A stretch of 64,000 bases of DNA, taken from contig JBAZLC010000001.1 of assembly GCA_041650415.1 (NCBI GenBank), forward strand, positions 66,998 through 130,997. Direction: 5' to 3'. The notes under the pieces are model-generated. The model was not told the DNA's origin. It saw only the letters and a list, made by a program, of their open reading frames with translations, and did no database searches. This document shows positions 1-64,000 of this stretch, piece after piece (the first letter of the stretch is position 1; every line of letters starts with the position of its first letter). Both the position numbers and the translations under genes were made by a program. The DNA is from Minisyncoccota bacterium. Lineage in GTDB: Bacteria > Patescibacteriota > Minisyncoccia > UBA6257 > UBA9933.

Positions 1-726
1 TAATACTTCGCAATTATTTGCCATAAACCATAAAATCGCCGCATAAGGATCGATATGATTGCAGGCATCGGAATCGGCGATTAAAAATTCATCATAATTA
101 GGGCATAGTTTTTTGTATGCCAAACGATTCATTGATTCTCTATTTAATAAAAATTTAACCATTAAATATATTCTTTTTGGCACGACATAGGACAACCTGA
201 ATAAAATATTATTTCTTAATATAATTGATAATTTAACTAATCTGCCTTTGAGATCTAAATCTTTATATTTTTTTACAGCGTAACCGCCGCTGGCCCACGG
301 CCTTACCTGCCAAGCCGGTTTAAATAAAATTAATCCGCTCGGTTTCAATACGCGCAACATTTCGTTTAAAGCATTATCAATATCGGGAATATGTTCAAAA
401 ACTGTATTGGTAAAAATGGCGTCGAAAGAATTATCTACAAATGGATATTTCTTTTCCGATTCTATTGTAAAAAACGGCTTATGATATAAATTCTTCAAAT
501 TTTCCGAAATATCAATCCCCGTATAATCATCAATGATGTCTTGAAATTTTCCGTTTCCACTGCCAATTTCAAGAACTTTTTTATCTTCTAAATTGAAATC
601 TGTTATAAATTTTTTAAGCTCCGCGTAAAAAGAATCCCCTTTTATTGTTTCGAAGCTAATTGGCGAAAAACTTAATTTACCGTGAAATTCAACTTCATAA
701 AATTTTTTGTATTTTTTAGAATCCAT
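1..726 (-). CDS. Class I SAM-dependent methyltransferase. Partial: the C-terminus runs off the window start.
   Basis: Minus-strand translation from the ATG at 726 gives MDSKKYKKF...VLEIGSGNGKF...FDAIFTNTVFEHIPD. It contains the Gly-rich motif I (LEIGSGNG) and the acidic post-I loop of Rossmann methyltransferases. The ORF is open to position 1. Confidence 0.6.
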   Translation of the reverse strand, partial: MDSKKYKKFYEVEFHGKLSFSPISFETIKGDSFYAELKKFITDFNLEDKKVLEIGSGNGKFQDIIDDYTGIDISENLKNLYHKPFFTIESEKKYPFVDNSFDAIFTNTVFEHIPDIDNALNEMLRVLKPSGLILFKPAWQVRPWASGGYAVKKYKDLDLKGRLVKLSIILRNNILFRLSYVVPKRIYLMVKFLLNRESMNRLAYKKLCPNYDEFLIADSDACNHIDPYAAILWFMANNCEVL

Positions 727-751
727 AATGGCTTAATTATAGCAATCTTAT

Positions 752-786
752 AAAAAGAAAGGGAGGGATATTTCCATATCCCTCCC
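752..786 (-). terminator. Rho-independent terminator downstream of the B12 radical-SAM gene.
   Basis: Perfect 11-bp stem gggagggatat / atatccctccc with loop ttcc. On the minus strand it is followed by a T-run (the A-run at 752-760 on the plus strand). Confidence 0.6.
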
Positions 787-789
787 AGG

Positions 790-2244
790 TTATTTTGTTC
801 CCATCGAATGCTCATAACGCTTTGCAGGAGCGCCAAGATTAAATGGGATTTTCAGACCGTTACGGACATCCCTTTCAAGGTAATCGCGAAGCGACACAAT
901 CTTTTCCGTACTAAGATAATCGGTATAAACATAAGATTTGTAGCCGCCATCAGGATTTCCCTTATAGTAATCCGCAATTTTGAGGTAATCCACTTCAACG
1001 CTGTAAAGCCGTTCGCCATTATGGGTGTAAACCCAAATTCCAGGCGAGTGCAAAACTGCGTCGTCGTAGTAAGCCGTTCCGGGATAAACCGAAATTACCG
1101 CCGCATCAAAATCATCAGGCCTTACGTCCAAAAGCCATTCGCGTGTTTCCATTACCGTATTTTCGGATTCACCTGGGTGACCAATCGACATTAACGCTTT
1201 TACTTTCAGCCCGCTTTTTTTCGCGATTTCTACGCATGCGGTATTTTGCGCTTTGGTTGATTTCTTATTCATACTTAAAAGCATTTTATCCGATCCGGAT
1301 TCAAAACCGACCAAAAGCCATCTGAAACCCGCCCGAAACATCGCTCTTGCCTGTTCTTCTGAAAACAAATTGGCGCGGATAAATCCCCTAAGCCGGAAAT
1401 CAACGCCCAGTTTGCTTTGAAGATCAGACACCGCATTCATAAGACTTACGAAAGTTTTGGGTTTTAAATTGAGTTCGTCATCATAGAACATAAACCCTTT
1501 TACTCCGTACGTTTTATAAAGCAACTCTATTTCCTGAACGATGTTTTCTACTGACCGCGTTCTTGTCTTGTGAAAAGTAGGAGACTTTCTCCCTCCGCAA
1601 AATCCGCAGTCAAACGGACACCCAAGCTGGCCGATAATGCTTAAAGCCCTTTCGCCGTCGATTGAATAATGATAACTATTGACGTCGATCAGATGCCGTG
1701 CCGGAAAAGGAAAACCGTTAAGCCGTGAATTATCGAGAAAAAGACCGGATTCCAAATCATCCGCGTCAACCACCTTTGAAACACCTGCTTCCAAGGCTGC
1801 GAATATCGCATTTTCGCCATCTCCCGCAACAACGACATCAAACATGGCAGTTAAATCAGAAAATGCTTTTGCCGCTCTACCATCAATGTTTTTGCGGCGT
1901 TCATTCTTGTAAGCGGCGTTAACCAGAGTCGCATGCGGACCGCCAAGAATAATTCGAGCCGTAGGTCTGTTTTGTCTTATCGCATTGGCTATTTTCACCA
2001 CTGCCGGCATTTGAGGCGTTGTCGCCGTTATGCCAAAAACAAAGATGTCCCGCCGCGATAGATAATCACAAACCATATCCGCGTAATTCGCCACTCCCGA
2101 TAAATCCAAAACTTCAACGCCATACCCTGATTGTTCCAGAACTGCCGCAACCTTCAAAACACCTATTGAAATAAAAACTCTTTCGTCGAGCAAAAATGCC
2201 GACGGCGGAATAATGAAACAAACAGAATCCGCTCTTTTTTTCAT
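790..2244 (-). CDS. B12-binding (class B) radical SAM enzyme, a likely C-methyltransferase-type protein.
   Basis: N-terminal Rossmann-like B12-binding region (VCFIIPPSAF...VLDLSG), then a CPFDCGFCGG radical-SAM CxxxCxxC motif. The ATG at 2244 has GGAAAGGGGTG about 9 nt upstream. The track ORF starts at an upstream GTG (2253). Confidence 0.8.
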   Translation of the reverse strand: MKKRADSVCFIIPPSAFLLDERVFISIGVLKVAAVLEQSGYGVEVLDLSGVANYADMVCDYLSRRDIFVFGITATTPQMPAVVKIANAIRQNRPTARIILGGPHATLVNAAYKNERRKNIDGRAAKAFSDLTAMFDVVVAGDGENAIFAALEAGVSKVVDADDLESGLFLDNSRLNGFPFPARHLIDVNSYHYSIDGERALSIIGQLGCPFDCGFCGGRKSPTFHKTRTRSVENIVQEIELLYKTYGVKGFMFYDDELNLKPKTFVSLMNAVSDLQSKLGVDFRLRGFIRANLFSEEQARAMFRAGFRWLLVGFESGSDKMLLSMNKKSTKAQNTACVEIAKKSGLKVKALMSIGHPGESENTVMETREWLLDVRPDDFDAAVISVYPGTAYYDDAVLHSPGIWVYTHNGERLYSVEVDYLKIADYYKGNPDGGYKSYVYTDYLSTEKIVSLRDYLERDVRNGLKIPFNLGAPAKRYEHSMGTK

Positions 2245-2361
2245 CTTTATCACCCCTTTCCTTATTTAAAGTAGTGTTAAATTGCTTTAAAAAGAAAAGC
2301 ACAAAAAGTTAATAAAGTCAATATTTATTTGTGTTGAACGACGGTAATTTAAATTATTTAA

Positions 2362-2392
2362 ATAAAAAGCCGGCTCCTTTCAAAAACCGGCT
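2362..2392 (-). terminator. Terminator downstream of the NUDIX gene.
   Basis: Hairpin agccgg...ccggct followed by a T-run on the minus strand. Confidence 0.5.
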
Positions 2393-2416
2393 ACGTTCAA
2401 TCGATCGCTCTCCTAA

Positions 2417-2944
2417 TTAGAAACAAGAGGCCATCGCACGCATGACAGGATCAAAATTCTGATTGTCAACCTCAGAAAGAGAAAACCATTTGATTTCACT
2501 GTATTTTCCGCTTTGTGGCGGGAAATATTTCATTTCTCCCCGTTTTACGCCCAACGAGAAAACAACAACCAGACTATGCCGTCCGTTTTCTTTAGGCGGA
2601 TGCTTACGCAAAGGAGAAACAAAAGAGTTGACGCACAGAAAATCAAGTTTGTTGAAATCCGAGCCAATTCCAAACTCTTCCTTCAAAACGCGATTCGCTG
2701 TTTCCATTGGCGATTCACCGGGAATGATTCCTCTTCCCATTGTCCACCACATCCGCGGATGTTCACGACGGAAACCAAGCAAAATTTTTTTACTTGAAAA
2801 TTCTGCGACAACCGGTACAACATCGACAAACGCCGGAACAAAATTATCGTAGAATTTTCCAAGTTCTTTGGCGGACAAATTACTTGACCTCCGACGAAAA
2901 TCACCATAAACAAAATGGTTTATCGCATGCCTGCACTTTTTCAT
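2417..2944 (-). CDS. NUDIX hydrolase.
   Basis: Nudix box GRGIIPGESPMETANRVLKEEFGI matches GX5EX7REUXEEXGU. Confidence 0.75.
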   Translation of the reverse strand: MKKCRHAINHFVYGDFRRRSSNLSAKELGKFYDNFVPAFVDVVPVVAEFSSKKILLGFRREHPRMWWTMGRGIIPGESPMETANRVLKEEFGIGSDFNKLDFLCVNSFVSPLRKHPPKENGRHSLVVVFSLGVKRGEMKYFPPQSGKYSEIKWFSLSEVDNQNFDPVMRAMASCF

Positions 2945-3030
2945 AACTGCCTCCTTAATATTATATTGTCAAAAAATCTAAATAGAGAATAAAATATTTA
3001 TTCAATTTTGTCAAATAAAATATTAACGTT

Positions 3031-4209
3031 CTAAGACCTGATAGCGCGCAAAATGCCTTCGACGTCTTTATCGAAAGAATAATTCTTTATTATTTCAAGC
3101 GATTTTTTACCGAAAGATTGCCTCTTTTTGTCGTCTTTAACCAACTGTTCAAGGCAATAAACCAAATTTTCAATTTCTCCGGTTTTATAGATAAGACCGT
3201 TTTTATTTTCAAGCACTAAATCCGAAATCGCTCCGACAGTATCTGAAGCTATTATAGGCAATCCGAAACACATTGCCTCATTAACAACAATTCCCCAACA
3301 CTCATTAAAAGAGGGTATGACAAAAATATCGGCTATTGCGTAATATTCCGGCGTCTCGGTAAGATTTTTAAATCCGGCAAAAACAACATCCTTGAGATTG
3401 CGATCTCTGGCGTATTTTTCCAGCTCGGGACGTAGATTCCCATCCCCCACGAATATCAGCGACAAACTTTTAGTTTTCGGTTTATAGTTTTTAGCTAGCG
3501 ACTCGTACGCCTTTAATAAATCCATCGGTCTTTTTCTGTTTACCAATTTACCGACAAACAAAATAACAATATTATTTTTAACTTTTTCCCTTTCGCGGAC
3601 TTTTTTACGATCAATAGATTCTGATAACTTATAAAAATAATCGTTATCCGTGGCATAGGGCATGGAAATCAATTTATTTTCGGGCACGCCGTGATATTTA
3701 TAGAACTTTTTATCTTCATTTCCCATATACAGGAAATGTCTGATTTTTTTAAAAAACACCGTAAGAATGATTTTTTTAAGCCCTCTTTTCCATAAAGGCT
3801 TAACTAATTCGCAGGCAAAACAATTATCTCCGTGCATCGCTACCGAAATTCCCAAGAGAAACGCCGTCAACACGGCTAAAATATTCGTAAAAGAATTCCA
3901 CCCATGGACAAAAAGAAGATCGTATTTGCCGTTTTTTAATTCTCTCACTATCCCGAAATTTATTAATCCCAATAAATAATTTTCCGGCCTAGGCGAATAA
4001 TTTTTTAAAAACTTATAATTATAACCGTCTAAAAGAGGAAGATCCCATTTTATATTTTTTCCGAGCTCATGGTCAAAACTTTCTTTGCCAACTCCAAAAT
4101 CCCAACAAAAATAAACCGTTAAATCAACCTGCGGCTCTTTTGCCAATTTCTGGAAAAGCGGCACTTGATATTGAATCGGATGAGAGGTTAAAATCGCTAA
4201 TTTACGCAT
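3031..4209 (-). CDS. Glycosyltransferase family 4 (GT-B fold, retaining).
   Basis: C-terminal EX7E-type motif region PSFNECWGIVVNEAMCFGLPIIASD, with typical GT4 length and architecture. Confidence 0.8.
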   Translation of the reverse strand: MRKLAILTSHPIQYQVPLFQKLAKEPQVDLTVYFCWDFGVGKESFDHELGKNIKWDLPLLDGYNYKFLKNYSPRPENYLLGLINFGIVRELKNGKYDLLFVHGWNSFTNILAVLTAFLLGISVAMHGDNCFACELVKPLWKRGLKKIILTVFFKKIRHFLYMGNEDKKFYKYHGVPENKLISMPYATDNDYFYKLSESIDRKKVREREKVKNNIVILFVGKLVNRKRPMDLLKAYESLAKNYKPKTKSLSLIFVGDGNLRPELEKYARDRNLKDVVFAGFKNLTETPEYYAIADIFVIPSFNECWGIVVNEAMCFGLPIIASDTVGAISDLVLENKNGLIYKTGEIENLVYCLEQLVKDDKKRQSFGKKSLEIIKNYSFDKDVEGILRAIRS

Positions 4210-4354
4210 TTGTATTAAATACTATAAAAATTTCCGCATTAATTCAATTCTGTCTGTTTTTTTAGAAAAAATATAACGCCATATTGTCTTTTTAATGTCA
4301 ATTATGTATACTCCAAAACAGCACTAATTAAAATAACCTATATGGAGGCATATC

Positions 4355-5281
4355 ATGAAAGAAAAGGTTTTGATAATCAAACCGGGATATTGCGAGGTTC
4401 TAACTAACGAATCGGGAAAAACAACAAGTCTGGGAGACGTTTTAAGAAGTACGGCGATCCTGCATCTTTACAAGGATTCTTCCGTAAGCTGGGTTACTGA
4501 CGAAGCAGCCATTCCCCTCCTTGGTGGAAATCCCTACATCGACAGGATTTTCCCTTTTAACTTAACAACCGTGCTCCAGCTCCAAGCGGAAAAATTCGAC
4601 GTCGTCATAAATCTCGAAAAAGTTCCGGGTATTTGCGCCTTTTCCGACTCGCTTAAGGGATGGCGAAGATACGGATTCAGGTTTGATTCTGAAACCGGCA
4701 CCGCCAAATCTTATGACGGCTCCCAACATGTTCTGGAAATCTGTTTCAGCGAAGAAGGCAAAAGAACCAATCAAAGATGCTGGGAGGAATTCGTTTTTGA
4801 GATGGTCGGTTCCAAGTGGCAAGGAGAAATGCCGGTATTGGGCTACAAACCCGAATCGCAAGAGATTTTCGACGTCGGGTTCAATCATCTCGTCGGCGCA
4901 AAATGGCCCACAAAAGCATGGCCGCTTGAAAGCTGGAAACAGCTTGAAAGCCTTATCGGAAATGATTTGTCAGTATCATGGCAAGAAGGAATTGATTCCA
5001 TAGAAAAATATATTGAATGGATAAATTCCTGCCGGACGGTCGTAACCAACGACAGCCTTGGATTGCACATTGCCCATGCGCTATCAAAGAAAATCATCGC
5101 CTTGTTCGGACCGACGTCGCCAAACGAAGTCTACGTAAAAGACGGAATAAAAATCATTCCAAACATTATTCCGCCTTGCATGCCGTGCTTCAGCAACAAA
5201 TGCCGCATGAATAAAGAGAGCTGCATGCACGACATCGACCCAAAAACAGTATTCAGAGAATTAAAAGCAATCAGCCGCTAG
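4355..5281 (+). CDS. Glycosyltransferase family 9 (heptosyltransferase-like) with a C-terminal Cys cluster.
   Basis: GT9 signature near the C-terminus (TNDSLGLHIAHALSKKIIALFGPTSP; compare TNDSGPMHLAAALGxPxVALFGPT). Four Cys in the last 40 aa (CMPCFSNKCRMNKESC). GGAGG sits 6 nt upstream of the ATG. Confidence 0.75.
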   Translation: MKEKVLIIKPGYCEVLTNESGKTTSLGDVLRSTAILHLYKDSSVSWVTDEAAIPLLGGNPYIDRIFPFNLTTVLQLQAEKFDVVINLEKVPGICAFSDSLKGWRRYGFRFDSETGTAKSYDGSQHVLEICFSEEGKRTNQRCWEEFVFEMVGSKWQGEMPVLGYKPESQEIFDVGFNHLVGAKWPTKAWPLESWKQLESLIGNDLSVSWQEGIDSIEKYIEWINSCRTVVTNDSLGLHIAHALSKKIIALFGPTSPNEVYVKDGIKIIPNIIPPCMPCFSNKCRMNKESCMHDIDPKTVFRELKAISR

Positions 5282-5301
5282 TGCAAAAGCGGCAAAACCA
5301 C

Positions 5302-5337
5302 GAAACCCCGTTTTCCAAAAAGCGGGGTTTTTTTCTT
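5302..5337 (+). terminator. Rho-independent terminator after the GT9 gene.
   Basis: Stem ccccg(c)ttttt / aaaaagcgggg followed by TTTTTTT. Confidence 0.6.
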
Positions 5338-5427
5338 GACAAAATTTTATTTTATTGGGAATATAACAATAGCTCATAAACAAACGCACTTAAATCATTT
5401 AAAAATATATGGACGTAAGGAGGAATC

Positions 5428-6591
5428 ATGAAAACCGCTGAAAAGGAGCTTATTCTTGACGGCCACAAGCTTTGGCTACCCGATCACCGAAACAGGCTTT
5501 TGTCTTGGACCGCCGGCGAAAACATCGCGCCCATCACCATTGATTGCGCTTTAACTCGCCGATGCACATACCGTTGCGTTTATTGCTACGGCAAACTCCA
5601 GGCAAACGACGAAAAGAAAATCACAAAAGACGTTGTTTTCAGATTTTTAGACGATGCGGCAGAAATAGGCGTCCGCGCCATCAGCTTTGTCAGCGACGGC
5701 GAATCGACATGCTCACCACATTTCTACGATGCTGTCTTGCGGGGAAAAGCCAACGGAATGGATATGGCGGTCGGCACAAACGGCTATCTTCTCAAAGAGG
5801 AACGCCTTGAAGAAATTTTGCCCGCCTTAACGTACCTGCGTTTTAACATTTCAGCGGCAGAACCAAGACGGTATGCGGAGATTCACGGCTGCGACGAAAA
5901 GTGTTTTTATCGCGTTATCAAAACCATCAGGTCGTGCGTTGAGATAAAAAAAAGAAAAAAGCTTAACGTCACGATAGGACTTCAGATGGTTTTCTTGCCG
6001 GCATTTTCCGATCAGGTTTTACCCCTGGCGAAGCTAGGCAAAGAACTAGGCGTTGATTACACCATTTTCAAACATTGCAGTGACGATGAAAACGGAACCC
6101 TAAAAGTAGATTACGGCCAATACCACAACGAAACGACCGTCAATCTCTTGAAAACGGCCGAAACGCTTTCCGACGAAAAGAGTAATTATTCCGTGAAAGC
6201 CAAATGGTCTAAAATCATGGAGGGCAACAAGCGTTGTTACGAACAATGTTTCGGGCCGGCGTTTATCATGCAATTTTCCGGCTCCGGGTTGGTCGCGCCA
6301 TGCGGAATGTTGTTCGGCAAAGATTACAAAAAATACCACATCGGAAACATAGCCGAACAGTCGTTCAAGGAAATTTGGCAGTCCAAGAGATATCGCGAAG
6401 TTCTTAATCTCATCTCCTCGGAACGGTTTAACGCCAAAACAATGTGCGGCTATCTTTGCCTACAGCACAAAGTCAATGAATTCCTATGGGACTTAAAACG
6501 CCCGAAAGGAAAATCAGCGGAAAACATCGAGACGGCGCTAAAAAAATACGATCACAATTCATCGGCCGTCGTCCATAGAAACTTTATTTGA
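5428..6591 (+). CDS. Radical SAM enzyme with a C-terminal SPASM-like Cys-rich domain.
   Basis: CALTRRCTYRCVYCYG is a CxxxCxxC motif. There are additional C-terminal cysteines (CYEQC...PCG...CGYLC). AAGGAGGAA lies upstream of the ATG. Confidence 0.8.
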   Translation: MKTAEKELILDGHKLWLPDHRNRLLSWTAGENIAPITIDCALTRRCTYRCVYCYGKLQANDEKKITKDVVFRFLDDAAEIGVRAISFVSDGESTCSPHFYDAVLRGKANGMDMAVGTNGYLLKEERLEEILPALTYLRFNISAAEPRRYAEIHGCDEKCFYRVIKTIRSCVEIKKRKKLNVTIGLQMVFLPAFSDQVLPLAKLGKELGVDYTIFKHCSDDENGTLKVDYGQYHNETTVNLLKTAETLSDEKSNYSVKAKWSKIMEGNKRCYEQCFGPAFIMQFSGSGLVAPCGMLFGKDYKKYHIGNIAEQSFKEIWQSKRYREVLNLISSERFNAKTMCGYLCLQHKVNEFLWDLKRPKGKSAENIETALKKYDHNSSAVVHRNFI

Positions 6592-6605
6592 AACATAAGT
6601 TTAAA

Positions 6606-6664
6606 GTAAAAAATAACCGCCAACCTCAATGACTCACTGAGTCCGAGATTGGCGGTTTTTTCTT
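6606..6664. terminator. Bidirectional terminator between convergent radical-SAM genes.
   Basis: Stem aaccgccaa...ttggcggtt with a T-run on the plus strand and an A-run before it (a T-run on the minus strand). Confidence 0.55.
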
Positions 6665-6665
6665 T

Positions 6666-7739
6666 TCAGATAAAGTTAACGTGTTGGGGAGGATTTTTCA
6701 AACCGTTCAAATACAGATTGCACTCTTCCATCCTGCAGCCTTTTCTGCATGACGAAGCGTCGAAATCGCGCATCAATTTCCAATTGCTTTCGCGCAATTC
6801 TCCCTCCCAAATCTGCTGGAACGTTTGAGAATAGATATTCCCCAAACAGAACCTTTTATCGTTCAAAAATACGGAACAGGAGTAGACATTTCCAAAAACA
6901 TCGACATACCCCCAGAGAAACGGAACCGACGGACAACGATTGTATTCCTTGGGAGCATCAACCGAATTGAATGCGTTTTCCCTCAGAACGATTTTAAAAC
7001 CTTTTGTATTTGATCTTTCGACGATCTCTCTGATTTCCGGCATAAAATCTTGGGCATTGACCTCTTTATGATTGACGCTTGAGGGATGCTGCGAATACGG
7101 CTTTAAAACCAAATAATCGCAACCGATTCCTCCCAAGAGCTTTGCCAGAATTTCAACCTCTGAATAATTTTCCTGCAAAACGATCATTTGACCGCCGATA
7201 ACGCAACCGTTATCCTTTCTCGCCTTAATGGCGTTTTCCATATTCCTCAATACCAGTTCAAAATCCTTTTCGGGCGCCCCATGAATCATGCCGTAGGTTT
7301 TCTTTGTGCCGGCATCGATGCTCACTTTTATCCAACTTATCGCATCGATGGCTTTTTTGCAAAAAGTCCGCGTCAAAGCCGCTCCGTTTGTCGTGATCGC
7401 GACGTCTATGCCCGCTTTTTTGGCGAAAACCGCAATTTCAGCCATATCCTTATGCAAAAGCGGTTCTCCTTCTCCGGCAAACATCACGCTCTTAATGCCG
7501 AGATTGGCGATTTCGGAAATACGTTTTTTCAAGACGCTTTTATCAAGAAATTCTTTTACGTATCCCCTGAAATCCAATCCGCAAAAGATGCACCGATGAT
7601 TACAAGCACCGGACGGGGAAATTTCAAGATAGATCGGGTACACCTTTTTTGCCTTTTCCCAATCTTCCGCCTCAAGCCACTCAGCCACTCTTCTAGGATG
7701 AAAGTTGAGCTTGTGTGAATCCATTGTCATTTTATTCAT
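6666..7739 (-). CDS. Radical SAM/SPASM-domain enzyme, a paralog of 5428-6591.
   Basis: SGACNHRCIFCG is a CxxxCxxC motif. C-terminal CxxC clusters (CSVF...CRKGCRMEEC). It shares the ..F(K/Q)xIW...R.. segment with the neighbouring radical-SAM gene. AAAGGAGGAA is 9 nt upstream of the ATG. Confidence 0.8.
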   Translation of the reverse strand: MNKMTMDSHKLNFHPRRVAEWLEAEDWEKAKKVYPIYLEISPSGACNHRCIFCGLDFRGYVKEFLDKSVLKKRISEIANLGIKSVMFAGEGEPLLHKDMAEIAVFAKKAGIDVAITTNGAALTRTFCKKAIDAISWIKVSIDAGTKKTYGMIHGAPEKDFELVLRNMENAIKARKDNGCVIGGQMIVLQENYSEVEILAKLLGGIGCDYLVLKPYSQHPSSVNHKEVNAQDFMPEIREIVERSNTKGFKIVLRENAFNSVDAPKEYNRCPSVPFLWGYVDVFGNVYSCSVFLNDKRFCLGNIYSQTFQQIWEGELRESNWKLMRDFDASSCRKGCRMEECNLYLNGLKNPPQHVNFI

Positions 7740-7850
7740 CAGACTATTCCTCCTTTATTTCCATATATTTTATTTTTTATTTTTATTTATTTTCAAAGAA
7801 TCTATTAGCCTTATAACATTTTCTTTATTTTTATGCAACACCTTTATTTT

Positions 7851-7904
7851 TTAAAATAAAAGAGACCCCAAGAGCAAAAGGGGTCTCCGGCTCTAAAAAG
7901 AGCC
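7851..7904 (-). terminator. Tandem hairpin terminator downstream of the E1-beta gene.
   Basis: gagacccc...ggggtctc plus ggctct aaaa agagcc, followed by a T-run on the minus strand. Confidence 0.55.
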
Positions 7905-8921
7905 CTCGAACAAATTATTTGAAGGTGTTTTTTTTGACGGCGTTTCGCACTCCAGACCAGCCAGTCTTAACGCGCTCGACACAATCTCTTCACTGCCCGG
8001 ATAGTAATCGTTTTCCAAAACCGGACTTGTGGGAGTTTGATGCTCGGGCAAATTAATCCTGACAATATTAGCCCTAAGGCTACTTGCAATGTTTTCCGAG
8101 ACAATCGCCGCCACTTCCGCGCTTATACTGCAATTCTTCCAGCCCGTATCGGCGACTATCAATCTTCCCGTTTTTTTGACAGATTGACAAACTGTTTCCG
8201 CATCGATGGGCCTCAAAGAGCAAAGGTCTATCACCTCGGCCTCTACACCTTTTCCCGAAAGAATCTCCGCCGCCAACAAAGCTTCTTTAACCATGAAAGA
8301 GAAAGAAACTATGGTGACGTCTTTTCCTCCACGCGCCAAAACCGCTTTATTCAGATCGAGCCGATAGATTTCTTCAGGGACAAAACATTTTTCCCCATAA
8401 AGCCCTCTGTGCTCGATAAAGATGACCGGATCTTCGCCTTTTATGGCGGAAATCAGGCAACCCTTGGCCTGATACGCGTTTGACGGCATCACAACCCTAA
8501 GACCGGGAATGTGAGCGAAAAGAGATTGAGGCGACTGGGAATGTTGAGCTCCCTGTCCCCTGCCGCGACCGATAACAGAACGTATAACAACCGGCGTTGA
8601 TTTACCATACAGATATTTCCACTGCGCAAGATGATTGACTATCTGACTCATCGATACCAGCATGAAATCGGCCCTGGCATGGACTAAAACCGGCCTTTTG
8701 CCGTTTAGAGCCGATCCCAGACAAATCCCCGTAAGCGCCTCTTCTGAAAGCGGTACGTCGAACACGCGTTCTTTCCCAAATAGCGAAACTAGTTCCGCTG
8801 TGCTTCCGAAAATCCCATTGGGATAATCGACGCCGAGCCCGATGACAAAAACCGAAGAATCCTCTTCCATTGTTTGTGTCAACGCCTCATTCAAAGCCTG
8901 CGAATACGTCAACTCTCTCAT
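7893..8921 (-). CDS. TPP-dependent 2-oxoacid dehydrogenase E1 component, beta subunit (transketolase-like Pyr and C-terminal domains).
   Basis: MRELTYSQALNEAL...VFVIGLGVDYPNGIFGSTAELV...FDVPLSEEALTGICLGSALNGKRPV is typical of E1-beta. GGGAGGAAAAA lies immediately upstream of the ATG at 8921, directly after the alpha-subunit stop. Confidence 0.8.
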   Translation of the reverse strand: MRELTYSQALNEALTQTMEEDSSVFVIGLGVDYPNGIFGSTAELVSLFGKERVFDVPLSEEALTGICLGSALNGKRPVLVHARADFMLVSMSQIVNHLAQWKYLYGKSTPVVIRSVIGRGRGQGAQHSQSPQSLFAHIPGLRVVMPSNAYQAKGCLISAIKGEDPVIFIEHRGLYGEKCFVPEEIYRLDLNKAVLARGGKDVTIVSFSFMVKEALLAAEILSGKGVEAEVIDLCSLRPIDAETVCQSVKKTGRLIVADTGWKNCSISAEVAAIVSENIASSLRANIVRINLPEHQTPTSPVLENDYYPGSEEIVSSALRLAGLECETPSKKTPSNNLFEGSF

Positions 8922-8931
8922 TTTTTCCTCC

Positions 8932-9834
8932 CTAAACCGTTTCCGCGAAAGAACTTTCCTTTGCGAAATAAAAAGCGTTTTCCAGTTCATCTTTGATCGA
9001 TGACTCCAAAACAGCCAATTCAGTTTCGGAAAACAGTTTTTCCGCTAAAAGAAAATTTCTGTATTTTTTAACGGGACAATTTTCAATATCGATCTTATAA
9101 TTCGGACCGACATGATCTGCCCACCTGTTAACCGCGCACTCCACCAAAAAAGGGCCGTTCCCGCGCAAAATATTTTCTTTCGCTCCGGAAAAAGCATTAA
9201 AAACCGCCAAGACGTCTCTTCCGTCAACTTTGCGATTTTTAATAGCGAAGGCTTCGCCTTTTTTGTGGATATTGCCGAACGATTCACGAATGTTGCTTGC
9301 CGAATTCGTAGCAAGGCCGTTGTTTTCACAAACAAAAACCACGGGCAGTTTATGAATCGAAGCGAAGTTGAGGCTTTCATAAAAAACCCCTTCTTCAACG
9401 GCCCCGTCGCCGAAGAACACGACTACAATTCTGCGCGAACCGTCAAGTTTCGCGGCAAAAGCGTCGCCAACGGCAATAGGAATCGTCCCACCGACAATTG
9501 CCGACGTGCCGAAGAAACCGGCCGATTCATCTATTATGTGCATTGAACCGCCTCTGCCTCCGGTGCAACCTACCGCTTTGCCATAAAGCTCCGCAAGCAA
9601 TCGTTTCAAATTTCCTCCACATGCAAGATACGCGGCATGTCCGCGATGCGTGGCGTAAACGTGATCGCCGGCATTCAAACCGGCGCAAACACCGACCGCC
9701 GACGCCTCCTGGCCCAAAGAAAGATGGACCGGACAACGCATTTCCTGTTCGGGATAACGCCTGGCAATCTCTTTTTCCGTTTCCCTGATGAGAACGAGCT
9801 TTTTGAACATTTCCAAAAGAATATTTTCCTTCAC
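8932..9834 (-). CDS. TPP-dependent 2-oxoacid dehydrogenase E1 component, alpha subunit.
   Basis: Thiamine-PP binding region GDGAVEEGVFYESLNFASIHKLPVVFVCENNGLA and the GGRGGSMH motif. GAAGGAGG sits upstream of the GTG at 9834. Confidence 0.8.
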   Translation of the reverse strand: MKENILLEMFKKLVLIRETEKEIARRYPEQEMRCPVHLSLGQEASAVGVCAGLNAGDHVYATHRGHAAYLACGGNLKRLLAELYGKAVGCTGGRGGSMHIIDESAGFFGTSAIVGGTIPIAVGDAFAAKLDGSRRIVVVFFGDGAVEEGVFYESLNFASIHKLPVVFVCENNGLATNSASNIRESFGNIHKKGEAFAIKNRKVDGRDVLAVFNAFSGAKENILRGNGPFLVECAVNRWADHVGPNYKIDIENCPVKKYRNFLLAEKLFSETELAVLESSIKDELENAFYFAKESSFAETV

Positions 9835-9900
9835 GGCAAACACCTCCTTCTAAGATTATTTTTTTGTGTTATGTACTTTTTAGCTTTTACCATAAATTTT

Positions 9901-9938
9901 AAATAAAGTAAAGGGCCGATATATCTCAATCGACCCTT
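9901..9938 (-). terminator. Terminator downstream of the 285-aa radical-SAM gene.
   Basis: Stem agggccgat / atcgaccct (one mismatch) followed by a T-rich run on the minus strand. Confidence 0.45.
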
Positions 9939-9942
9939 AAAA

Positions 9943-10791
9943 CTACTTTATCTCAACCGAGGAATGACCGTATTGTTGAAAACGATCGGTCTTTATTTTG
10001 ACATCGCAAGGATTGCAATGACCAAACCAATCGCACCGCCGAAATTCGTCTTTAATCTGGAACTGCGGATCAAGGATATTCCCTATGGAATTTCTCCGAC
10101 AATAGATATCTGCCGTACATCTGAACACGTCGCCGTTCGGACCGATTATAAGCTCCGTAGTCTTACACAAAACCGTTTTCCTCTTTTCTTTTTTTATCGC
10201 TTCGGGATAACGATATTCGCCGTAGACCTTGCCGTCGTATTCTCCTAAAAATTCTTTTGTGCGGAAATCAATGCCCACTTTCCGGCAAAACCTCTGAGCG
10301 CGCTTTATTTCCGATTTCTGTTCGGGATGCATTACGCCCCATATGCCGATGCTGAATCCCGCATTCTGAAGACACAAAACCTTCTTCATCAAAGAATCTA
10401 AATCCATTTGTTCAGGGTGATAGCTGACGCGGATAGAAGCGTATGGAGCCTCTCTTCTCAATCTTTGAGGGTTGATGTTATCCAAGAAAACCTTTTCATC
10501 GCGAAGATTCGTCAAAACATCAATTGATAATTCTGTTTTGATATTTTTAACGATATCCGCGAAACCTTTGTGAAGCGTCGGCTCTCCTCCTTGAAAAGTT
10601 ATCGGCAAATCAGGCTTTGAAATTATCCTGTTTAAACCGACAGCCCACTCGCTGGCCGACAGATGGTTCCATTTGGAACATTTTGGCTGCAATTCAAAGT
10701 TGTTGATACAAAAACTACAACTTAAATTGCATCTGAAGGTTAAAAAAACGGCGATATAGTTGTAGCTTTCCGGCATCAACAACGATTTCAT
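9943..10791 (-). CDS. Small radical SAM enzyme with a C-terminal auxiliary Cys cluster. Its size and twitch-like architecture resemble BtrN-type dehydrogenases.
   Basis: FRCNLSCSFCIN is a CxxxCxxC motif. C-terminal cysteines (CTADIYC...CDWFGHCNPC). AAAGGAGA lies 9 nt upstream of the ATG at 10791. Confidence 0.75.
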   Translation of the reverse strand: MKSLLMPESYNYIAVFLTFRCNLSCSFCINNFELQPKCSKWNHLSASEWAVGLNRIISKPDLPITFQGGEPTLHKGFADIVKNIKTELSIDVLTNLRDEKVFLDNINPQRLRREAPYASIRVSYHPEQMDLDSLMKKVLCLQNAGFSIGIWGVMHPEQKSEIKRAQRFCRKVGIDFRTKEFLGEYDGKVYGEYRYPEAIKKEKRKTVLCKTTELIIGPNGDVFRCTADIYCRRNSIGNILDPQFQIKDEFRRCDWFGHCNPCDVKIKTDRFQQYGHSSVEIK

Positions 10792-10898
10792 ACAAGTCAC
10801 TCTCCTTTCATTATTAAATTCTAAAAGATCCCATTTACTATTCCTGTTTTTAATAAGGCAAGATTACAATAAATCTCGAAAAAAGTAAAGACTTTATA

Positions 10899-10927
10899 TT
10901 GACAAAATTTAGTAAATATGATAATAT
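10899..10927 (+). promoter_or_regulatory. Sigma70-like promoter for the 411-aa radical-SAM gene.
   Basis: TTGACA, a 17-nt spacer, then TAATAT. GGAGG is 9 nt before the ATG at 10975. Confidence 0.45.
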
Positions 10928-10974
10928 CCCGATAGGTCTTAAAAAACTTCATAAAAAGGAAGGAGGTGATTTTA

Positions 10975-12201
10975 ATGCAAAATGCGAACGTCAAGTTTGA
11001 ATCCAAACACGATTTCACTGCAAAACTGCGCCAACCGTCTTTACTGCCAAATCTGAAAAACTATTTAGACTGGCAGCGATTAGTGCGGGGAGCAAACGCA
11101 AACGGAGGCAAACTGCCGGAAGTACCGGACTGGTTAATGCCCGTATCCATTAACTTGGATCTTACAACGGGCTGCAATTACCGTTGCGTCCACTGCATAG
11201 ACGCAGATATTCTAAACGGAACCAGCCACAACCATGAGACGCTTATGGCATCTCTGGAGAATATGATTAATTGCGGATTGCGTTCCGTAATTATCATCGG
11301 CGGCGGCGAGCCAACGCTTTACGCCAAATTCGAAAATGTCGTGCGCTTTCTTAAAGAACGTGGCGTTCAAGTCGCGATAGTAAGCAACGGTTCACGCAAT
11401 AACGTGATTTTGAACGTTATCGACTGCCTCGACGAGAAAGATTGGGTGCGCTTTTCACTGGACGCCGGAACAAACAACACATTCACAAAAATGCATAGAC
11501 CGAGAAAGATTATCACATTAGATGAAATCTGTTCTTGGGCTCCACGCATCCGCAACCGCAACCCGAAAGTGCCGCTGGGCTTTTCATTCCTGATAACGTG
11601 GGAAGGAAGCAAAAACAGCAATGGCACGAACATCATCCCCAACATCGGCGAAATCGTTGAAGCAACCAGATTGGCCTACGAACACGAATTCAATTACATT
11701 TCTTTTAAGCCGTTCCTGGTCCGCCAAAACGATGCAGAAGTCATGAACCCGGAAACGATGCTGGAGTTTGAACGCACAGTCGCGAACATCAAGTCCGCGA
11801 TTGATGAGGCAAAAAGTTTTGAAAAGGACGGCTTCAAGGTCATCGAAAGCACGAACTTGAAAGTTCTTGAACAAAACACCTGGCGCAATTTTACCTGCCA
11901 GCCAAAAACCTGCCACATACAAGCGTTCAGGCAAGTATTCACGCCGATAGGACTATTCAACTGTCCGGGATACCGCGGGATAGAAAAAGCGCGGATAAAC
12001 GGCGCCAACGCGTACAAAAATCAGGAAGAAATGCAAAAAGCCAGAAACAAAACCGCATATCTTCTGAACAACTTTAACGCGAACTCGGAGTGCGCTAACG
12101 TCACTTGCCTCTTCAATCAGGCTAACCACTGGATAGAAGAGAATATTGGCAACGGCCACAACCTCAAACCTTCCATAGAATCACACGATTACTACTTCTA
12201 A
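10975..12201 (+). CDS. Radical SAM enzyme (411 aa).
   Basis: TGCNYRCVHCID is a CxxxCxxC motif followed by a Gly-rich GGGEPTL SAM-binding motif. Late cysteines (CQPKTCH...CPGY...CANVTC). Confidence 0.8.
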   Translation: MQNANVKFESKHDFTAKLRQPSLLPNLKNYLDWQRLVRGANANGGKLPEVPDWLMPVSINLDLTTGCNYRCVHCIDADILNGTSHNHETLMASLENMINCGLRSVIIIGGGEPTLYAKFENVVRFLKERGVQVAIVSNGSRNNVILNVIDCLDEKDWVRFSLDAGTNNTFTKMHRPRKIITLDEICSWAPRIRNRNPKVPLGFSFLITWEGSKNSNGTNIIPNIGEIVEATRLAYEHEFNYISFKPFLVRQNDAEVMNPETMLEFERTVANIKSAIDEAKSFEKDGFKVIESTNLKVLEQNTWRNFTCQPKTCHIQAFRQVFTPIGLFNCPGYRGIEKARINGANAYKNQEEMQKARNKTAYLLNNFNANSECANVTCLFNQANHWIEENIGNGHNLKPSIESHDYYF

Positions 12202-12202
12202 G

Positions 12203-12252
12203 ACCGCAGTAGGCAATATAGAAATATATTCGTCCTACTGCGGCATTTTTTT
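12203..12252 (+). terminator. Rho-independent terminator. It overlaps the stop codon of the convergent GT9 gene.
   Basis: Stem ccgcagtagg...cctactgcgg followed by TTTTTTT. Confidence 0.6.
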
Positions 12253-13464
12253 ACCGATTAAATTAAAAATTTCAAGACAAATTTCTTTTGGATCTACCAC
12301 ATTAATAGCAGTAACACATTTTTCAAATTTCGGCAGCTTCCTGTAATAATAACCGTCGCAACCAGGCACATTTCTGTTAATAAATACTTTAGAATTTTGG
12401 CCGTAAGGCAGCCAATTCCCGTTTAATTCCGCCGGAGAAAAAACCGCTAATACTTTTATTCCTTCCAAGGCCGCCATGTGCATTAAGCCGGTATTATTTG
12501 AAATCAATAAATTTAACTTTTTAATTATGAATTCCGTTTCCAATAATGAAGTTATTCCGCACAAATTTATAACCGCCACGCTTTTTACTTTAGTTTTTAT
12601 ATATTTGCCTTTTTCAACATCGCCATGCCCGCCAAAAATTACAATCTGGCAACCTTTATAATTTTTTAGAAGAAATTTGATAACTTCAACAAAATTATCC
12701 AACGACCACTGGTTATCTTCATAGCTCGCGCTGGGCATAATGCCAAAAATAAGTTTTGACTTTATTTTATATTTTTCAATGATTTTTAATGCAGATTCTT
12801 TTTTGTCGTTCGGGACCGGCAAATCGTAATTTATTCCTCCGCTAACCGGAATGCCGCAACGTTTCAACAAATTAATCAGCCTATCAACTTCATTATCAAA
12901 TTGGTAAATTTTTGATTGTTCGCTCGCCCATAATTTAATAGTGCTTAATTCGAAACCAACCGTTTTTTTAGCTCCGCATAATTTTAAAAAAATGAAATTC
13001 CTGAATAAATATTTCAACATTATTAATTGCTGGGGCAAATATATCAACAAATCAAACGATTCTGCCCGCATCCTTTGGGAAAAATTATAAGCGCTCTTTA
13101 AGCTGCTTACTTCATCGGCATAATAAACCCATAATTTATCCATAAACGTAGCGCTTTCCAATAGTTCTTTTGCTCCAGGCCGGCCGTAACCGCCGGGAGA
13201 CGTCAATAAAGTAATTTTAGAATAAGGATATGCCTTGCGTATTGCAATAAATGCCGGAATAGAACAAATTATGTCGCCGATATTTCCAATCCTATAAATG
13301 CAAATATTTTTCGGCGAAAGCGGAACTTTTTTAGGCCACAAAAGATTAGATATTAATTTCAGTAAAGAATTAACCGAATCGTAACAAAAACCGATAAAAT
13401 AAGCCCGCATTTTAACCGAAAACGGTTCTTTTTTACTATTATCAGTAAATACTCTCCCTGTCAT
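12235..13464 (-). CDS. Glycosyltransferase family 9 (heptosyltransferase-like).
   Basis: N-terminal IYRIGNIGDIICSIPAFIAIRKAYP and C-terminal ISNNTGLMHMAALEGIKVLAVFSP GT9 motifs. It starts 9 nt after the aminotransferase stop. Confidence 0.75.
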   Translation of the reverse strand: MTGRVFTDNSKKEPFSVKMRAYFIGFCYDSVNSLLKLISNLLWPKKVPLSPKNICIYRIGNIGDIICSIPAFIAIRKAYPYSKITLLTSPGGYGRPGAKELLESATFMDKLWVYYADEVSSLKSAYNFSQRMRAESFDLLIYLPQQLIMLKYLFRNFIFLKLCGAKKTVGFELSTIKLWASEQSKIYQFDNEVDRLINLLKRCGIPVSGGINYDLPVPNDKKESALKIIEKYKIKSKLIFGIMPSASYEDNQWSLDNFVEVIKFLLKNYKGCQIVIFGGHGDVEKGKYIKTKVKSVAVINLCGITSLLETEFIIKKLNLLISNNTGLMHMAALEGIKVLAVFSPAELNGNWLPYGQNSKVFINRNVPGCDGYYYRKLPKFEKCVTAINVVDPKEICLEIFNLIGKKMPQ

Positions 13465-13472
13465 TGTAAGGT

Positions 13473-14819
13473 TTAAAGAAAAGATTCTTGGACTTCTAAA
13501 ATTGATTCCGAGAAAATTTTAATAATTTCGTCTATTTCTTTTTTCGTCACATTGAAAGGCGGAGCGATCATCACCGCATCGCCGTTTACGCCGTCGACAA
13601 ACCCTATACAAAAATACAATATCAACCCTCTTCTTTGAGCCGCTTGCAAAATTTTTTCCACCAGATGCGCATTTCTAGGAAACGGCTTTTTTGTTTTTTT
13701 GTCTTTAACAAATTCCACCGCCATCATCAGTCCCTTTCCGCGAACATCGCCAACAATATCAAATTTTAACAGTGGCTTAAGTTTCGACAAAAGATATTCC
13801 CCATTTTTAGCGCATTCATTGATCAAATTGTATTTTTTGATATATTCCAAAACGATGCTCCCCACTCCGGTCGTAAATGAATTATTTGCATACGTAAATC
13901 CGTGAGAAAAATTTCCACTCCCGTTTTTTATTGTTTTATATATTTTATCATTGCAAAATACCGCCGCTAAAGGCACTATGCCTCCTGAAATTCCTTTAGC
14001 CGCCGTTAAAACATCGGGCTTAATATTAAAATGTTCGCAAGCAAACCATTTACCGGTTCTCCCAAAACCGGTCATAACCTCATCAATAATTAAAAGAATT
14101 CCGTATTTATCGCAAATTTTCCTAATAATTTGGAAATACCCTTTGGGAGGAACGACCGCCCCGGCCGAAGCGCCGACAATCGGTTCAATGATAAGAGCGG
14201 CAATCGTATCCGGATTATTCTTTTTTATTGTTTTTTCAAATTCATAAGCGCAATTAGCGTCGCACCCCCAATTTGTTTTTTTATGCGGGCAACGATAAGA
14301 AGAATATCCCAAGAAAGAAGGAAATTTCAATAAATATGGTTCTGCTATTTTTCGAAAAGCCTCTTTGCCGGTAACGGAAAGCGCTCCCACAGTGGAACCA
14401 TGATAGCTTGGCCAGGTATAAACGATTTTATATCTTTTTTTGTCACCCGCGTCGTAATGATATTGCCTTGCAAGCTTAATGGCAGTTTCAACGGCTTCCG
14501 AACCGCCTGACACGAAATAAACCCTGCTTATTCCTTTAGGTGTGATTTTACAAAGATTTTTAGCGTATTCCTCCATGCGCCTTGTCGTAAACTGCGAAGC
14601 ATGAATAAAACCGGTTTCCGATAATTCCCCAATTTTTTTGCTAAGTTCCTTAACCCCGTGACCGATATTAGCTACTATCGCCCCGCCAACGGCATCAATA
14701 TATTTATTGCCTTTATCGTCATATAAATAAATTCCCTTGCCGCGCACGATAGCCGGATAATCATAGTTCAGCCTTCTATGAAAAACGTTACTTTTTGAAA
14801 TATTAAATTTATGGTTCAT
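13473..14819 (-). CDS. Class III pyridoxal-phosphate-dependent aminotransferase.
   Basis: LIIDEVMTGFGRTGKWFACEHFNIKPDVLTAAKGISGG contains the PLP-binding Lys (AAKG) in a class-III context. The fold is HemL/BioA/GenB-like. Confidence 0.8.
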   Translation of the reverse strand: MNHKFNISKSNVFHRRLNYDYPAIVRGKGIYLYDDKGNKYIDAVGGAIVANIGHGVKELSKKIGELSETGFIHASQFTTRRMEEYAKNLCKITPKGISRVYFVSGGSEAVETAIKLARQYHYDAGDKKRYKIVYTWPSYHGSTVGALSVTGKEAFRKIAEPYLLKFPSFLGYSSYRCPHKKTNWGCDANCAYEFEKTIKKNNPDTIAALIIEPIVGASAGAVVPPKGYFQIIRKICDKYGILLIIDEVMTGFGRTGKWFACEHFNIKPDVLTAAKGISGGIVPLAAVFCNDKIYKTIKNGSGNFSHGFTYANNSFTTGVGSIVLEYIKKYNLINECAKNGEYLLSKLKPLLKFDIVGDVRGKGLMMAVEFVKDKKTKKPFPRNAHLVEKILQAAQRRGLILYFCIGFVDGVNGDAVMIAPPFNVTKKEIDEIIKIFSESILEVQESFL

Positions 14820-14926
14820 AATAAAAAATTTAGTTGATAATGGCTAAATTTATTTTTTTGCGCTCGCTACTATATTCTGTGAAAAAATTCCATTGCTCGA
14901 ACCGGTTTCAATCAATAAATAAATAT

Positions 14927-15571
14927 TTAAAATCGCATTTGTAATTTTTCCCAATACAAAACGATAAACGAGAAAGGTCCGTGCACTACCGGATAAGTGC
15001 CAAAAATTTCTACTTGTTTGAATTTTAAAATCGACAAAAGCTGATTCATGCTTTCTTTTGTAAAAAAAGTTTCATGTGATAAATCTCCAAATGCTATCCT
15101 GCCAAAAAACGGACTTTCAGCGTTTACGGTTTGAATAACTATTAACCCTCCATCTTTTAACGATTTATGAGCCAACTCTAAAATTTTCAAAATTTCTTCT
15201 TTCTTTAAATGCTCAATAAAATCGCGCATAAACAGTAAATCAAATTGTCCATTCTTGTCATTCAAAAACTCACCTGCATCTCCTTGAAATACATTATTTA
15301 TTCCTAATTTTTTAGCAACACTTATCTGCTCTTCGCTAACATCAATGCCAACGGCGTTTTTATATCCTAGTTGCTGAAGCCAATAAACAAATCCCCCATT
15401 GCCGCAACCGATATCGGCAATATTAGCCGATTTATCTTTAGAAATAAACTTCCCGAAATAACTTTGCCAAACAATAAATTGTTTTTTTAAATTATCCAAA
15501 TTTTGAGGACCGTAAAGATTAACGCTGTGCGTTGAAATGTATTTTGAATAAATTTTGTCGCGGTAATCCAT
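14927..15571 (-). CDS. Class I SAM-dependent methyltransferase.
   Basis: Motif I IADIGCGNGGFVYWL, then DVSEEQI and the LLFMRDFIEH motifs. Confidence 0.75.
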   Translation of the reverse strand: MDYRDKIYSKYISTHSVNLYGPQNLDNLKKQFIVWQSYFGKFISKDKSANIADIGCGNGGFVYWLQQLGYKNAVGIDVSEEQISVAKKLGINNVFQGDAGEFLNDKNGQFDLLFMRDFIEHLKKEEILKILELAHKSLKDGGLIVIQTVNAESPFFGRIAFGDLSHETFFTKESMNQLLSILKFKQVEIFGTYPVVHGPFSFIVLYWEKLQMRF

Positions 15572-15601
15572 AATTGCTAAATTTAATATCCAAAATACAA
15601 A

Positions 15602-16186
15602 CTAACCTTCTATTGCTTTTCTGACATTTGAGTCGTCGGGCCAATAATTTAAAATCTCTTCGCCTATCTTTTCCGTATTCTCTTTGTCTCCTTTTAAGCG
15701 ATATAAATCAAACAAATTATAAAGAACCGGCGGGAGATTCGGCCCAATAGTATAAGCTTTTTTAAAATATTCTTCTGATTTCTTATAATCTTCCTCGCTA
15801 CCCGAAAACCTCCAAAGAGTCTCATTAAAAACTCCGCCCATGATAAGATGACGGACATTATTATTGAAAAGATATTTATCTATATAATTTACCAAGAAAC
15901 GCGCCGTTGGTTCCTGAAAACCGGATTGAGTAATTACGCCCAAAATATCCGAAGAGAAAAATTTAACTACTTCTTCCTGACCTATTGGCGAATAAAAATT
16001 AAAAACTCCGCCAACCTGATTTTCAAATTGTTCTGCTGTATAAGTCCTACCTGATTGCATATCTGTTAGAGTATTAATATAAGCCTGTGCTTTTCCCCAC
16101 GGTAAAATTGCGCCTAAAACGATACCTATAATCGTAAGTATTATAAAAATAATAATAATAAACTGTTTTAATAAGATTTTATACAT
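15602..16186 (-). CDS. Membrane-anchored hypothetical protein with a TPR-like C-terminus.
   Basis: N-terminal transmembrane helix (IIIIFIILTIIGIVLGAIL). C-terminal helical-repeat-like sequence (YFKKAYTIGPNLPPVLYNLFDLYRLKGD). The start is uncertain. With the ATG at 16186 it would overlap the upstream gene's stop by 8 nt. Confidence 0.4.
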   Translation of the reverse strand: MYKILLKQFIIIIFIILTIIGIVLGAILPWGKAQAYINTLTDMQSGRTYTAEQFENQVGGVFNFYSPIGQEEVVKFFSSDILGVITQSGFQEPTARFLVNYIDKYLFNNNVRHLIMGGVFNETLWRFSGSEEDYKKSEEYFKKAYTIGPNLPPVLYNLFDLYRLKGDKENTEKIGEEILNYWPDDSNVRKAIEG

Positions 16187-17669
16187 CTTTATTTTTAAAA
16201 TTAGACTTATAAACGGCAAAAGCAAAAAGCAAGAAAAGATTCAAATAAATCGGTGAAACATCAAATAAAACTATACCCTGCACAAGATAAGCTACCGGTA
16301 TAGCAAACATTAAAGCTTTAATTAAAGTAATTTGTTGTTTTGTGTCTGCTTCAACTAATTTATTTTGATTTTTTTCATTTTTATCTATATCAACCAGCGG
16401 CTTTTTAAAAAGAAGATAATAAAATGCAATAAATATTCCCAAATAACTTAACAAACCCAAAATTCCGGTTTCCGCCAAATAATCAAGATAAATATTGTGC
16501 GCCCTATCAAACCAAGCGCCAAAACCAATATTGGGATTAAAATATTTAATATTAAAATGATGATCAAAAACTTGAAGAAAATTTTCCGGTCCCCATCCCA
16601 AAATCGGCCGTTCTTTAAATCCATCTATTGCCATCTTCCAAATAGTTACCCTATCTTGGAAGGTGTTCGCCGAAAGAGAAATGCTTAAAATACGTGAAAC
16701 GCCGGGAACTGATTTTATAACCGGAGTATCTTTAAATTGAACTAAGGTAAAAACTAAAACCACCATTACCGCACCAGCTAAAATAATCCATTTCCGCCAA
16801 CGTTTTGAAGAAAAAGCGAGACAGGCTAAAAAAGCCAACACTGAAGCGATAAGTCCGAGAAATGCTCCTCTTGTGCCTGCCATAAAAAAGACAATTAAAA
16901 GCGCTAATGCCGAAACCCATAAAGCTATTGCGCCATAAGAAAATAATTTATTTTTATATTTTGAAACCAAAAGATAACTTATGTAAAAAAGCGAAAAAAT
17001 AATATAGGCCGCCACATAAGAAGAATTTCCAATTGAACCTTCGAACCTGAATCCCGAATTGGAAAATGCCAAGCCAATAAACGGATGAAACATTTGGTAA
17101 TAAGGACCACCAGTACCACTAAGAATATCTTCTGTTCCTCCAGTTGGAGTATTACGAGTTGTAAAATCGGCATCAACATACTTTAAGCCCGCCGCGACGC
17201 CATAAAGGCTAATTCCAATAGCGCCGATAATCATCATAGTAAAAATTATCCGCCAATCTTTTTCTTTGTCAAAAAGAAGCGCCAAAAGCGCGAAAAAAAT
17301 ATAAAAACATAAAATTTGCAATCCCCCTTCTCCTCTTTCAAAGTTTGACCAAAAAGAATAACTCGGAGAAACCCCAAACAAACACGCCAATAAAAATATT
17401 GCCGCAAAAATCGAAACAGTAATAATTAAAGGGTTTTTTATTAATTGTTTTAAACGACTAATAATTTCATTTACGCCATTTTGATTGAGTAAAACTCCCA
17501 GTAAGAAAAAAATAAACGATAAACCGATTATAGTCCTAAAAAAAACGTATTTACCGACAATAAACGGGAAAAGGGTGGACGGCGTAACAATAATTACCAT
17601 CAATGGGACTAAATACAATAAATATTTAGAAATTTTGAAAGCGTTAAACATAAATATAATTTTATCCAT
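16179..17669 (-). CDS. O-antigen ligase / Wzy_C-family polytopic membrane protein. Candidate O-oligosaccharyltransferase or glycan polymerase.
   Basis: About 12 predicted transmembrane segments. The periplasmic-loop motif GWGPENF...FDRAHNIYLDYLAETGILG matches the Wzy_C signature (conserved H/R). Confidence 0.65.
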   Translation of the reverse strand: MDKIIFMFNAFKISKYLLYLVPLMVIIVTPSTLFPFIVGKYVFFRTIIGLSFIFFLLGVLLNQNGVNEIISRLKQLIKNPLIITVSIFAAIFLLACLFGVSPSYSFWSNFERGEGGLQILCFYIFFALLALLFDKEKDWRIIFTMMIIGAIGISLYGVAAGLKYVDADFTTRNTPTGGTEDILSGTGGPYYQMFHPFIGLAFSNSGFRFEGSIGNSSYVAAYIIFSLFYISYLLVSKYKNKLFSYGAIALWVSALALLIVFFMAGTRGAFLGLIASVLAFLACLAFSSKRWRKWIILAGAVMVVLVFTLVQFKDTPVIKSVPGVSRILSISLSANTFQDRVTIWKMAIDGFKERPILGWGPENFLQVFDHHFNIKYFNPNIGFGAWFDRAHNIYLDYLAETGILGLLSYLGIFIAFYYLLFKKPLVDIDKNEKNQNKLVEADTKQQITLIKALMFAIPVAYLVQGIVLFDVSPIYLNLFLLFAFAVYKSNFKNKDV

Positions 17670-17689
17670 TTAAAAACTAAAAGCAAGAA

Positions 17690-17729
17690 GCGCACAAAAC
17701 AAAAGACCCCTTTCGGGGTCTTTTGCGCG
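17690..17729 (-). terminator. Terminator downstream of the surface-protein gene.
   Basis: aaaagacccc-TTTC-ggggtctttt hairpin with flanking runs. Confidence 0.6.
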
Positions 17730-17752
17730 ATTAATCCATAAAGGACTAAACG

Positions 17753-20700
17753 TTAGGTCTTGGCTGTGACTGTCGACAAGGCAGGAATGCCATCCACCTT
17801 CAAATCTGTGATGGTGTCTGACAAATCGCCGTCGCCGTTACCGTCGTAACCAAGGTCTGCTTCATCAGCCTCGAACAAGATATTACCCAAGGCGCTAACT
17901 GAGAACTGATAGGTATCATTGTTAGCTGAAGCCGCAGAGTTCCTGATTGTCAGGTATCTCCAGCTGCCGCCGTCAATTTTCCTTTCAGTCGCAGTTAATG
18001 TTGAAGTAGCGAAGCTAATGCTTGACGCAGCACCTGTTGCGGTGGTTGACGCCAAATATCCACTGCCGCTATTCCAGCCCGATGTGTCGGATTGACCGCC
18101 TCCCATAGCTGAAGCATAAATCTTGAAGCTTGTGGTTGTGGTGGCCGAACCGCCATTGGTGAATGTCATTGTCGTGGTCGACAAAGAAATCGCGGCTGTA
18201 CCGTTGTTGGTAACTTTAAACACCGCAAGGTTTTGTCCCGCCGAAGTACCCACTTGAGTGGCTGTTGTCGGCGAAATCGCCTCAATCTTCACGTTCTGCG
18301 GAGTAATATAGCTCACGCCGGACGATGAAGCTGAACCGGTGATTGTACCGGCTGCAGCGCTAACCGCACCCTTTGAAACGATATGTGTCGTAGAAGCAAC
18401 ACTAAACTTGAAGTCATTTCCAAGAATAGACGAACCTCCAGCGGCAATATCCGCTTTCGCGTAAATTGTGACGCCAGTGGTCGGAACCGGAGCGGACAAC
18501 AAATTGTCCGAAGCGGTAAACGTTACTTCACATTGCGTACCCGTGCAGTTATCAAACTGCGGAGCTGAAGCAAACGGAGTCGTCGCAGATCCTTCGTAAA
18601 GTCTGATATTCGTTAATGTGGTTGTCGCCAAAGCGGTAGCCACCGAAGTCAATTTCAACGAAGTAATCTTTTGGGCTTCATATTGAGATGTCAATTTGAA
18701 AGCCAAGTAAACGCCGTTTGAAGTGCCAACGTTAACAATTTGATTAGACGAAGGCGAAGCTCCTGAACCGGAAACCAACGAGAATATCACCTTACCCGAT
18801 GAAACAATGGTCATCGCTTGTCCGCTACCGGCATAAGTGATGTCTGTTCCATGAGTTAATGAATTACCCGTAGTATAACCTGTCGCAGCAACTGCAGAAG
18901 ATGAAGACGCTACAACAAATCTTTGCGTCCCAGAACCATCGCCAGCAGTATCGGCTACAACGTTCGCCTTCAAATGAAGGGTTACCGGAGTAGCTTTCGG
19001 AACAACTATCGGAGTCGAGAAGCTGAATGTTACAGTCGCGGCATTGCTAGCCGTTGAAGCTGTTGTTGACAACGCAGTTGTTTCGTTGTCTTTAAACATT
19101 CTTAAGTTCGAAACGTCCGCAAGGGCTCCTGATGCACTGACGGTGCTGCTTACAGTAACCGAAGTTACTTTAACATCTTCTCCGCCTGATTGAGCATTAA
19201 GCTGAATCTGGGCGAATTCGTAATCGCTCGAACCTACAACAACCGAATTGGCAACCGGGGTTGAAAGTGTTGTTACAACAAGTTTGGCAGCTTGAACCGG
19301 AATGGTCAAACCGTCTACTGCTGCAACATTCAAACCTGTATCGCCATCGCTCAAAAGATCGTTTGAAGTGAGCCTCTTTGCAGAAGTCAAATCAAAGCTT
19401 GTGACTTTGTAGGTATCGCTGGCTGTCGCGCTTGAGCTGATTGAACCTTCAATCGAAATCGTGCTGTCTTGACCAGCGGTCAAAATCGGATACGAAGAAA
19501 GGTTAACAGTTGTCTGAGCGCCAACTCCAATTGAAGAAGCCGCAACGCTGTAAACAATCGAATTGTTTACTTTAACGTAAACCGTTCCGCTAAGAACGTG
19601 CGCGCTCGTAGCGTAAGTTGACGAAGTCGCGACATAGAACTTCACCTGGCGAAGCTCGTAATCTTCTCCTGTCGGCTTTACAGTGAATTTAGCAAGAACG
19701 ATATTATTCGCTCCTGGGACCACTGCTGAGCTCGGAGAATCTGTAGCTCTTTGTAAGGTAATGCCTCCTGAACCGATTGTAGTCATGTTCCAAGCATTAC
19801 CGATCGGGAAGCTTGTGTCGTTTCCTGTCCCTGTCGGGATTATGGAAACTCCAGTTGTCGCGCCACGAACATCCAAATCGTAATCGTTGTAGGTTACGAG
19901 TTTGATTGTTTTTGTGGTTCCGCCGGCAATCTTCGCTTTAATGGTGAAGTCTTTTGTAAGACCTTTATCAATAAAGTACGGAGTTGTCGGTTTAAATGTG
20001 ACGTACTGGCCGGACGGCTGGGCTGTTGCCACAACTGTTCCGGTATTGTCTTCCAAGGTTACATCTTTGTAATCAGCCGCGGCAGCATTGCCGTAGTTAT
20101 ACAATGTCCAACCATAAAGATACACTCCTTCCTTGCTGGAAGTTTCCGCAATGCGGTATTTAGTGATTTCTTGCAAGCTGGCCGGATCAACATTCAATGT
20201 TGAAGAACCGGTTGATGTAAGAATGCTCAAAGTAACGGTGCCCAATGAAGAGCTACCATCAACAATGTTCATTGTCGCGCCAGTCAACGGGAATGAACCC
20301 GAGAATGTCGCGTTTGCGGCAATAGCGCTCGCCGAAGCGATGCTAAAGTTCAAGGTTCCGCTGTAAGCGCCAGCGAGAAGATTGAAGCGGACTGTTGCCG
20401 TTTCGCTCTTTCCAGCTTTTACCACAATCGGATCTTGCGTCATGAAGATCGTAATGGTGTTATCGGCATTAACCGAAGTTGACACCTGACCATGACGAAC
20501 TCCCGCAGAGTCAATGACGTCTACGCCGTTCAAATTGGTGTTAGCCACGAAACCACTCTTTTGGAAAGTGATTGACGTAATGCTGACATCTGTTGAACCG
20601 GCGGTGAACACAACTTTCAAACCTGCGTTGAAAGCTGTTCCGCTACCAAGAGTTTTGGCTGCCGGACTATCCGAAGCAACCGCAACCGACAAAGCAGCTC

Positions 20701-21190
20701 CAACCGGGGTTGTTGTAGTACCTCCACCAGTTGTTGTACCTCCTGTCGCAGCAACCGACGCCACGTAGGCGCGAGTTTTAGGTCCGAAATATCCGACGGC
20801 CGGAGAAATTCCGACAGCGGCTTGATATTTCGCCAAAGCTTTTACGGTCAATGAACCATAATATGTGGTTTCATTTCCCGCTGAACCTGCTCCAGTTGAA
20901 GCGACTGCATAACCCTTAGCGTTCAAAAATTGCTGTAAGGCTTTGACATCGTCTCCTTTAGAACCCAAGGTGAGGTCTCGGGTAAAATTATAGGAAGCGG
21001 TTGTCGTAGTCTGAGCGCCGGACAATTGCGATTGCAATGCCGAAATTTGAGCCAAAAGCGACGCGATTTGCGCCTGCAGATCATCAACGGTCGCGGCTGA
21101 AGCCGGCAAAACCATAGCTGATCCAGAAAGTGTTATCGCCGTAGCCATTGAAAGGGCAACGGACGTAATCTTTCTAAATGATTTGCTCAT
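17753..21190 (-). CDS. Giant (1145 aa) secreted surface protein. It has a signal peptide, a peptidoglycan-binding domain and long Thr/Ser/Gly/Ala-rich Ig-like beta-sandwich repeats, and is likely an S-layer or cell-wall-anchored protein.
   Basis: Signal peptide MSKSFRKITSVALSMATAITLSGSAMVLPASA|ATV, then coiled-coil-like LQAQIASLLAQISALQSQL. PG_binding_1-like LTLGSKGDDVKALQQFLNAKGYAV...YGSLTVKALAKYQAAVGI. TTGGGTTTTP linker. About 900 aa of low-complexity S/T/A/G/V beta-strand repeats. No LPXTG motif. Confidence 0.8.
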   Translation of the reverse strand: MSKSFRKITSVALSMATAITLSGSAMVLPASAATVDDLQAQIASLLAQISALQSQLSGAQTTTTASYNFTRDLTLGSKGDDVKALQQFLNAKGYAVASTGAGSAGNETTYYGSLTVKALAKYQAAVGISPAVGYFGPKTRAYVASVAATGGTTTGGGTTTTPVGAALSVAVASDSPAAKTLGSGTAFNAGLKVVFTAGSTDVSITSITFQKSGFVANTNLNGVDVIDSAGVRHGQVSTSVNADNTITIFMTQDPIVVKAGKSETATVRFNLLAGAYSGTLNFSIASASAIAANATFSGSFPLTGATMNIVDGSSSLGTVTLSILTSTGSSTLNVDPASLQEITKYRIAETSSKEGVYLYGWTLYNYGNAAAADYKDVTLEDNTGTVVATAQPSGQYVTFKPTTPYFIDKGLTKDFTIKAKIAGGTTKTIKLVTYNDYDLDVRGATTGVSIIPTGTGNDTSFPIGNAWNMTTIGSGGITLQRATDSPSSAVVPGANNIVLAKFTVKPTGEDYELRQVKFYVATSSTYATSAHVLSGTVYVKVNNSIVYSVAASSIGVGAQTTVNLSSYPILTAGQDSTISIEGSISSSATASDTYKVTSFDLTSAKRLTSNDLLSDGDTGLNVAAVDGLTIPVQAAKLVVTTLSTPVANSVVVGSSDYEFAQIQLNAQSGGEDVKVTSVTVSSTVSASGALADVSNLRMFKDNETTALSTTASTASNAATVTFSFSTPIVVPKATPVTLHLKANVVADTAGDGSGTQRFVVASSSSAVAATGYTTGNSLTHGTDITYAGSGQAMTIVSSGKVIFSLVSGSGASPSSNQIVNVGTSNGVYLAFKLTSQYEAQKITSLKLTSVATALATTTLTNIRLYEGSATTPFASAPQFDNCTGTQCEVTFTASDNLLSAPVPTTGVTIYAKADIAAGGSSILGNDFKFSVASTTHIVSKGAVSAAAGTITGSASSSGVSYITPQNVKIEAISPTTATQVGTSAGQNLAVFKVTNNGTAAISLSTTTMTFTNGGSATTTTSFKIYASAMGGGQSDTSGWNSGSGYLASTTATGAASSISFATSTLTATERKIDGGSWRYLTIRNSAASANNDTYQFSVSALGNILFEADEADLGYDGNGDGDLSDTITDLKVDGIPALSTVTAKT

Positions 21191-21300
21191 TTTGTTTGTT
21201 TGTTTATTTTTGGTTAATTAATTATTTTTTCGGGAAAGTTCTCTCTTTGCCAAATCGACCTGCTGCCCCACACGCTCCGAGAAATTTGGAGCGAGCATCA

Positions 21301-21322
21301 ATGTTTATATCGACATAAACAT
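21301..21322. promoter_or_regulatory. Imperfect 22-bp palindrome (candidate operator) about 110 bp upstream of the surface-protein start.
   Basis: ATGTTTATaTCGAcATAAACAT has 8-bp perfect arms around a central TCGA. It overlaps a candidate TTGCCG...TATAAA promoter on the minus strand. Confidence 0.4.
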
Positions 21323-21365
21323 CTGGTGCCGGCAAGCTTGGTAAAAAGACAACCATAGTATTAAA

Positions 21366-21400
21366 TTAAAAAAGTCTCGCTTTTCAGAGCGAGACCAGAT
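21366..21400 (-). terminator. Rho-independent terminator on the minus strand.
   Basis: gtctcgct-tttcag-agcgagac hairpin with a T-run on the minus strand. It lies about 275 nt after the stop of the 21675-22424 gene and upstream of the surface-protein promoter. Confidence 0.55.
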
Positions 21401-21674
21401 GCGACAAAAACAATGGCTTTTGATTTATCGGCTATGGCATTTAATGCAATACCAAAACCCCTGTCAAAAGTTAATTGTTTAATCGGTTCAGGCCTCACTC
21501 CGAACCTTAAATTTTATATTGTGTTACATTTAAATCTAAACGTTTCGCCTGGATATGTCAAATTGTGGATAACTTTCATATCCGGCCTGATTTTACCCGT
21601 CTTTATCTATATAACGAATGAAAAAGCCTTTTGTTACTTGACTTTTTTGGCCTAATTCAGCCCATTTGAGCCGT

Positions 21675-22424
21675 TTACAGCGACCAACTGGAAGCGCCGA
21701 AAATCGCCAGAGCCAAAGCTATAAAAACCGTTATATTTCTTAGAACCAATCGCCTGTTTATGGAGCCGTTTATGTGCCCCAAAATGAAATCTTGGAAAAT
21801 TAAAATAATTAATAAAGTTAGCGCTCCGGCGTTTAAAAAATTTATCGGTAAAAAACTCAACGCCCAGACAATCTGGAAAACCAAAAATGAAACCGACCAG
21901 GCGAATAAATTATTTTTTTGCGCGCCGGGAATTTCATTTGAAATATCCAAAAATTCTTTAAAAAGATACAGAAACGCGGAAAACGCCGCCAGATATTTTA
22001 CGAAAAATAAAATACCCGATCTGTCCGACCAAAAAAATAAAGAGAAAATCGCCAATACCAAAACGCCGTTCAAAAAATGGTAAATCGGCCGGCGATTTAT
22101 GAAAATCAGGTTTTTCAGGCCCAGAAGAACGAAGAAAATCGCCGTATAAGCCAGCGAAACCGCCAAAAACCAGCCAGAGTCAAGAAACTCCCGTAAAAAG
22201 GCCGGGAAAAGCAAAATAACCAGGAATGAAGCCAAGAATTGGCGCGAATTAACCCCGGGAAAGAAGTAAAAATAGCACCCAGCCAACACGAAAGCGGCTA
22301 TATAAAACCATTCGCCCGTTGCCAGGGCAAAAAACAGCAAGATTCCCAAGCCAACGCTTTTAAGCGCTAACGGCAATATCGAGCCCCTTAGATTCCAAAA
22401 AGCCGATTTTAATTTTTTTAGCAT
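21675..22424 (-). CDS. Polytopic integral membrane protein, hypothetical.
   Basis: At least 6 hydrophobic helices. AAGGGGAGA is 9 nt upstream of the ATG at 22424. It overlaps the clpB 3' end by 65 nt. Confidence 0.5.
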
Positions 22425-25020
22425 TTTTTAAATCTCCCCTTATTATTCTGTCGGCCAATTTATCCAACACCAATTTTTGAATCAACCGCTTTATCGGCCG
22501 CGCGCCGTATTCCGGGTCGAATCCTTCCTCGGTAATGTGCTTTTTCAGCGAAGCGTCAAAAGAAATATTTATGTTTTTCTTCGACAGCCTGGCTTTCACT
22601 ATTTCCAATTGAATTTCCACAATTCTTTCTATTTCTTTCGGAGTCAAAGCGTTGAAAATTATTATTTCATCCAAGCGGTTCAAAAATTCCGGGCGGAAAG
22701 TCTCTTTCAAATCTTCTGTCACTTTTTCTTTGAAAATCTCGGCTTTTTCTACGCTTTCTTCTTTTACTTTTCCGGAAGATTCCGACATATCAAAACCCAG
22801 CCGCGAAATTTCTTTGAAATATTCGCTGCCCACGTTCGACGTCATAATAATGATTGAGTTTTTAAAATTAACCACTTTGCCTTTTCCATCGGTAAGCCGG
22901 CCGTTATCTAAAACCTGGAGCAAAACGTTAAACACCTCCGGATGAGCTTTTTCTATTTCATCAAACAGAATCAAACTGTACGGCCGATGTCGTACGGTTT
23001 CGGTCAATTGTCCTCCTTCCTCGTGACCAACGTATCCGGGCGGCGAACCGATTAAACGGCTGGTAGAATGTTTTTCCATGTATTCCGACATATCGATGCG
23101 GATAAGGGCTTTTTCGTCGTTAAACATAAACTCCGCCAAAGTCTTGGCAAGTTCGGTTTTTCCCACTCCGGTCGGCCCCAAAAACATGAAGGAACCAAGC
23201 GGCTTATCTTCGTCTGACAGCCCGGCGCGGGACCGGCGCAAAGCGCTGGCAATTGCACTAACGGCATCTTTTTGACCGACAACCCTCTCGCCCAAAACTT
23301 CTTCAATATGGGAAAGTTTTTCCATTTCCGATTCAAGCATTTTGGAAATCGGCACGCCCGTCCAACGCGAGACCACCGCCGCAATGTCTTCTTCGTCGAC
23401 AACTTCCCGGATAAACTTTTCTCCCGTGGATTGCTTCTTGTCTTTCACTAAATATTTTTTTTCAAACGCCTTGAATTCTTTTTCCGCTTGCGGAAGTTCA
23501 CCATAAAGTATCTTTGCCACTTTTTCCAAATTTCCGTCACGCTCGGCAAGCTCGGCTTCCCTTCTTAAATCCTCTACACGCTTTCGCAAATTATGAGTCT
23601 GCTCCGAAGAAATTTTTTCGGCGTGCCACTTGGCGGAAAGCTCATCATTTTTATCTTTAAGTCCGGCAAGCTCTTTGCCTATTTCTTTAAGCCTTTTCTT
23701 GCTTTTTTCCCCGTCTTCGGAAGCCAAGGCTTGTTTTTCTATTTCCAGCCTGGTTATTTCCCGGCGCATTTTCCCTATTTCCGCCGGAATGCTTTCGCTT
23801 TCAAGGCGCCTGGCCGAAGCGGCCTCGTCTATTAAATCCACCGCTTTATCCGGCAAAAATCTGTCTGTAATATAACGGCTCGAAAGATTCACCGCCGAAA
23901 CAATCGCCTCGTCGGAAATTCTGACGCCATGATGAATTTCATATTTTTCTTTTAATCCGCGCAAAATGGAAATGCTGTCTTCCACTGTCGGCTCTTCAAC
24001 CATAATCGGCTGGAACCGGCGTTCAAGCGCCGCATCTTTTTCAATATATCTTTGATATTCTCTAATTGTTGTCGCGCCGATTGCCCGGAGTTCTCCGCGC
24101 GCCAAAGCCGGCTTCAATAAATTCGAAGCATCAACCGTTCCTTCGGCGGCGCCAGCGCCCACTATCATATGAATCTCATCTATAAAAAGAATGTACCTTC
24201 CCGCGGAATTCTGAATTTCTTTCATAAAAGCTTTCAAGCGGTCCTCAAATTCGCCGCGGAATTTCGTGCCCGCTATCAAAGAACCCAAGTCAAGCATGAT
24301 TATTTCTTTATCTTTCAAGGTTTCCGGCACTTCACCCGAAACGATTCTTTGCGCCAGGCCTTCAACCACGGCGGTTTTTCCCACGCCCGGCTCACCTATC
24401 AATACCGGATTATTCTTGGTCCGGCGGCTTAAAACCTGAATCACTCTGCGAAGCTCTTCTTCTCTGCCGATAACCGGGTCAAGCTTATTCTGCTTGGCTT
24501 GCTCGTTTAAATTAACGGCGTATTTTTCCAACACCTGAAATTTCGATTCCGGAGTTTCATCGGTAATTCTCGTTGAACCGCGGAGCGCTGCCAAAACTCT
24601 CAAAACCGTTTCTTTACGAAGCCCGAATTCTTCCAAAATTTTTCCGGCCGGAGACGGACTTTCCAAAATTGCCAGAAGTAAATGCTCGCAGGAAATAAAT
24701 TCATCTTTTTGCGCCGCGGCGATTTTCGCCGATTTATCCAAAATCTGCATAAGCTCCTGTGAAAGATAAAGCTGCGCCACTCCTCCGCCCCCGGCCACAA
24801 TTTTGGCTTCGGCGGTAAACGCTTCTTCCAACCTACGGGACAAAGCGTCTAAATTAACTCCCGCTCTCATTAAAATCGGCCTGACAAGCGAGCCATCATC
24901 CATTATTAATGATGCCAAAAGATGCACGGCTTTAAACTCACCATGATTTTCCTTGGCGGCAATTTCCTGGGCGTTTTGCAGCGCTTCCTGAGCTTTAATT
25001 GTAAATTTTTGAAAATTCAT
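22360..25020 (-). CDS. clpB: ATP-dependent chaperone ClpB (two AAA+ modules plus a coiled-coil M-domain).
   Basis: N-terminal Clp_N repeats. Walker [18 protein letters not shown] and a second [15 protein letters not shown]. Long M-domain coiled coil. Probable start MNFQKF at 25020 (an alternative ATG at 25029). Confidence 0.9.
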
Positions 25021-25038
25021 CCCACACATAACTTACAC
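25019..25038. repeat. Arm 1 of a perfect 20-bp inverted repeat (ATCCCACACATAACTTACAC). It overlaps the clpB start codon.
   Basis: Exact reverse complement of 25121-25140, with an 82-bp spacer. Confidence 0.7.
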
Positions 25039-25120
25039 AATTAACGGCGTAGCCCTTGAATTATGTAATTTTAATGATTTTAAATTAACCCTACTTGACC
25101 CGCACATAAACTTTTTATCC

Positions 25121-25140
25121 GTGTAAGTTATGTGTGGGAT
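25121..25140. repeat. Arm 2 of the 20-bp inverted repeat (GTGTAAGTTATGTGTGGGAT), between the htrA stop and clpB.
   Basis: Exact reverse complement of 25019-25038. Confidence 0.7.
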
Positions 25141-25151
25141 TCATAAACTCC

Positions 25152-26432
25152 TTATATTCCTGCGGGTCTCTCTTCCAACACTACCTTAATTTCCATTTCT
25201 TTCCCGTCTCTTAATGCTTTCAACGTAATGGTATCGCCGACGCTGTATTTTTGCAACAAAGAATTTAAAGACTTATCTTGAGTTATTTTTTCTCCATTCA
25301 CTTCGGTAATAATATCCTCCGCTTTTAGGCCGGCTTTTTCAGCTGGAGAATTTTTAAGAACCGCCGGACCAGCGGAACTTCCACGAACTATCACACCGCT
25401 ATCAACCGATAATTTTTCTTTTTTCGCCAAATCGGAAGTTATAACCAAATAACGCACTCCCAAATAAGGCGAAACTATTCTGCCCGTGCTTTTAACCGAC
25501 TCTATGGATTTTTTAACCTGATTTATCGGAATGGAAAATCCGATGCTTTGCGCGCCCGAAACCATGGCAACGTTTATCCCAATAACTTCGCCTTTTAAAT
25601 TCAAAAGCGGACCGCCGGAATTACCCTCGTTTATGGCGGCGTCCGTCTGAATCAAATCTTCAAGTTTTTCCGTTCCTATGCCTCCCGAGCCCGAGGCGGT
25701 AATATTGCGCGACAACCCCGAGATAACTCCCGTTGACACGGTATTCCTGAATTCTCCCAACGCGTTTCCGATGGCGATAGCGGTTTGCCCAAGCTTCAAG
25801 CCATCCGAATCTCCCAAATTTACAACCGGCAAATCGGTAGCGGAAATTTTTATAATGGCGACATCTCTATTTGGATCTCTCGCCAAAACTTTAGCGTCGT
25901 ATTTTTTCCCGTCGTTGGTTAAAACCGTATATGAAGCCGCCTCGTCATAAACAACATGCTTATTCGTCACAATTAAACCGTCCGAAGAAACAATGAACCC
26001 CGAGCCGCCGCCGATTTCCTGAAGAGATGTACCTTTTTGGCATTGCTGATAAAATTGCACATTTTGGTCGCCAAAAAGCTGTTGAACTTCCGGCGGCATA
26101 TTGGCGAAGGGATTATAAGGACACTGCTCGATTACCGGCAAATTTTTAGAAATAGTGATTGAAATAACCGCCGGCGAAGTTTGTTCTATCGCTTTAACCA
26201 CGGCAGCCTCGTAATCAACCGTTGGCGAATAAATTTGCGTTTGAGTTTGCGCTGTCGGCGCCGTTGAACCGGAAAATGGAACTGCAAACGGCTTTATATA
26301 TTGATTATATAAATCTCCGAAAAAACTTGCTTTGACTGGCTGACTGAAAACAAGCGAACCGAAAATACCGCCGACCAAAGCGACGAAAACAAGAGAAATG
26401 ATAAATTTTTTATTATTCATTTTATTTAACAT
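25152..26432 (-). CDS. htrA: HtrA/DegP-family periplasmic serine protease with a PDZ domain.
   Basis: Trypsin-like catalytic region ...GNSGGPLLNLKGEVIGIN... and a C-terminal PDZ domain. N-terminal signal/anchor sequence. Alternative leaderless start MNNKKF at 26420. Confidence 0.85.
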   Translation of the reverse strand: MLNKMNNKKFIISLVFVALVGGIFGSLVFSQPVKASFFGDLYNQYIKPFAVPFSGSTAPTAQTQTQIYSPTVDYEAAVVKAIEQTSPAVISITISKNLPVIEQCPYNPFANMPPEVQQLFGDQNVQFYQQCQKGTSLQEIGGGSGFIVSSDGLIVTNKHVVYDEAASYTVLTNDGKKYDAKVLARDPNRDVAIIKISATDLPVVNLGDSDGLKLGQTAIAIGNALGEFRNTVSTGVISGLSRNITASGSGGIGTEKLEDLIQTDAAINEGNSGGPLLNLKGEVIGINVAMVSGAQSIGFSIPINQVKKSIESVKSTGRIVSPYLGVRYLVITSDLAKKEKLSVDSGVIVRGSSAGPAVLKNSPAEKAGLKAEDIITEVNGEKITQDKSLNSLLQKYSVGDTITLKALRDGKEMEIKVVLEERPAGI

Positions 26433-26478
26433 TTTTTAATACAATAAATTTTCAAAGTAAATTACGACCATAAAATAA

Positions 26479-26520
26479 TATAACAAACTATTGACGATCG
26501 TCAATGGTTTGTTATGCCTC
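26479..26520 (-). repeat. REP-like palindromic element / terminator, copy A, downstream of the 2-hydroxyacid dehydrogenase gene.
   Basis: On the minus strand: GAGGCATAACAAACCATTGACGATCGTCAATAGTTTGTTATA. It has a perfect TTGACGATCGTCAA core and shares about 90% identity with 37693-37736. Confidence 0.6.
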
Positions 26521-26563
26521 AAAAAACCGTAATAAAACAATAAAAAAATAGAGTGTTAATATT

Positions 26564-27574
26564 TTACACGCTGATTTTGTGCGCCGGAGTTCCGGCTTCC
26601 GAAAAAGATTTTATGTTTTCCAAATCCGTGTCTAAAATTCTCCGCAATGCCTCAACCGTGTTAAAAGCGTTGTGTGGGGTAACGATAACGTTTTTCATGT
26701 CTATTAAAACGTGGTTTTGAATAACGGTTTTTAAATTATGCTCTTCAGGATGGCCGTACAAAACCAATTCTTTTTCGTCGGAAATCGCGCCCTCTTCTTC
26801 CAAAACATCAAGTCCGGCACCGCCCAAAATTCCCTCGTTCATGCCTTTAATCAGGGCTGCCGGCTCAATTACGGCTCCGCGCGAAGTATTTATCAAAATC
26901 GCGCCTTTTTTTATTTTATCTATATTTTGCAAATTTATCAGATGATTGGTCGAAGGAATATTCGGCACATGAAGAGATATGACGTCGGAAACCGACAATA
27001 ACTCGTCAAACGGAACATATTTAAATCCAATTTCTTTGGCGAAATTTTCATCGGGTTTAACGTCCGAAGCCACAACGTTCATATCGAAACCTTTGGCGAT
27101 TTTTATCGCGTGCCGCCCGATTCTGCCCGTTCCCACTATGCCGATCGTCTTACCCGCCAAATCAAAACCGCGCAAACCTTCAAGCGAAAAACTGCAAGTT
27201 TCTTTCAAGCGGTCGGCAGCCTCGTAAATTTTCCGGCTCAAAGTCAAAATCAAACCAAAAGCGAATTCGGCAACGGTATTATCGCCGTACCCCGGCACGT
27301 AAGCCACTTGAATGTTTTTCGCCGCGGCGGCTTTTAAATCAATATGGTCAAAGCCGGTCGAACGGGTCGTAATTAATTTAAGATTCGGAAAAGCATTGAG
27401 CGCTTCCACATTTAAATTTGAACCAACAAAAACCGAGATGATTTCAAAATCTTTTTGTTCAGGTAAATTATCTTTATCCAGTTTTTCCGGAGAAAAAAAC
27501 AAGTCAAAACCGGGCAGCAGATTTTTTATATAATCCGCTTCCCAGTTTTCTATTTCAAAAAAAGCAATTTTCAT
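26564..27574 (-). CDS. D-isomer-specific 2-hydroxyacid dehydrogenase (NAD-binding), D-lactate/glycerate/phosphoglycerate dehydrogenase family.
   Basis: NAD-binding GIVGTGRIGRHAIKIAKGF and catalytic-domain architecture. Confidence 0.8.
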   Translation of the reverse strand: MKIAFFEIENWEADYIKNLLPGFDLFFSPEKLDKDNLPEQKDFEIISVFVGSNLNVEALNAFPNLKLITTRSTGFDHIDLKAAAAKNIQVAYVPGYGDNTVAEFAFGLILTLSRKIYEAADRLKETCSFSLEGLRGFDLAGKTIGIVGTGRIGRHAIKIAKGFDMNVVASDVKPDENFAKEIGFKYVPFDELLSVSDVISLHVPNIPSTNHLINLQNIDKIKKGAILINTSRGAVIEPAALIKGMNEGILGGAGLDVLEEEGAISDEKELVLYGHPEEHNLKTVIQNHVLIDMKNVIVTPHNAFNTVEALRRILDTDLENIKSFSEAGTPAHKISV

Positions 27575-27580
27575 GAACGA

Positions 27581-28183
27581 TTATTTTTTTGCCTTTATTA
27601 TTTCGTCAACCAAGCCGTATTCTTTGGCTTCGGCCGCCGTGAGCCAGTAGTCGCGGTCAGTATCTTTTTCTATCCTGGAAAGAGATTGGCCGGTATGCTT
27701 GGCAAGAATCACATTGAGCCTGTCTTTTATTTTAATGATGTGTTTTGCGGTAATTTCAATTTCAATCGCCGGCGCCATTCCTTCGCTTCCGCCCATTACT
27801 TGATGAATAAGCATTTCGGAATTGGGCAAAGTGAATCTTTTTCCTTTTTTACCGGCCGCCAATAACACCGCGCCCATTGAAGCGGCGATGCCGATGCAAA
27901 TAGTCGAAACGTCGGGTTTAATAACTTGCATCGTGTCGTAAATCGCGAGACCCGCAGTAACCGAACCGCCCGGGCTGTTGATGTACATTTTAATGTCTTT
28001 CTTGGGGTCTTCGTGCTCCAAAAAAAGAAGCTGGGCGATAATGGCGTTTGCCATACCGTCGCTGACCGGTCCCCCAACCATGATTATCCGTTCTTTAAGA
28101 AGACGCGAATAAATATCGTAGGCGCGTTCGCCCGAATTTGTTTTTTCTATGACTGTCGGAATTAAATATTCGTTATTTTCCAT
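27581..28183 (-). CDS. clpP: ATP-dependent Clp protease proteolytic subunit.
   Basis: [20 protein letters not shown] with Ser-His-Asp triad context ([12 protein letters not shown]...MLIHQV). Confidence 0.9.
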
Positions 28184-28203
28184 ATTATATTATCAGTATA
28201 AAC

Positions 28204-30183
28204 TTACTTCAAAAATTTCACAATCAGGAGAGCAACGATGTTTATGACTTTAATAAAAGGATTAATCGCCGGACCGGCAGTGTCTTTATAAGGATCGCCT
28301 ACCGTGTCTCCGGTAACCGCCGCTTTGTGCGCATCTGAACCCTTGCCGCCGAAATTTCCGTCTTCAATGTATTTCTTGGCATTGTCCCAAGCGGCTCCGC
28401 CGGAAGTCATCGAAATCGCCACGAACAATCCGGAGATTATCGAACCGATTAATAATCCTCCCAAAGCTTTTCCGCCAAGCAATAATCCGACAATCAAAAC
28501 CGCCGCTATCGGCAAAAGCGCCGGAATAATCATTTCTTTAAGCGCCGCCTTCGTGACGATATCCACGGCCGCGCCATAATCCGGTTTCGCCGTGCCTTCC
28601 ATAATTCCTTTTATTTCCCTGAACTGCCTGCGAACTTCCTCGACAACCGTTCCGGCCGCCTTTCCAACAGAACGCATGGCAAATGAAGCGAATAAATACG
28701 GAAGAGACGCACCGATTATAAGTCCGACTATTACGAGCGGGTCATTAAGTTCAAAAACAACTCCTTTAACCACCGCGGCCAACTCTTGTGAATAGCTTGC
28801 GAAAAGAACCAAAGCCGCGAGTCCAGCCGAAGCAATGGCATAACCCTTGGTAACCGCCTTTGTTGTATTTCCAACTGCATCAAGCGCATCGGTAATTTCT
28901 CTGACTTCTTTCGGCTGATTTGTCATTTCCGCAATTCCGCCAGCGGTATCCGTGATGGGACCGAATGAATCAACCGCGATAATCATCGCGGCGACCGAAA
29001 GCATCGCCAAAGCGGCAACCGCCACTCCATAAATTCCAACCAAGTAGAAACTCGCCAATATTCCCGCCACAATCACGACAATCGGCAAGAAAGTCGATTC
29101 CATTCCAACCGCGAGACCCATAATGATATTTGTTCCATGTCCCGATTTTGAAGATTCGGCTATCGCTTTAACAGGCCTGAAATTTTTCGAAGTGTAATAA
29201 TCCGTGATGAAAACCATCAATAGCATGACAGCCAAACCAACCAGTGAACTTAAATAATAATTCAAATAATTATCTCCAAAATAAGATTTTGAAACAAAGT
29301 AAAATGAAACTGCCGAAAGAACGGTTGAGGCGATTATGCCTTTATAAAGCGCCGGCATGATTTGCTGACTCTTACCTAAACGGACAAAGAAGCTGCCGAT
29401 AACCGAAGCGATTATCGCCGCTCCGGCAAGCGCCATCGGAAAATAAATTCCCGTTCCGTCCGCCATTGTCAAAGCTCCCAAAAGCATCGCCGCTATCAAG
29501 GTAACCGCGTAAGTTTCAAAAAGATCCGCCGCCATTCCCGACTGATCGCCTATCATGTCTCCCGCGTTATCGGCGATAACCGCCGGATTTCTCGGATCGT
29601 CTTCCGGAATTCCCGCTTCAACCTTGCCAACCAAGTCCGCGCCGACATCGGCGGCTTTGGTAAAAATTCCTCCGCCAAGCCTGGCGAAAATTGAAATTAA
29701 GCTCGCGCCAAATCCCAAAGAAACCAAAACTGCCAAATCTCCTCCCGTTGATTTAAAAAACGCAACCACCGCCAAAAGCGAAAGCGCGACAACCAAAAAA
29801 CCGGTTACCGAACCCGCTCTGAAAGCGACCGCCAAGGCCGATTTCAAATCTTTTTTCGCCGCTTCGGTCGTTTTTACGTTCGCCCGGACGGTGACAAGCA
29901 AACCGATAAATCCCGCGAGAGCGGAACCTACAGCGCCGATAAAAAATCCGGCGACTGAAAGCAAACCAAAAGCGAAATAAAGCGCTATTGCCAGAATAAC
30001 GGCCACAACGGCGATCGTTTTATACTGCCGCTTGAAATAAGCCATGGCAGCGGTGCGAATGGCGCCGGAAATTTCTTTCATTTTGGCATCGCCCTCCGGC
30101 TGCTTCTTCAGCCAAAAAATAATATATGCGCTGTACAAAATTGCGACCGCGACCGGAACAAACGTAAAATAATAAATACTCAT
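28204..30183 (-). CDS. hppA: Membrane-bound proton/sodium-translocating pyrophosphatase.
   Basis: About 15 transmembrane helices and the conserved [18 protein letters not shown] and DNAGDMIGD motifs. Confidence 0.9.
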
Positions 30184-30229
30184 AAAAATAATTATTTAAT
30201 AATTAATTCTTCGACTTAATTTTTTAATT

Positions 30230-31441
30230 TTATTCTTCGCTCGGTTTTTCTTCTTCGGCTTTTTCCGCTTCCGCCGCTTGTTCTTCAACGCTCAATTTTT
30301 GAGGGTCGAATTGAACGATGTCCGGACGCGACGCGGAACGCACGTCTATTTTCCAGCCGGTAAGCTTGGCTGCCAGCCGAACGTTCTGGCCGCCTTTGCC
30401 TATGGCTAGGCTTAATTGATCTTCAGGTACCATCACCCGCGCTTCGCGTCTCGGTAAAACTTCAACCGAAACAACTTTCGCCGGAGACAAGGCAGCCGCG
30501 ATAAATTTATCGGGCGCTTCGGACCATCCGATTATGTCTATTTTCTCGTTTCCCAATTCATTTGTAACCGCCATGACGCGAGTGCCGCGCTGACCGACCA
30601 AAGAACCGATCGGGTCCACGCCCTCGGCTTTCGAGCCGGCGGCGATTTTCGTGCGGCTTCCCGCCTCGCGGGCCACCGCTTTAATTTCAACCAACTCATC
30701 GTGTATTTCCGGAACTTCCATTTCAAAAAGTTTTGAAACGAATTTCGGATGGCTGCGAGAAAGAATCAAACCTGGAATTCTCGCTTCATCTTGAACCGCC
30801 ATTAAATAGAATCTTAATCTTTCGCCGATTCTGTAATGCTCGCCCGGAATCGATTCCGTATAAAACATTATTCCGCTCGCTCTGCCCAAATCAACGTAAA
30901 CGTTTCCGCGTTCAACTCTTTGAATAGTGCCACTTACGATTTCGCCTTCTTTTCCGATATATTCTTTCTTTACCGATTCCCTTTCAATTTCCCTGATTTT
31001 TTGCAAAATGACTTGCTTGGCGGCCTGCGAAGCAATTCTGCCAAAGTCCGATTTGTCTTCAAGCGGAAACTCAAGCTCGTCGCCGACTTTTACGCCTTTC
31101 TTTATTTCCTTCGCTTCTTTAAGCCAAATGTGTCTGTCCGGATTGTAAACCGGCAAAAGTTCTTCGTCCGTTTCAATTCTTTCTTTTTCAACTTCGCCTT
31201 CTTCAAGTTCTTCTTTTACGCGGACAGTGTCTTCATCAACCACAAGTTTAACCTGCGAAAATTTCATATCGCCGGTCTTGGGATTTAATTTACATTTAAT
31301 AAGCTCGCCTTTTTTGCGATATTCTTTTCTGTAGGCCGCCGCAAGAGACGCCTCAATGGCGCTGAAAATCGCTCCAGCGTCTATTCCTTTTTCTTGCGCG
31401 ATTGTTTCAATCGCCCGGTTTAAAGCTTTAAGGTCTAACAT
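30230..31441 (-). CDS. nusA: Transcription termination/antitermination factor NusA.
   Basis: N-terminal RNAP-binding domain, S1 and two KH domains (GRIASQAAKQVILQKIRE..., IGKGGQNVRLAAKLTGWKIDV). Acidic C-terminal tail. Confidence 0.9.
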   Translation of the reverse strand: MLDLKALNRAIETIAQEKGIDAGAIFSAIEASLAAAYRKEYRKKGELIKCKLNPKTGDMKFSQVKLVVDEDTVRVKEELEEGEVEKERIETDEELLPVYNPDRHIWLKEAKEIKKGVKVGDELEFPLEDKSDFGRIASQAAKQVILQKIREIERESVKKEYIGKEGEIVSGTIQRVERGNVYVDLGRASGIMFYTESIPGEHYRIGERLRFYLMAVQDEARIPGLILSRSHPKFVSKLFEMEVPEIHDELVEIKAVAREAGSRTKIAAGSKAEGVDPIGSLVGQRGTRVMAVTNELGNEKIDIIGWSEAPDKFIAAALSPAKVVSVEVLPRREARVMVPEDQLSLAIGKGGQNVRLAAKLTGWKIDVRSASRPDIVQFDPQKLSVEEQAAEAEKAEEEKPSEE

Positions 31442-31508
31442 TTTTTAAAATTGCCCCGAAGGGCCTTATTGCCATAATGATAGATAAAAGAATAAAAAGT
31501 GTCAAATT

Positions 31509-31549
31509 ATAAAAAATCCGCCAGTCACAATACCAAATGTGGCTGGCGG
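31509..31549 (-). terminator. Terminator downstream of the parB-like gene.
   Basis: ccgccag(t/c)cac...gtggctggcgg hairpin followed by a T-run on the minus strand. Confidence 0.55.
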
Positions 31550-31589
31550 CAATACAAATGTATTCTTTTTCAGATATCTTATATCGTTG

Positions 31590-32543
31590 TCAATCAAGAC
31601 CGTCTATCCTTTCCATCAACGTGCCGATGTTCTCATGACAATTTCTTGTTAAGTTTATCAGATCGATAATATGGCAAGCTTCCTGCCCTGCGATCTCATC
31701 GTCTGTCAGTTCGTTCAATTCTCTAATTGCCTCATTCAGGTTGTCTATTGCCCTTTCAAAATTAGAGACTACCAGATCGGGATGGGTTGCGTGTTTCTTT
31801 CCTCTCTCACTCGTTCTCGGCGCCACCTCTATCTTCTTGGCAACGCCTTTCATCACCCTTGGAATGTCTCGCGGATTCAGCTTCTTGCCGCCTGTTTTCT
31901 TCATGAATTGCGTGTGAAGATTTTCTTGTTTGTCGGGCGGAAATGAAGCTAAATTCAAAGCCACCGCTTTATCGATTTCCCCCTTCATAAGCTTATCCCT
32001 GAGATTTACGCAGAGATTGAGATATTTCAACAAATTGCTCGCGTACCCCTGGGACATTCCAAGCTCTTCGGCCGATCTTGCTTGACTCCAGCCAAACCGT
32101 CTTTTAAATTCGACTATTACGCCGGCCTCCTCGATCGGGTTGAGAGATTCCCTGTCGCAGTTGGCTTTCGCGCTGCTCAGGTAAATTTCATCATCCGTCA
32201 TCTCGGGTTTCAAAAGACAAGTAATGGTTTTAAGGCCCGCTATTTCCGCAGACCTCCACCTTCTCTCGCCGTCGATCAATCGTAAAAACAACGCGCCATC
32301 GGCATCTTTCTTGATGACAACCTTGATTGGATCCTCGACGCCACGCTTTTTGATTGACCCAGCCGTGCCCTTCAACCTTATCTCGTTAAAAATCTTTCTC
32401 GGCTGGCTAGGATTCGGACGGATCAATGACCGCTCAACTTCATAGGTTCTGCCAACTTCCATCAGTTGTATTTCTTCCATTGTCATTATGCATTCTGCTC
32501 CAACTTTTTTCTCTTTCAGTGCAACTGCCGCGCCGTGCTTCAT
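31590..32543 (-). CDS. ParB/Spo0J-like N-terminal-domain protein (ParB/sulfiredoxin nuclease-like fold).
   Basis: PNPSQPRKIF and DGERRWRSAEIAGL ParB box motifs. AAGGAGGAGGTG is 5 nt upstream of the ATG at 32543. No parA is adjacent. Confidence 0.7.
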   Translation of the reverse strand: MKHGAAVALKEKKVGAECIMTMEEIQLMEVGRTYEVERSLIRPNPSQPRKIFNEIRLKGTAGSIKKRGVEDPIKVVIKKDADGALFLRLIDGERRWRSAEIAGLKTITCLLKPEMTDDEIYLSSAKANCDRESLNPIEEAGVIVEFKRRFGWSQARSAEELGMSQGYASNLLKYLNLCVNLRDKLMKGEIDKAVALNLASFPPDKQENLHTQFMKKTGGKKLNPRDIPRVMKGVAKKIEVAPRTSERGKKHATHPDLVVSNFERAIDNLNEAIRELNELTDDEIAGQEACHIIDLINLTRNCHENIGTLMERIDGLD

Positions 32544-32689
32544 ATCTCACCTCCTCCTTATGTTAACAACAATTTATATATCTTTTCCTTATAAGATTAT
32601 ATTAGAACTGAAAAAATTATCAGCCAATTAAACTAATCTGTCAACAAAAATTTGCGCGAACCAACAGCCTCAACTATAATGGAGCTATT

Positions 32690-35600
32690 ATGAAATTCGT
32701 CCACTTACATACCCATAGTCATTATTCCCTACTCGATGGCTTGGCAAAAATAGACGACGTTATCGACCGCGCCAAAGAATTGGGAATGAAAGCCGTCGCG
32801 CTTACCGACCACGGAAATCTTTACGGCGCGATCGAGTTTTACAAAAAAGCCGTTAAAGCGGAAATAAAACCGATTTTGGGGGTCGAGACGTACGTCGCCC
32901 CCCGGACGCGATTCGAAAAAGAACCCAAAATAGACGATCAATATGCGCATCTTATTCTGCTCTGCGAAAATAACGCCGGCTGGAAAAATTTAATCAAACT
33001 TGTCACCAAATCCTACCTTGAAGGATTTTATTATAAACCGAGAGTCGACAAAGAAATTTTAAAAGAACATCATGAAGGGCTTATCGCTCTTTCAGCCTGC
33101 GTCTCCGGAGAAATTTCACAACTGATTTTAAATAAAAATTTGGAAGAAGCCGAAAAGAAAGTGCGCGAATATCAGGAAATTTTCGGCAAAGAAAATTTTT
33201 TTCTTGAACTCGGCTACCACCCGAATTTTCCCGATGCCGAAAAAGCCAACATCGGCTTGAAAAAACTTGCCGAGCTTACCGGCGCTCCGCTTGTGGCGAC
33301 CCAGGACATCCATTACATGAGGTCCGAAGACGCCGAATATCACGACATTCTTTTGGCCGTCCAAACCGGGACCAAAACTTCAGACGATGACCGGCTCACT
33401 TTAAAAGCCGACGATTTTTCCATGCGCTCGCAGGAAGAAATGATGGAAATTTTCAAAGAGACGCCCGAAGCTATCGAGAATACCGTTAAAATCGCCGAAA
33501 GATGCGATGTCAGCATCGCGTTAAATAAAATACTTCTTCCCATTTTTCAATTGCCCGAAGGCGAAACTTCTTCGATTGAATATTTAAGAAAATTAGCCGA
33601 CAAAAGGCTTCCAGAACGGTTTGAAGTCGCCGATGCAAAAATAACCGAACGTTTGGATTACGAACTCGACGTTATTGAAAAAACCGGATTCGCCGATTAC
33701 TTTCTCATCGTCCAAGACTACGTTAATTGGGCGAAAGAAAGAGGCATCGTTGTCGGTCCGGGCAGAGGCTCGGCCGCCGGCAGCTTGGTTTCTTACGTTT
33801 TGGGAATTATTGACTTGAATCCGCTTGATTACGATCTGCTTTTTGAAAGATTCTTGAATCCCGACAGAATCACAATGCCGGATATCGATATGGACTTTAC
33901 CGATGTCCGCCGCGATGAAGTTTTCGGATATCTTCGCGAGAAATACGGCGAAGATAAAGTCGCGCAGATTATTACTTTCGGAACAATGGCCGCCCGCGCC
34001 GCGGTTCGCGATGCCGGCCGCGCCCTGGGCATGCCCTATACACTTTGCGACCAAATTTCCAAAATGATTCCGTTTAATCCGACCCAGGGAATGAAAGTCG
34101 GCTGGCTTGATAAAACATTGCAAAAAGTCGCCGAGTTTAAAGAAATTTACGAAACCAATCCGGATGCCAAGAAAATAATCGACGCGGCAAGGCATTTGGA
34201 AGGCGTTGCCCGCCACGCATCGGTTCACGCCTGCGGAATAGTTATCAGCAAAGACACGCTTACAGATTTTGTTCCACTCCAGCGTGCGCCTCAAGATTCG
34301 AACATTATCATCACCCAATTCGAGATGCACAGCATCGAAGATTTGGGCTTGTTGAAAATGGATTTGCTCGGATTGAAAAACCTGACAATCATCGAAGAAA
34401 GCATCAGGCTGATAAGAGAAATCAGCGGCGACGAAGTAAACATTTCCAAACTTCCGCTCGATGACAAAAAAGTTTACAAACTTCTTCAGGAAGGCGACAC
34501 GACCGGAGTTTTCCAATTGGAATCTTCAGGAATGCGCCGGTACCTTAAAGATTTAAAACCCAACGAATTTGAAGACATCATCGCCATGGTGGCGCTTTAC
34601 CGTCCGGGCCCGATAGAACTTATTCCTTCATTCATCAACCGCAAACACGGCAAAGAAAAAGTAACTTATCTTCATCCCAAACTTGAACCGATTTTGGAAA
34701 GCACCTACGGCATCGGAATTTATCAGGAACAAATGATGAAAATAGCCCAGGAACTCGGCGGTTTCACGCTCGCCGAAGCCGACACTTTACGTAAAGCCAT
34801 CGGTAAAAAAATAAAATCGTTATTAGACGCTCAAAAAGAAAAATTCATCGAAGGCGAAATAAACAACGGCATAGACAAAAAAATCGCCGAAGAAGTCTGG
34901 GATCTTTTCCCGCCGTTCGCCCGCTATGGTTTCAATAAATCGCACGCCGCCTGCTACGCCTTAATTGCCTACCGCACCGCTTACTTAAAAACTTATTGGC
35001 CGATTGAATTTATGACCGCGCTTTTAAATTCCGACTCGGGCGACACCGACAGAATTTCTTTCCTGATGTCCGAAGCGCAGAAAAAGGAAATAAAAATTCT
35101 TCCGCCGGATGTTAACAGTAGTTTTGCCAATTTCGCGCCAGAAGAAAAAAATATCCGCTTCGGCCTTTTGGCGATTAAAAACGTCGGCGCCGCAATCGTG
35201 GAAGCGATTGTTGAAGAACGCCAGCGCGGCGGCCCGTTCCAAAATATGTCCGACTTTCTTACACGCGTCAGGCACAAAGACTTAAACAAAAAATCGCTTG
35301 AAAGCATGATAAAAGTAGGCGTGTTTGATTCATTTGGAATGGACCGGGGCGTTTTATTGGCGAACCTTGAGAATATTCTCGCTTTCTGCCAAAACATTAA
35401 AAAAACCCAAAATTCATCACAGACCGGACTTTTTGGAAGCAGCTATCACAGTCCGGCGCTTTTTGAAAAAAATAAAGAAGGTCAAACCGCGCTGTCAAAA
35501 GATAAACTTGCTTGGGAAAGAGAGCTGCTCGGACTTTACGTTTCCGGTCATCCGCTAAGCGGATACGCCGAAAAACTTAAAAAATTCAGCCCGACGCCGA

Positions 35601-35881
35601 TTAAAAAAATATTGGCGGAAAAAGAAGGCACGAACGGCGACATTACCCAAATTACTGGAGTAATTTTGAACGTTCATAGAATCGTCAGCAAACTCGGCCA
35701 GCAAATTCTATTCGTCACCGTTGAAGACTTGAGCGGTTCTATTGAAATAATAGTTTTCTCCGACACCTTGGCGAAAAATCCCGCAATCTGGCGCGACAAC
35801 AATATTATTGTCGCCAACGGCAAAGTTTCCTGGCGCAACGGCGAACCAAAATTCATCTGCCAACAAGCCGTGGAACTGTAA
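32690..35881 (+). CDS. dnaE: DNA polymerase III alpha subunit.
   Basis: PHP domain MKFVHLHTHSHYSLLDGLAKIDD... and polymerase core motifs. 1063 aa. Confidence 0.9.
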   Translation: MKFVHLHTHSHYSLLDGLAKIDDVIDRAKELGMKAVALTDHGNLYGAIEFYKKAVKAEIKPILGVETYVAPRTRFEKEPKIDDQYAHLILLCENNAGWKNLIKLVTKSYLEGFYYKPRVDKEILKEHHEGLIALSACVSGEISQLILNKNLEEAEKKVREYQEIFGKENFFLELGYHPNFPDAEKANIGLKKLAELTGAPLVATQDIHYMRSEDAEYHDILLAVQTGTKTSDDDRLTLKADDFSMRSQEEMMEIFKETPEAIENTVKIAERCDVSIALNKILLPIFQLPEGETSSIEYLRKLADKRLPERFEVADAKITERLDYELDVIEKTGFADYFLIVQDYVNWAKERGIVVGPGRGSAAGSLVSYVLGIIDLNPLDYDLLFERFLNPDRITMPDIDMDFTDVRRDEVFGYLREKYGEDKVAQIITFGTMAARAAVRDAGRALGMPYTLCDQISKMIPFNPTQGMKVGWLDKTLQKVAEFKEIYETNPDAKKIIDAARHLEGVARHASVHACGIVISKDTLTDFVPLQRAPQDSNIIITQFEMHSIEDLGLLKMDLLGLKNLTIIEESIRLIREISGDEVNISKLPLDDKKVYKLLQEGDTTGVFQLESSGMRRYLKDLKPNEFEDIIAMVALYRPGPIELIPSFINRKHGKEKVTYLHPKLEPILESTYGIGIYQEQMMKIAQELGGFTLAEADTLRKAIGKKIKSLLDAQKEKFIEGEINNGIDKKIAEEVWDLFPPFARYGFNKSHAACYALIAYRTAYLKTYWPIEFMTALLNSDSGDTDRISFLMSEAQKKEIKILPPDVNSSFANFAPEEKNIRFGLLAIKNVGAAIVEAIVEERQRGGPFQNMSDFLTRVRHKDLNKKSLESMIKVGVFDSFGMDRGVLLANLENILAFCQNIKKTQNSSQTGLFGSSYHSPALFEKNKEGQTALSKDKLAWERELLGLYVSGHPLSGYAEKLKKFSPTPIKKILAEKEGTNGDITQITGVILNVHRIVSKLGQQILFVTVEDLSGSIEIIVFSDTLAKNPAIWRDNNIIVANGKVSWRNGEPKFICQQAVEL

Positions 35882-35906
35882 AACGATTTGTGATATTATT
35901 TTTCTC

Positions 35907-37652
35907 ATGAAAAGCAATATAGAAAATATCCGCCATTCCCTATCTCATTTAATGGCGATGGCGGTCTTGGAAAAATTTCCAAAAGCCAAACTGGGAATCG
36001 GACCAATCATAGAAAACGGGTTTTATTACGATTTCGACGGCGCAAAAATCAGTGATGCCGATTTTCCGGAATTGGAGAAAAAAATCCGCGAATTTATAAA
36101 ACAAGACTTGGAATTCAAAAAAGAATCCGCTACTTTCGCCGAAGCGAAAAAACTTTTCAAAGACCAGCCGTATAAACTGGAACTCGCCGAAGAACTTGAT
36201 AAAAACAAAGAAAAAATATCTATTTATAAAACCGGTGATTTTACCGACTTGTGCGCCGGTCCGCACGTTAAATCAACCAAAGAAATAAATCCCGACGCTT
36301 TCAAACTTACCAAACTCGCCGGCGCTTATTGGCGAGGCGACGAAAAAAACAAAATGCTTACCCGTATTTACGGCGTGGCTTTTGAAACCGAGAAAGAGCT
36401 TAAAGATTATCTTGAAATGCTTGAAGTTGCCGAAAAATGCGACCACCGGGTTTTGGGAGAAAAACTTGATTTATTCATGGTAGACGAAGAAGTCGGTAAG
36501 GGACTTCCGCTCTGGCTGCCAAACGGCTATTTTGTCCGCCGCAAGCTCGAAAATTTCATGCACGAGCTTGAAGAAAAAAACGGCTACAAACACGTGCTTA
36601 CGCCGATTTTAGCCAAAGAAGATTTATATAAAAAATCCGGACACTTGGCGCACTATAAAGATGATATGTACGCTCCGATTGAAATTGAAAATGAAAAGTA
36701 TTACCTGAAACCGATGAACTGCCCTCACCACCACTCGATTTACAAAAAAACAAAACACAGCTACCGCGAACTTCCTTTGAGAATCGCCGAATTCGGACAC
36801 GTCCATCGCTTTGAACGTTCGGGCGTACTTTCCGGACTTCTCCGCGTCCGCGGCTTTACCCAGAATGATTCGCACATCTACACCGACGAAGCTAATCTTG
36901 AAAACGAAATCGTCAACGTCATTAAATTAACCCGGGAAGTTTATGAAATTTTTGGAATAAAGGATTATTGGTTCCGCCTTTCACTGCCGGATTTCAAAAA
37001 CAAAGAAAAGTACGGAGACATTAAAAATAAAGAGATGTGGGAAAAGGGCTCGGCCATTCTTAAAAAAGCCCTCAAAGATTCCGGCCACGAATTTATCGAG
37101 GCAATCGGCGAAGCCACTTTTTACGGCCCAAAAATAGACGTCCAAACCAAAAATATTTACGGCAAGGAAGACACTCTTTCAACCGCCCAAGTCGATTATT
37201 ATTCCGCTTCCAGATTCAATCTTTATTACACCGATAAAGACAACACCGAAAAACCGATAATAATAGTCCACCGCGCCATCATGGGTTCTTTTGACAGATT
37301 TATGGCTTTCCTTATAGAAAAAACCTGCGGCAATTTCCCGCTATGGCTTTCACCTATCCAAGCCGTAATTTTACCTATCGGCGAAAAGCAAAATTCCTAT
37401 GCTGAAAAAATTCTTAGAGAAATGAAGCGTGAAAATATCCGAGCCGAAATTCCGGATTCAAACGAAACCTTGGGCAAAAGAATCCGCGAAGCCGAACTTA
37501 AAAAAATCCCCTATATCTTGGTTGTCGGCGATAAAGAAATCGAAGCGAATTCCGTTTCTGTCCGCCAGCGCGGCAAAGGAGACTTAGGTGTGTTGAAATT
37601 AAACGAACTTATCGAAAAACTTAAAAGAGAAATCTCCGAAAAAACGGCTTAG
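35907..37652 (+). CDS. thrS: Threonyl-tRNA synthetase. The N-terminal TGS domain is apparently absent.
   Basis: Class II motifs (YLKPMNCPHHHSIY, FERSGVLSGLLRVRGFTQNDSHI), an anticodon-binding C-terminus and the editing-domain HxxxH (HSLSHLMAMA). I place the start at MKSNIEN (35907), downstream of a TATTAT -10-like element. The track ORF extends into dnaE. Confidence 0.85.
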   Translation: MKSNIENIRHSLSHLMAMAVLEKFPKAKLGIGPIIENGFYYDFDGAKISDADFPELEKKIREFIKQDLEFKKESATFAEAKKLFKDQPYKLELAEELDKNKEKISIYKTGDFTDLCAGPHVKSTKEINPDAFKLTKLAGAYWRGDEKNKMLTRIYGVAFETEKELKDYLEMLEVAEKCDHRVLGEKLDLFMVDEEVGKGLPLWLPNGYFVRRKLENFMHELEEKNGYKHVLTPILAKEDLYKKSGHLAHYKDDMYAPIEIENEKYYLKPMNCPHHHSIYKKTKHSYRELPLRIAEFGHVHRFERSGVLSGLLRVRGFTQNDSHIYTDEANLENEIVNVIKLTREVYEIFGIKDYWFRLSLPDFKNKEKYGDIKNKEMWEKGSAILKKALKDSGHEFIEAIGEATFYGPKIDVQTKNIYGKEDTLSTAQVDYYSASRFNLYYTDKDNTEKPIIIVHRAIMGSFDRFMAFLIEKTCGNFPLWLSPIQAVILPIGEKQNSYAEKILREMKRENIRAEIPDSNETLGKRIREAELKKIPYILVVGDKEIEANSVSVRQRGKGDLGVLKLNELIEKLKREISEKTA

Positions 37653-37692
37653 TCATAATAATTGCAGAAATAGTAGTAATAAAAGATAAAAA

Positions 37693-37740
37693 GAGGCATA
37701 ACAAAACATTGACTATCGTCAATAAACTGTTATGCCTTTT
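37693..37740 (+). repeat. REP-like palindromic element / bidirectional terminator, copy B, downstream of thrS.
   Basis: GAGGCATAACAAAACATTGACTATCGTCAATAAACTGTTATGCC followed by TTTT. It shares about 90% identity with the minus-strand reading of 26479-26520. Confidence 0.6.
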
Positions 37741-37958
37741 TAAAATAACAAAAAAACTCCGCTATGCGAAGTAAAAATTGGAGTGGAGGCGCCTCTCGCG
37801 AAGAGATAAGCGCCTCCGTAGGTAAAGGGGTCCGCGATGTTGCTCGTCGGAAGCGCCAGCTTCAACAGCCGATGCAAACACGTTTCCGTGCCCGACCAAG
37901 ATTCCCCATATTTCCCTGGAAAACCTTTTCCGCCGTTGACGATGTAACACCTGTTCAA
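37740..37958 (-). CDS. Hypothetical 72-aa protein in a compositionally atypical (GC-elevated) patch.
   Basis: GGAAAGGAGGA Shine-Dalgarno 11 nt upstream of a TTG start. Product MNRCYIVNGGKGFPGKYGESWSG... A strong GGAGGCGC...GCGCCTCC hairpin plus a T-run terminator at the 3' end (37745-37800). No recognisable family. Confidence 0.3.
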   Translation of the reverse strand: MNRCYIVNGGKGFPGKYGESWSGTETCLHRLLKLALPTSNIADPFTYGGAYLFARGASTPIFTSHSGVFLLF

Positions 37959-38078
37959 TGGTTCAAAATCCTCCTTTCCTAGAATATACCAGCCAAATGA
38001 CTGGCTTACCGATTAAATATTTTACTCTTAACGAACTAATAGTATTATAAATCAAATCCCAACCGATTTCAATATCAT

Positions 38079-38110
38079 AAAAAAAGACCCACTTTCTTGT
38101 GAAAATGGGT
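38079..38110 (-). terminator. Minus-strand terminator inside the thrS-miaA spacer.
   Basis: acccatttt...aaagtgggt hairpin followed by TTTTTTT on the minus strand. Confidence 0.5.
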
Positions 38111-38456
38111 TTGAGGAGGCGGGGCACTTACCGCCAATAGTAAGTGCCGCCGCTCCGGGACAAACAATTTTGGCGAGATTGTGAATCACGCGCCGAAACC
38201 TGATACTCGCCTGGTTCGCGACGCGCTTAAGAAAGAATTTTTAACATTGCCGCACTCCCTTCATGCCCTATCCCCTCGACGATTGGGGATTTTGGACTCT
38301 CCGATGGCAACCGATGGCCGATGCACGCTAGGCACTTGTGGTAGCTTGCCGCGCAGCGATTGCGGCACTTGTCATGATTGACCTCCTCTCGGGGTGTTAC
38401 GGCGGGCGACGCGATGATGTCGAGGACGAGCGCGTCCCGCCGATGGCCTGGCTGGG

Positions 38457-38603
38457 TCAGCAGCCGGCGATCTCCTTGGCGATGATGTTGGCGCCGATGG
38501 ACAATGTCGTAAAAATAGTGGTGGCCCCGGCGATCTCGGTGTTTTGGCCGGCGGCGCTCGCGGTGATGGCGTTCAACGATTTCAAACACGTCATGGCTCC
38601 CAT
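38457..38603 (-). CDS. Candidate 48-aa small protein encoded in the 70%-GC island. The coding frame and strand are uncertain.
   Basis: GAAGGAGGAA Shine-Dalgarno 8 nt upstream of the ATG. Product MGAMTCLKSLNAITASAAGQNTEIAGATTIFTTLSIGANIIAKEIAGC. GC3 is about 83% against GC1 of about 37%, a strong 3-nt periodicity. The same frame downstream is broken by several stop codons. A plus-strand ORF (38338-38670) shares the same third-codon positions. Confidence 0.3.
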   Translation of the reverse strand: MGAMTCLKSLNAITASAAGQNTEIAGATTIFTTLSIGANIIAKEIAGC

Positions 38604-38648
38604 AAGCAAATTCCTCCTTCTTATATTTCCGCTAAAACTACTAGCGGA

Positions 38649-38685
38649 TAAAACGCCTCCGACTGGATAGCGTTTTATATATTTG
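38649..38685 (+). terminator. Plus-strand hairpin plus T-run at the 3' edge of the GC island, just before the miaA promoter.
   Basis: aaaacgc...gcgtttt stem followed by a T-rich run. Confidence 0.4.
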
Positions 38686-38712
38686 TTTGGAAACGTTCAA
38701 TAATGTTATAAT
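38686..38712 (+). promoter_or_regulatory. Candidate miaA promoter.
   Basis: TTTGGA, a 15-nt spacer, then TATAAT at 38707-38712. The ATG at 38726 would be nearly leaderless. Confidence 0.35.
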
Positions 38713-38725
38713 CCATATTATACAC

Positions 38726-39661
38726 ATGCATAACAATTTGTCAACCCCACACTTAAATCTAAGTGTGGGGTCAACCCCACCAAAAATTATCGTTATTTTA
38801 GGCCCCACAGCCTCTGGGAAATCGGATTTAGCCGTCCAATTGGCTAAAAAATTTAAAGGCGAAATAATATCCGCCGATTCCCGGCAAATTTATAAAGGTC
38901 TAAATATCGGCTCGGGTAAAATTACCAAAAAAGAAATGCAAGATGTTCCGCATTATCTTTTAGACGTCGCTTCCCCAAAATCAACATTTACGGTTTCTCA
39001 ATATCAAAAACTCGCGGGAAAAGCTATTAAAGAAATTTTAAGAAAGGGCAAAATTCCCATAGTTTGCGGTGGCACAGGATTTTATATAGACGCCCTTGTT
39101 TATAATTACAAATTGCCGGAAATCCCGCCTAACCCGAAATTAAGAAAAGAACTTGAGAAAAAATCGGCTGACGCGCTTTTTAAACAGCTCAAAAAGCTCG
39201 ACCCTGCCAGAGCGAAAAACATAGACCAATTTAACAAACGCCGGTTAATAAGAGCGCTGGAAATCGTCTTAACAACCAAAAAACCCGTTCCCAATATTAT
39301 CGCGCGTGATAATACGAATTACGATGTTCTTTTTTTAGGCATTAAAAAGCCACAGGAAGAACTGAAAAAATTAATCGCCAAACGGCTGGAAAAACGCCTT
39401 AAACAAAGCATGATTACAGAAGTAAAAAATCTTCACAAATCCGGCGTTTCGTGGAAAAAACTGGAAAGTTTCGGTCTAGAATACCGCTGGCTTGCCAGAT
39501 ATTTACAAAATAAAATCGGCTACGCCGAAATGATTCAACTTCTCCAAAAAGACATAGAACATTACGCCAAACGCCAGATGACGTGGTTCAAGCGCAATAA
39601 AAAAATCCACTGGATTAAAAATTACAAACAAACGGAGAAATTAACCGATAATTTCCTTTAA
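38726..39661 (+). CDS. miaA: tRNA dimethylallyltransferase.
   Basis: P-loop GPTASGKS. ISADSRQIYKGLNIGSGKITKKEMQDVPHYLLD is typical of MiaA. The start is uncertain (ATG at 38726; the track uses a TTG at 38687). Confidence 0.85.
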   Translation: MHNNLSTPHLNLSVGSTPPKIIVILGPTASGKSDLAVQLAKKFKGEIISADSRQIYKGLNIGSGKITKKEMQDVPHYLLDVASPKSTFTVSQYQKLAGKAIKEILRKGKIPIVCGGTGFYIDALVYNYKLPEIPPNPKLRKELEKKSADALFKQLKKLDPARAKNIDQFNKRRLIRALEIVLTTKKPVPNIIARDNTNYDVLFLGIKKPQEELKKLIAKRLEKRLKQSMITEVKNLHKSGVSWKKLESFGLEYRWLARYLQNKIGYAEMIQLLQKDIEHYAKRQMTWFKRNKKIHWIKNYKQTEKLTDNFL

Positions 39662-41056
39662 GATTTTTTTAAGCGCTTCCGGATTTCCCTTGCCTTTAAG
39701 TTTTGCCATTGCCTGGCCGATTAAAAATTGCAGCGCCGTTTCTTTGCCTTTTTTATAATTCGCCACCGCTTCCGGATTTTCTTTGACGATTTCTTCAAGC
39801 GTCGGTTTTAATTCGTCTTCTCCGGAAATCTGCTTCAATCCCCCTTGCTCGATAATCTTGTTCGGGTCCAAACCTGTCAAAGACATTTCTTTCAAAATGT
39901 CTTTCGCCATGCGGCTCGACAAATCTCCTTTTACAATCAAAGCAATCAAATCGGCAAAATTTTCCGGCGTAATTTTCAATTCGCCAAAACTGATTCCCTG
40001 CTCGATTATCAAACCCCTCAAATCACTGGTTAAATAATTAAAGAATAATTGGATGTTTTTCCCTTTATTCTCAGCCTCGGATTCCGAAACCGATTCTTCG
40101 AAAAATTTCGCCATTTCCCGGTCTTCAACTAAGCCTTCGGCCTGGCCTTCCGAAAGCCCGTATTCAGCCATAAATCTTTTTCTTTTATCAATCGGCAATT
40201 CGGGAATTTCAACTCTTAAACTTTCCAAATCGAATTCTTTCAAATCCATCAACGGCAAATCCGGCTCGGGGAAATATCTGTAATCGTGCGATTCTTCTTT
40301 TAACCGCTGGGAAACCGTGCGTCTTTTTGCTTCGTCCCAACCCCGCGTTTCCTGAACTATTTTCTCGCCTTTTTCTAAAAGTTCCGACTGCCTTTCAATT
40401 TCGTATTTAACGGCATCGCCCACTACTCTGAAAGAATTAAGGTTTTTTATTTCAACCTTGGTGCCTCTTTCATTGTCTTTGCTGATAGAAATATTTACTT
40501 CCACCCTCATCTGTCCTTTTTCCATGTCGGCATTGGAAATTCCCAGATATCTCATTATAAGCTGAAGCTCTTTGGCAAATTTAACCGCCTCTTCTCCGCT
40601 TTTGATATCGGGTTCGGTGACAAGCTCCATTAAAGGCACACTGGAACGGTTAAAATCAACTAAAGAATAATCTTTGTTTGCCGCGTGCGCCAATCTTGCC
40701 GTATCTTCTTCTAAGTGAATTCTGGTAATCCGCACGCCGTTTAATTCCCCGCCCATGACAAGCGGTTTATCAAACTGCGAAATCTGATAGCCTTTCGGCA
40801 AATCGGGATAAAAATAATTTTTGCGGTCGAATTTGGAAGTTTCCGGAAGCTTGCCGTTTATCGCCATTCCCAATTTCAAAACCGCTTCAACCGCTTTTTT
40901 GTTTATTGTCGGCAACGCGCCGGGATGTCCCATACAAACTGGACAAATATTAACGTTTGGATGTTTTTCTTTGGGGTCGTTTAAACACCCGCAAAACATT
41001 TTCGTTTTGGTTTTTAATTCCGTATGTATTTCTAAGCCTATTGTTGGTTTATACAT
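39641..41056 (-). CDS. gatB: Asp/Glu-tRNA(Asn/Gln) amidotransferase subunit B.
   Basis: MYKPTIGLEIHTELKTKTKMFCGC... matches the GatB N-terminus, with a C-terminal YqeY-like domain. Confidence 0.9.
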   Translation of the reverse strand: MYKPTIGLEIHTELKTKTKMFCGCLNDPKEKHPNVNICPVCMGHPGALPTINKKAVEAVLKLGMAINGKLPETSKFDRKNYFYPDLPKGYQISQFDKPLVMGGELNGVRITRIHLEEDTARLAHAANKDYSLVDFNRSSVPLMELVTEPDIKSGEEAVKFAKELQLIMRYLGISNADMEKGQMRVEVNISISKDNERGTKVEIKNLNSFRVVGDAVKYEIERQSELLEKGEKIVQETRGWDEAKRRTVSQRLKEESHDYRYFPEPDLPLMDLKEFDLESLRVEIPELPIDKRKRFMAEYGLSEGQAEGLVEDREMAKFFEESVSESEAENKGKNIQLFFNYLTSDLRGLIIEQGISFGELKITPENFADLIALIVKGDLSSRMAKDILKEMSLTGLDPNKIIEQGGLKQISGEDELKPTLEEIVKENPEAVANYKKGKETALQFLIGQAMAKLKGKGNPEALKKILKEIIG

Positions 41057-41061
41057 ATTTT

Positions 41062-41487
41062 TTAATTTAATCCCGTACTCCCAAACCCTCCAGCGCCACG
41101 GTTGGTTTGCGGCAGTTCACTAACTTCTTCAATTTCCGGATTTTCAATTTTTTGAAAAATAACCTGGGCGATTTTTTGGCCTTTTTTAATCTCGTAATCT
41201 TCAGCCCCCAAATTAACCAATCCTATTAAATATTCTCCCGTATAATTGCTGTCAAAAACTCCTCCCAAAGTTTTAATGCCGAATTTATGCGAAGGCCCGC
41301 TTTTATCCCAAATCAATCCGACATAACCTTCCGGAATTTTAACGGCAATTCCGGTCTTACAAGAAATTCTCTGTCCGGACTTTAAAACCGCATCTTCAAC
41401 AGAATATAAATCCATACCCGCGTCTCCTTCTTGCGCGAAAACCGGAATTTTCGCTTCCGAAACCAACTTTTTTACGAGAATTTTCAT
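41062..41487 (-). CDS. dut: dUTP diphosphatase.
   Basis: Motifs AGMDLYS, SGxSHKFGIxT and IDSNYTGE. Trimeric dUTPase family. Confidence 0.85.
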   Translation of the reverse strand: MKILVKKLVSEAKIPVFAQEGDAGMDLYSVEDAVLKSGQRISCKTGIAVKIPEGYVGLIWDKSGPSHKFGIKTLGGVFDSNYTGEYLIGLVNLGAEDYEIKKGQKIAQVIFQKIENPEIEEVSELPQTNRGAGGFGSTGLN

Positions 41488-41631
41488 TGTTTTTATGATT
41501 TTATAATAACAGAAAAACTCATTTTTTCAATTTATCTACTTGACAATATTCCAAAAATTGTTAATATTCTTTTTAGAAAAGATCTTTGGCAACTCAATAA
41601 TTAACTCTAAACTTAGTTTCAAGGAGGACTT

Positions 41632-42141
41632 ATGAATATTGTTATAAGCATTATTGCCGCGATGGCGGAAAACGGCGTTATCGGAAACGACAACAAGATA
41701 CCGTGGAATTTAAGCAGCGACCTGAAAAGGTTCGCCAAGCTGACCACGGGTCACACACTGATCGTAGGGCGCAAAACCCACGAATCAATCATCCAAAGGA
41801 TCGGACACCCGTTGCCGAACCGAAAAACAATCATTGTCACAAGGCAAAAACATTATCGAGCGCCGGAAAATTGCGAAGCCGCTTCCTCTTGGGAAGAAGC
41901 AAAAGCGATCGCCGGCACCGGAGAAGTTTTTGTCATTGGGGGCGCCGAAATCTATTCCTTGGCGATTCCTGAAGCGGAAACCATGTATCTTACCACCGTG
42001 CACTGCAGCAAATGTGAAGGCGATGCCTTTTTCCCGAAGTACGACAAAACCAAATGGAGAGAAAAAGATTTTGACTACATCCCTCCATCCAGAAGCGGAG
42101 AATATGGGTCTACATTCAAGGTCCTGAAACGAGTTTTATGA
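41632..42141 (+). CDS. folA: Dihydrofolate reductase.
   Basis: IIAAMAENGVIGNDNKIPWNL...LIVGRKTHESI is the DHFR signature. Confidence 0.85.
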   Translation: MNIVISIIAAMAENGVIGNDNKIPWNLSSDLKRFAKLTTGHTLIVGRKTHESIIQRIGHPLPNRKTIIVTRQKHYRAPENCEAASSWEEAKAIAGTGEVFVIGGAEIYSLAIPEAETMYLTTVHCSKCEGDAFFPKYDKTKWREKDFDYIPPSRSGEYGSTFKVLKRVL

Positions 42142-42305
42142 ACTTCCCCCGTTTTCCATTGAGTTGGAAAGCGGGGGTTATTTTAATTATTGAAATTAAT
42201 AAAATTACTGTTAAAATAGCAATTAAAGAATATTTGTTTTCTATAAAAATATTTATGAAAATAGTAAATAAAAAATTCGCAAAGAAAAAAGGAGGTTATT
42301 TAAAC

Positions 42306-42692
42306 GTGATAAAATCGATAGAAACCGAAGGCAAATGCCCTTTTTGCCCGGATAATTTTAAATATCATAAAAAAGAAATTCTTAAAAAATATGGCGGTTG
42401 GTTTATTACGGAAAACAGCTGGCCGTATAAAAACGCAAAACATCATTTATTGATAATCGGCGTAAAACATAAAGAACAATTAAACGAACTTACCGGAAAA
42501 GATTTTAATTCCGTAAGGTTTTTGGCGAATTGGGCCGTTAATAAATTCAAAATAAAAGGCGGCGCCCTGACAATCAGATTCGGAAACACTGATTTTACCG
42601 GCTCAACCGTTTGCCATATTCATTTTCATTTAATTTCTCCGGAAATTAAAAAAAGTGGTTTGGCGAAAACGGTAAATTTTCCCATTGGCTAA
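42306..42692 (+). CDS. HIT (histidine triad) family nucleotide hydrolase/transferase.
   Basis: N-terminal CPFCP zinc-ribbon-like motif and a C-terminal HIHFHLI triad (HxHxHxx). AAGGAGG is 6 nt upstream of the GTG at 42306. The track ORF begins further upstream. Confidence 0.65.
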   Translation: MIKSIETEGKCPFCPDNFKYHKKEILKKYGGWFITENSWPYKNAKHHLLIIGVKHKEQLNELTGKDFNSVRFLANWAVNKFKIKGGALTIRFGNTDFTGSTVCHIHFHLISPEIKKSGLAKTVNFPIG

Positions 42693-42694
42693 AA

Positions 42695-42741
42695 ATAATT
42701 AAGGCCCGCAGAAAATTGAATTCTCTGCGGGCCTTTTTTTG
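42695..42741. terminator. Bidirectional terminator between the HIT gene and the convergent thyA.
   Basis: ggcccgcagaaaattgaattctctgcgggcc hairpin flanked by A- and T-runs. Confidence 0.6.
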
Positions 42742-42743
42742 CG

Positions 42744-43568
42744 TCATAACCCCACAGGCGCGGGGATATGAGGATGAGGGTCGTAACCCTCCAGTTTGAA
42801 ATCCGTGAATGTGAATTTGAAGATGTCTTTGACGTCCGGGTTCAGCGTTACCCGGGGAAGCGGCTTCGGTTCCCTGCCGAGCTGCATTCTGGCCTGATCG
42901 ATGTGGTTCAGGAAGACATGAGTGTCGCTCGTCGTATGGACGAACTCGTCCGCTTTCAGCCCGGTCACTTGGGCAATCATCATGAGCAGTAAAGCGTACG
43001 AAGCGATATTGAACGGCACACCGATGAAAACGTCCGCGCTTCTCTGGCAGAGATGAAGGGAAACCTTGCCGTCCGCCACGAAGCACTTGAAATCGCCATG
43101 ACACGGAGCAACAAAGACGCTATCCACGTCTTCGGGGTTCCACGCTATGACTTTGTGCCTCTTTGAGTTCGGATCGTTTTTCAGGCCTTCTATCAGTCTG
43201 GCTATCTGGTTTATCTCTCCACCGTCCCGTTTCTTCCAGTGGATCCATTGGGGGCCGTATATCCGTCCGAGATCGCCCTCTTCCAGGCCATACTGCGCGC
43301 AGGCCTCCTTTGTAGCCCACATGTCCCAGATCGGAATTTTGTTTTCCTTTAGAAAATCCACCCGGCTTTCCCCTTTCAGGAACCACAAGAGCTCGCCCAC
43401 CACGTATCTGAAAGGAATCTTTTTCGTGGTCATCAGTGGAAAACCGTCGTCCATCCGGAAACGCATCGTATGCCCGAGCACGGCGATATTGCCGACGCCC
43501 TGGGTGTCTGTCTTCCGAAGCCTTCCATTGGCAAGAACGTGCCTCAGAAGGTCGAGATATTGTTTCAT
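42744..43568 (-). CDS. thyA: Thymidylate synthase (ThyA-type, folate-dependent).
   Basis: MKQYLDLLRHVL..GxxRxDRTGTG-like N-terminus, with the PCH active-site region (FVAPCHGDFKCFV). Confidence 0.9.
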   Translation of the reverse strand: MKQYLDLLRHVLANGRLRKTDTQGVGNIAVLGHTMRFRMDDGFPLMTTKKIPFRYVVGELLWFLKGESRVDFLKENKIPIWDMWATKEACAQYGLEEGDLGRIYGPQWIHWKKRDGGEINQIARLIEGLKNDPNSKRHKVIAWNPEDVDSVFVAPCHGDFKCFVADGKVSLHLCQRSADVFIGVPFNIASYALLLMMIAQVTGLKADEFVHTTSDTHVFLNHIDQARMQLGREPKPLPRVTLNPDVKDIFKFTFTDFKLEGYDPHPHIPAPVGL

Positions 43569-43581
43569 AACTCCTCCTTAA

Positions 43582-44415
43582 TCACCTTACGTAAATGATC
43601 TCCACCCCTCTCGATTTCATGATTTCTTCACCGTTCAGCGAAGCGTGGCCCGAAGCAAAAAAACATCTGGCAAAACCAGCCAGTGCCACAGGCTTGGCGC
43701 ACATCGGACACGGAAAAACTGAAGCATAAATATCCGTTCCTTTCAAACTAACGCCCGATCTGGCTGCTTCGATTACGATTGCCTGCTCCGCGTGCAAAGA
43801 GGTGGCGACATCGCTTTGTTTTCCCGCTTCGATAAAATCGCGGGGATCACCAAAAACATACGGTGTGTGCTCCGACGGCAAATGCTGATTATACGCGGTA
43901 AACAGAACCTTTCTGTCTTTGACCGCGACGGCACCCACATGGCGCCACCAATCGGAGCTTTTTTGGGATTCGCGGTTCGCCAACGCTATCATCTCTCTGT
44001 CGAACGCGTCGTGCGACTCGCGGTGATATCCCGCCGGCTTTGACGACATCACGTTTGTTTCATCCCACCTAAGAAAGGCCGAATCGAATTCAACACTCTC
44101 TTTGTTGGGGATGTATTTTTCCACCAGACGGCGCGAGACACCATCATCCACGGCGATTATTCCATAATCGCGGCAAATGTAATTGATCATGTGCGCCTCC
44201 AGTACCAAAACATTCCTGAACAGACCCAGGGTTTTTATTACTTTTACCATCACCTCCGGATCAACGGCTCGTATCTCCTCTTCCAAGTACGTAAACTCTT
44301 TCGTCAATGCCCGGCTGAAAATCAAAAGCGCATCAACGTTAGCTGCGTGCCTGGAAAAAAAACGGAGATAGCCATCGTGCAACACAGGCACATAAGAGAT
44401 CAGTACTTTCTTCAT
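43582..44415 (-). CDS. dCMP deaminase (ComEB/cytidylate deaminase fold) fused to an N-terminal domain of about 135 aa of unknown function.
   Basis: C-terminal HAEQAIV...PCPMCAKPVA zinc-binding deaminase motifs (H-A-E ... PC..C). The N-terminal part (KVLISYVPVLHDGYLRFF...) has no deaminase motifs. GGGAGGATAAA is upstream of the ATG at 44415. Confidence 0.7.
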   Translation of the reverse strand: MKKVLISYVPVLHDGYLRFFSRHAANVDALLIFSRALTKEFTYLEEEIRAVDPEVMVKVIKTLGLFRNVLVLEAHMINYICRDYGIIAVDDGVSRRLVEKYIPNKESVEFDSAFLRWDETNVMSSKPAGYHRESHDAFDREMIALANRESQKSSDWWRHVGAVAVKDRKVLFTAYNQHLPSEHTPYVFGDPRDFIEAGKQSDVATSLHAEQAIVIEAARSGVSLKGTDIYASVFPCPMCAKPVALAGFARCFFASGHASLNGEEIMKSRGVEIIYVR

Positions 44416-44416
44416 T

Positions 44417-44980
44417 TTATCCTCCCGTTTTTTTCTCTCCCGCAGCATCCACCAGTGACAAAAGGTGTTTTTTCACCGTGTTCTGAATCATCTGCGACGT
44501 TGAAGTTTCCTCGGCCTGGCGCGGCAAAACAACCAGTTCACCGCAATACCGCTTGATCTCTTCGCGCTGTTTCTGAGGATAGCTGTCCTCAACAGCGACA
44601 AAGACATCCGGCCTGAGCTTCTTGATGAGTCCGTACTGCCATTTCCCTTTGTCGTTGATGTCGTCCACCAACGTCACAAAATCCACCGGCGCTTGATAGC
44701 ACAGCATCTCGCACCGCTCGTCTTGCGGGACCACTGGCCGCATGGGACCCTTGTACAGCTTAATGGCTCGGTCGGTATCAACGCCCACCACCAAAACATC
44801 TCCTCTTCTTCTCGCCTGAATCAGATAGCGGACGTGCCCAATGTGGAGTAAATCCCACGAACCGATGGTAACCACGATTCTGTTATTCACCCCTCTGAGG
44901 CCATCCACCACCCGAAACAGCTTTCCGGCATCCAGAACAATCTTGTTTCTTAAACGCTTTTCGTCAAAAATCGCATCCAT
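44417..44980 (-). CDS. Cytidylyl/adenylyltransferase-family nucleotidyltransferase (HldE domain II / TagD-like).
   Basis: TIGSWDLLHIGHVRYL is the (T/H)xGH nucleotidyltransferase motif. AAGGAGGTG is 6 nt upstream of the ATG at 44980. Confidence 0.65.
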   Translation of the reverse strand: MDAIFDEKRLRNKIVLDAGKLFRVVDGLRGVNNRIVVTIGSWDLLHIGHVRYLIQARRRGDVLVVGVDTDRAIKLYKGPMRPVVPQDERCEMLCYQAPVDFVTLVDDINDKGKWQYGLIKKLRPDVFVAVEDSYPQKQREEIKRYCGELVVLPRQAEETSTSQMIQNTVKKHLLSLVDAAGEKKTGG

Positions 44981-45132
44981 CTTTACACCTCCTTTTCGGA
45001 TTTCATTATAGTTCGTTATAAATAGTTTAAAGCTATTATTTGACAAAGTTCTTAATTTTCTTTTACCACTTCCCAAACAAAAAAGCAAGGATTTTGTCCT
45101 TGCTTTTTTAAACCAATTCCTTAATTCTCTAA

Positions 45133-45558
45133 TTATCCAACCACCTCAATGCCCATCGAGCGGGCCGTACCTTCAACGATTTTCATGGCCGCTTCAATGT
45201 CATTCGCGTTCAAGTCTGCCATTTTCTTTTCGGCAATTTCACGGACTTGAGCCCTAGTCACCGAACCGACTTTTTTCTTCAGCGGGTCAGCAGCGCCTTT
45301 TTCCACTCCCGCTGCTTTGCGGAGCAAATCCGAAGCCGGCGGAGTTTTAAGTTTGAAATCAAAAGTCCTGTCTTCGTAAATCGTGATTTCCGCCGGAATA
45401 ATCGCGCCAGCCATATCTTTTGTAGCCTCGTTAAACTGTTGGCAAAACTGGCCGATATTTATGCCTTGCGGTCCCAAAGCCGTCCCGATGGGCGGAGCCG
45501 GAGTCGCGGCGCCGGCCGGAATTTGTATTATTAATATTTTCTTGATTGGTTTAGCCAT
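45133..45558 (-). CDS. rplK: 50S ribosomal protein L11.
   Basis: [35 protein letters not shown]... is the uL11 signature. Confidence 0.9.
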
Positions 45559-45562
45559 ATTT

Positions 45563-46180
45563 TTACATTTTTTGAGCCTGTAATGAATCAAGCTCGACTG
45601 CCGTTTCTCTTCCGAAAATCGCCAGCATTACTTTTAATCGTCCCCTTTCTTCGTCAACGGCCGATATCTTGCCTTCGTAATCTTTAAACGGCCCGTCTAT
45701 TATTTTGACAATGTCTCCGACAGCGAATTCAAGTTTGAATTTTGTTTCATCCTCGCCTTTCATTCTGCCCATCAACGATTCTATTTCGTCTTTGGAAAGC
45801 GGAGTCGGTTCGGTCGAATCGGCGCCTACGAACCCGGTTACCCGAGGCGTGTTTCTCACCACGTACCAGGAATCCTCGCTCATTAACATGTCCACCAAAA
45901 CATATCCCGGATAAATCTTTTCTTCAATGGTTCTGCGCTTGCCGTTTTTTATTTTTATTTTCTTTTCTTTCGGAACCAAAATGTTGAAAATTTTGTCGTT
46001 CATCGCCAAAGATTCAACTCTCTGTTTCAAATAACGCGCTACCGCGTCTTCGTATCCCGAATAAGTATGAACGGCATACCAATGCCTTTCACCTTTTTTC
46101 TTAAAATCGCCCGGCGAAACCCGGGTTTTCGGCTTAGCGGCGCCGTTTTCCAAATTATTTTCCATTTTATCGTTTTCCAT
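45563..46180 (-). CDS. nusG: Transcription antiterminator NusG.
   Basis: NGN domain ([14 protein letters not shown]) and a C-terminal KOW ([18 protein letters not shown]). About 30-aa N-terminal extension. Confidence 0.85.
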
Positions 46181-46371
46181 TATGAAACCACTTTATCCAA
46201 TATTAACGTAAAAATCAAATCCAAAGCGCCCAAAAACAGCGCCACGCCGATTGAAAAGCCGACGACAATCAAGGTTAATCTCGTGGTTTCCTGTTTTGTC
46301 GGCCAGTTAACTCTTAAAAATTCCCTGTACGCCTCAATTATATAATCTTTTATTCTGCTAAATGTATTCAT
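46180..46371 (-). CDS. secE: Preprotein translocase subunit SecE.
   Basis: 63 aa, YREFLRVNWPTKQETTRLTLIVVGFSIGVALFLG. In the canonical secE-nusG-rplK order. Confidence 0.8.
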   Translation of the reverse strand: MNTFSRIKDYIIEAYREFLRVNWPTKQETTRLTLIVVGFSIGVALFLGALDLIFTLILDKVVS

Positions 46372-46396
46372 GTTTTAATGTTTGTAGTTTGTAGTT

Positions 46397-48496
46397 TTAA
46401 ATATCCAAGTTCTTAACCATTGTCGCCTGGCTTTGAATGAAATGCTTTCTCGGTTCAACCACTTCACCCATCAAAATATCGAATAATCTTTCGGCTTCTT
46501 GCGCGTCTTCAACCATAACTTGTTTCAAAACCCTTCTTTCGGTATCCATGGTAGTTTCCCAAAGCTGTTCCGGATTCATTTCTCCCAAACCTTTGTAACG
46601 CTGAATTATTATTCCCGAACGTTTTTCCGAACCCGCTTCTCCTTCCACCATTTCCGCTTCTTTAATTTCTTCTTCCTCTTCTTCTTTTTCTTTGCCTTTT
46701 TCTTTCAGCTTCTTTCTAGCCAGTTTTGCGTCGGTCATCATTTTCAAAACTTTTTCTTTCTCCGCCTCATCATAGGCATATTTTATTTCTTTGCCCGATT
46801 GTAATCTGAATAACGGCGGCTGTGCTATGTATAAATGACCGCTCGTAACCACTTCGTTGAAATAACGGTAAAAGAGCGTCAAAAGCAAAGTGCGAATGTG
46901 CGCTCCGTCCACGTCGGCATCCGTAGCAATGATTATTTTATAATACCTTAGCTTGCTTAAGTCAAATTCGTCGCCGATGGCGGTGCCTATCGCCATAACC
47001 AAAGAACGAATTTCTTTATTCAAAAGCATCTTGTCTATGCGGGACTTTTCAACGTTTAAAATTTTTCCGCGCAAAGGCAAAATAGCCTGAAATCTTCTGT
47101 CGCGCGCCGATTTAGCCGAACCGCCGGCGGAGTCTCCCTCCACGATGAATAATTCCGATTCTTCCGCGTCCTTGCTCGAACAATCGGCAAGTTTTCCGGG
47201 CAAAGTCATTCCGTCTAAAATACCCTTACGCAAAACCGTTTCTTTTGCAGCTTTGGCCGCTTTTCTGGCTTTTGCAGTCAATAAACACCTTTCAACAACC
47301 ACCCTTGCCTCGGAAGAGTTCTTTTCTAAAAATTCTTTTAGAGCTTCGGCGACAACCGCTTCAACGGCCGTTCTTGCCGGCGGATTACCCAAACGTGCCT
47401 TGGTTTGGCCTTCAAATTGAGGCTCGCGAAGCTTAACCGAAACAATGGCCGACAAACCTTCACGAATATCGTCTCCTATTAAATTGTCGTCTGAACTCTT
47501 CAAATAGTTCCCACTTCTGGCGTAATCGTTCAAGCTTCTGGTAAGCGCCGAACGGAAACCGGTCAAATGCATTCCGCCGTCCGGAGTGTAAATATTGTTC
47601 GCGAAACTTAATTCCTGAGTTTCAATTTCCTGCGTATAAACAAAAGTCGCTTCCACGTCTATGTGGTCGGAAGTTTTATGAACGTAAAACGGTTCATCCT
47701 GAATCCGCTGGTTAAAGCGGTTCAAGTAAGTTATGAATGCCAAAAGCCCGCCCTCAAAACAGAAAGAATAATAATATGGAACTTCTTCGCGCCAATCGAT
47801 AATTTCTATCTTCACGCCCTTGGTTAAAAATGCTTGCTGGCGGAGATGGTCTACTATTGTTTTTTTATTAAATTCAACGTTGCCGAAAATAGATTTATCG
47901 GGCTGAAAAGTTATTTTTGTGCCGGTTGTTTTTGAAGTTCCGACTTTTTTAACTTTGTATTGGGGAATTCCGGTTTTGTATTCCTGAACATACTGCCCGC
48001 CGTCTTTGTTTACTTCCGCCTTCATCCAAGTCGAAAGCGCGTTTACAACCGAAACGCCGACGCCGTGCAAACCGCCGGAAACTTTATAAGAATCTCCGCC
48101 GAATTTACCGCCCGCGTGCAAAGTGCAAAGAGCTGTTTCAAGAGCTGATTTTTTCGTCTGTGGATGAATGTCTACCGGAATTCCTCTGCCGTCGTCGGTT
48201 ACGGAAACTTTATTTTCAGGCAAAATTTCCACTCTGATATTTTTGGCGAAACCCGCCATGGCTTCGTCCAAGCTGTTGTCGACGACTTCCCAAATTAAAT
48301 GATGCAAACCGTCGATACCGGTCGAACCGATATACATTCCCGGCCTCTTTCTGACAGGCTCCAAACCTTCTAAAACATAAATGTCTTTAGCGCTGTAAGA
48401 GGCGCTAGCCTTTAATTCGTCGCCGTTTGATTCAACGACTTTCTTCTCTTTTTCTTCCGCTTTTTCAGCGGCTTTTTTAATGATTTTTTTGGGCAT
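46397..48496 (-). CDS. gyrB: DNA gyrase subunit B.
   Basis: GHKL ATPase motifs (LEGLEPVRKRPGMYIGS, LHHLIWEVVDNSLDE), Toprim and C-terminal QRYKGLGEMN. It carries an acidic low-complexity insert (KEKGKEKEEEEEEIKEAEMVEGE) and a Lys/Glu-rich N-terminal extension. Confidence 0.85.
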   Translation of the reverse strand: MPKKIIKKAAEKAEEKEKKVVESNGDELKASASYSAKDIYVLEGLEPVRKRPGMYIGSTGIDGLHHLIWEVVDNSLDEAMAGFAKNIRVEILPENKVSVTDDGRGIPVDIHPQTKKSALETALCTLHAGGKFGGDSYKVSGGLHGVGVSVVNALSTWMKAEVNKDGGQYVQEYKTGIPQYKVKKVGTSKTTGTKITFQPDKSIFGNVEFNKKTIVDHLRQQAFLTKGVKIEIIDWREEVPYYYSFCFEGGLLAFITYLNRFNQRIQDEPFYVHKTSDHIDVEATFVYTQEIETQELSFANNIYTPDGGMHLTGFRSALTRSLNDYARSGNYLKSSDDNLIGDDIREGLSAIVSVKLREPQFEGQTKARLGNPPARTAVEAVVAEALKEFLEKNSSEARVVVERCLLTAKARKAAKAAKETVLRKGILDGMTLPGKLADCSSKDAEESELFIVEGDSAGGSAKSARDRRFQAILPLRGKILNVEKSRIDKMLLNKEIRSLVMAIGTAIGDEFDLSKLRYYKIIIATDADVDGAHIRTLLLTLFYRYFNEVVTSGHLYIAQPPLFRLQSGKEIKYAYDEAEKEKVLKMMTDAKLARKKLKEKGKEKEEEEEEIKEAEMVEGEAGSEKRSGIIIQRYKGLGEMNPEQLWETTMDTERRVLKQVMVEDAQEAERLFDILMGEVVEPRKHFIQSQATMVKNLDI

Positions 48497-48575
48497 TTTT
48501 CGAATTTTCTCAAATTAAAACACCCCTAAGGGTGCTTTAATTATACCAAAAACTAGGGTAAAAACAAGCATTAAT

Positions 48576-49313
48576 TTATTTCAAACCGAACGTCGCGCGG
48601 ACAACTGCGGTTATCTGTTTGTCTATTGAACTCGTATCGTAGTAGCCGTAATCGGAAATTTCCGTAGAGTTTACGGGCGTTATCTGCGTGACTCCCATTT
48701 GCGCCGAACGGAGGTTCCCCAATTGCGCTCCGGTGCTTTGCGCTATTTGACTTGCGCGCTCCTTCGCATTTTTGGTAGCTTCGGCCAACATTTCCACTTT
48801 TAAATTCGCAATGCCGCTGTAATAATATTCGAGGGGAAAATTATTGAGAAAAACGCCTTCGTCTACAAGAACACCCGAATTTTTCGCGATTTCGGTTATA
48901 CGATCAACTTCACCCGATTCAACCTTAACTTCCTGACTAAGAGTGTATGTTTTCTCGCGGTCCGGCGAATTCGGGTCTTTATATTCATAGTTTTGATTTA
49001 CGGTAACCGAAGAAATGGTTATCGCTTCCGCCGAAATGGAATTATCCGCCAAATATTTTTTTACAGCTTCAAAATCCTTTTTTAACAACGCATTACCCGT
49101 CCTCAACTGGCTCTCTACGGCCGTTCGTGAAAAACTGAAACGCCATTTAATAATATCCGAACGGATGGCGCGGTCGGCCGAACCCGTGACGCTGATAACG
49201 TCGGTTAACTGTTTAACTTTATAGAAATAAGAGCCGGCGATTACACCGGTAATAATTATGCATCCGCCCAATATTGCCATTGCAACAGGGAAAGATTTTG
49301 AAAAGTTTTCCAT
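48576..49313 (-). CDS. SIMPL-domain (DUF541) secreted or membrane-anchored protein.
   Basis: N-terminal transmembrane/signal sequence, then the characteristic SIMPL pattern (...VTQNYEYKD...ARASQIAQSTGAQLGNL...). Apparently leaderless: TGGTATAAT (49320-49328, minus strand) lies 6 nt upstream of the ATG. Confidence 0.65.
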   Translation of the reverse strand: MENFSKSFPVAMAILGGCIIITGVIAGSYFYKVKQLTDVISVTGSADRAIRSDIIKWRFSFSRTAVESQLRTGNALLKKDFEAVKKYLADNSISAEAITISSVTVNQNYEYKDPNSPDREKTYTLSQEVKVESGEVDRITEIAKNSGVLVDEGVFLNNFPLEYYYSGIANLKVEMLAEATKNAKERASQIAQSTGAQLGNLRSAQMGVTQITPVNSTEISDYGYYDTSSIDKQITAVVRATFGLK

Positions 49314-49354
49314 AATTTAATTATACCAGAAATTAAAATATAAACAAACGATTT

Positions 49355-49819
49355 TTAAACATTTTCCGCTTCCTCGATATTTTGTTCTAAAACATTATCA
49401 GAATTGTCAAAAAGAATTTTTCCTCTGAATTTTTTACCTTCCAAAAATAATGGCAGCCAGTAAATGTCGTCTGACCACATTTCGCCAAACGGAATTTCAT
49501 CCACGTGAAACCACTGCGGCTTCATTTCTTCGCTTTCGGCCGGCTCTCCTGAAAAATCTTTTGCCCGGAAAATATGAACTTCCAAGATTTCCAAATTACC
49601 CAAAAACTCGAATTCTATTATCCCGACTTTTTCGAAATCGCCAACTTCAATTCCCGCTTCTTCGCGAATCTCCCTTTTGGCCGCTTCTTCGATTGATTCG
49701 CCCTCGGAAACTTTTCCGCCAAATCCATTCCACCTGCCCGCGCCGAACCCGCGCTTTTTCATTCCAAGCAAAACTTTAGGATGCTGATGGATTATGCAGA
49801 GCGTTAAAAGTTTTTTCAT
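49355..49819 (-). CDS. NUDIX hydrolase (MutT-like).
   Basis: Nudix box GGKVSEGESIEEAAKREIREEAGIEV. Confidence 0.75.
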   Translation of the reverse strand: MKKLLTLCIIHQHPKVLLGMKKRGFGAGRWNGFGGKVSEGESIEEAAKREIREEAGIEVGDFEKVGIIEFEFLGNLEILEVHIFRAKDFSGEPAESEEMKPQWFHVDEIPFGEMWSDDIYWLPLFLEGKKFRGKILFDNSDNVLEQNIEEAENV

Positions 49820-50316
49820 TTAAATTTCACTTCTTCTTCGCTTTTACCCTTCAAAATCTCATCAACCATTCTAATCTCATTCCAAATTCCCTCTATTAAA
49901 TCGTAATTTTTTGCTTCTTCAAGATTTACCCACGCATATTCAACCGCGTCATCGTCAAGTTTAACTTCACCGGATTCGTAAGGCGTATAAAAACTCATCG
50001 TAATGACGGGAATTCCGTCCGGTCGGATAAATGCCAAATCCAACAAAAACTTTATGAATCCCACTTCCAAATTAACTTCCTCCTTTATTTCCCGGCGCAA
50101 AGAAGTATATAAAGCGTAATACCAATGACCATCCGCGGTTGTCGGAGGCGTGTTTGTGTAATCGTCCGTTTCCAAACCGCCGCCAGGCACGGTCCATTTG
50201 TTCGGAAACGCTTTTTTATTTGGACTGCGTTTGGTAATTAAATACTTAAACTGACCACCATCATTTTTATGAATAATGGCCGTTGAAACTATTCTATGAA
50301 GTTCTTTGTTTTCCAT
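49816..50316 (-). CDS. NUDIX hydrolase.
   Basis: Nudix box GGGLETDDY...SLRREIKEEVNLEV. It overlaps the downstream NUDIX gene by 4 nt. Confidence 0.7.
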   Translation of the reverse strand: MENKELHRIVSTAIIHKNDGGQFKYLITKRSPNKKAFPNKWTVPGGGLETDDYTNTPPTTADGHWYYALYTSLRREIKEEVNLEVGFIKFLLDLAFIRPDGIPVITMSFYTPYESGEVKLDDDAVEYAWVNLEEAKNYDLIEGIWNEIRMVDEILKGKSEEEVKFK

Positions 50317-50323
50317 ATTTTTA

Positions 50324-50671
50324 TTATTTTAATTTCCAGGCGACCAGCCCGTATTTTTTTATTTTATCACGATAACCGGGAAAACCATAGTACGCCCTTC
50401 TGGCTTCTTTTATTGATATTAACAATGGAAAAACGTCTTTTATTTTATGTTTTTTAAACACCGCTCCAATGCTTTTGTATAAGGCCGCTCCTAAAACTTT
50501 CTTTTTTAATTTTTCCACTCCACAAATAAAAATTATCGTGTCTCCTTTTCCAATTTTTCGGTAATTTTCTATAGCCGCCCTAGTTTCAACTTTTTTCTGT
50601 CCATTTTTTATCGCGTTAAAAATATCTTTATCAACCGCCCGAATTTTAAGTTTGTAAGTTTTATTTTCCAC
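50324..50671 (-). CDS. ASCH (PUA-like) domain protein.
   Basis: About 115 aa with a beta-barrel-like pattern. ...AIKNGQKKVETRAA... resembles the ASCH GxKxxExR motif. Confidence 0.5.
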   Translation of the reverse strand: MENKTYKLKIRAVDKDIFNAIKNGQKKVETRAAIENYRKIGKGDTIIFICGVEKLKKKVLGAALYKSIGAVFKKHKIKDVFPLLISIKEARRAYYGFPGYRDKIKKYGLVAWKLK

Positions 50672-52979
50672 AGCACTTTTTATACTTCTTTCCGCTTCCG
50701 CAAGGACAAGGGTCGTTGCGGCCTACCTTATCAGAACTGGCGGCTGGCGACTGATGGTTTATAACTTTTTCCGTCATTTGCTGTTGATTGACGACTTCCT
50801 GTTGAGGCTTATTCTTTTGCTCTTCCTGCCAGCGCTCGAAATTCGCAATCATTTCTTTAAACATTAAATAGCTTTCACGGCGATATTCAACTAAAGGCTC
50901 TTTTTGGCCGTATGCCCGCATCCCGACTGACTCTCTTAACGCTTCAAGATTTTCCAAATGATTCATCCATAAAACATCCAGCATCGCCAATGGCGTTCTG
51001 TCTTCTTTTGCTTCCACAAGTATATCCTGCCTCTTTTTATAAAAAGCGGTTCTTTGCTTATTCAAAACGTCGTCGTATTCCAATAAATGCTTTCTCATAT
51101 CGAAGTTCAAGCCTTCTATTTTCCTTTGCGCTTCATTTACCGCACGCGAAACCAAAGAAGATTCAATCGGTTGGTCTTCCGGAAGATTAAAACTTTCCAT
51201 TAAAGATTTTATTTTATCGCCGCCGAAAATCCTCAATAAATCGTCTTCCAAAGAAAGGAAAAATCTTGAAGAACCCGGGTCGCCCTGCCGCCCGCTTCTG
51301 CCGCGCAACTGATTGTCTATTCTTCTCGCTTCGTGGCGTTCGGTGCCGATAACGTGCAATCCGCCCAATTCTTTTACTTTTTTCGCTTGCTCGGGAGTCG
51401 CCGGATTTCCTCCCAGGATAATGTCGACTCCGCGACCCGCCATGTTTGTGGCAACGGTTACCGCTCCAAGCTTTCCGGCCTGGGCGATAATTTCTCCCTC
51501 ACGTTCGTGGTTTTTGGCATTTAAAGTTTCGTGTGGAATGCCGGCGCGCTTAAATAAGTCCGACAAAAGTTCGTTGTTTGTTATTGAGGCCGTGCCAAGT
51601 AAAACCGGCTGGCCCTTCATGTGCCGTTCCCTTGTCTCTTCAACTATCGCCCGGTACTTTGCCTCGAAATTTTTATAAATCGCGTCCGAAGAATCTTTGC
51701 GCGCAATCGGCTTGTTCGGCGGCACGCTGACAACTTCAAGATTGTAAACTTTATGGAATTCTTCGGCCGAGGTTTGAGCCGTTCCCGTCATTCCGGAAAT
51801 TTTTTCGTACAAGCGGAAATAATTCTGAATCGTGATTTGCGCAAACGTCCGGGTTTCCTGTTTTACTTCCACACCTTCTTTTGCCTCGATTGCCTGGTGA
51901 AGCCCGCCCGAATATCTTCTGCCGTGCATCATGCGCCCGGTAAATTCATCTATGATTATTATCTCGCCATTCTTAACCACATAATGTTTATCGCGATGAA
52001 ACAACGCCCTCGCTTTCAAAGATTCTTCCAAATAATGTACCAGCCGGAAATTTTGCGGGTCATAAATGTCTTTCAATCCTAAAGTTGATTCAACCTTATC
52101 TATGCCTTTATCCGTTATGCTCGCAGTTCGCGCTTTTTCATCAACTACATAATCTTCGTCTTTATCCAATCGGCTCGCTATTCTGGAGAAAATCTTGTAA
52201 AACTCGCTTGATTCCGCGTCCGGTCCGGAAATAATCAACGGTGTTCTCGCCTCGTCTATTAAAATACTGTCTACTTCGTCGATAATGGCGAAATAATGCC
52301 CTCTTTGAGTTTGCTGATTCAAATCATAGGCTAAATTGTCCCTTAAATAATCAAAACCGAATTCGGTGTTCGTGCCGTAAATAATATCGGCCAAATACGC
52401 TTCTCTTCTTGAAACCGGCCTTAAAAAATCCTGAAAAACTTTAAAAGAACCAAGCTCGTCCCGTTTTTCATCTTCCTGCGAAGCAACCGCTTTATATTCC
52501 GGGTCGTAAATAAAAGCGGCCTCGTGCATTAAACAGCCGACCGACATTCCAAGGCTGAAATAAATTTGTCCCATCCAAACGGCGTCGCGACGCGCCAAAT
52601 AATCGTTCACCGTAATCACGTGAACTCCTTTGCCCGTCAAAGAATTTAAATAAACCGGAGCCGTCGCCGCCAAAGTTTTTCCTTCGCCGGTCATCATCTC
52701 TGCGATTTTTCCCTGATGCAAAATAATTCCGCCAATAAGCTGGACGTCGAAATGCCTTTGTTTCAAAACTCTTTTTGAAGCTTCGCGGATTAAAGCAAAA
52801 GCCTCGGGCAAAATTTCGCCGAGGTCTTTTCCTTCTTGGACAAGTTTTTTAAATTCAAAACTTTTATTTTTAAGTTCTTCGCCGGATAATTTCTCAAATT
52901 CCGGTTCGAAAGAATTTATTTTTTTAACTAAAGGTTCAAAATTTTGCTTGCCGAAAATTTTTCCGATAAAGTTAAGCAT
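50661..52979 (-). CDS. secA: Preprotein translocase ATPase SecA.
   Basis: DEAD-like motor motifs (MMTGEGKTLAAT...), preprotein cross-linking and helical scaffold domains, and a C-terminal zinc-binding CPCGSGKKYKKCCG. Confidence 0.9.
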   Translation of the reverse strand: MLNFIGKIFGKQNFEPLVKKINSFEPEFEKLSGEELKNKSFEFKKLVQEGKDLGEILPEAFALIREASKRVLKQRHFDVQLIGGIILHQGKIAEMMTGEGKTLAATAPVYLNSLTGKGVHVITVNDYLARRDAVWMGQIYFSLGMSVGCLMHEAAFIYDPEYKAVASQEDEKRDELGSFKVFQDFLRPVSRREAYLADIIYGTNTEFGFDYLRDNLAYDLNQQTQRGHYFAIIDEVDSILIDEARTPLIISGPDAESSEFYKIFSRIASRLDKDEDYVVDEKARTASITDKGIDKVESTLGLKDIYDPQNFRLVHYLEESLKARALFHRDKHYVVKNGEIIIIDEFTGRMMHGRRYSGGLHQAIEAKEGVEVKQETRTFAQITIQNYFRLYEKISGMTGTAQTSAEEFHKVYNLEVVSVPPNKPIARKDSSDAIYKNFEAKYRAIVEETRERHMKGQPVLLGTASITNNELLSDLFKRAGIPHETLNAKNHEREGEIIAQAGKLGAVTVATNMAGRGVDIILGGNPATPEQAKKVKELGGLHVIGTERHEARRIDNQLRGRSGRQGDPGSSRFFLSLEDDLLRIFGGDKIKSLMESFNLPEDQPIESSLVSRAVNEAQRKIEGLNFDMRKHLLEYDDVLNKQRTAFYKKRQDILVEAKEDRTPLAMLDVLWMNHLENLEALRESVGMRAYGQKEPLVEYRRESYLMFKEMIANFERWQEEQKNKPQQEVVNQQQMTEKVINHQSPAASSDKVGRNDPCPCGSGKKYKKCCGK

Positions 52980-53298
52980 GCCGTTCGATTTTCATTTCTT
53001 TGTATTTTTTTATTTCTTGTTGGAGTTTATTGCGAACTTCATCTATCGCCAATCTGATATCGTCGCTCGTGTCTTCCGCTCTAAAAACTTTTTTCCCCAA
53101 AGTAAACGTGGCGTCGGCGCAAAAAACTTCGCCGCTCTTATGATGCTTTGTCGTTCTGGCGATTTCGACGAAAATTTCGACTTCTCCCTCTTTTTCAAAT
53201 CTCTCGAGAAACTTATCCAAAGAACCGATTTTTTCTTCAATATATTCGCGGATTGAAGGGGTTAAATCCAAATTTGTGGCTTTTATGTTTATAGTCAT
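52972..53298 (-). CDS. hpf: Ribosome hibernation promoting factor (RaiA/HPF/YfiA family).
   Basis: MTINIKATNLDLTPSIREYIEEKIGSLDKF... matches the sigma-54 modulation protein/S30EA fold. Confidence 0.8.
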   Translation of the reverse strand: MTINIKATNLDLTPSIREYIEEKIGSLDKFLERFEKEGEVEIFVEIARTTKHHKSGEVFCADATFTLGKKVFRAEDTSDDIRLAIDEVRNKLQQEIKKYKEMKIERHA

Positions 53299-53363
53299 AA
53301 TTGTTAATATGATTTAATTAATATAAATATTATACGGTTTTCGGAATATTTCACAAGCAAGGC

Positions 53364-53402
53364 AAAAAAATCCCCCCTCCGACCGAAATCGGAGGAGGGA
53401 TA
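53364..53402 (-). terminator. Strong rho-independent terminator upstream of hpf on the minus strand.
   Basis: tccctcctccga-tttcgg-tcggaggggga hairpin followed by TTTTTTT on the minus strand. It directly follows a 14-codon Lys-rich mini-ORF. Confidence 0.6.
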
Positions 53403-53667
53403 AAAGATTATTTCTTCTTTTTCTTTCCCTTTGCTTTTTTCTTAGCAGCCATTGTAATATTCGCAGGCGTTTTTATATTTTTTTTATTAAAAATTTTTAT
53501 CGCTTGCGAAAAGAATTTTTAGCCAGTGTAGGATTGTCGACCTGCCAACCGCGCTGACTATTAGAAACAAGTTCTTACCTTAATTTTAGAACAAATACAT
53601 TTAAACGTAAATGTGGATAACTCAATTTCGCAAATTATTTTTTAAAAACCGCCTTTTGAAAAAATTT

Positions 53668-54597
53668 CTACGCCAAATATTCTATTTCTTCTTCCAATTT
53701 TACTTTAAATTTTTTATAAACTTCGTTTTTAACCAACAAAATTAGCGATTTCACGTCATTTGCGGTCGCATCAAGCGCGTTAACTATAAAATTCGGATGT
53801 TTTGACGAAACCATCGCCCCACCGTAAGAAATTCCCTTAAGTCCGGCTTCGGAAATCAAATAAGCGACTGGAATTATCGGGAACGGGTCGGTTTTTATTT
53901 TACTTTTCATATTCTCGTCGATTTTTTTCATTTGTTCGAGTGGCACGTTTTTAAAAGTGCTGCCGATGCTGGGATATTCGAGCGGCTGTTTTTCTATCCG
54001 GTATTTGATATTTTTTTCCGCTATGTCGCGCATTTCTTTTTTATCGCCTTTCGGCGCAAACAAGGTCGCTTCTAAAATTATTTCACGGCTACTATTGGAC
54101 TTAAAAATACTTGAACGGTAAAAAAATTCGCATTCATCGGCGGTTCTTCTAATTATTTTTGTTTTTAGTTTTGAAATATCCAAACTAATAACTTCTTTAA
54201 CGGCATTTTTTGTTTCTCCACAAAAAGCGCCTGCGTTGCCGCGAACCGCTCCACCCAATGTTCCGGGCAACCCCGCCGCCCACTCCAAGCCGCCTATTCC
54301 TTTTTCCAAAAAATAATCAACCAGCTCATCCATTGAAGTTCCGGCGCCGACTTTTACCAAATCATCTTCCTTTTTTATAAAATTTATTTCCGGCTTCAAA
54401 ACCAATCCGTTAAAAATTTCATCGCTAAACAAAACATTCGTTCCCCCGCCCAAAATGAAAATTCTTTCTTTAGCCTGCCGGGCTTTTTCCACCCCCTTTG
54501 AAATTTCATCCACGTTTTTAGCCCGCAAAAAGAACTTCGCCGGCCCGCCGATTTTGTAATTACTATGATTTTTTAAAATAACATTTTCCTCAAACAT
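53668..54597 (-). CDS. murB: UDP-N-acetylenolpyruvoylglucosamine reductase.
   Basis: FAD-binding N-terminus (NHSNYKIGGPAKFF...ILGGGTNVL) and MurB C-terminal domain. The start is uncertain (ATG at 54597 or 54636; the track ORF extends to 54738). Confidence 0.8.
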   Translation of the reverse strand: MFEENVILKNHSNYKIGGPAKFFLRAKNVDEISKGVEKARQAKERIFILGGGTNVLFSDEIFNGLVLKPEINFIKKEDDLVKVGAGTSMDELVDYFLEKGIGGLEWAAGLPGTLGGAVRGNAGAFCGETKNAVKEVISLDISKLKTKIIRRTADECEFFYRSSIFKSNSSREIILEATLFAPKGDKKEMRDIAEKNIKYRIEKQPLEYPSIGSTFKNVPLEQMKKIDENMKSKIKTDPFPIIPVAYLISEAGLKGISYGGAMVSSKHPNFIVNALDATANDVKSLILLVKNEVYKKFKVKLEEEIEYLA

Positions 54598-54634
54598 GCC
54601 TATGTACCGTTTAGTATAAAAAATATCCGCCAGC

Positions 54635-56557
54635 ATGGCAAATTTAAAGCCAATAGTCCGAAAAATGCCCAAACAGTATAAGCGCCTAAATAATGCTATA
54701 ATTATCCATATGGATAAAGAGCAACTTAAAAAATTCATTACTTATGACATAGGGCTGGAAATAGTTTTATTTATCGCCCTTATTTCTTTTTATTTTAACC
54801 TTCTGCCCGAAAAAACAAATGAAATAGCGGCGGCCGTTATAGGAATAATCGCCACTCTGCCCGTCATCGTAAGTGCTATAAAATCAATCGCCCAAAGAAA
54901 AATAAACGTTGACCTTTTGGCAAGTATCGCTCTTGCCGCGTCGATTATTTTAAGAGAATGGACTTCTGTTATTTTCATCAATTTAATGATAACTTCGGCG
55001 CGTATTTTTTCCGACTATACCGAATCGCGTTCCCGCCGCGCTATTGAACATCTTTTAAAGCTGAAACCTCAAACAGCGCGGGTTAAAAGAGGCGAAACGG
55101 TTATTGAGCTACCGATTGAAAAACTCCAAAAAGGAGATATTGTGCTCGCCGAACTTGGAGAAAAAATCCCCGTCGACGGTTTTGTAGAAAAAGGCGAAGC
55201 GGAAATAGACCAATCGTCTTTAACCGGAGAATCATTGCCTGTTTCCAAAAAAGCCGGAGAAAAAGTTTTAAGTTCGACCTTTGTCGTGTCGGGAAATTTG
55301 GAAATCCGGGCGGAAAAAATCGGGAAAGAAACCGCCTTTGAAAAAGTTATTGAATTGGTCGAGTCATCTCAAAAAAATAAAGCGCCGTTGACCACTTTGG
55401 GAGAAAAATTTTCCCGTTGGTATATTTTTATCACTCTTGTCGGCGCGATTTTAATTTTTATTTTTACTAAAAATGCCTCTTTGGTTTTGGCCGTTCTACT
55501 CGTCGCTTGCGCCGACGACGTAGCCGTTGCCATCCCCTTGGCCTTTCTGACATCCATCGCTCACAGCGCCAAGCATGGCGCGATAGTTAAAGGCGGAAAT
55601 TTCATTGAAGCGCTGGCTCAAATAAAAATAGTTATCAGTGACAAAACCGGCACCTTAACCCGGGGGAAATTAAAAATTGAAAAAATATTTCCGCTTGGCG
55701 GCAAAAAAGAAGAAGATGTCGTAAAAATCGCGGGTGCCATCGCGGTCCTCTCGGATCATCCATCCGCTCAAGCGGCCGCGCGTTACGCCAAAGAAAAAAA
55801 GGTTGTTATTCAAAAACCCGACAGCATTGAAGAACACAGCGGGAAAGGAGCTGTTGCCATGCTCGCCGGGAAAAAAATCATTACCGGAAAAATAAACTTT
55901 TTTGAAGAGCTTGGAATACAGATTCCTCAAGACGTAAAGCGAGCCGCCGCCGCGGAAAATGAAAACGGGTTTATTACTGTGTTTGTGGCACAAGAGAACA
56001 AATTAGCCGGATTTATGACCCTATCGGATGAAATCCGTCCCGGAGCCAAAGAAGCTGTAAGCGAACTCAAAAAACTCGGCGTTGAAAAAGTTGTTATGCT
56101 TACCGGCGACAGCGAAAAAATCGCCGAAAGAGTGGCGAAAGAAATCGGCATAGAAGAATATCACTCTAATTTGATGCCCGAAGACAAAATAGAATATTTA
56201 AAAAAGAACTTAAGCAAAAAACATAAAACCGCGATGCTCGGCGACGGAGTAAATGACGCGGCGACGCTCGGACTGGCTGACGTCGGCATTGCCATGGGAG
56301 TTATCGGCTCGGACGCGGCAATCGAATCGGCGGATATCGCCCTAATGCGCGATGATATAAAACAAGTTCCCGAGCTTATAAAAATAGGTAAAACTACAAT
56401 GCGGGTCGTAAAACAAGACTTGGTAATTTGGGGGGTTGTTAACGTCGTTGGCCTGTTTCTGGTTTTTGGAAAAATAATCGGTCCCGAAGGCGCGGCTGCT
56501 TACAATTTTTTAACCGACTTTCTGCCCCTTTTCAATTCTCTCCGACTTTTCAGGTAA
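54635..56557 (+). CDS. P-type ATPase with P1B-like topology (heavy-metal type) but a non-canonical transmembrane metal-site motif.
   Basis: TGES actuator motif, phosphorylation site DKTGTLT, and GDGVNDAATL hinge. Eight predicted transmembrane helices with the P1B-like NVDLLASIALAAS M1 helix. No N-terminal HMA domain. The usual CPC/xPC is replaced by ACADDVAVAIPLA. Confidence 0.8.
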   Translation: MANLKPIVRKMPKQYKRLNNAIIIHMDKEQLKKFITYDIGLEIVLFIALISFYFNLLPEKTNEIAAAVIGIIATLPVIVSAIKSIAQRKINVDLLASIALAASIILREWTSVIFINLMITSARIFSDYTESRSRRAIEHLLKLKPQTARVKRGETVIELPIEKLQKGDIVLAELGEKIPVDGFVEKGEAEIDQSSLTGESLPVSKKAGEKVLSSTFVVSGNLEIRAEKIGKETAFEKVIELVESSQKNKAPLTTLGEKFSRWYIFITLVGAILIFIFTKNASLVLAVLLVACADDVAVAIPLAFLTSIAHSAKHGAIVKGGNFIEALAQIKIVISDKTGTLTRGKLKIEKIFPLGGKKEEDVVKIAGAIAVLSDHPSAQAAARYAKEKKVVIQKPDSIEEHSGKGAVAMLAGKKIITGKINFFEELGIQIPQDVKRAAAAENENGFITVFVAQENKLAGFMTLSDEIRPGAKEAVSELKKLGVEKVVMLTGDSEKIAERVAKEIGIEEYHSNLMPEDKIEYLKKNLSKKHKTAMLGDGVNDAATLGLADVGIAMGVIGSDAAIESADIALMRDDIKQVPELIKIGKTTMRVVKQDLVIWGVVNVVGLFLVFGKIIGPEGAAAYNFLTDFLPLFNSLRLFR

Positions 56558-56776
56558 TTATATTATCTCCACTATTTTTTGTTTTGAGGTTTTACCCGAT
56601 ACTATTTCTACACAAGAAGCGCTAACGTCAAAATATTTTGCCAACGCTTTTATTATCGCCGCATTGGATTTCCCCTCTTTCGCTGCCGCCTTAACCGAAA
56701 CGTTATAATGCGTTTCATCTATTTTTAAAATTTCTTCTTTTTTCGCCCCGGGCTTGGCTTTTACAAAAATTTTCAT
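56558..56776 (-). CDS. DUF167/YggU-family small protein.
   Basis: 72 aa. ...KGKSNAAIIKALAKYFDVSASCVEIVSGKTSKQKIVEI matches the YggU pattern. Confidence 0.6.
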   Translation of the reverse strand: MKIFVKAKPGAKKEEILKIDETHYNVSVKAAAKEGKSNAAIIKALAKYFDVSASCVEIVSGKTSKQKIVEII

Positions 56777-56784
56777 GAAAATTT

Positions 56785-57537
56785 TTATCTTTTTTCATTT
56801 ATTGCCTTGATATAATCGCAATAATCGCAATCGGAACCGGCTTCCGGAATTTTATCCGAATTCAAGCATTTATGCGCGTCTAAAATAATTCTTTCAACCC
56901 AATTGTCGCTGCCCGTATAAGGAATAAGAGTGATATCGAATTCCAACCTGGCATCAAACGCTTTTTTATCCGTCTTGCCATTGCAATAAACGAAATATCC
57001 GGTATCTGAAACTTTAAACCCGTTTTGGCGGAACAGCCATTGATAAATTTCCATCTGTCTTTTATATCCGTCTTGCCAATCTTTATTGAGCTCGGTAATT
57101 TCCTCGTCTTTTGAAGTAGCCTTGTAATCGACTACTATGTATTCTCCTTTGGAGTTCTGCCAAAGGTCGTCTATGGCGCCGGTTATTAAAAAGTTTGTCG
57201 GCTTATGCAAGTACTGAATGCCGGTAAAATTATGCCGCCATTTATCCAAGTCTTCATGCGCTACCGGACGCGCGTCCACGCCGTATTTTTCGATTAATGG
57301 ATGTTTTGTGCCGTTGGCGCGATGAACGTCGAATTCCATCTTAAGAAGTTTATCCACTGCGGAATTCAAAGAAAAAGGAAACCCCGGCGGGCGCCCGATT
57401 CCAAGCCTGCGGTCGAAATAAAAACATCTCGGACAACTAAAAAATAAATCCAATTTTGAACGGGATAATTTAAAAGGTTCTTGAGAATCCGGTTCGTATA
57501 AGCCTTTTATTCTTTTTGAATTATAGTATTCCGACAT
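56785..57537 (-). CDS. PD-(D/E)XK nuclease-superfamily protein with a Cas4-like Fe-S cysteine arrangement (stand-alone; no cas genes nearby).
   Basis: Catalytic-core-like D...IVVDYK (D-x-K). N-terminal CPRC and C-terminal C...CDYCDY cysteines, as in Cas4/AddB nuclease domains. Confidence 0.55.
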   Translation of the reverse strand: MSEYYNSKRIKGLYEPDSQEPFKLSRSKLDLFFSCPRCFYFDRRLGIGRPPGFPFSLNSAVDKLLKMEFDVHRANGTKHPLIEKYGVDARPVAHEDLDKWRHNFTGIQYLHKPTNFLITGAIDDLWQNSKGEYIVVDYKATSKDEEITELNKDWQDGYKRQMEIYQWLFRQNGFKVSDTGYFVYCNGKTDKKAFDARLEFDITLIPYTGSDNWVERIILDAHKCLNSDKIPEAGSDCDYCDYIKAINEKR

Positions 57538-57683
57538 AAGTGCCTAAATTCTACGCCTTATGCCGAAATAAATCAAAATAAGCAAATTACAAAAAATGCC
57601 TTATCAAAAGAAAAGTATTTATAAGCCAGAAAGCCACGCCGCTGGCCGTTAAAAATAAAACAACTTTTGTTTGTGTGTCCATT

Positions 57684-57726
57684 TTAAAAAAAAGACCGTT
57701 TGTAATTGCTTGATGGCTAAACGGTC
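57684..57726 (-). terminator. Terminator downstream of the 57768-58115 gene.
   Basis: gaccgttt...aaacggtc hairpin plus a T-run on the minus strand. Confidence 0.55.
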
Positions 57727-57767
57727 AAAGCCATGATAATACTTTTTTAATATCCATCACCTCCTTC

Positions 57768-58115
57768 TTATAAGTTTTTACGATTCTCGAATGAAATATT
57801 GATTCCGGCATCTCTGACGGCGCAGGCAATCGCAAATTTCGTCTTGTGGCTGTCATGCGTATAAACAGTCACTTCTTGATGGGTGGTGTTGCCTCTTATA
57901 GACAAAAGCACTCCTCCATCAATATCGACGATTTTCACACGTCGGTCGCCGTTTGCGGAAGGCAGCCCAGCCTTTATGTACCCAAGAGATATTTTATAAA
58001 CCTCGGGCTGTTTGTGAGCGATGTCTACCGGAATTAGCGCGGCATCAATTACCGTCGTGTGGCTGCCGCAATACTTGCCACCCGACCTTTTATCTTTCTT
58101 ATTTTTCGTCAACAT
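57768..58115 (-). CDS. Hypothetical protein (115 aa).
   Basis: Intact ORF flanked by a terminator. No family recognised by eye. Confidence 0.4.
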   Translation of the reverse strand: MLTKNKKDKRSGGKYCGSHTTVIDAALIPVDIAHKQPEVYKISLGYIKAGLPSANGDRRVKIVDIDGGVLLSIRGNTTHQEVTVYTHDSHKTKFAIACAVRDAGINISFENRKNL

Positions 58116-58210
58116 ACGCCCTCCTTTTTAAAAAAAGAACGTTAATGCCAACTTTCAACGTTTTTAGAGCTAAAAATAAAATAGCGTGTTTCAGCTATCT
58201 TGTCAATCGA

Positions 58211-58846
58211 TTATTTAATAACCTTTTTATATTCAAAGTAAGAATAAACAATTACGTAAAGAGTGGAAAAAAGAACCGGAACTAAAATAAACAAAAACGC
58301 CAATCTTGGGAAAAACAATCCCAAAAACGAAATTGCTCCCGTAATTTTAAACAACTTACCGCCAAGCTTGTGTGTTTTATCCCATACCTCTTCACTGCTC
58401 AAAGTCCAGGGCGTTCTAATACCGATAAACCAATTCTTTTTGGCGCTTTCAATTAAAACTCCGCAATAATAAAACAGTATTCCAAAAGCCGGCGCTATCG
58501 CCCGATTCATGTCAAATCGCGAGCCAAGATTCCAAAAAACCGTCAAAAGATAAATGTAAAAGAAAAATAGTATTATAAAAACTATAAAATTATTGAACTG
58601 TTTTTTGAATTTTTCGACATTCGCTTTAAGCGGGTCCAGTTTGGGAATTAAAATCAAAAGTAAAAATACCGCCAAAGAAATAACCGGCATTAGAAACAAT
58701 CCCCAAAACTTACCCATGTAGCCATTGGCTTCTCCGTTAATGCCCCAATGCGAAATCATTCTATCCGGCATTTGCGGATATAAATACGCGCTGATAGCAA
58801 AAGACGCCAAAATTATCAACGAAATTATTATGAAACTTTTTTTCAT
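58211..58846 (-). CDS. SdpI/YhfL-family membrane protein (DUF1648 plus an SdpI immunity-like domain).
   Basis: MPDRMISHWGINGEANGYMGKF matches the DUF1648 motif. IGIRTPWTLSSEEVWDKTHKLGGKLF matches the SdpI signature. Four transmembrane helices. AAGGAAA lies upstream of the ATG at 58846. Confidence 0.65.
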   Translation of the reverse strand: MKKSFIIISLIILASFAISAYLYPQMPDRMISHWGINGEANGYMGKFWGLFLMPVISLAVFLLLILIPKLDPLKANVEKFKKQFNNFIVFIILFFFYIYLLTVFWNLGSRFDMNRAIAPAFGILFYYCGVLIESAKKNWFIGIRTPWTLSSEEVWDKTHKLGGKLFKITGAISFLGLFFPRLAFLFILVPVLFSTLYVIVYSYFEYKKVIK

Positions 58847-58848
58847 AA

Positions 58849-59196
58849 TTAAGATTTCCTTTTTTGGAGCCAGCTTAAAACAAAAAGTATTCCGACAATA
58901 ATGGCAGGCGCTGAAATTGAAACGTACCAGCTCCAATGGCGGTCAAAGCCAACCGCAAAAACATAATATATTGCAAACACGAAAAATGCGGCCGCCCCGA
59001 ACAAATCATATTTCCAGGCAATTATAACAATCGCCAACAAAGCGAAAGAAGGTAAAAGATGAATTAAAAGGCCCAAAATATTTTGCCAGCTGCTGCCCCC
59101 ACTTAACGCGTCCAAAGAAAACAGAGATAAAAACAAAACAAACCCCAGACTTAAAATTCTCGGCGACCAATAAATAATTTTATTTTTGTAATCCAT
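58849..59196 (-). CDS. Small integral membrane protein, hypothetical.
   Basis: Three or four hydrophobic helices. It immediately follows the stop of the upstream secreted-protein gene. Confidence 0.45.
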   Translation of the reverse strand: MDYKNKIIYWSPRILSLGFVLFLSLFSLDALSGGSSWQNILGLLIHLLPSFALLAIVIIAWKYDLFGAAAFFVFAIYYVFAVGFDRHWSWYVSISAPAIIVGILFVLSWLQKRKS

Positions 59197-59200
59197 AGTA

Positions 59201-60301
59201 TTATTCGAAAAATATCCTGCCATCAGGCGTGGCGCATTGCGGCGGATTTGATTTCATTATTGAAAAGCCCGCCATAATGCAAGAATTAAAATCCGTTATC
59301 TGTTTCAAAAGTTCATCGCATTTTTGCTTGCTTGCGGAATCGCTCATTGGCAGACACCTCGCAAGCTGACTGGCAAGACTATCATCCGTCGACAACAAGT
59401 CCAACTTAATGGTTTGAACTATACTGTCCACTACTGTATTAATATTAAACTTTTCGCGCTCGCTAGTACAGGCCTGATTCTGCACCTCGTCATAATTGCC
59501 GCAATTGGAATAACGAAGAATAAAACTTAGCTCGATAAGCTTACCATTCCTGGGAACAACGTATTTATATGAGGAATAAACGCTTCCGGCCGCGCCTTCA
59601 TATTTAACATTTACGCAATAAATCCTGCCATTTACCACTTCTTGCGAAACTACCTCTGTTAAACTGCTTTTTTCTAGTGGAGTTTCCGCACAAGAATAAG
59701 TCCCCGAATTTACCCGAACCGCCGGCGGCCATTCCTGAGTATAAATATATTGAGCGATTAATTTTTCCGGATACTGAAATGAAATACCGCCATTGCTGTA
59801 ATTTCTCAAAACCTGATTTTCTTCATAGGGAAGGATTGAAATTCCCGTTATAAGCCATTTATCGCCGAATTTTACCACTCCGATTTCAACCGCCCGCGAC
59901 CCGGACATGCCGGTGCTTGTCATGTCTATTATTTTCCCGCTTACGTCATAAGCGCCAGACCCAAATTGCCTGATATCCGCTATCACAATCTCATCGGGCC
60001 ACGGGCTGGAAGTTAGCCTACCTGGAGCTTTTGACGGATCGGCTTCCCACTGCATCAGTAAATCCGGAGCGACAAAATCTTTATAATTTTTTTTAATGTC
60101 TTGAGCAACCGTGGAAGATAACAAAGAAACATTCTTTAACGCGTAGCCGAAATTTTCCACAACGGCTCTGACGGCGACTGATTCATCGATTTTAGGGCTT
60201 GAAAAATACGGCCGCGCAAGATAAAAAATACCTCCCAACAAAACCAGCCCGGAAACTACTAAAAGAATTTTTCGATTTTTTGAATAAAATTCAAACATCA
60301 T
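59201..60301 (-). CDS. N-terminally anchored or secreted hypothetical protein with a Cys-rich C-terminal half.
   Basis: N-terminal transmembrane/signal sequence (LLVVSGLVLLGGIFYLA). At least ten Cys in the C-terminal 170 aa. No recognised domain. Confidence 0.45.
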   Translation of the reverse strand: MMFEFYSKNRKILLVVSGLVLLGGIFYLARPYFSSPKIDESVAVRAVVENFGYALKNVSLLSSTVAQDIKKNYKDFVAPDLLMQWEADPSKAPGRLTSSPWPDEIVIADIRQFGSGAYDVSGKIIDMTSTGMSGSRAVEIGVVKFGDKWLITGISILPYEENQVLRNYSNGGISFQYPEKLIAQYIYTQEWPPAVRVNSGTYSCAETPLEKSSLTEVVSQEVVNGRIYCVNVKYEGAAGSVYSSYKYVVPRNGKLIELSFILRYSNCGNYDEVQNQACTSEREKFNINTVVDSIVQTIKLDLLSTDDSLASQLARCLPMSDSASKQKCDELLKQITDFNSCIMAGFSIMKSNPPQCATPDGRIFFE

Positions 60302-61800
60302 ATATAAATTATAATCATCCCAATAATTCCCACAAGTAACAAATAAACCATGCAGGGAATGAATACTCCTTTAAGAATTTCCCTTTCTTTATTTTTTACG
60401 CCGACTACCGCCTCGCCCGACAACATGTCCGCCAAAGCTATCATGTTGCCGGCCGATCCGCCAACCACGCCAAGCGATAATATTACCGCCACGCTGAAGC
60501 CAAGCGCTTGTCCGGCAACGCTGAAAAAATTTCCAAACATAATATTTGAAACCGTGGCGCTACCGGTAATAAAAGCGCCAAAAGCGCCGATAAACGGCGC
60601 GAAAAACGGCAACCAACTTGTCTCAAAGGCCTTAGCAACAAGAGTTATCGCCGCCGGCAAACCGGAATAATTTTGGCTCGAATTTATCATTAATTGAACG
60701 AACGCCGACATTGAAACAATTACCAAAAATGGACCTACTGCTCCCTTTAGGGCATTTGCCATCGAAAACGAAAGAATTTCTTTTTTTCTTCTCCAGATAA
60801 AAGCGGTAATTAATCCGGCAATAATAAAAGCAAAACCGGGATTAAATAAGTTGAAAACGTGATTAATTATTAAAGAAATATTAACGCTTGAATTTCCTAA
60901 AAATATTTTTCCCAAAATCAAAAATACTATTAAGAGTCCGTAGGGTAAAAACGCTTTAAAAGCCGGCATTGTTTTTTCAATTTTTTCTTCCCCGCGCAAA
61001 GATAAAACGTCTTTGGGTTTAAAAATATTTAATTTTGTCGAAAACATTACCAAAAGCAAGCCGATTATTGAACCTATAATCGAAGGAAATTCTTGCCCCA
61101 TGAACGCGGCGACCAACACCGAAGGTGCGACAAAGGCGATTCCCGACCAAATGGCAAAACCCAAACCGCCGAAAAATTCTTTTTTTTCATTTACTCTTCC
61201 CGAAGTGATTATCCAAAGCATAAAAACGGGAACTATAAACCCAACACAATTTATAAGAGACGAGATGTACGGTACCGAAGAAATATCCAAACCGGCGAAG
61301 CCTATTCGAATCGGCGCTCCGGCGGCGCCAAAAACAACCGAAGCACTGTTACCTAAAAGCGCGACTACTAATGCTTTAATCACCGGAAGGCCGAGCCCGA
61401 CGAGAAGCGGCGCGACAACCGCCACCGGAGTTCCAAATCCGGCAGTACCCTCGATAAAATTTTCGAAAAACCAGGCCAATATTATTATTTGTACCCGGTA
61501 ATCTTTTGAAAAATGCTCAAGATAATATGAAATATTTTTAATCACGTTCAAATCTTTCAATATCCCTAAGAAAAAAATCGCTCCAAAAATAATAATAAAA
61601 ATATCAAAAGCCACAAAAAAACCTTTAATATAAGAAGATAAAAGCGAGACGGGTAATATCTGCCAGTAAAAAATAGCCAAAAACGTAAACAAAGCCACTG
61701 TAATAACTGATGCCCTAAGAAGCGAAGTTTTTACCCAAAGCAAAAGAATAATAAAAACCAAAAAAGGAATTATCGACAGCAAAACCGGCAAGTTAAACAT
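60298..61800 (-). CDS. L-lactate permease (LctP family).
   Basis: About 13 transmembrane helices with typical LctP segments (FENFIEGTAGFGTPVAVVAPLLVGLGLPV). Confidence 0.75.
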   Translation of the reverse strand: MFNLPVLLSIIPFLVFIILLLWVKTSLLRASVITVALFTFLAIFYWQILPVSLLSSYIKGFFVAFDIFIIIFGAIFFLGILKDLNVIKNISYYLEHFSKDYRVQIIILAWFFENFIEGTAGFGTPVAVVAPLLVGLGLPVIKALVVALLGNSASVVFGAAGAPIRIGFAGLDISSVPYISSLINCVGFIVPVFMLWIITSGRVNEKKEFFGGLGFAIWSGIAFVAPSVLVAAFMGQEFPSIIGSIIGLLLVMFSTKLNIFKPKDVLSLRGEEKIEKTMPAFKAFLPYGLLIVFLILGKIFLGNSSVNISLIINHVFNLFNPGFAFIIAGLITAFIWRRKKEILSFSMANALKGAVGPFLVIVSMSAFVQLMINSSQNYSGLPAAITLVAKAFETSWLPFFAPFIGAFGAFITGSATVSNIMFGNFFSVAGQALGFSVAVILSLGVVGGSAGNMIALADMLSGEAVVGVKNKEREILKGVFIPCMVYLLLVGIIGMIIIYI

Positions 61801-61888
61801 TATTCATATTTTACACTTTCGGCAAATTTAGAGCAAATAAAAGGCCGTCCATTCACGAAAACGTGGATGAACGGCCTCTTTCTAGAAC

Positions 61889-62137
61889 TTAATCTTGTCT
61901 CCTGCATTTTCCGCCCCTTTCTTTGTCGTGCCGAATATTTACATGCACGCCAATTCTTTCTTGTACTCCAAACGAGAATTCGATGCCGAAAATTTTGATA
62001 CCCGCCTCTACTTTTTCTTCATTAACCAAACCGATATTCACGTCCGAATTTGATTTTTCTTCCGCCGATTTTTCGGAAACGCTGCCTGCGCCATCCAAAA
62101 CAATCACCTCGTCCGCATTTTCTTTCAAAGCGTTCAT
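61889..62137 (-). CDS. Hypothetical small protein (82 aa).
   Basis: Strong AAAGGAGGTAAGGGAA Shine-Dalgarno 7 nt upstream of the ATG. Terminator hairpin downstream (61830-61870). Confidence 0.45.
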   Translation of the reverse strand: MNALKENADEVIVLDGAGSVSEKSAEEKSNSDVNIGLVNEEKVEAGIKIFGIEFSFGVQERIGVHVNIRHDKERGGKCRRQD

Positions 62138-62400
62138 TTCCCTTACCTCCTTTATTAAGTTTTAAACATGCCCGAGATAAGCGCCCTTAAACAAATTGCC
62201 CCGGCATTATCTCGCCGAGGCAATCTCTAAATTTATACCAACTGAAATTTTTACGTCCTGTGATTAAATTGCTCGGGCCAAATAACGCCTAAACTTAATT
62301 TACGTCTAAACCAAATGGCAATTCTATTCACGTGTGGAAAATATAACTTTTTCATATCCTTCATTGAATATAACGATTATCCGGCAAAAGGGTTTCGCTG

Positions 62401-62432
62401 CAAAAAAGCGGGGTAAAACCCCGCTTTTTTAT
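62401..62432. terminator. Bidirectional terminator.
   Basis: aagcgggg-taaaa-ccccgctt hairpin flanked by A5 and T6 runs. Confidence 0.6.
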
Positions 62433-62447
62433 GCTATTTAACGTCTA

Positions 62448-63587
62448 TTAAGCTTTCTTAAAATTCCGATACAAATAATTAAATAACATTCCGAAAGCAG
62501 CCAAGAAAAAGACGAAAGAGAATATCCATCCGATAAACGGAATAATATTTACAATCTTCATTACCACCACGCCTGTTGTAACGCTTTTCCAATTCGCCCC
62601 GAATTCCGGTTTTTTTAAAAGCTTCCGGAAAATAATCGTGCCTAATACTATCGGCGCGAAAACCGAAGCAAAAAGCGCCATCACGGAATAAAGCAAAATT
62701 CCCGCGACACCCAATAAAATACCGATTATCGTGATGAAAGAAATTATTACCGCTATTGGCAAAACCACTAAAAGAATAAATCCGCGCAATGTTTCTTTGC
62801 CAAAATTATCCAAAGTATGGTTTATCGCCTCTTCTAATTTTTTACCCAACACGAAATATGCCACCAGTGAAGCCGTCAAAGAAATCAACAACATTATCAG
62901 CCACGACGCTCCCAAAAATCCCATAAAACCTTTTTTTACCGCTTGTTGATTTTGTGCCGGAACAATTTCTTTAAAATTAACTTTGCCGCTTATTTTGGCT
63001 CCGTCTTCAATTGTCAGTTTTTCCGGCGCGCTGTAGTTTAAATCTCCGCCGATTTCCGCTCCGCTACCAATAATTAATTTGCCGCCTGTTTTTGCCAAAA
63101 TATCGCCTTTTACCTTGCCATCAATACGAACCGTATCACCATAAACCGAAAGGTCGCCCGCCATATTGCCGTCAATTGAAATATTGCCTCCCGCCACTAC
63201 CGTGTCACCGTCAATTTTCAAATTCGATTTTAAACTTACTTGTCCGCCGGCCGCCAAAAGTTCTCCGCCAATTTTACCACCAATCATCACCGTACCGCCG
63301 ACAAGACGCACGTCATCGCCAACGCTGGTTTCAACGATTAAAGTTCCTCCGGCCGCGTTTAAATCATTAGCCACGTTGCCGGTAACCATAATCGTTCCCC
63401 CAACCGTAAAAACGTCCGCCTTTGCCATTCCCATGATATTGACGTTATTTCCGGCCGCATAAAGATTTTTCGCGGCAACCGCGTCCTTGCCAAGCGCGTA
63501 AACTTGCCCGCTTTCAAAATCCGCGGCAAAAGAAACAAACGGCACCATTAAAAAAGACAAAGCGAAAACTAAAAATATTTTTTTCAT
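62448..63587 (-). CDS. Bactofilin-like (DUF583-type beta-helix repeat) protein with an N-terminal signal/anchor and a C-terminal 4-TM domain.
   Basis: Signal peptide MKKIFLVFALSFLMVPFVSFA. About 180 aa of (V/I)xGxxxG beta-helix repeats (GGTIMVTGNVANDLNAAGGTLIVETSVGDDVRLVGGTVMIGGKIGG...). Then four hydrophobic helices. Confidence 0.55.
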   Translation of the reverse strand: MKKIFLVFALSFLMVPFVSFAADFESGQVYALGKDAVAAKNLYAAGNNVNIMGMAKADVFTVGGTIMVTGNVANDLNAAGGTLIVETSVGDDVRLVGGTVMIGGKIGGELLAAGGQVSLKSNLKIDGDTVVAGGNISIDGNMAGDLSVYGDTVRIDGKVKGDILAKTGGKLIIGSGAEIGGDLNYSAPEKLTIEDGAKISGKVNFKEIVPAQNQQAVKKGFMGFLGASWLIMLLISLTASLVAYFVLGKKLEEAINHTLDNFGKETLRGFILLVVLPIAVIISFITIIGILLGVAGILLYSVMALFASVFAPIVLGTIIFRKLLKKPEFGANWKSVTTGVVVMKIVNIIPFIGWIFSFVFFLAAFGMLFNYLYRNFKKA

Positions 63588-63692
63588 ATGTTTTGAACTA
63601 AAATCGACCTTTGATTAATTTAAATAGTTTCGACCTTATGTTAACATTTTACCCTAAAAAATAATAAACAACAATAAAACTTTATTAACGTA

Positions 63693-63735
63693 TAAAAAAC
63701 CGCCAACCAGACAAATTGCGTCTGTGTATTGGCGG
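63693..63735 (-). terminator. Terminator downstream of the small secreted-protein gene.
   Basis: ccgccaa...ttggcgg hairpin plus a T-run on the minus strand. Confidence 0.5.
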
Positions 63736-63763
63736 TTGTCGAAACAGGCCTGCCCGTTCTCTT

Positions 63764-63988
63764 TTAAATATCGGTTTTCCCTTTGGTGGGCTCCCAGAAG
63801 AACAGGATAAAGCCGTCTGTGTGTATTATTTCGATAATAGCCTCATCGCGGTTCATGTTTCTACAAACTTCTCCGCCGATAAAGCTAATAATCGCCCTTT
63901 GTTTAAATCTATCCAGTTTTTCCCATTCATTAACCGGTAAGGTACCGATTAATATTGCCGCGACCAAAAGAAGCATCATTTTTTTCAT
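63764..63988 (-). CDS. Small secreted hypothetical protein (74 aa).
   Basis: GGAGG is 5 nt upstream of the ATG (MKKMMLLLVAAILIGTLPV... signal peptide). Confidence 0.45.
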   Translation of the reverse strand: MKKMMLLLVAAILIGTLPVNEWEKLDRFKQRAIISFIGGEVCRNMNRDEAIIEIIHTDGFILFFWEPTKGKTDI

Positions 63989-64000
63989 ACACGCCTCCAC

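What the first reader, a model, noticed from the sequence alone, without database searches (positions are those of the whole stretch)
1..21190. Radical-SAM-rich glycan and modification island next to a giant S/T-rich surface protein: a candidate uncharacterised surface-protein glycosylation or modified-sugar system
Seventeen consecutive genes encode five radical-SAM enzymes (one B12-binding class-B type, two SPASM paralogs, one 285-aa twitch-like type and one 411-aa type). They also encode two GT9 and one GT4 glycosyltransferases, a split TPP-dependent E1 alpha/beta pair, a class-III aminotransferase, two SAM methyltransferases, a NUDIX hydrolase (a role in the nucleotide-sugar pool is possible), a TPR-like membrane protein and a Wzy_C/O-antigen-ligase-family protein. 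They end directly at a 1145-aa Thr/Ser/Gly-rich, PG-binding surface protein. Five radical-SAM enzymes in one glycan locus is very unusual. The gene set matches no textbook pathway (O-antigen, teichoic acid, pseudaminic acid). It suggests synthesis of a heavily tailored sugar (C-methylated, aminated, oxidised, two-carbon branched) that is then transferred to the adjacent surface protein or to another cell-envelope acceptor. No precursor peptide is visible, so I favour a sugar substrate over a RiPP substrate.
Basis: partly seen in the sequence, partly recalled or inferred. Interest (0 to 1): 0.85.

Follow-up and report, generated by a model that had tools for sequence, protein, structure and literature searches.

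The report
Mosaic radical-SAM surface-glycan gene island
A chromosomal sugar-coat gene island in an ultra-small (CPR) bacterium is two parts joined: a locus shared with related CPR bacteria, and an inserted six-gene radical-SAM/thiamine/glycosyltransferase cassette that recurs, uncharacterised, in hundreds of anaerobes from many phyla.

Summary
The gene content is as described. There are five radical-SAM (rSAM) enzymes, two GT9s, a GT4, a split E1 alpha/beta pair, a class-III aminotransferase, methyltransferases, NUDIX, Wzy_C and a 1145-aa Thr/Ser/Ala/Gly-rich PG-binding protein. None of the rSAMs reaches the cutoff of any curated family, housekeeping ones included.

It is not one 17-gene unit. 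Six contiguous genes (4355-10800: small GT9, two SPASM rSAMs, E1 beta, E1 alpha, 285-aa rSAM) form a cassette. A scan of species-representative genomes found 333 relatives of its 285-aa rSAM. The best 80 loci span about ten phylum-level groups. There it sits with an ArnC/DPM1-like GT2, a B12-rSAM and GT-C/TPR membrane proteins, and often beside type IV pilin genes.

The remaining genes form a backbone that two other CPR genomes carry without the cassette. The backbone continues at least 10 kb left of the window, into more glycosyltransferases and dTDP-sugar genes.

A sugar substrate is favoured. One rSAM family is fused to a nucleotide-sugar epimerase domain beside GDP-heptose genes. In some loci E1 is replaced by a split transketolase. 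No conserved precursor peptide exists.

Glycosylation of the neighbouring surface protein is plausible: the adjacency is kept in one of two relatives. It remains untested. The cassette looks uncharacterised.

The parts
1..726 (-). Backbone: class-I SAM methyltransferase. Its C-terminal end lies beyond the window; it is 270 aa on the source contig.
   Evidence: Pfam Methyltransf_11/23/25. Full gene in L002 12219-13031. A 268-aa gene sits in the same position after the B12-rSAM in L177/L179.
790..2253 (-). Backbone: B12-binding-domain radical SAM enzyme, gene-called as 484 aa. It is not a member of the cassette's B12-rSAM group.
   Evidence: Pfam B12-binding + Radical_SAM. The best NCBIfam hit, PhpK, scores 122 against a cutoff of 600. 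The closest solved structure is AprD4, 6fd2, E 5.6e-15. More than 4800 homologues at 60-70% identity occur in CPR and Omnitrophota. It is 69% identical to the gene at the same position in L177 and about 23% identical to cassette B12-rSAMs.
2417..2944 (-). NUDIX hydrolase, a local addition of unknown role.
   Evidence: Pfam NUDIX, E 6.9e-10. No NCBIfam hit. Absent from L103 and L177.
3031..4209 (-). Backbone: GT4 glycosyltransferase.
   Evidence: Pfam Glycos_transf_1, E 1.8e-37. It is 50% identical to the L103 gene that directly abuts the rSAM411 homologue.
4355..5281 (+). Cassette gene 1: small GT9-family glycosyltransferase (308 aa).
   Evidence: Pfam Glyco_transf_9 on the C-terminal part only. 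Below the heptosyltransferase cutoffs, 57 against 134.6. Homologues at a median 61% identity lie next to rSAM285 in 58 of 80 loci.
5428..6591 (+). Cassette gene 2: radical SAM/SPASM enzyme (387 aa).
   Evidence: Pfam Radical_SAM + SPASM. Homologues at a median 67% identity in 22 of 80 loci.
6666..7739 (-). Cassette gene 3: radical SAM/SPASM enzyme (357 aa).
   Evidence: Pfam. The closest solved relative is BlsE, cytosylglucuronate decarboxylase, E 2e-9, followed by BtrN and DesII. Homologues in 50 of 80 loci, and in 31 of the 34 loci with full flanks.
7893..8921 (-). Cassette gene 4: TPP-dependent E1 beta subunit. Gene-called as 342 aa; the longest ORF runs to 8990.
   Evidence: Pfam Transket_pyr + Transketolase_C. 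NCBIfam PDH E1 beta scores 280 against a cutoff of 321. Present in 46 of 80 loci.
8932..9843 (-). Cassette gene 5: TPP-dependent E1 alpha subunit. No E2 or E3 gene lies nearby.
   Evidence: Pfam E1_dh, E 3e-57. NCBIfam PDH_E1_alph_y scores 270 against a cutoff of 394. Present in 44 of 80 loci. A split transketolase takes its place in 6 loci, and 2 further loci carry both kinds.
9943..10800 (-). Cassette gene 6 and the anchor of this analysis: 285-aa radical SAM with a Cys-rich C-terminal (twitch/short-SPASM-like) domain.
   Evidence: Pfam Radical_SAM. 2164 homologues at 58-71% identity. Invariant Cys at C24/C28/C31 plus C212, C228, C256, C262 and C265. AF2 model with pLDDT 90.3. Fold neighbours are anSME, SkfB, BlsE, PqqE, SpeY and DesII at TM about 0.5.
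10966..12201 (+). Backbone: 411-aa radical SAM (gene-called as 408 aa), probably acting on a nucleotide sugar.
   Evidence: Pfam. The closest solved relatives are viperin-like enzymes. 1689 homologues. A 710-aa fusion with an SDR epimerase/dehydratase domain lies beside GDP-heptose-type genes and a GT9. A GFO_IDH_MocA-like ORF lies directly upstream in 45 of 83 loci (the family call rests on L092).
12235..13464 (-). Backbone: large GT9-family glycosyltransferase (409 aa), convergent with the 411-aa rSAM.
   Evidence: Pfam Glyco_transf_9, E 3e-20. 59% identical to the gene at the same position in L103. The same arrangement occurs in L177 and, with a diverged GT9, in L090.
13473..14819 (-). Backbone: class-III (omega-type) aminotransferase.
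   Evidence: Pfam Aminotran_3, E 1.8e-97. The closest structures are class-III and amine transaminases. 74% identical in L103 and present in L177.
14927..15571 (-). Backbone: class-I SAM methyltransferase (214 aa).
   Evidence: Pfam Methyltransf_23/25/11. 54% identical in L103.
15602..16225 (-). Backbone: small membrane protein with a helical, TPR-like C-terminal part. Gene-called as 194 aa.
   Evidence: No significant Pfam or NCBIfam hit. A 203-aa counterpart follows Wzy_C in L103 (32% identity) and in L177. L103 also has a Wzy_C+TPR fusion of 743 aa.
16179..17669 (-). Backbone: Wzy_C-domain membrane protein. It could be a polymerase, a ligase or an O-oligosaccharyltransferase.
   Evidence: Pfam Wzy_C, E 1.4e-25. 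44% identical in L103. Present in L177/L179.
17753..21190 (-). 1145-aa secreted Thr/Ser/Ala/Gly-rich protein with PG_binding_1. It is the first gene of the co-directional string that runs into Wzy_C.
   Evidence: Pfam PG_binding_1 at residues 79-141. Composition. No terminator-like site between it and Wzy_C, and a hairpin with T-run at 21396-21373 upstream. A remote homologue (27% over 327 aa, E 1e-7) sits upstream of the Wzy_C genes in L103.

Best explanation
The region is the right-hand two thirds of a chromosomal cell-envelope glycan island of at least 31 kb. The organism is a Candidatus Paceibacterota (CPR) bacterium. The island is a mosaic of two parts.

(1) Backbone locus, shared with other CPR bacteria. 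It reads: surface protein, Wzy_C, small membrane protein, methyltransferase, class-III aminotransferase, large GT9, 411-aa rSAM, GT4, (NUDIX), B12-domain rSAM, methyltransferase. Further glycosyltransferases and dTDP-sugar genes follow to the left.

(2) Six-gene cassette: small GT9, two SPASM rSAMs, E1 beta, E1 alpha and a 285-aa twitch-like rSAM. It lies in the divergent intergenic region between GT4 and the 411-aa rSAM, and the same cassette spreads across phyla.

Inferred mechanism. All enzymes tailor activated sugars under anoxic conditions.
- rSAM enzymes of the BlsE/BtrN/DesII/AprD4/viperin type oxidise, dehydrate or decarboxylate a nucleotide-linked or polyprenyl-phosphate-linked sugar, possibly a heptose.
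- The stand-alone TPP E1 pair adds a two-carbon unit from a 2-oxo acid to the resulting carbonyl.
- The aminotransferase and methyltransferases decorate the sugar further.
- The GT9, GT4 and GT2 enzymes build the glycan.
- The Wzy_C protein polymerises it or ligates it to an envelope acceptor. The upstream Thr/Ser-rich protein is the leading candidate acceptor.

Shown: gene content, the mosaic structure, cassette conservation, the association with glycosyltransferases, and the absence of precursor peptides.
Inferred: every chemical step, the identity of the sugar, and the acceptor.
For: Domains.

Organism and source: 100% hits are named Candidatus Paceibacterota. The source contig is 125 kb, and the island continues to the left.

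Cassette conservation:
- 333 relatives of the 285-aa rSAM were found in a scan of one genome per species.
- In the best 80 loci: small GT9 58, SPASM357-type 50, E1 beta 46, E1 alpha 44, at 45-67% identity.
- Gene order is conserved.
- An ArnC/AglJ-like GT2 occurs in 60 of 80 loci and a GT-C-like or TPR membrane protein in 40. In 72 of 80 loci at least one glycosyltransferase lies beside the anchor.

Insertion:
- In L103 and L177/L179 the homologues of GT4 and rSAM411 are directly adjacent. The rest of the backbone is collinear at 32-74% identity.
- Not one of the backbone genes occurs in the 80 cassette loci.

Sugar substrate:
- An SDR-rSAM411 fusion lies beside GmhA-, HddA- and HddC-like genes and a GT9.
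- A GFO_IDH_MocA-like ORF lies directly upstream of rSAM411 homologues in 45 of 83 loci.
- The nearest solved relatives are BlsE, BtrN, DesII, AprD4 and viperin-like enzymes.
- E1 is replaced by a split transketolase in 6 loci.
- PDH-E1-like pairs attach pyruvate-derived C2 branches to deoxysugars (PMC4802897).

Not a RiPP system: no small ORF is conserved across 84 loci.

Surface protein: it is co-directional with Wzy_C, with no terminator-like site between them. A remote homologue sits upstream of the Wzy_C genes in L103.
Against: - No enzyme here has a characterised orthologue. All NCBIfam scores are far below cutoff, so each reaction is guessed from distant relatives.
- The rSAM285 fold matches peptide-modifying enzymes (anSME, SkfB, PqqE) as well as it matches sugar-modifying ones.
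- No heptose-nucleotide pathway, initiating phosphoglycosyltransferase or Wzx flippase was found in the 74 kb available.
- The window's copy of the cassette lacks the GT2 and GT-C partners that usually accompany it.
- No repeats or mobility genes mark the insertion. Loss of the cassette from the two relatives is formally possible.
- The surface-protein adjacency is missing in L179.
Confidence: 0.6

Rival explanations
1. The glycan, or a single tailored sugar, goes to a non-protein acceptor such as peptidoglycan, a secondary cell-wall polymer, a capsule or a membrane glycolipid. On this view the neighbouring Thr/Ser-rich protein is only a bystander, a cell-wall-anchored protein encoded next to envelope genes.
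For: - Wzy_C domains occur in polymerases and lipid A-core ligases as well as in O-oligosaccharyltransferases. The only NCBIfam hit is a weak one to IctB.
- L103 has a separate O_anti_polymase protein, and L178 has a classical Bac_transf/Wzy_C set.
- L179 has the backbone without a visible Thr/Ser-rich protein.
- None of the 80 cassette loci has such a protein as a conserved neighbour. Only L022 carries one T/S-rich ORF.
Against: - The big gene heads the same-strand string, with no terminator-like site before Wzy_C.
- A diverged homologue keeps that position in L103.
- Elsewhere the cassette sits beside type IV pilin genes interleaved with TPR-bearing membrane proteins that look like GT-C enzymes. 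That arrangement fits protein acceptors.
Confidence: 0.3
2. The rSAM/SPASM enzymes are peptide (RiPP) or protein maturases. The glycosyltransferases would then decorate the modified peptide or protein, not a free sugar.
For: - SPASM and twitch rSAMs are best known as peptide maturases.
- rSAM285's sequence and fold neighbours include SkfB, anSME and PqqE.
- NCBIfam lists many weak RiPP-maturase hits.
Against: - No small ORF is conserved beside the cassette in 84 loci.
- Intergenic gaps in the window are at most 165 bp.
- The constant partners are a TPP enzyme pair and glycosyltransferases.
- The SPASM357 type is closest to BlsE, BtrN and DesII.
- The rSAM411 family is fused to a nucleotide-sugar SDR domain.
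Confidence: 0.07
3. The cassette makes a non-glycan small molecule, for example a lipid head group, an isoprenoid-derived compound or a cofactor. The E1 pair would serve as a DXS-like or acetoin-type carboligase, and the GT9-like protein would not act as a surface-glycan transferase.
For: - B12-rSAMs often methylate lipids. The top NCBIfam hits for the cassette B12-rSAM include the 'lipid biosynthesis B12-binding/radical SAM' model and hopanoid methylases, all far below cutoff.
- E1 alpha has a weak DXP_synthase_N match.
- The minimal Nitrospirota version has only E1 alpha, E1 beta, GT9 and the rSAM, next to thiamine genes.
Against: - A polyprenyl-phosphate-type GT2 (60 of 80 loci) and GT-C-like or TPR membrane proteins (40 of 80) are regular partners.
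- In CPR genomes the cassette lies inside glycan loci with flippase, GT4 and deacetylase genes.
Confidence: 0.12

Closest known systems
Two-carbon branched-chain deoxysugar pathways of actinomycete antibiotics: Plm8/Plm9 in paulomycin, AviB1/AviB2 in avilamycin. Yersiniose YerE is a functional analogue.
   Same: A stand-alone pair of pyruvate-dehydrogenase E1 alpha/beta homologues, with no E2 or E3, is embedded among sugar-tailoring enzymes and glycosyltransferases. In those pathways the pair transfers a pyruvate-derived C2 unit onto a keto-sugar (PMC4802897).
   Different: - Here the partners are two to four radical SAM enzymes and GT9-family transferases, not NDP-hexose 4,6- and 2,3-dehydratases.
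- The hosts are anaerobes and CPR bacteria.
- The product is an envelope glycan, not an antibiotic.
- Orthology with Plm8/9 or AviB1/2 could not be tested because no sequences were available.
Radical-SAM sugar tailoring enzymes of aminoglycoside and nucleoside antibiotic pathways: BtrN, AprD4, DesII, BlsE, SpeY. Also viperin-like nucleotide dehydratases.
   Same: They are the nearest solved relatives of three of the five rSAMs, by sequence: SPASM357, rSAM411 and the B12-rSAM. BlsE, SpeY, DesII and viperin also appear among the fold neighbours of rSAM285. They have the same radical SAM core plus a twitch, SPASM or B12-like auxiliary domain, and they act on sugars, cyclitols or nucleotides.
   Different: Similarity is remote: E-values from 1e-3 to 1e-15 and TM about 0.5. 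No curated family cutoff is met, so reaction types cannot be transferred.
Polyprenyl-phosphate sugar systems built from a GT2 plus a GT-C: ArnC/ArnT, GtrB/Gtr, DPM1/PMT/TMTC, and TfpW pilin arabinosylation.
   Same: Outside the window the cassette usually travels with an ArnC/AglJ-like GT2 and with PMT_2-type or TPR-bearing membrane proteins. In many delta-proteobacterial loci these are interleaved with type IV pilin genes.
   Different: The window's own copy lacks both partners. None of these known systems contains radical SAM or TPP enzymes. The GT-C assignment of the TPR proteins rests on the PMT_2 hit of one group and on sequence appearance for the others.
PglL/PilO-type O-oligosaccharyltransferase protein glycosylation, and Wzy/WaaL-type polymerase or ligase steps.
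   Same: A Wzy_C-domain membrane protein is encoded directly downstream of a secreted Ser/Thr-rich protein, inside a glycan assembly locus.
   Different: The Wzy_C domain cannot distinguish an oligosaccharyltransferase from a ligase or a polymerase. No curated model matches, and no glycosylation data exist.
GDP-/ADP-heptose pathways with GT9 heptosyltransferases: LPS inner core, S-layer glycan of Aneurinibacillus, Campylobacter capsule heptoses (from general knowledge).
   Same: There are two GT9-family enzymes. Homologues of the 411-aa rSAM and of the B12-rSAM lie beside GmhA-, HddA-, HddC- and GmhB-like genes and GT9s in other genomes.
   Different: No heptose-nucleotide genes occur in the 74 kb seen here. 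Both GT9s score below the heptosyltransferase cutoffs. CPR bacteria are not known to make LPS.

Membership tests
Housekeeping radical SAM families (MoaA, QueE, HemW, RlmN, NrdG, PflA) | Score at or above the curated NCBIfam/TIGRFAM cutoff for the family | tested here: not met
   The best such hits are MoaA at 63 against a cutoff of 325 and QueE at 32 against 206. No HemW or RlmN hit was listed. All five rSAMs are below every cutoff.
RiPP radical SAM/SPASM maturase systems | A precursor-peptide gene conserved next to the maturase | tested here: not met
   Small ORFs of 18-95 aa in and around the cassette were clustered across 84 loci. The largest family covers 6 related loci and looks like antisense noise.
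RiPP radical SAM/SPASM maturase systems | Radical SAM core plus a SPASM or twitch auxiliary Fe-S domain | tested here: met
   Pfam SPASM on two proteins. Five invariant extra Cys in rSAM285. The fold is nearest to anSME, SkfB and BlsE. This feature is shared with sugar-acting enzymes, so it does not discriminate.
TPP-dependent two-carbon branching of sugars (Plm8/9, AviB1/B2 type) | Paired E1 alpha and E1 beta homologues without E2/E3, inside a sugar-tailoring/glycosyltransferase cluster | tested here: met
   E1_dh and Transket_pyr/Transketolase_C lie adjacent. No E2 or E3 gene occurs in the window or L002. The pair is conserved with glycosyltransferases in 44-46 of 80 loci.
TPP-dependent two-carbon branching of sugars (Plm8/9, AviB1/B2 type) | An NDP-4-keto-sugar-forming dehydratase that supplies the acceptor carbonyl | tested here: inconclusive
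   An SDR epimerase/dehydratase and a dTDP-sugar isomerase lie 8-10 kb to the left in L002. No such gene is a conserved member of the cassette. A radical SAM dehydrogenase may play this role instead, which is inference.
TPP-dependent two-carbon branching of sugars (Plm8/9, AviB1/B2 type) | Demonstrated transfer of a pyruvate-derived C2 unit to a sugar | not testable with these tools
   This needs enzyme assays or structural analysis of the glycan.
LPS-type GT9 heptosyltransferases (WaaC/WaaF/WaaQ) | Score above the curated heptosyltransferase model cutoffs | tested here: not met
   The small GT9 scores 57.4 and the large GT9 66.9 against the 134.6 cutoff of TIGR02195. The Pfam GT9 domain itself is met.
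LPS-type GT9 heptosyltransferases (WaaC/WaaF/WaaQ) | ADP- or GDP-heptose biosynthesis genes available | tested here: not met
   tblastn with GmhA-, HddA- and HddC-like proteins from L090 found nothing in the window plus L002. The rest of the genome was not available.
Wzy-dependent polysaccharide (O-antigen or capsule type) locus | Wzy_C-domain polymerase or ligase together with several glycosyltransferases and NDP-sugar genes | tested here: met
   Wzy_C, GT4 and two GT9s. GT2, Glyco_trans_1_2, a second GT4, dTDP_sugar_isom and an SDR lie to the left.
Wzy-dependent polysaccharide (O-antigen or capsule type) locus | Initiating phosphoglycosyltransferase (Bac_transf or WecA type) and a Wzx flippase | tested here: not met
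   Neither domain appears among the genes of the window or L002. One unannotated 435-aa gene at the edge of L002 is cut off and unassigned.
PglL/PilO-type protein O-glycosylation | Wzy_C-domain transferase encoded beside a secreted Ser/Thr-rich acceptor protein | tested here: met
   They are adjacent on the same strand with an 83-bp gap and no terminator-like site. The arrangement is repeated in L103 but is not seen in L179.
PglL/PilO-type protein O-glycosylation | The glycan is actually attached to the protein | not testable with these tools
   This needs glycoproteomics or a reconstituted transfer assay.
Polyprenyl-phosphate sugar GT2 + GT-C systems (ArnC/ArnT, DPM1/PMT) | An ArnC/DPM1-like GT2 and a GT-C membrane transferase in the locus | tested here: not met
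   This is true for the cassette elsewhere: GT2 in 60 of 80 loci and GT-C-like proteins in 40 of 80. tblastn of those proteins against the window plus L002 gave only a weak N-terminal GT2 match and no GT-C.

The most novel reading that the evidence does not exclude
The six-gene cassette is a horizontally mobile, anaerobe-specific pathway. It would use radical SAM chemistry plus a TPP carboligase to build a so far unknown C-branched or chain-extended sugar. That sugar would be handed, via GT9, polyprenyl-phosphate GT2 and GT-C/TPR enzymes, to surface proteins: pilins in Geobacter-like bacteria, and surface-layer or wall proteins in CPR and anammox bacteria. This would make it a new, widespread protein-glycosylation system.
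Probability: 0.25. Interest if true: 0.8.

Novelty: new variant of a known kind. Interest (0 to 1): 0.62.

Why it matters
Surface glycans and glycoproteins are the main interface between CPR episymbionts and their hosts. They also matter for the pili and S-layers of anammox and metal-reducing bacteria.

The cassette defined here has a twitch-type rSAM, SPASM rSAM(s), a stand-alone E1 alpha/beta pair or a split transketolase, and a small GT9. Its 285-aa rSAM has 333 relatives among species-representative genomes, and the best 80 loci span about ten phylum-level groups. Its proteins are 45-67% identical across those groups. It matches no curated family, and five full-text searches returned no paper describing it.

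If it makes a radical-tailored, C2-extended sugar, it would add new anaerobic carbohydrate chemistry. It would also give a handle for typing or perturbing the surfaces of organisms that are mostly uncultured. The minimal four-gene version in Nitrospirota is a tractable starting point for biochemistry.

Tried and rejected
- **Housekeeping rSAMs.** Rejected by NCBIfam cutoffs.
- **One conserved 17-gene unit.** Rejected. None of the non-cassette genes occurs in the 80 cassette loci, and two CPR relatives have the backbone without the cassette.
- **The window's B12-rSAM as part of the cassette.** Rejected. It is about 23% identical to cassette B12-rSAMs, against 45-67% for the true members.
- **RiPP precursor search.** No conserved small ORF was found.
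- **Mobile-element signatures around the insertion.** There are no meaningful direct or inverted repeats. No transposase or integrase domain turned up among the genes scanned.
- **Heptose-nucleotide genes in the window plus L002.** None found.
- **Fold search of the rSAM285 model.** It places the enzyme in the SPASM/twitch clade but cannot separate sugar from peptide substrates.
- **Literature.** Five full-text searches returned no paper describing this gene combination. Only the E1-pair precedent was useful.
- **First look-up of the 411-aa rSAM by exact sequence.** It failed because the longest ORF starts at a GTG upstream of the called start.
- **Not attempted.** A phylogeny to prove the direction of transfer, orthology tests against Plm8/9 or AviB1/2 (sequences unavailable), and structure models of the other enzymes.

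Full report
**Observation**

- Partial class-I methyltransferase, 1-726(-).
- B12-binding/radical SAM protein, 790-2253(-).
- NUDIX, 2417-2944(-).
- GT4, 3031-4209(-).
- Small GT9, 4355-5281(+).
- Two radical SAM/SPASM proteins, 5428-6591(+) and 6666-7739(-). They are 24% identical.
- E1 beta, 7893-8921/8990(-), and E1 alpha, 8932-9843(-).
- 285-aa radical SAM, 9943-10800(-).
- 411-aa radical SAM, 10966-12201(+).
- Large GT9, 12235-13464(-).
- Class-III aminotransferase, 13473-14819(-).
- Methyltransferase, 14927-15571(-).
- 207-aa membrane protein, 15602-16225(-).
- Wzy_C protein, 16179-17669(-).
- 1145-aa protein, 17753-21190(-), with an N-terminal signal-like segment and PG_binding_1. Its composition is 14% Thr, 13% Ser, 13% Ala and 9% Gly.

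NCBIfam places none of the five radical SAM proteins in any curated family. The best scores are 35-122 bits against cutoffs of 131-775.

**Source and extent**

Exact-sequence look-ups locate the window on a 125-kb metagenome contig. NCBI names the 100%-identical proteins 'Candidatus Paceibacterota bacterium'.

A second copy of the contig (L002) shows that the island continues to the left of window position 1. There it carries the complete 270-aa methyltransferase, a GT2, a Glyco_trans_1_2 protein, an asparagine-synthase-like protein, a second GT4, a dTDP-sugar isomerase and an SDR epimerase/dehydratase.

To the right, everything beyond 22.4 kb is housekeeping: ClpB, HtrA, ClpP, H+-PPase, NusA, ParB, DnaE, ThrRS, MiaA, GatB, ThyA, GyrB, SecA, MurB and others. 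The island is therefore chromosomal, at least 31 kb long, and ends at the big surface-protein gene.

**A promiscuous six-gene cassette**

The 285-aa radical SAM protein has 2164 homologues at 58-71% identity in very different phyla.

Neighbourhoods of three of them already showed a recurring set: E1 alpha, E1 beta, a GT9 of about 310-320 aa, and the small rSAM. The Nitrospirota version consists of these four genes only.

A scan of one genome per species found 333 relatives. I analysed the best 80 loci. They come from Thermodesulfobacteriota and 'Deltaproteobacteria', Geobacter, Brocadia and other Planctomycetota, Nitrospirota, Omnitrophota, Nitrospinota, Ignavibacterium, Hydrogenedentota and a few CPR.

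BLASTP of the window proteins against all ORFs of these loci gave the following counts out of 80:

| Window protein | Loci with a homologue |
|---|---|
| Small GT9 | 58 |
| SPASM357 type | 50 |
| SPASM387 type | 22 |
| E1 beta | 46 |
| E1 alpha | 44 |
| B12-rSAM | 44 |
| 411-aa rSAM, large GT9, aminotransferase, NUDIX, GT4, Wzy_C, 1145-aa protein | 0 each |

Among the 34 loci with at least 8 kb on both sides the figures are 31, 27, 26 and 26 for SPASM357, E1 beta, E1 alpha and the small GT9.

Median identities to the window proteins are:
- SPASM387: 67%
- small GT9: 61%
- rSAM285: 58%
- E1 beta: 52%
- E1 alpha and SPASM357: 45%
- B12-rSAM: only 23%

The window's B12-rSAM therefore belongs to a different subfamily and is not part of the cassette.

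**What travels with the cassette elsewhere**

De novo clustering of locus ORFs gives the canonical order: SPASM rSAM, E1 alpha, E1 beta, GT2, B12-rSAM, a 216-aa membrane protein, small GT9, rSAM285.
- The GT2 occurs in 60 of 80 loci. It is about 260 aa, and its best NCBIfam hits are ArnC and AglJ, that is, polyprenyl-phosphate glycosyltransferases. Both hits are far below cutoff.
- Forty loci carry PMT_2-type GT-C proteins or large membrane proteins with C-terminal TPR repeats.
- In 23 loci, all delta-proteobacterial in type, these are interleaved with type IV pilin genes and pilR/S/C/T. The loci are phylogenetically related, so they do not count as 23 independent observations.
- In 72 of 80 loci at least one glycosyltransferase lies beside the anchor gene.
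- In six loci, mostly Planctomycetota, the E1 pair is replaced by a split transketolase-like pair (N-terminal and C-terminal halves). Two further loci have both kinds. The conserved requirement therefore seems to be a TPP-dependent two-carbon transfer, not pyruvate dehydrogenase as such.

**The backbone and the insertion**

The 411-aa rSAM is a second widespread family: 1689 hits at 50-62% identity in Patescibacteria and Planctomycetota. A metagenome scan gave 80 more loci.

- **L103**, a 112-kb groundwater CPR contig, reads: GT4 (50% identity), rSAM411 (52%), large GT9 (59%), aminotransferase (74%), methyltransferase (54%), small membrane protein (32%), Wzy_C (44%). Then follow a methyltransferase, a 743-aa Wzy_C+TPR protein and a Thr/Ser/Ala/Gly-rich ORF.
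- **L177/L179**, a second CPR genome, reads: Wzy_C (804 aa), Wzy_C (471 aa), a 203-aa protein, SDR, methyltransferase, aminotransferase, GT9, rSAM (404 aa), GT4, B12-rSAM (69% identity), a 268-aa protein.

In both genomes GT4 and the 411-type rSAM are direct, divergent neighbours. In the window the six cassette genes lie exactly between them. The simplest reading is that the cassette was inserted into an older CPR glycan locus. No repeats or mobility genes mark the junctions, so loss from the two relatives cannot be excluded without phylogenies.

GC content is heterogeneous. The rSAM and E1 genes run at 0.42-0.475, and the GT, methyltransferase and Wzy genes at 0.32-0.385.

**Sugar or peptide**

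Several lines favour activated sugars.
- Members of the rSAM411 family occur as 710-aa fusions with an N-terminal SDR epimerase/dehydratase domain. In L090 this fusion sits beside GmhA-like, GHMP-kinase (HddA-like) and nucleotidyltransferase (HddC-like) genes and two more SDRs. A GT9 is convergent with it, as in the window.
- In 45 of 83 loci a GFO_IDH_MocA-like oxidoreductase ORF directly precedes the rSAM. The family call rests on the L092 annotation.
- An Omnitrophota homologue of the window's B12-rSAM lies in a Bac_transf/GT4/GT9/Wzy_C/GmhB-like locus.
- The nearest solved relatives are BlsE, BtrN and DesII for SPASM357, viperin-like enzymes for rSAM411, and AprD4 for the B12-rSAM.
- No small ORF is conserved with the cassette in 84 loci.

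Against over-interpretation: the confident AF2 model of rSAM285 (pLDDT 90.3) matches anSME, SkfB, BlsE, PqqE, SpeY and DesII about equally, at TM around 0.5. The fold alone therefore does not decide the substrate class.

**Mechanism (inferred)**

By analogy with Plm8/Plm9 and AviB1/B2, PDH-E1-like pairs attach a pyruvate-derived two-carbon chain to keto-deoxysugars (PMC4802897). On that basis I propose the following steps.
- The twitch/SPASM rSAMs generate a carbonyl or otherwise activate a position on a nucleotide-linked or polyprenyl-phosphate-linked sugar without oxygen.
- The E1 pair adds a C2 unit.
- The small GT9 transfers the product.
- In the backbone, the AprD4-like and viperin-like rSAMs, the omega-type aminotransferase and the methyltransferases would produce a deoxy/amino/methyl sugar. 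The large GT9 would transfer it.
- Wzy_C would then polymerise or ligate the glycan.

None of these steps is shown. No heptose-nucleotide genes, initiating transferase or flippase were found in the 74 kb available.

**The surface protein**

The 1145-aa gene heads the same-strand string leading into Wzy_C. The gap is 83 bp with no terminator-like site, and a hairpin with T-run lies upstream of the big gene. These are consensus matches only.

In L103 a 567-aa partial ORF with the same composition sits upstream of the Wzy_C genes. It shows 27% identity over 327 residues (E 1e-7) to the window protein. In L179 no such protein is visible within the roughly 1.4 kb of locus that remains upstream.

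The adjacency is thus kept in one of two relatives. This is compatible with a PglL/PilO-like role for Wzy_C, but it is weak evidence.

**Comparison with known systems, and novelty**

As a class, this is a bacterial envelope-glycan locus, which is a known kind. The cassette itself has two to four radical SAM enzymes, a stand-alone E1 pair or split transketolase, and a small GT9. Elsewhere it also has an ArnC-like GT2 and GT-C/TPR proteins. It matches no curated family. Five full-text searches returned no paper describing this combination.

I rate it a new variant of a known kind. The finding is of real but moderate interest. The most valuable product of this analysis is the definition of a widespread, uncharacterised cassette with a tractable minimal form.

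Noticed in passing
L003, L025, L026, L028, L039, L040, L042, L045, L047, L053, L057, L059, L061, L075, L080 (about 1-3 kb downstream of the rSAM285 homologue): In delta-proteobacterial and Thermodesulfobacteriota genomes the cassette ends convergently at one or two type IV pilin genes (N_methyl). These are interleaved with 600-770-aa membrane proteins carrying C-terminal TPR repeats, followed by pilR, pilS, pilC and pilT/B. This suggests pilin glycosylation, but the loci are related to each other.
   Followed up: partly
L011, L013, L019, L022, L046, L076 (also L069 and L087, which have both kinds): In these mostly Planctomycetota loci the E1 alpha/beta pair of the cassette is replaced by a split transketolase-like pair of about 275 aa and about 180 aa. 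It is a non-orthologous swap between two TPP enzymes that move two-carbon units.
   Followed up: partly
L090 8001-10133 (P0147, 710 aa) and neighbours: This is a natural fusion of an SDR nucleotide-sugar epimerase/dehydratase domain with the 411-aa-type radical SAM. It lies next to GmhA-, HddA- and HddC-like genes, a ribulose-phosphate 3-epimerase and a GT9, in a marine metagenome contig.
   Followed up: partly
L006 / L014 7025-10849: The Nitrospirota version is a minimal four-gene cassette: E1 alpha, E1 beta, GT9 and rSAM. It lies directly downstream of a thiamine biosynthesis block (thiS, thiG, thiE, thiC) and upstream of two MNT/HepT toxin-antitoxin pairs.
   Followed up: no
L015, L017 (Candidatus Brocadia), L012, L016, L018: Anammox loci keep the 285-aa rSAM with a GT2, PMT_2, B12-rSAM and up to three SPASM rSAMs. 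They lack the E1 pair and the small GT9 within 10 kb, so the cassette is modular.
   Followed up: no
window 790-21190, per-kb GC: GC content alternates gene by gene. Radical SAM and E1 genes run at 0.42-0.475, and the big protein at 0.46-0.49. The GT, methyltransferase and Wzy_C genes run at 0.32-0.385.
   Followed up: partly
window 21373-21396 (-) and 21675-22424 (-): A strong terminator-like hairpin (9 pairs plus a T-run) lies between the big surface-protein gene and a 249-aa polytopic membrane protein. That protein has no family assignment, only a weak sub-threshold holin-like hit. It separates the island from clpB.
   Followed up: no
L177 8297-9916 / L179 2422-4041 and 15030-15396: In the related CPR genome the backbone GT4 is fused to a PDDEXK_3 nuclease-like domain. 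A second PDDEXK_3 gene lies upstream of the Wzy_C pair.
   Followed up: no
L022 12965-15001 (-): A 679-aa ORF with 24% Thr+Ser lies next to the PMT_2 gene of a Planctomycetota cassette locus. Among all fetched loci it is the only other Thr/Ser-rich large ORF besides the window and L103.
   Followed up: no
window 62448-63587 (-), 59201-60301 (-): A 379-aa protein has only a weak bactofilin match, and a 366-aa protein next to a lactate permease has no Pfam hit. Both are unrelated to the island.
   Followed up: no

What the first reader, a model, noticed from the sequence alone, without database searches (positions are those of the whole stretch)
16179..17669. Wzy_C / O-antigen-ligase-family membrane protein immediately upstream of the surface protein: candidate O-oligosaccharyltransferase
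PglL- and PilO-type protein O-oligosaccharyltransferases belong to the same Wzy_C family as WaaL. This 496-aa protein has the conserved periplasmic loop (GWGPENF...FDRAHNIYLDYLAETGILG). It sits between the sugar-biosynthesis genes and the S/T-rich surface protein gene, and is co-directional with both. This genomic position is expected for an enzyme that transfers a lipid-linked glycan en bloc onto the neighbouring protein, rather than for an LPS ligase.
Basis: inference. Interest (0 to 1): 0.6.

Follow-up and report, generated by a model that had tools for sequence, protein, structure and literature searches.

The report
Candidate surface-protein glycan transferase, CPR bacterium
This is a real O-antigen-ligase-family membrane enzyme from an ultra-small Patescibacteria (CPR) bacterium that is almost always paired or fused with a small TPR protein, usually follows the gene for the cell's large wall-anchored surface protein, and precedes a strain-variable sugar-synthesis island, so it most likely attaches ready-made glycans to that surface protein, as known S-layer glycosylation enzymes of Gram-positive bacteria do.

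Summary
The ORF at 16179-17669 lies on the minus strand. It is a clear Wzy_C protein with 12 predicted TM helices and an external catalytic loop, and the Arg/Arg/His of WaaL and PglL is essentially invariant.

It lies downstream, not upstream, of the surface-protein gene, and a conserved terminator hairpin separates the two.

A 194-aa membrane-anchored TPR protein overlaps its stop codon by 8 nt. This protein is adjacent or fused in 71 of 74 related genomes.

A homologue of the surface protein lies within 5 kb upstream in 37 of 51 loci. A glycan island of variable gene content followed the pair in all four contexts that had Pfam-labelled gene calls.

This layout mirrors the Gram-positive S-layer O-oligosaccharyltransferases WsaB plus WsaA (split) and WsfB (fused).

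Sequence and fold match WaaL and a PglL-type structure about equally, and there is no PglL_A domain, so the acceptor remains inferred.

Verdict: a plausible S-layer-type O-oligosaccharyltransferase (about 0.5). A glycolipid ligase and a polymerase are the rivals. It is a new member of a known kind, of moderate interest.

The parts
16179..17669 (-). Wzy_C / O-antigen-ligase-family membrane enzyme. It is 496 aa from the first ATG; the alternative start at 17651 gives the 490-aa public call. Predicted catalytic residues are R267, R340 and H391 in 496-aa numbering (R261, R334, H385 in 490-aa numbering).
   Evidence: Pfam Wzy_C E 1.4e-25. PDB WaaL 7tpg E 1.5e-8. Foldseek gives only WaaL as significant, E 4.2e-7, TM 0.53/0.63. 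AF2 model pLDDT 83, pTM 0.87, about 12 long helices. Hydropathy and K+R counts fit N-in/C-in with the catalytic loops outside. R/R/H are conserved in 80-81 of 81 orthologues and 13 of 13 paralogues.
15602..16186 (-). 194-aa partner protein: an N-terminal TM anchor, a conserved about 85-aa domain (LPxxKA, FYSPIGQEE, VRHL) and two C-terminal TPR motifs. Its ATG overlaps the Wzy_C stop codon (ATGTATAA).
   Evidence: Gene call and junction sequence. It is adjacent or fused to the Wzy_C gene in 71 of 74 loci, and fused into one ORF in 7 loci. The fused protein P0066, residues 506-665, aligns to residues 24-185 at E 1e-31. Homologues carry Pfam TPR_19, TPR_2 or TPR_14. Family profile positions 115-189 match consensus TPR structures at E 1e-34 to 2e-20.
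17753..21190 (-). Putative acceptor: a 1145-aa secreted surface protein. It has a signal peptide, a coiled coil, a PG_binding_1 domain, a disordered Thr/Gly linker (residues about 147-163), then an array of all-beta Ig-like domains. Composition is 27% Ser+Thr, pI 5.1, 2 Cys.
   Evidence: Pfam PG_binding_1 E 2.7e-8. Composition. AF2 pLDDT 83 with secondary structure. Foldseek gives only generic Ig-like arrays. 417 hits; the 120 listed are 771-1450 aa, mostly about 1100-1240, and those carrying a source name are Patescibacteria-group or unclassified bacterial MAGs. A homologue lies within 5 kb upstream of Wzy_C in 37 of 51 loci.
17693..17726 (-). Intrinsic-terminator-like hairpin (12-bp stem, GAAA loop, U-rich tail) between the surface-protein stop and the Wzy_C start. 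Only about 24-40 nt remain before the Wzy_C start codons.
   Evidence: Sequence. Fold of 63 nt: -29 kcal/mol, z -6.3, 0 of 200 shuffles as stable. An equivalent hairpin of -20 to -31 kcal/mol is present in all 22 intergenic regions tested, 21 related loci plus the window's own contig, although the sequences differ.
790..15571 (.). Glycan-biosynthesis island downstream of the pair; it continues beyond the window start. It contains a methyltransferase, a class-III aminotransferase, two GT9, GT4, NUDIX, five radical-SAM proteins and E1 dehydrogenase alpha/beta. Beyond the window it has a further methyltransferase, GT2, a Glyco_trans_1_2-family glycosyltransferase, a second GT4, an AsnB-like protein, RmlC and an epimerase.
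   Evidence: Pfam and gene calls. Low G+C, 0.35-0.36 at 12-18 kb against about 0.44 elsewhere. Most of its genes have no homologue downstream of the pair in other loci: 0-2 loci each for nine of ten island genes, with 45 loci having at least 8 kb of downstream sequence, while different glycan genes take their place.
21675..22424 (-). Conserved syntenic neighbour: a 249-aa hydrophobic (predicted membrane) protein of unknown function between clpB and the surface-protein gene. It is listed as context, with no assigned role.
   Evidence: Homologue found in 25 of the 80 related loci, always between ClpB and the surface protein. No Pfam family above cut-off.

Best explanation
The gene encodes the catalytic subunit of a two-part, extracytoplasmic en-bloc glycan transferase that is conserved across Paceibacteria-type Patescibacteria. 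The proposed mechanism is as follows. A glycan is assembled on undecaprenyl-pyrophosphate by the variable downstream island and is flipped outward. The Wzy_C protein binds the pyrophosphate with R267 and R340. It uses H391 at the membrane-outside boundary to activate an acceptor hydroxyl, then transfers the whole glycan. The membrane-anchored TPR partner is translationally coupled in this genome and fused in others. It sits on the same outer face and is proposed to present the acceptor. The most likely acceptor is Ser/Thr of the peptidoglycan-anchored, S/T-rich, Ig-like-domain surface protein encoded just upstream. This would be an S-layer-type O-oligosaccharyltransferase analogous to WsaB+WsaA / WsfB. 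Shown here: family, fold, conserved catalytic residues, topology, pairing and fusion with the TPR protein, recurrent synteny, and variability of the island. Inferred: the lipid-linked donor, the role of the TPR partner, and above all the identity of the acceptor.
For: Family and chemistry: Wzy_C at 90 bits. WaaL is the only significant fold match. R/R/H align to CmWaaL R191/R265/H313. They also align to R224/R298/H349 of the PglL-numbered oligosaccharyltransferase 9rmk_A, together with P313/G316/G318 (residue names from PMC3643930). These residues are invariant in 81 orthologues and 13 paralogues.

Not a polymerase: the listed homologues are 48-83% identical, mostly about 50%, across several named candidate lineages, while the adjacent glycan genes differ completely between genomes. 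This is the pattern of ligases and OTases, not of repeat-unit-specific Wzy.

TPR partner: adjacent or fused in 71 of 74 loci, with true TPR motifs. The review PMC2943079 states that the S-layer O-OTases WsfB and PglL carry a C-terminal TPR motif, and that WsaB lacks one but has the 168-aa TPR protein WsaA encoded next to it.

Link to the surface protein: a homologue lies within 5 kb upstream on the same strand in 37 of 51 loci. In 11 loci a second Wzy_C-TPR paralogue sits directly after the surface gene. That paralogue occurs only with the divergent surface-protein type, 11 of 19 against 0 of 19, Fisher p 1.3e-4, although ClpB divergence is the same in both groups. Wzy_C identity tracks surface-protein identity (rho 0.41, p 0.011). 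Precedent: 21 of 31 pglL genes lie beside their pilin target.

No LPS acceptor is expected: a curated Parcubacteria genome lacks lipid A/LPS genes, and a glycosylated S-layer was already suspected there (PMC5220378).
Against: No experiment and no glycoproteomic data exist. The Pfam PglL_A domain (PF15864) and Wzy_C_2 gave no hit. NCBIfam gave only a sub-threshold IctB match. WaaL scores slightly better than the O-OTase structure. In 14 of 51 loci the pair has no surface-protein gene upstream, yet the one such locus examined with Pfam labels (L088) still abuts a glycan island. The synteny block also contains clpB, which is functionally unrelated, so conserved order alone is weak evidence. A terminator separates the surface gene from Wzy_C. 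No Wzx flippase, ABC exporter or initiating phosphoglycosyltransferase was recognised within +-10 kb in four contexts. The surface protein is not shown to be an S-layer protein, because the fold search gave only generic Ig-like matches. The co-variation statistics are not corrected for phylogeny.
Confidence: 0.5

Rival explanations
1. Glycolipid or cell-wall ligase, TacL- or WaaL-like. The pair transfers the island-encoded polymer from Und-PP onto a membrane glycolipid or another non-protein anchor, producing a lipoglycan or lipoteichoic-acid-like molecule. Adjacency to the surface-protein gene would then reflect only a shared 'envelope' neighbourhood.
For: The best sequence and fold matches are to WaaL. 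A monoderm precedent exists: pneumococcal TacL is a Wzy_C protein that ligates teichoic acid chains to a glycolipid (PMC5727136). The tightest association is with the TPR partner and, in every context examined, with a glycan island rather than the surface protein (14 of 51 loci lack the surface protein upstream). clpB is equally syntenic. No PglL_A domain was found.
Against: The Wzy_C lipid ligases considered here (WaaL, and TacL at 397 aa) are not described with TPR modules (and my own knowledge). By contrast, three O-OTase systems are described with them. The surface gene is adjacent in 73% of loci, and an extra paralogue co-varies with surface-protein type. No glycolipid-anchor synthesis genes were noted in the contexts read.
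Confidence: 0.25
2. Wzy-type polymerase. The protein polymerises Und-PP-linked repeat units of a surface polysaccharide, and the TPR protein acts as a scaffold or chain-length partner.
For: Wzy_C is also found in polymerases. No other polymerase candidate was recognised in the island. TPR proteins act as scaffolds in some exopolysaccharide systems (own knowledge).
Against: The protein stays about 50% identical, with dozens of invariant loop residues, across lineages whose adjacent glycan genes are unrelated. Polymerases normally co-vary with the repeat unit and sit inside the variable region (established knowledge of O-antigen loci). No NCBIfam polymerase model matched. No Wzx or Wzz was seen.
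Confidence: 0.1
3. General O-oligosaccharyltransferase. The pair glycosylates many secreted proteins (pilins, other wall proteins), as Neisseria PglL does. The neighbouring surface protein would be only one abundant substrate, or not a preferred one.
For: The enzyme is conserved in loci without the surface gene. The Wzy_C search returned more hits (2074, in a capped search) than the surface-protein search (417). General systems are well documented (PMC3643930).
Against: No pilin gene appears in the 64-kb window or in the neighbourhoods read. The recurrent placement of one to three Wzy_C genes directly after the surface gene argues for a privileged relation.
Confidence: 0.1

Closest known systems
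WsaB + WsaA (Geobacillus stearothermophilus) and WsfB (Paenibacillus alvei): predicted S-layer O-oligosaccharyltransferases of Gram-positive bacteria
   Same: A Wzy_C membrane enzyme with a TPR module that is either a separate small adjacent protein (WsaA, 168 aa, against 194 aa here) or fused at the C-terminus (WsfB, against the 647-687-aa fused forms here). The cluster contents are similar to those listed for slg clusters: rml genes, glycosyltransferases, a methyltransferase, an asparagine-synthase homologue and the S-layer structural gene (PMC2943079).
   Different: Different phylum (Patescibacteria). The TPR gene is downstream rather than upstream. The putative acceptor is a PG_binding_1-anchored Ig-like array, not an SLH-type S-layer protein. 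No ABC exporter or initiating transferase was seen in the cluster. Direct sequence similarity to WsaB/WsfB could not be tested because no sequences were available in the tools.
PglL / PilO (TfpO) / PglS O-oligosaccharyltransferases of Gram-negative bacteria
   Same: Wzy_C core. R224/R298/H349, P313, G316 and G318 of the PglL-numbered structure 9rmk_A align to R261/R334/H385, P349, G352 and G354 here. PglL Q178 aligns to the invariant N209. These genes often lie beside the target protein gene.
   Different: No PglL_A (PF15864) or Wzy_C_2 match. PglL N180 is not conserved here (it aligns to A211). The neighbour is not a pilin. The organism is presumed monoderm.
WaaL O-antigen ligase (Cupriavidus metallidurans, PDB 7TPG/7TPJ)
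   Same: Best sequence and fold match: E 1.5e-8 by sequence; Foldseek E 4.2e-7, TM 0.53/0.63. Same 12-TM plan, and R191/R265/H313 are conserved.
   Different: About 18% identity. The protein is about 80-90 residues longer, with family-specific invariant motifs (LFPFIVGKY, SNFERGEGG, GSIGN). It has a TPR partner. It is not in an LPS core cluster, and CPR genomes are reported to lack lipid A synthesis.
TacL lipoteichoic acid ligase (Streptococcus pneumoniae)
   Same: A Wzy_C-family enzyme in a bacterium without LPS that transfers an Und-PP-linked polymer to a final acceptor (PMC5727136).
   Different: TacL is 397 aa, has no reported TPR partner, and its acceptor is a glycolipid.

Membership tests
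Wzy_C / O-antigen ligase superfamily (PF04932) | Match to the family HMM above the curated cut-off | tested here: met
   90.2 bits against a cut-off of 31.7, E 1.4e-25, full-length model match 2-149.
Wzy_C / O-antigen ligase superfamily (PF04932) | Polytopic (about 12 TM) membrane protein with a large external loop carrying the conserved Arg, Arg and His | tested here: met
   AF2 helices and hydropathy with K+R distribution. R261/R334/H385 align to CmWaaL R191/R265/H313 and are invariant in the family.
PglL-type O-oligosaccharyltransferase | PglL_A domain (PF15864), which separates PglL from WaaL (PMC3643930) | tested here: not met
   No PF15864 or Wzy_C_2 hit at E <= 0.01 in the Pfam scan.
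PglL-type O-oligosaccharyltransferase | PglL-specific conserved residues Q178, N180, G316, G318, H400, E404 and P406 | tested here: inconclusive
   The alignment to 9rmk_A gives N209 at Q178, A211 at N180, and G352/G354 at G316/G318. CmWaaL also has Gly at the last two positions. The H400-P406 region was not aligned.
PglL-type O-oligosaccharyltransferase | Demonstrated transfer of a lipid-linked glycan to Ser/Thr of a protein | not testable with these tools
   Requires expression in a glyco-competent host or glycoproteomics.
Gram-positive S-layer O-OTase (WsaB/WsfB type) | Wzy_C enzyme with an associated TPR module (fused, or a small adjacent protein) | tested here: met
   A 194-aa TM+TPR protein with an 8-nt overlap. 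Adjacent or fused in 71 of 74 loci. The feature is described in PMC2943079.
Gram-positive S-layer O-OTase (WsaB/WsfB type) | Location in or next to a glycan gene cluster (rml genes, GTs, methyltransferase) and the surface-layer structural gene | tested here: met
   Window and contig context. The same layout occurs in L086 and L087. The surface gene is within 5 kb in 37 of 51 loci. That the neighbour forms an S-layer is not shown.
Gram-positive S-layer O-OTase (WsaB/WsfB type) | Sequence relationship to WsaB/WsfB closer than to WaaL, Wzy or TacL | not tested
   No WsaB, WsfB, TacL or Wzy reference sequences could be retrieved with the tools.
WaaL LPS O-antigen ligase | Lipid A-core acceptor present, and the gene located in an LPS core locus | tested here: not met
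   No Pfam family typical of lipid A or core synthesis appears in the gene lists for the 64-kb window. Parcubacteria are reported to lack lipid A/LPS genes (PMC5220378). The rest of this genome was not examined.
Wzy O-antigen / capsule polymerase | Sequence co-varies with the repeat-unit gene cluster and lies within the variable region alongside Wzx (and Wzz) | tested here: not met
   The protein is conserved at about 50% identity while the adjacent islands share almost no genes. No Wzx or Wzz families appear in the contexts.
SEDS (RodA/FtsW) | Match to FTSW_RODA_SPOVE or structural similarity to RodA/FtsW | tested here: not met
   No such Pfam hit. Neither the PDB profile search nor the top Foldseek hits returned any SEDS protein.

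The most novel reading that the evidence does not exclude
A conserved, two-component (Wzy_C + membrane-anchored TPR) O-oligosaccharyltransferase decorates the peptidoglycan-anchored major surface protein of Paceibacteria-type CPR bacteria with strain-variable glycans. Extra Wzy_C-TPR paralogues would be dedicated to alternative surface-protein types. This would be the first defined envelope-glycosylation pathway in the Candidate Phyla Radiation and a molecular handle on their host-contact surface.
Probability: 0.45. Interest if true: 0.6.

Novelty: new member of a known kind. Interest (0 to 1): 0.45.

Why it matters
The envelope of CPR/Patescibacteria is poorly understood. One genome paper states that its formation and structure 'remain unclear' for all CPR studied. 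These cells live attached to hosts, so their outermost glycoprotein layer is probably the interaction surface. Public records label this gene 'O-antigen ligase family protein', which misleads for organisms reported to lack LPS. A conserved surface-protein gene followed by a Wzy_C/TPR pair and a variable glycan island gives a concrete, testable model: a strain-variable glycan coat on a conserved scaffold, analogous to O-antigen or S-layer glycan diversity. It also offers a compact enzyme pair that could be tried in glycoengineering. My literature searches found no paper linking Wzy_C enzymes to CPR surface proteins.

Tried and rejected
- **Failed contig look-ups.** Two look-ups failed because the ORF starts differed from the public gene calls.
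- **Alignment timeout.** MAFFT --auto timed out and was rerun in a faster mode.
- **TPR domain versus paralogue C-terminus.** A profile comparison of the 194-aa family with the C-terminal TPR region of an 851-aa paralogue was weak (probability 6.9%). I do not claim that the two TPR modules are orthologous, only that both are TPR.
- **GT9 as protein heptosyltransferase.** I considered whether the island's GT9 enzymes are TibC/AAH-type heptosyltransferases that could glycosylate the surface protein in the cytoplasm. PDB searches hit only LPS-type GT9 structures (3tov, 1psw), so there is no support.
- **Export and initiation genes.** I looked for flippase, exporter or initiating-transferase genes among unlabelled neighbours. 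Pfam at E <= 1 found none.
- **Surface-protein fold.** The fold search gave only generic Ig-like arrays, so 'S-layer protein' remains an inference.
- **Sigma-70 promoter scan.** It was at chance level, 14 sites against 12.6 expected, and was not used.
- **Literature.** Searches for CPR combined with O-antigen ligase or S-layer glycosylation found nothing specific. No paper describing PDB 9rmk was found.
Full report
**What is at the coordinates.** The ORF 16179-17669 is on the minus strand. It encodes 496 aa from the first ATG; the public gene call starts at Met7 and gives 490 aa. Pfam Wzy_C matches at E 1.4e-25, 90.2 bits against a curated cut-off of 31.7. NCBIfam gives only a far sub-threshold match to the Wzy_C-related IctB model. 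An identical protein is on record as 'O-antigen ligase family protein [Candidatus Paceibacterota bacterium]'. The 120 best of more than 2000 hits are 48-83% identical. Those with names come from Paceibacterota, Brenner-, Jorgensen- and Nomurabacteria, which are Patescibacteria/CPR.

**Gene order.** On the minus strand the order is clpB, a 249-aa membrane protein, the 1145-aa surface protein, the Wzy_C gene, a 194-aa ORF, then a methyltransferase, a class-III aminotransferase, GT9 and further genes. The Wzy_C gene is therefore downstream of the surface-protein gene, not upstream.

**Anatomy of the enzyme.**
- An AlphaFold2 model built on 34 homologues has pLDDT 83 and pTM 0.87, with about twelve long helices.
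- Hydropathy and the Lys/Arg distribution fit an N-in/C-in topology. The loops carrying SNFERGEGG, TRGAF, R334, GWGPENF and WFDRAH lie outside.
- By Foldseek the only significant solved structure is the WaaL ligase 7TPG (E 4.2e-7, TM 0.53/0.63). The next hit has E 0.04.
- The HMMER alignment places R267/R340/H391 (496-aa numbering) on CmWaaL R191/R265/H313.
- A family profile also finds PDB 9rmk_A, a 610-aa 'oligosaccharyltransferase'. Its numbering reproduces the residues published for Neisseria PglL: Q178, N180, R224, R298, P313, G316, G318 and H349. The same Arg/Arg/His, Pro and Gly-x-Gly align, and PglL Q178 aligns with the invariant N209.
- WaaL scores 35.1 bits and the O-OTase 31.6 bits. 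Sequence therefore confirms the chemistry but does not choose between a lipid and a protein acceptor.
- The three catalytic residues are conserved in 80-81 of 81 orthologues and 13 of 13 paralogues from species-level genomes.
- No PglL_A, Wzy_C_2 or SEDS family matched.

**The missed partner.** The next ORF (15602-16186) starts with an ATG that overlaps the Wzy_C stop codon (ATGTATAA), which suggests translational coupling. It has one N-terminal TM helix, a conserved domain of about 85 residues, and a C-terminus that matches consensus TPR structures (E 1e-34 to 2e-20). It also matches the TPRs of O-GlcNAc transferase weakly. Several homologues carry Pfam TPR families and are named TPR proteins.

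I fetched 80 species-representative loci encoding a relative of the Wzy_C protein and compared their ORFs with the window's proteins. The TPR protein is directly downstream or fused in 71 of the 74 loci that have enough downstream sequence. In seven loci the two form a single ORF of 647-687 aa. The fused protein P0066 aligns over residues 506-665 to the 194-aa protein at E 1e-31. Because the Wzy_C C-terminus is cytoplasmic, the extra TM helix puts the TPR domain outside, on the side of the catalytic loop (inference).

**Relation to the surface protein.**
- The upstream gene encodes a signal peptide, a coiled coil, a PG_binding_1 domain, a disordered Thr/Gly-rich linker and then an array of Ig-like beta domains.
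- It has 27% Ser+Thr against 11% background, pI 5.1 and two Cys.
- Its family has 417 hits. The 120 listed are 771-1450 aa, mostly about 1100-1240. Those carrying a source name are Patescibacteria-group or unclassified bacterial MAGs, annotated only as peptidoglycan-binding.
- Fold search returns only generic Ig-like arrays, so an S-layer role is an inference. It is consistent with reports of S-layers on Parcubacteria cells and of predicted S-layer proteins in Patescibacteria.
- A homologue lies within 5 kb upstream on the same strand in 37 of the 51 loci with enough upstream sequence, and directly adjacent in 19.
- In 11 loci the intervening gene is a second Wzy_C paralogue fused to canonical TPRs, 742-923 aa. 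One locus has three Wzy_C genes in a row.
- Surface-protein identity to the window's copy is bimodal: at least 48% in 19 loci and at most 39% in 19 loci. The extra paralogue occurs only with the divergent type, 11 of 19 against 0 of 19, Fisher p 1.3e-4. ClpB identity is the same in both groups. Wzy_C identity correlates with surface-protein identity (rho 0.41, p 0.011) but not significantly with ClpB identity.
- These statistics are not phylogenetically corrected.
- Against a dedicated link, clpB is part of the same syntenic block. In addition, 14 of 51 loci have unrelated genes upstream.

**Transcription.** A 12-bp GC-rich hairpin with a U-rich tail follows the surface-protein stop codon (17726-17699). 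The 63-nt region folds at -29 kcal/mol, z -6.3. An equivalent hairpin of -20 to -31 kcal/mol, with a different sequence, is present in all 22 intergenic regions tested: 21 related loci plus the window's own contig. It usually leaves 12-66 nt before the Wzy_C start. I infer that the surface gene is an abundantly expressed unit, and that the enzyme genes are expressed at a lower level by read-through or from a promoter inside the end of the surface gene. This is not shown.

**The glycan island.** Downstream of the pair, this genome carries a low-G+C region (0.35-0.36). It contains a methyltransferase, a class-III aminotransferase, two GT9, GT4, five radical-SAM proteins and E1 dehydrogenase alpha/beta. 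Beyond the window it has a further methyltransferase, GT2, a Glyco_trans_1_2-family glycosyltransferase, a second GT4, an asparagine-synthase-like gene, RmlC and an epimerase.

In three other genomes the pair is also followed by glycan genes, but different ones: NTP-transferase, hexose dehydratase, DegT, GLF, UbiA, GT10 and Methyltransf_21. Nine of ten of the window's island genes have a homologue in only 0-2 of the related loci, of which 45 have at least 8 kb of downstream sequence. A constant enzyme next to a variable glycan locus is the pattern of ligases and oligosaccharyltransferases with relaxed glycan specificity. It is not the pattern of repeat-unit-specific Wzy polymerases (established knowledge of O-antigen loci).

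No flippase, ABC exporter or initiating phosphoglycosyltransferase was recognised in these contexts. This is a gap in the model.

**Comparison with what is known.** The closest described systems are the S-layer O-glycosylation loci of Gram-positive bacteria. According to PMC2943079:
- the predicted O-OTases WsaB and WsfB contain Wzy_C;
- WsfB (and PglL) carry a C-terminal TPR motif;
- WsaB lacks one but has the 168-aa TPR protein WsaA encoded next to it;
- the clusters contain rml genes, glycosyltransferases, a methyltransferase and an asparagine-synthase homologue, and their maps include the S-layer protein precursor gene (sgsE, spaA).

The split and fused Wzy_C/TPR forms and the cluster content found here reproduce that picture in a different phylum.

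PglL-type enzymes share the catalytic core and the habit of lying beside their target gene, 21 of 31 cases. The PglL_A domain that defines them is absent here.

WaaL is the best structural match, but a curated Parcubacteria genome lacks lipid A/LPS genes.

TacL shows that a Wzy_C enzyme in a monoderm can instead serve a glycolipid acceptor. This is the main rival.

**Verdict.** I put about 0.75 on 'terminal en-bloc glycan transferase working with a TPR partner'. I put about 0.5 on the acceptor being the neighbouring surface protein (an S-layer-type O-OTase), 0.25 on a non-protein acceptor, and 0.1 each on a polymerase or a general O-OTase. It is a new member of a known kind. The gene is already annotated at family level and the mechanism has Gram-positive precedents. 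The conserved pairing, the fusions, the link to a CPR surface protein and the paralogue co-variation did not turn up in my literature searches.

Noticed in passing
window 790-12201 (and beyond the window start; L085 11966-21179): The 'sugar' island is unusual. It holds five radical-SAM genes (two with SPASM domains, one B12-binding), a TPP-dependent E1 dehydrogenase alpha/beta pair, a class-III (not DegT-type) aminotransferase, NUDIX and two GT9 'heptosyltransferases', in an organism presumed to lack LPS. This could make a heavily modified sugar, or the SPASM enzymes could instead mature a peptide. Almost none of these genes recur next to the Wzy_C pair in other genomes.
   Followed up: partly
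window 21675-22424 (-): A 249-aa hydrophobic (predicted membrane) protein with no family assignment overlaps the end of clpB by 65 nt. A homologue sits between clpB and the surface-protein gene in 25 of the 80 related loci. Its constant position just before the surface gene is unexplained.
   Followed up: no
window 12000-18000: G+C drops to 0.35-0.36 across the Wzy_C gene, the TPR gene and the first island genes. The neighbouring surface-protein gene has 0.47 and most of the rest of the window 0.40-0.47. This resembles the low-G+C signature of exchangeable glycan loci.
   Followed up: no
related loci L007, L012, L029, L037, L045, L052, L056, L064, L070, L074, L075 (gene between the surface protein and Wzy_C), and L020 5289-9911: A second Wzy_C paralogue of 742-923 aa, fused to canonical TPR repeats, is inserted directly after the surface-protein gene, and only where that gene is of the divergent (about 30% identity) type. 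L020 has three Wzy_C genes in tandem. The surface protein appears to exist in at least two types that do not follow ClpB relatedness.
   Followed up: partly
window 21373-21396 (-) and 17699-17726 (-): The surface-protein gene is bracketed by terminator-like hairpins, one upstream after the 249-aa gene and one downstream. It also has a 485-nt upstream intergenic region. This fits a strongly expressed monocistronic gene.
   Followed up: partly
L086 9542-9940 (-); proteins P0037 and P0079: A small PDDEXK_3 / 'GxxExxY' gene is inserted between the surface-protein gene and the Wzy_C gene in a Jorgensenbacteria genome. In two database entries it appears fused to the N-terminus of the Wzy_C protein. 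This is possibly a mobile insertion or a gene-calling artefact.
   Followed up: no
PDB 9rmk_A (external): A solved 610-aa 'oligosaccharyltransferase' has residue numbering that matches published Neisseria PglL residues. It is detectable with the family profile (E 6.5e-7) but was absent from the Foldseek PDB results, and no paper for it was found. A structural superposition with this family would be informative.
   Followed up: partly

Follow-up and report, generated by a model that had tools for sequence, protein, structure and literature searches.

The two 20-mers that lie between htrA and clpB in the 64-kb window (the whole stretch of DNA that was analysed) mark the ends, as terminal inverted repeats, of a mobile element of the ultra-small Patescibacteria; the copy here is 119 bp long, MITE-like, and internally deleted. 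This copy is inserted in the pentanucleotide ATGAA containing the clpB start codon, which is duplicated on both sides, therefore the clpB open reading frame (ORF) stays intact, with its ATG abutting the right arm. The repeat has no specific link to either clpB or heat shock. The best overall explanation, in which the arms are the ends of a deleted mobile-element copy and the element moves and is expressed by routes of the kind proposed below, is very probably correct.

In the window, ATCCCACACATAACTTACAC is present at 25019-25038 and its exact reverse complement at 25121-25140, a 20/20 match across a gap of 82 nt. A sequence search of the window thus confirmed the perfect inverted repeat reported in a preliminary description of this DNA. 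With up to three mismatches allowed, these are the only two copies across the 64 kb, and no match was found in dinucleotide shuffles (0/100), bearing out the earlier view that the match is beyond chance. That the repeat might be an assembly artefact is contradicted by identical arms at the same junction in independent assemblies of other samples (L015, L016, L017, and L021).

Both htrA and clpB are minus-strand genes, and from the htrA stop to the clpB start that strand has the sequence TAA-GGAG-TTT-ATGAA-T[CCCACAC...GTGTGGG]-ATGAA-TTTCAA (Table 1). The GGAG was presumably the ribosome-binding site of clpB before the insertion. The distal arm had been described as abutting the htrA stop, but 11 nt (GGAGTTTATGA) separate the two. 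Likewise, the placement of the clpB start within the other arm holds for an upstream in-frame ATG (25029-25027), whereas the real start codon (25020-25018, MNFQKF...) contributes only its A and T. The displaced original start now begins a putative mini-ORF of nine codons that spans the entire left arm. The encoded ClpB is a 100 % match to an NCBI protein from a Candidatus Paceibacterota metagenome-assembled genome (MAG).

Table 1. Features of the htrA-clpB junction, with positions numbered from the first letter of the window
Feature	Position	Strand	Basis or remark
htrA, trypsin-like serine protease with PDZ domain	25152..26432	-	Stop TAA 25154-25152; ORF list; Pfam Trypsin_2 8.6e-36, PDZ_2 6e-15
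GGAG, Shine-Dalgarno-like motif	25148..25151	-	Sequence; now 3 nt upstream of the ATG in the left duplicate
Left copy of the 5-bp target-site duplication ATGAA (displaced original clpB start)	25140..25144	-	Sequence and family-wide agreement
Putative mini-ORF, ATG AAT CCC ACA CAT AAC TTA CAC GGA TAA (MNPTHNLHG-stop)	25115..25144	-	Sequence
Element proper, 119-bp non-autonomous (MITE-like) derivative (T + 118 bp)	25021..25139	-	Bounded by the arms
Left (5′) terminal inverted repeat, ATCCCACACATAACTTACAC	25121..25140	-	Sequence; 18-nt core 25121-25138
Nuclease-gene remnant, AAAAGTTTATGTGCGGGT, codons K-S-L-Y-V-G ('YIG' motif)	25098..25115	-	16/18 match to full-length elements; 1/500 shuffles
Nuclease-gene remnant, AATCATTAAAATTACAT, codons Q-S-L-K-L-H	25063..25079	-	17/17 exact match to the L008 full-length element; 0/500 shuffles
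Right (3′) terminal inverted repeat, GTGTAAGTTATGTGTGGGAT	25019..25038	-	18-nt core 25021-25038; in-frame ATG 25029-25027 inside
Right copy of the target-site duplication ATGAA, holding the working clpB start codon (25020-25018)	25016..25020	-	Sequence; ClpB relatives start MNFQ/MNYQ
clpB, 886 aa from MNFQKF	22360..25020	-	Pfam Clp_N, AAA, AAA_lid_9, AAA_2, ClpB_D2-small

Several features of a MITE are present in the window copy: terminal inverted repeats that match at 20/20 positions, the duplication ATGAA, and 119 bp without intact coding capacity. There are also longer coding relatives with the same ends, 287-299 bp and containing an intact GIY-YIG ORF. No intact nuclease gene is present in the window copy, however its 82-bp spacer retains two remnants of the nuclease ORF, and it is therefore a MITE-like deletion derivative. 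Homology of the remnants was assessed by local alignment against 500 shuffles, which replaced a global alignment with cheap gaps that did not discriminate, a shuffled interior scoring equally well. A partial third copy of the arm at 25099-25109, missed in the preliminary description, belongs to the first of these remnants (25098-25115). No GIY-YIG gene and no further arm families were found in the 64-kb window, where there is one copy of the element.

The full-length copies (14 long copies) have arms identical to those of the window copy and a single ORF, the sole product of the element being a single-domain GIY-YIG protein of 85 aa. The match to PF01541 spans residues 1-68 and is above the curated cut-off (E-values of 3e-17 to 7e-16). 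The nearest solved relatives in a PDB search are the weak matches SLX1 (7e-5) and BH0048/UPF0213 (1e-4), and on sequence similarity the nuclease belongs to an SLX1/UPF0213-like branch. All 14 long copies have the ORF in the same direction as the host gene, and in 12 of them it is intact, with its TAA exactly 15 nt from the end of the element; the stop (GTG TAA) is inside the right arm. With a median dN/dS of 0.12, a pS of 0.77, and invariant motif residues, the nuclease is, by these substitution rates, under purifying selection. A putatively catalytic Tyr, Arg, and Glu are among the invariant residues. Arms and nuclease co-vary: L052 and L055 have CCCCCAC.../...GTGGGGG, and the nuclease of L051 (61 % identity) is accompanied by different arms, with the stop still within the right one.

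The 18-nt core was present, mostly as inverted pairs, at 11 Patescibacteria loci in a species-representative genome set and at 29 metagenome loci; no match was found in viral contigs. A census of 36 non-redundant copies from diverse Patescibacteria was assembled by exact matches to the 18-mer, therefore one arm per copy is conserved by construction. The outer 12 nt, CCCACACATAAC, are near-invariant across the 36 copies. The right arm directly adjoins a host ATG in 33 of the 36, and in 30 the host ORF is at least 100 aa or open to the end of the contig. Seventeen copies are short and without any ORF. Near-identical 118-bp copies precede unrelated genes (L010, L044, L031, and L021), and the host genes as a whole, of which there are more than 20 different ones, are unrelated housekeeping genes, including those for TrpRS, CysRS, sigma-70, L9, PNPase, and sugar-nucleotide enzymes. 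Several copies can be present in one genome, as on three contigs of the MAG KR13_N2.mb.37, and four loci (L011, L031, L045, and L046) each have two. The unpaired arms resolve as copies with indels or truncations at contig ends, and in L027 there is a collapsed hairpin form, ATCCCACACATAAC-TT-GTTATGTGTGGGAT.

Duplication of the target is evident from the flanks of the 36 copies. The left and right 5-mers are identical in 19 and agree in at least four of five positions in 25. Position by position, agreement is 26-31/36 at positions 1-5 and 8/36 at position 6. Ten copies have a right 5-mer other than ATGAA, and four of these share it on the left, the co-varying duplicates being GTCAA, ATGGA (twice), and ATGAG. 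In the window, where ATGAAT precedes the insert and ATGAA follows it, duplications of 2, 4, or 6 bp also fit, the length being ambiguous (2-6 bp) from that sequence.

There is presence/absence polymorphism at the orthologous junction in relatives. A full-length intact element is present between htrA and clpB in L055, and MITE forms are present there in L015 and L021 as well as in the window, whereas the element is absent from L018, L020, L054, and L056. These element-free relatives have unrelated fillers of 84-144 bp, some with inverted repeats of their own; a clean empty site (the Shine-Dalgarno sequence followed directly by ATGAATTT; predicted TAAGGAGTTTATGAATTTT) was not found at this junction among close relatives, and neither a transposition event nor an excision product was seen. 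Among three clpB-site copies, 0 of 36 arm positions differ, compared with 38-45 % of four-fold sites and 14-31 % of the interiors.

It is proposed that the invariant outer 12 nt of each arm would be what the nuclease recognises, perhaps folded as a single-stranded DNA hairpin, a mode of recognition demonstrated for the Ssn nucleases (PMC11893778). It would then cut the element boundaries and NTGAA-like targets, with host functions finishing the integration, and short copies such as that in the window would be moved in trans. GIY-YIG enzymes act as hydrolytic nucleases, and strand transfer is not known for any of them, therefore a second activity is needed for movement. A stronger proposal is that the ~290-bp version is a fully autonomous transposon with the 85-residue nuclease as its transposase, recognising its ends as hairpins in single-stranded DNA, targeting NTGAA at start codons, and keeping the host gene alive through two stop-restart couplings. 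This is put forward tentatively, as a possibility that we would sooner doubt than accept. If true, prokaryotic transposons would gain a new catalytic class, and no smaller autonomous member would be known.

The main alternative for the movement of the element is that these are MITE ends moved by an unrelated conventional transposase, for example of the DDE type, encoded elsewhere. The GIY-YIG gene would then be a passenger or accessory, such as an Ssn-like single-strand nuclease of benefit to the element or host that does not itself catalyse movement. The lack of known strand transfer by GIY-YIG nucleases speaks for this, as does the combination of a 5-bp duplication with CC-type termini, a combination that DDE families such as IS1380 and Tn3 share. 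So do the common ORF-less copies, and a second arm family, CCCGTTAGAAGTC, that likewise has a 5-bp duplication and was seen as ORF-less copies only. However, no larger element and no conventional transposase was found between these arms, all pairs spanning 452 bp or less. In addition, the ORF fills the whole interior with its stop within the arm, always faces the same way as the host gene, is selectively maintained, and diverges together with the arms. A conventional transposase supplied from elsewhere is therefore considered unlikely, although it is the most serious of the rival explanations.

The closest described system is the Ssn family of single-domain GIY-YIG, site-specific single-stranded DNA nucleases with flanking NTS/SRM hairpin repeats (Chenal et al., 2025; PMC11893778). 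Its authors noted the IS-like repeat-gene-repeat layout, with mobility only hypothesised. As there, a very small single-domain GIY-YIG protein is encoded by a gene with its own cognate repeat on either side (14 of 14 long copies here), further repeats are dispersed in the genome in the absence of the gene, and the nuclease appears to evolve together with its repeat. The 85-aa full-length relatives are within the Ssn range for a single-domain GIY-YIG protein (up to ~100 aa), and the window copy has lost the gene. There are also differences: the Ssn repeat is a self-contained hairpin of 20-50 nt matching the SRM, whereas the arm here is half of a long-range inverted repeat and is not self-complementary. 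There were no matches to the SRM, NTS, or dRS3 motifs in the 36 elements and their flanks. The 5-bp duplication, exact start-codon placement, fixed orientation to the host gene, and stop codon inside the repeat are not mentioned for Ssn in the accessible text (PMC11893778), and the word Patescibacteria, the hosts here, is absent from that paper.

The Ssn precedent raises a further alternative, a domesticated host system in which an Ssn-like single-strand nuclease recognises the arms and modulates the uptake or recombination of DNA near particular genes. In Neisseria, NTS and SsnA are proposed to act in this way, and small GIY-YIG nucleases with dispersed cognate repeats are not without precedent (PMC11893778). 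Against this are the exact placement at start codons with target duplication, the presence/absence and size polymorphism at orthologous sites, the many decayed copies, and the absence of the published SRM motif from all 36 copies. Because of the placement, duplication, polymorphism, and decay, the data are better explained by selfish insertion and decay than by a maintained host function, and domestication is quite improbable.

Returning to the deleted element at clpB, the proposed effect on expression starts from a design that would be tolerated at gene starts. Ribosomes loading at the host site would translate the mini-ORF and restart on the nuclease ATG 2 nt past its stop. After terminating at the right-arm TAA, they would restart either 3 nt downstream, at the in-frame ATG, or 12 nt downstream, at the host ATG. 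An equivalent of the mini-ORF that stops directly after the arm is present in 15 of the 36 family members. A Shine-Dalgarno-like 4-mer precedes the left duplicate in only seven of the 36 copies, which makes systematic hijacking of host ribosome-binding sites less credible. In the window copy, ~85-95 nt separate the mini-ORF stop from the two candidate ATGs as a result of the deletion, therefore the ribosome relay would be broken. Translation of clpB would then probably require either that ribosomes on the mini-ORF melt the 20-bp stem hiding the AUG, or that this stem is cleaved, for example by RNase III. A side effect of the insertion on clpB expression is likely, as a consequence of insertion and not as an evolved regulator.

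The preliminary description had offered a 20-bp mRNA stem sequestering the clpB start, acting as a thermosensor or through processing, as one of three options. The structural part of this stands if htrA and clpB are co-transcribed, which is plausible since there is no promoter-like site between the arms. In the predicted minimum free energy fold the arms are paired and the AUG is hidden within the stem (-44.7 kcal/mol, z = -4.4), with a predicted arm duplex energy of -32.5 kcal/mol, and the arms are perfectly kept at the clpB site in three lineages. The thermosensor part fails. Folding of the leader, suggested as a check at 30 and 42 °C, gave predicted mean arm-pair probabilities of 0.981 and 0.978, with no melting, a value of 0.98 at 37 °C, and still 0.918 at 80 °C, the stem being stable from 20 to 80 °C. 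Because pairing is predicted to be unchanged between 30 and 42 °C, the stem is not a thermosensor; it is far too stable. The same stem also precedes many unrelated, non-stress genes as a generic property of the element, and close relatives with ClpB proteins 95 % and 92 % identical have unrelated sequence at the site. It matches no Rfam family; a scan of the region returned only a sub-threshold plant microRNA hairpin (24.3 bits versus 90), taken as chance. A regulatory mRNA structure specific to clpB is accordingly very improbable.

The closest model for a possible effect of the window copy on clpB mRNA is given by the Correia repeat-enclosed elements of Neisseria. Their repeats are 26 bp long, their target duplication is TA, and their insertion is not limited to start codons. 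They have no known autonomous partner, whereas here there is an apparently autonomous ~290-bp partner and the insertion point is the start codon itself. They are otherwise alike, being described as ~100-150 bp, with perfect terminal inverted repeats and target duplication, adjacent to genes and co-transcribed with them (PMC2649163). Their RNA hairpins bind or are cut by RNase III, which alters expression of the neighbouring gene (PMC2649163).

The remaining two options were a promoter looped by a stress repressor bound to paired operator half-sites, and an invertible or excisable segment. Identical inverted 20-mers ~100 bp apart beside two stress genes did suggest the former. However, there is no further copy in the window, whereas an operator of the CIRCE, HAIR, or CtsR box type would recur before the chaperone and protease genes of one regulon, and elsewhere, in several Patescibacteria lineages, the same arms flank the nuclease gene or its remnants before genes for tRNA synthetases (TrpRS and CysRS), sigma-70, L9, and PNPase. 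The promoter assumed between the arms is not supported either: no consensus promoter or terminator was called by a consensus scan of the segment, which is a decayed nuclease gene. A stress operator is thus exceedingly improbable. TTAATTTAAAATCATTAAAATTACATAAT, read as a promoter in the spacer, was rejected, since it was not called by the consensus scan and is a remnant of the nuclease coding sequence.

The best promoter-like site in the consensus scan is upstream of htrA, at ~26504. A palindrome at 26480-26515 overlaps it; this palindrome is conserved and recurs elsewhere, with neighbours that are not obviously chaperone genes. As a candidate from its sequence it is a better operator-like site than the arms, although given the genes near its other copies it is only a tentative candidate for a heat-shock operator.

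The third option came closest in its excisable form, the arms being terminal inverted repeats with a target-site duplication. A switch in which the 82-bp segment flips deserves hardly any credence: invertases do act on perfect inverted repeats, but in 14 of 14 long copies the interior runs in the direction of the host gene, the short copies akin to that in the window are all in one orientation, three independent assemblies of the same junction agree, the interior has no promoter-like site, and there is no recombinase among the flanking genes checked (htrA, clpB, a 2-hydroxyacid dehydrogenase gene, and one ORF without a confident domain).

The deleted element and its relatives can also be compared with other selfish DNA. 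In common with GIY-YIG homing endonucleases (I-TevI and the T4 Seg proteins), a selfish nuclease gene is present between or within host genes and uses host expression signals. Homing enzymes have a long DNA-binding domain at the C-terminus and are spread by repair to a single cognate allele, with neither inverted repeats nor duplications, whereas the protein here is 85 aa with no extra domain, scores 20.3 bits against TIGR01453 (cut-off 56 bits), and is associated with more than 20 different host genes. Rickettsia palindromic elements and the T4 gene 60/mobA bypass cassette are likewise selfish insertions inside or at the edge of coding regions in which host translation is preserved. There, this is by in-frame protein insertion or ribosomal bypassing, whereas here the start codon is duplicated and stop/start coupling is proposed. 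IS200/IS605 elements and their REP/PATE-type derivatives are minimal, depend on single-stranded DNA hairpins, insert beside a short specific target, and yield short palindromic derivatives. The present element is similar in its minimal size, its position beside a short specific target sequence, and its short derivatives, but IS200/IS605 elements have an HUH (Y1) transposase, subterminal hairpins in place of terminal inverted repeats, and no target duplication. Both they and the REP/PATE-type derivatives are discussed in the Ssn paper (PMC11893778). Non-intron insertions that contain GIY-YIG sequences are also on record from CPR rRNA genes (PMC11270868). No description of this very small and apparently undescribed element family was found in the literature searched, which covers few subscription journals, and an earlier description is possible.

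This analysis removes a false lead, in that clpB has neither a new heat-shock operator nor an RNA thermometer here. For annotation, a spurious N-terminal MCG (or MWG) is added by gene callers to host proteins (P0002, P0004, and P0023), and in these genomes the arms may mislead the prediction of operons and regulatory motifs. Were the 85-residue nuclease to move the element, there would be comparative evidence that a GIY-YIG-plus-repeat cassette can be mobile, an idea raised but not shown for Ssn, and prokaryotic transposition would have a new enzyme class. In hosts with very small genomes, a family of extremely small elements is present exactly on start codons, including those of essential genes (tRNA synthetases, sigma-70, and ribosomal protein L9). 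This start-codon placement, together with the stop/start geometry, makes the family a testable case of near-harmless selfish insertion.

The 20-bp inverted repeat between htrA and clpB very probably represents the two ends of a mobile-element derivative that duplicated the start of clpB, and not a regulator of that gene. The preliminary description of a perfect repeat with arms 82 nt apart was confirmed: ATCCCACACATAACTTACAC and its exact reverse complement are the sole copies in the 64-kb window, even with three mismatches allowed, and an arm match arose in 0 of 100 dinucleotide-preserving shuffles. In the coding direction (minus strand, 5' to 3') the junction reads ...ATA TAA GGAG TTT ATGAA T CCCACACATAACTTACAC (82 nt) GTGTAAGTTATGTGTGGG ATGAA TTT CAA..., with clpB starting at the right ATGAA copy. 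Without the segment and one ATGAA, the sequence would be TAA-GGAG-TTT-ATG-AAT-TTT-CAA, a normal tight operon junction. Such a layout is what marks an inverted-repeat element with a target-site duplication.

Features of the htrA-clpB junction in the window and of related loci (L numbers, loci or contigs of relatives)
Feature	Position	Strand	Remarks
Right (clpB-proximal) arm	25019-25038		ATCCCACACATAACTTACAC
Left (htrA-proximal) arm	25121-25140		exact reverse complement
ATGAA, both sides of repeat	25144-25140 and 25020-25016	minus
Mini-ORF, 9 codons	25144-25115	minus	opened by left ATGAA 3 nt past GGAG; spans entire left arm
htrA	26432..25152	minus	trypsin-like protease and PDZ
clpB	25020..22360	minus	assuming start MNFQKF, as in relatives
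Right-arm ATG	25027-25029		ClpB start of gene callers
"Third partial arm"	25099-25109
ORF 3' of clpB	21675-22424		overlap with clpB 22360-22424
Palindrome	26480-26515		36 bp, near-perfect
Junction, L015, L016, L017			ClpB 93% identical to window; element, 94 bp, ATGAAT flanks both sides
Junction, L021			ClpB 90% identical; element, 118 bp, ATGAAT flanks both sides
Junction, L055			ClpB 79% identical; intact full-length element, variant arms CCCCCAC.../...GTGGGGG
Junction, L018, L019	L018 3899-4000		ClpB 95% identical; unrelated 102-bp sequence, AT-rich (L018)
Junction, L020	3540-3669		ClpB 92% identical; different inverted-repeat element (CCCGTTAGAAGTC...), flanked ATGAAC/GTGAAT
Junction, L054	2408-2500		ClpB 80% identical; another inverted-repeat sequence, 93 bp, TCCTACTAATGTAC-type
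Junction, L056			ClpB 79% identical; another sequence, 84 bp
CCCGTTAGAAGTC-type element, L015	6630-6758		another site; TTGAC duplication
Nested copy, L006	1004-1455		452 bp
Copy before gyrA, L053	2756 onward
Copy in ligA, L051	2467-2767
Collapsed element, L027	about 9330-9359

Gene callers place the ClpB start at the right-arm ATG, producing spurious MCG- or MWG- N-terminal extensions (proteins P0002, P0004 and P0023), a quick protein-database marker of the element. At the other end of clpB, the downstream ORF (about 249 aa, without a confident domain) is listed as overlapping it by 65 nt; the overlap as called in relatives is 17 to about 47 nt, and this is probably a matter of start-codon assignment.

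The 18-nt arm core was found at 14 loci in the species-representative genome collection, 11 of them in several lineages of Patescibacteria (records for Saccharibacteria, Sungiibacteriota, and unclassified Patescibacteria), mostly as inverted pairs. The other three are single matches in Bacteroidota, which by our estimate is within chance expectation for an 18-mer in a collection of such size. The core is also present in 29 metagenomic contigs; viral contigs gave no match. Pairing of arms with up to four mismatches, after removal of duplicates, gave a census of 36 elements. Their lengths span 58-452 bp and fall into classes near 118 bp and 293 bp. When each is oriented by its adjoining ORF, 33 of the 36 have an ATG directly 3' of the right arm, and in 30 this ORF is at least 100 aa or open to the contig end. 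The host genes are unrelated housekeeping genes, encoding a nucleotidyl transferase, TrpRS, CysRS, a dTDP-glucose-dehydratase-type enzyme, a MazG-like protein, PNPase, an RNase T-type exonuclease, ribosomal protein L9, sigma-70, and FKBP. One copy lies directly before an intein-containing gyrA (L053), placing two kinds of selfish insertion in one gene. Nested in the 452-bp copy is another long inverted repeat of different sequence (...GGTCTGTTGCCGAATAGC... / ...GCTATTCGGCAACAGACC...), together with a remnant of the nuclease, KDDAYKREQSLKL; the copy looks like an element within an element.

The left flank is ATGAA then T (T in 34 of 36), and left and right hexamers agree at positions 1-5 in 26-31 of the 36 copies and at position 6 in 8, which favours a 5-bp duplication and a T that is part of the element. 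Ten copies have a right 5-mer other than ATGAA, four of which have the same unusual left 5-mer (GTCAA, ATGAG, and ATGGA twice); the target is therefore duplicated and the 5-mer is not brought by the element. The search by its design selects for conservation of one arm in each copy but not of the other. The outer 12 nt (CCCACACATAAC) are almost invariant over the 36 copies, most variation lies in the inner 6 nt, and 21 copies agree with the consensus in both arms.

A single ORF is present in each of the 14 copies of 287-299 bp, always in the direction of the host gene and intact in 12, its TAA exactly 15 nt from the element end within the right arm (GTG TAA GTT ATG TGT GGG, then ATG). The product consists of a GIY-YIG catalytic domain (PF01541), with E 3e-17 to 7e-16 and scores that exceed the curated cut-off. 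Its closest solved relatives are the structure-specific nuclease SLX1 and BH0048/UPF0213; scores for intron-type GIY-YIG endonucleases are far under the cut-off. Relatives of 85 aa form more than 100 clusters, and their taxon-bearing source names are all Patescibacteria lineages, except one "bacterium". Comparison of copies shows nearly saturated synonymous sites (median pS 0.77) with a median dN/dS of 0.12; VY, Y-G-T, R, HN, and E of the motif and a basic C-terminal AQGLRR-K-R do not vary. Diverged nucleases have other arms in the same layout. Compensatory changes are present in both arms in L052 and L055 (L052 nuclease 69% identity), while L051 (nuclease 61% identical) has arms ACCCAGCACTTACG.../...CGTAAGTGCTGGGT, a TAA still within the right arm, and a TTGA duplication. 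Such co-variation is expected if the nuclease recognises the arms. The L051 element sits in the 3' end of ligA (DNA ligase), where arm-encoded residues replace the last codons, therefore start codons are the usual location and not the sole one.

No GIY-YIG gene was found in the 64-kb window. A permissive global alignment of the 82-nt interior was uninformative and local alignment to full-length interiors, judged against shuffles, was used instead. This gave one block matching at 17/17 positions (AATCATTAAAATTACAT, codons for QSLKLH), a level that 0 of 500 shuffles attained, and one matching at 16/18 (AAAAGTTTATGTGCGGGT, codons for KSLYVG), attained by 1 of 500; the latter is the "third partial arm". 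By these alignments, the window copy is a deletion derivative of the full-length element. It also aligns without large gaps to 118-bp copies preceding unrelated genes (L010, L044, L031, and L021), therefore the short form itself has spread.

The differing fillers at the orthologous junction indicate that htrA-clpB is a recurrent insertion site, polymorphic in element presence and size. The left ATGAA of L055 shares bases with the htrA stop codon, which implies that stop and start once overlapped as ATGA. Several families of small elements with CCC...GGG ends and 5-bp duplications seem to exist. Comparison of the window, L015, and L021 gives differences of 38-45% at four-fold degenerate clpB sites, 14-31% in the element interiors, and 0 of 36 positions in the arms. 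By this measure, the interiors are either younger than neutral sites or under more constraint, and constraint on the arms is much stronger than on the interiors.

Among the earlier suggestions, that of an excisable segment was essentially right, as a mobile element, although there is no evidence for an invertible one. A stem sequestering the clpB start codon is physically plausible as a by-product: no promoter- or terminator-like site was found by scan between htrA and clpB, and if the two are co-transcribed the arms are predicted to pair as a 20-bp stem burying the clpB AUG. It is not a thermosensor, however, since the predicted pairing probability is the same, 0.98, at 30, 37, and 42 °C and still 0.92 at 80 °C, for a duplex of -32.5 kcal/mol. 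Ribosomes translating the mini-ORF from the GGAG site would open the stem; alternatively, RNase III may act on it, as is reported of Correia elements (PMC2649163). The operator pair is contradicted by the arm distribution and by the nuclease-gene remnants in the spacer. In place of the regulatory reading, the repeat is explained as the two termini of a defective mobile element. If the htrA-clpB operon has an operator, the palindrome ATAACAAACTATTGACGATCGTCAATGGTTTGTTAT is a better candidate than the 20-mer; it overlaps the best promoter-like site upstream of htrA (TTGACG-16-TATATT). It is kept upstream of htrA in L018, with further copies in L037 (twice), L043, and L045 beside genes that are not obviously chaperones, one being Fmt-like.

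The paired-arm census found no gene other than the nuclease between these arms and no larger element with them. Together with selection on the nuclease and its co-variation with the arms, this tentatively suggests the 85-residue nuclease as the mobilising enzyme. By analogy with Ssn nucleases and SLX1, it would recognise the folded arm pair in single-stranded DNA and cut at the stem base and at NTGAA targets, host repair or ligation completing insertion. SLX1 cuts branched DNA. Strand transfer is not known for GIY-YIG enzymes, therefore completion of insertion is the weakest step. Ssn nucleases are reported to bind a hairpin repeat in single-stranded DNA and cut beside the hairpin (PMC11893778).

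In the conserved geometry, a mini-ORF from the duplicated host ATG runs through the left arm. In most long copies its TGA directly follows that arm, leaving 2 nt to the start codon of the nuclease (TGATTATG); L012 and L038 have an in-frame fusion of mini-ORF and nuclease. The stop codon of the nuclease, inside the right arm, precedes an in-frame ATG by 3 nt and the ATG of the host gene by 12 nt. It is conceivable, if short of probable, that terminating and re-initiating ribosomes form a translational relay, expressing the nuclease and restoring host translation, which would explain the tolerance of insertion by essential genes. The relay is not secure, as an SD-like motif is present in the right arm of 0 of 36 copies and before the left duplicate in just 7 of 36. 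In the window copy, the mini-ORF stop is about 85-95 nt upstream of two candidate ATGs, therefore direct coupling has been lost.

In its workings the element comes closest to an Ssn-type nuclease-plus-repeat cassette joined to a classical MITE. The window copy agrees with a MITE in every available sequence test except copy number in its genome, of which 64 kb were read. A small single-domain nuclease and flanking cognate repeats are common to Ssn systems, although the arms fall outside the Ssn repeat definition, with no SRM match. A collapsed element in L027, the hairpin ATCCCACACATAAC-TT-GTTATGTGTGGGAT with outer arm halves only, is similar to the self-folding hairpin repeats of Ssn nucleases; it lies directly 3' of a terminator-like GC-rich stem-loop and T-run. 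Lacking a DNA-binding domain and having many target genes, the nuclease is not a homing endonuclease. GIY-YIG ORFs in CPR rRNA genes are reported to lie within non-intron insertions that do not resemble homing (PMC11270868); these insertions may belong to the same family. In the literature, of which coverage was incomplete, no account was found of a GIY-YIG element that combines inverted-repeat ends with duplication of its target and placement at start codons. The family appears to be an undescribed form within a recently reported kind of system, and its interest would be high should the 85-residue nuclease turn out to mobilise it.
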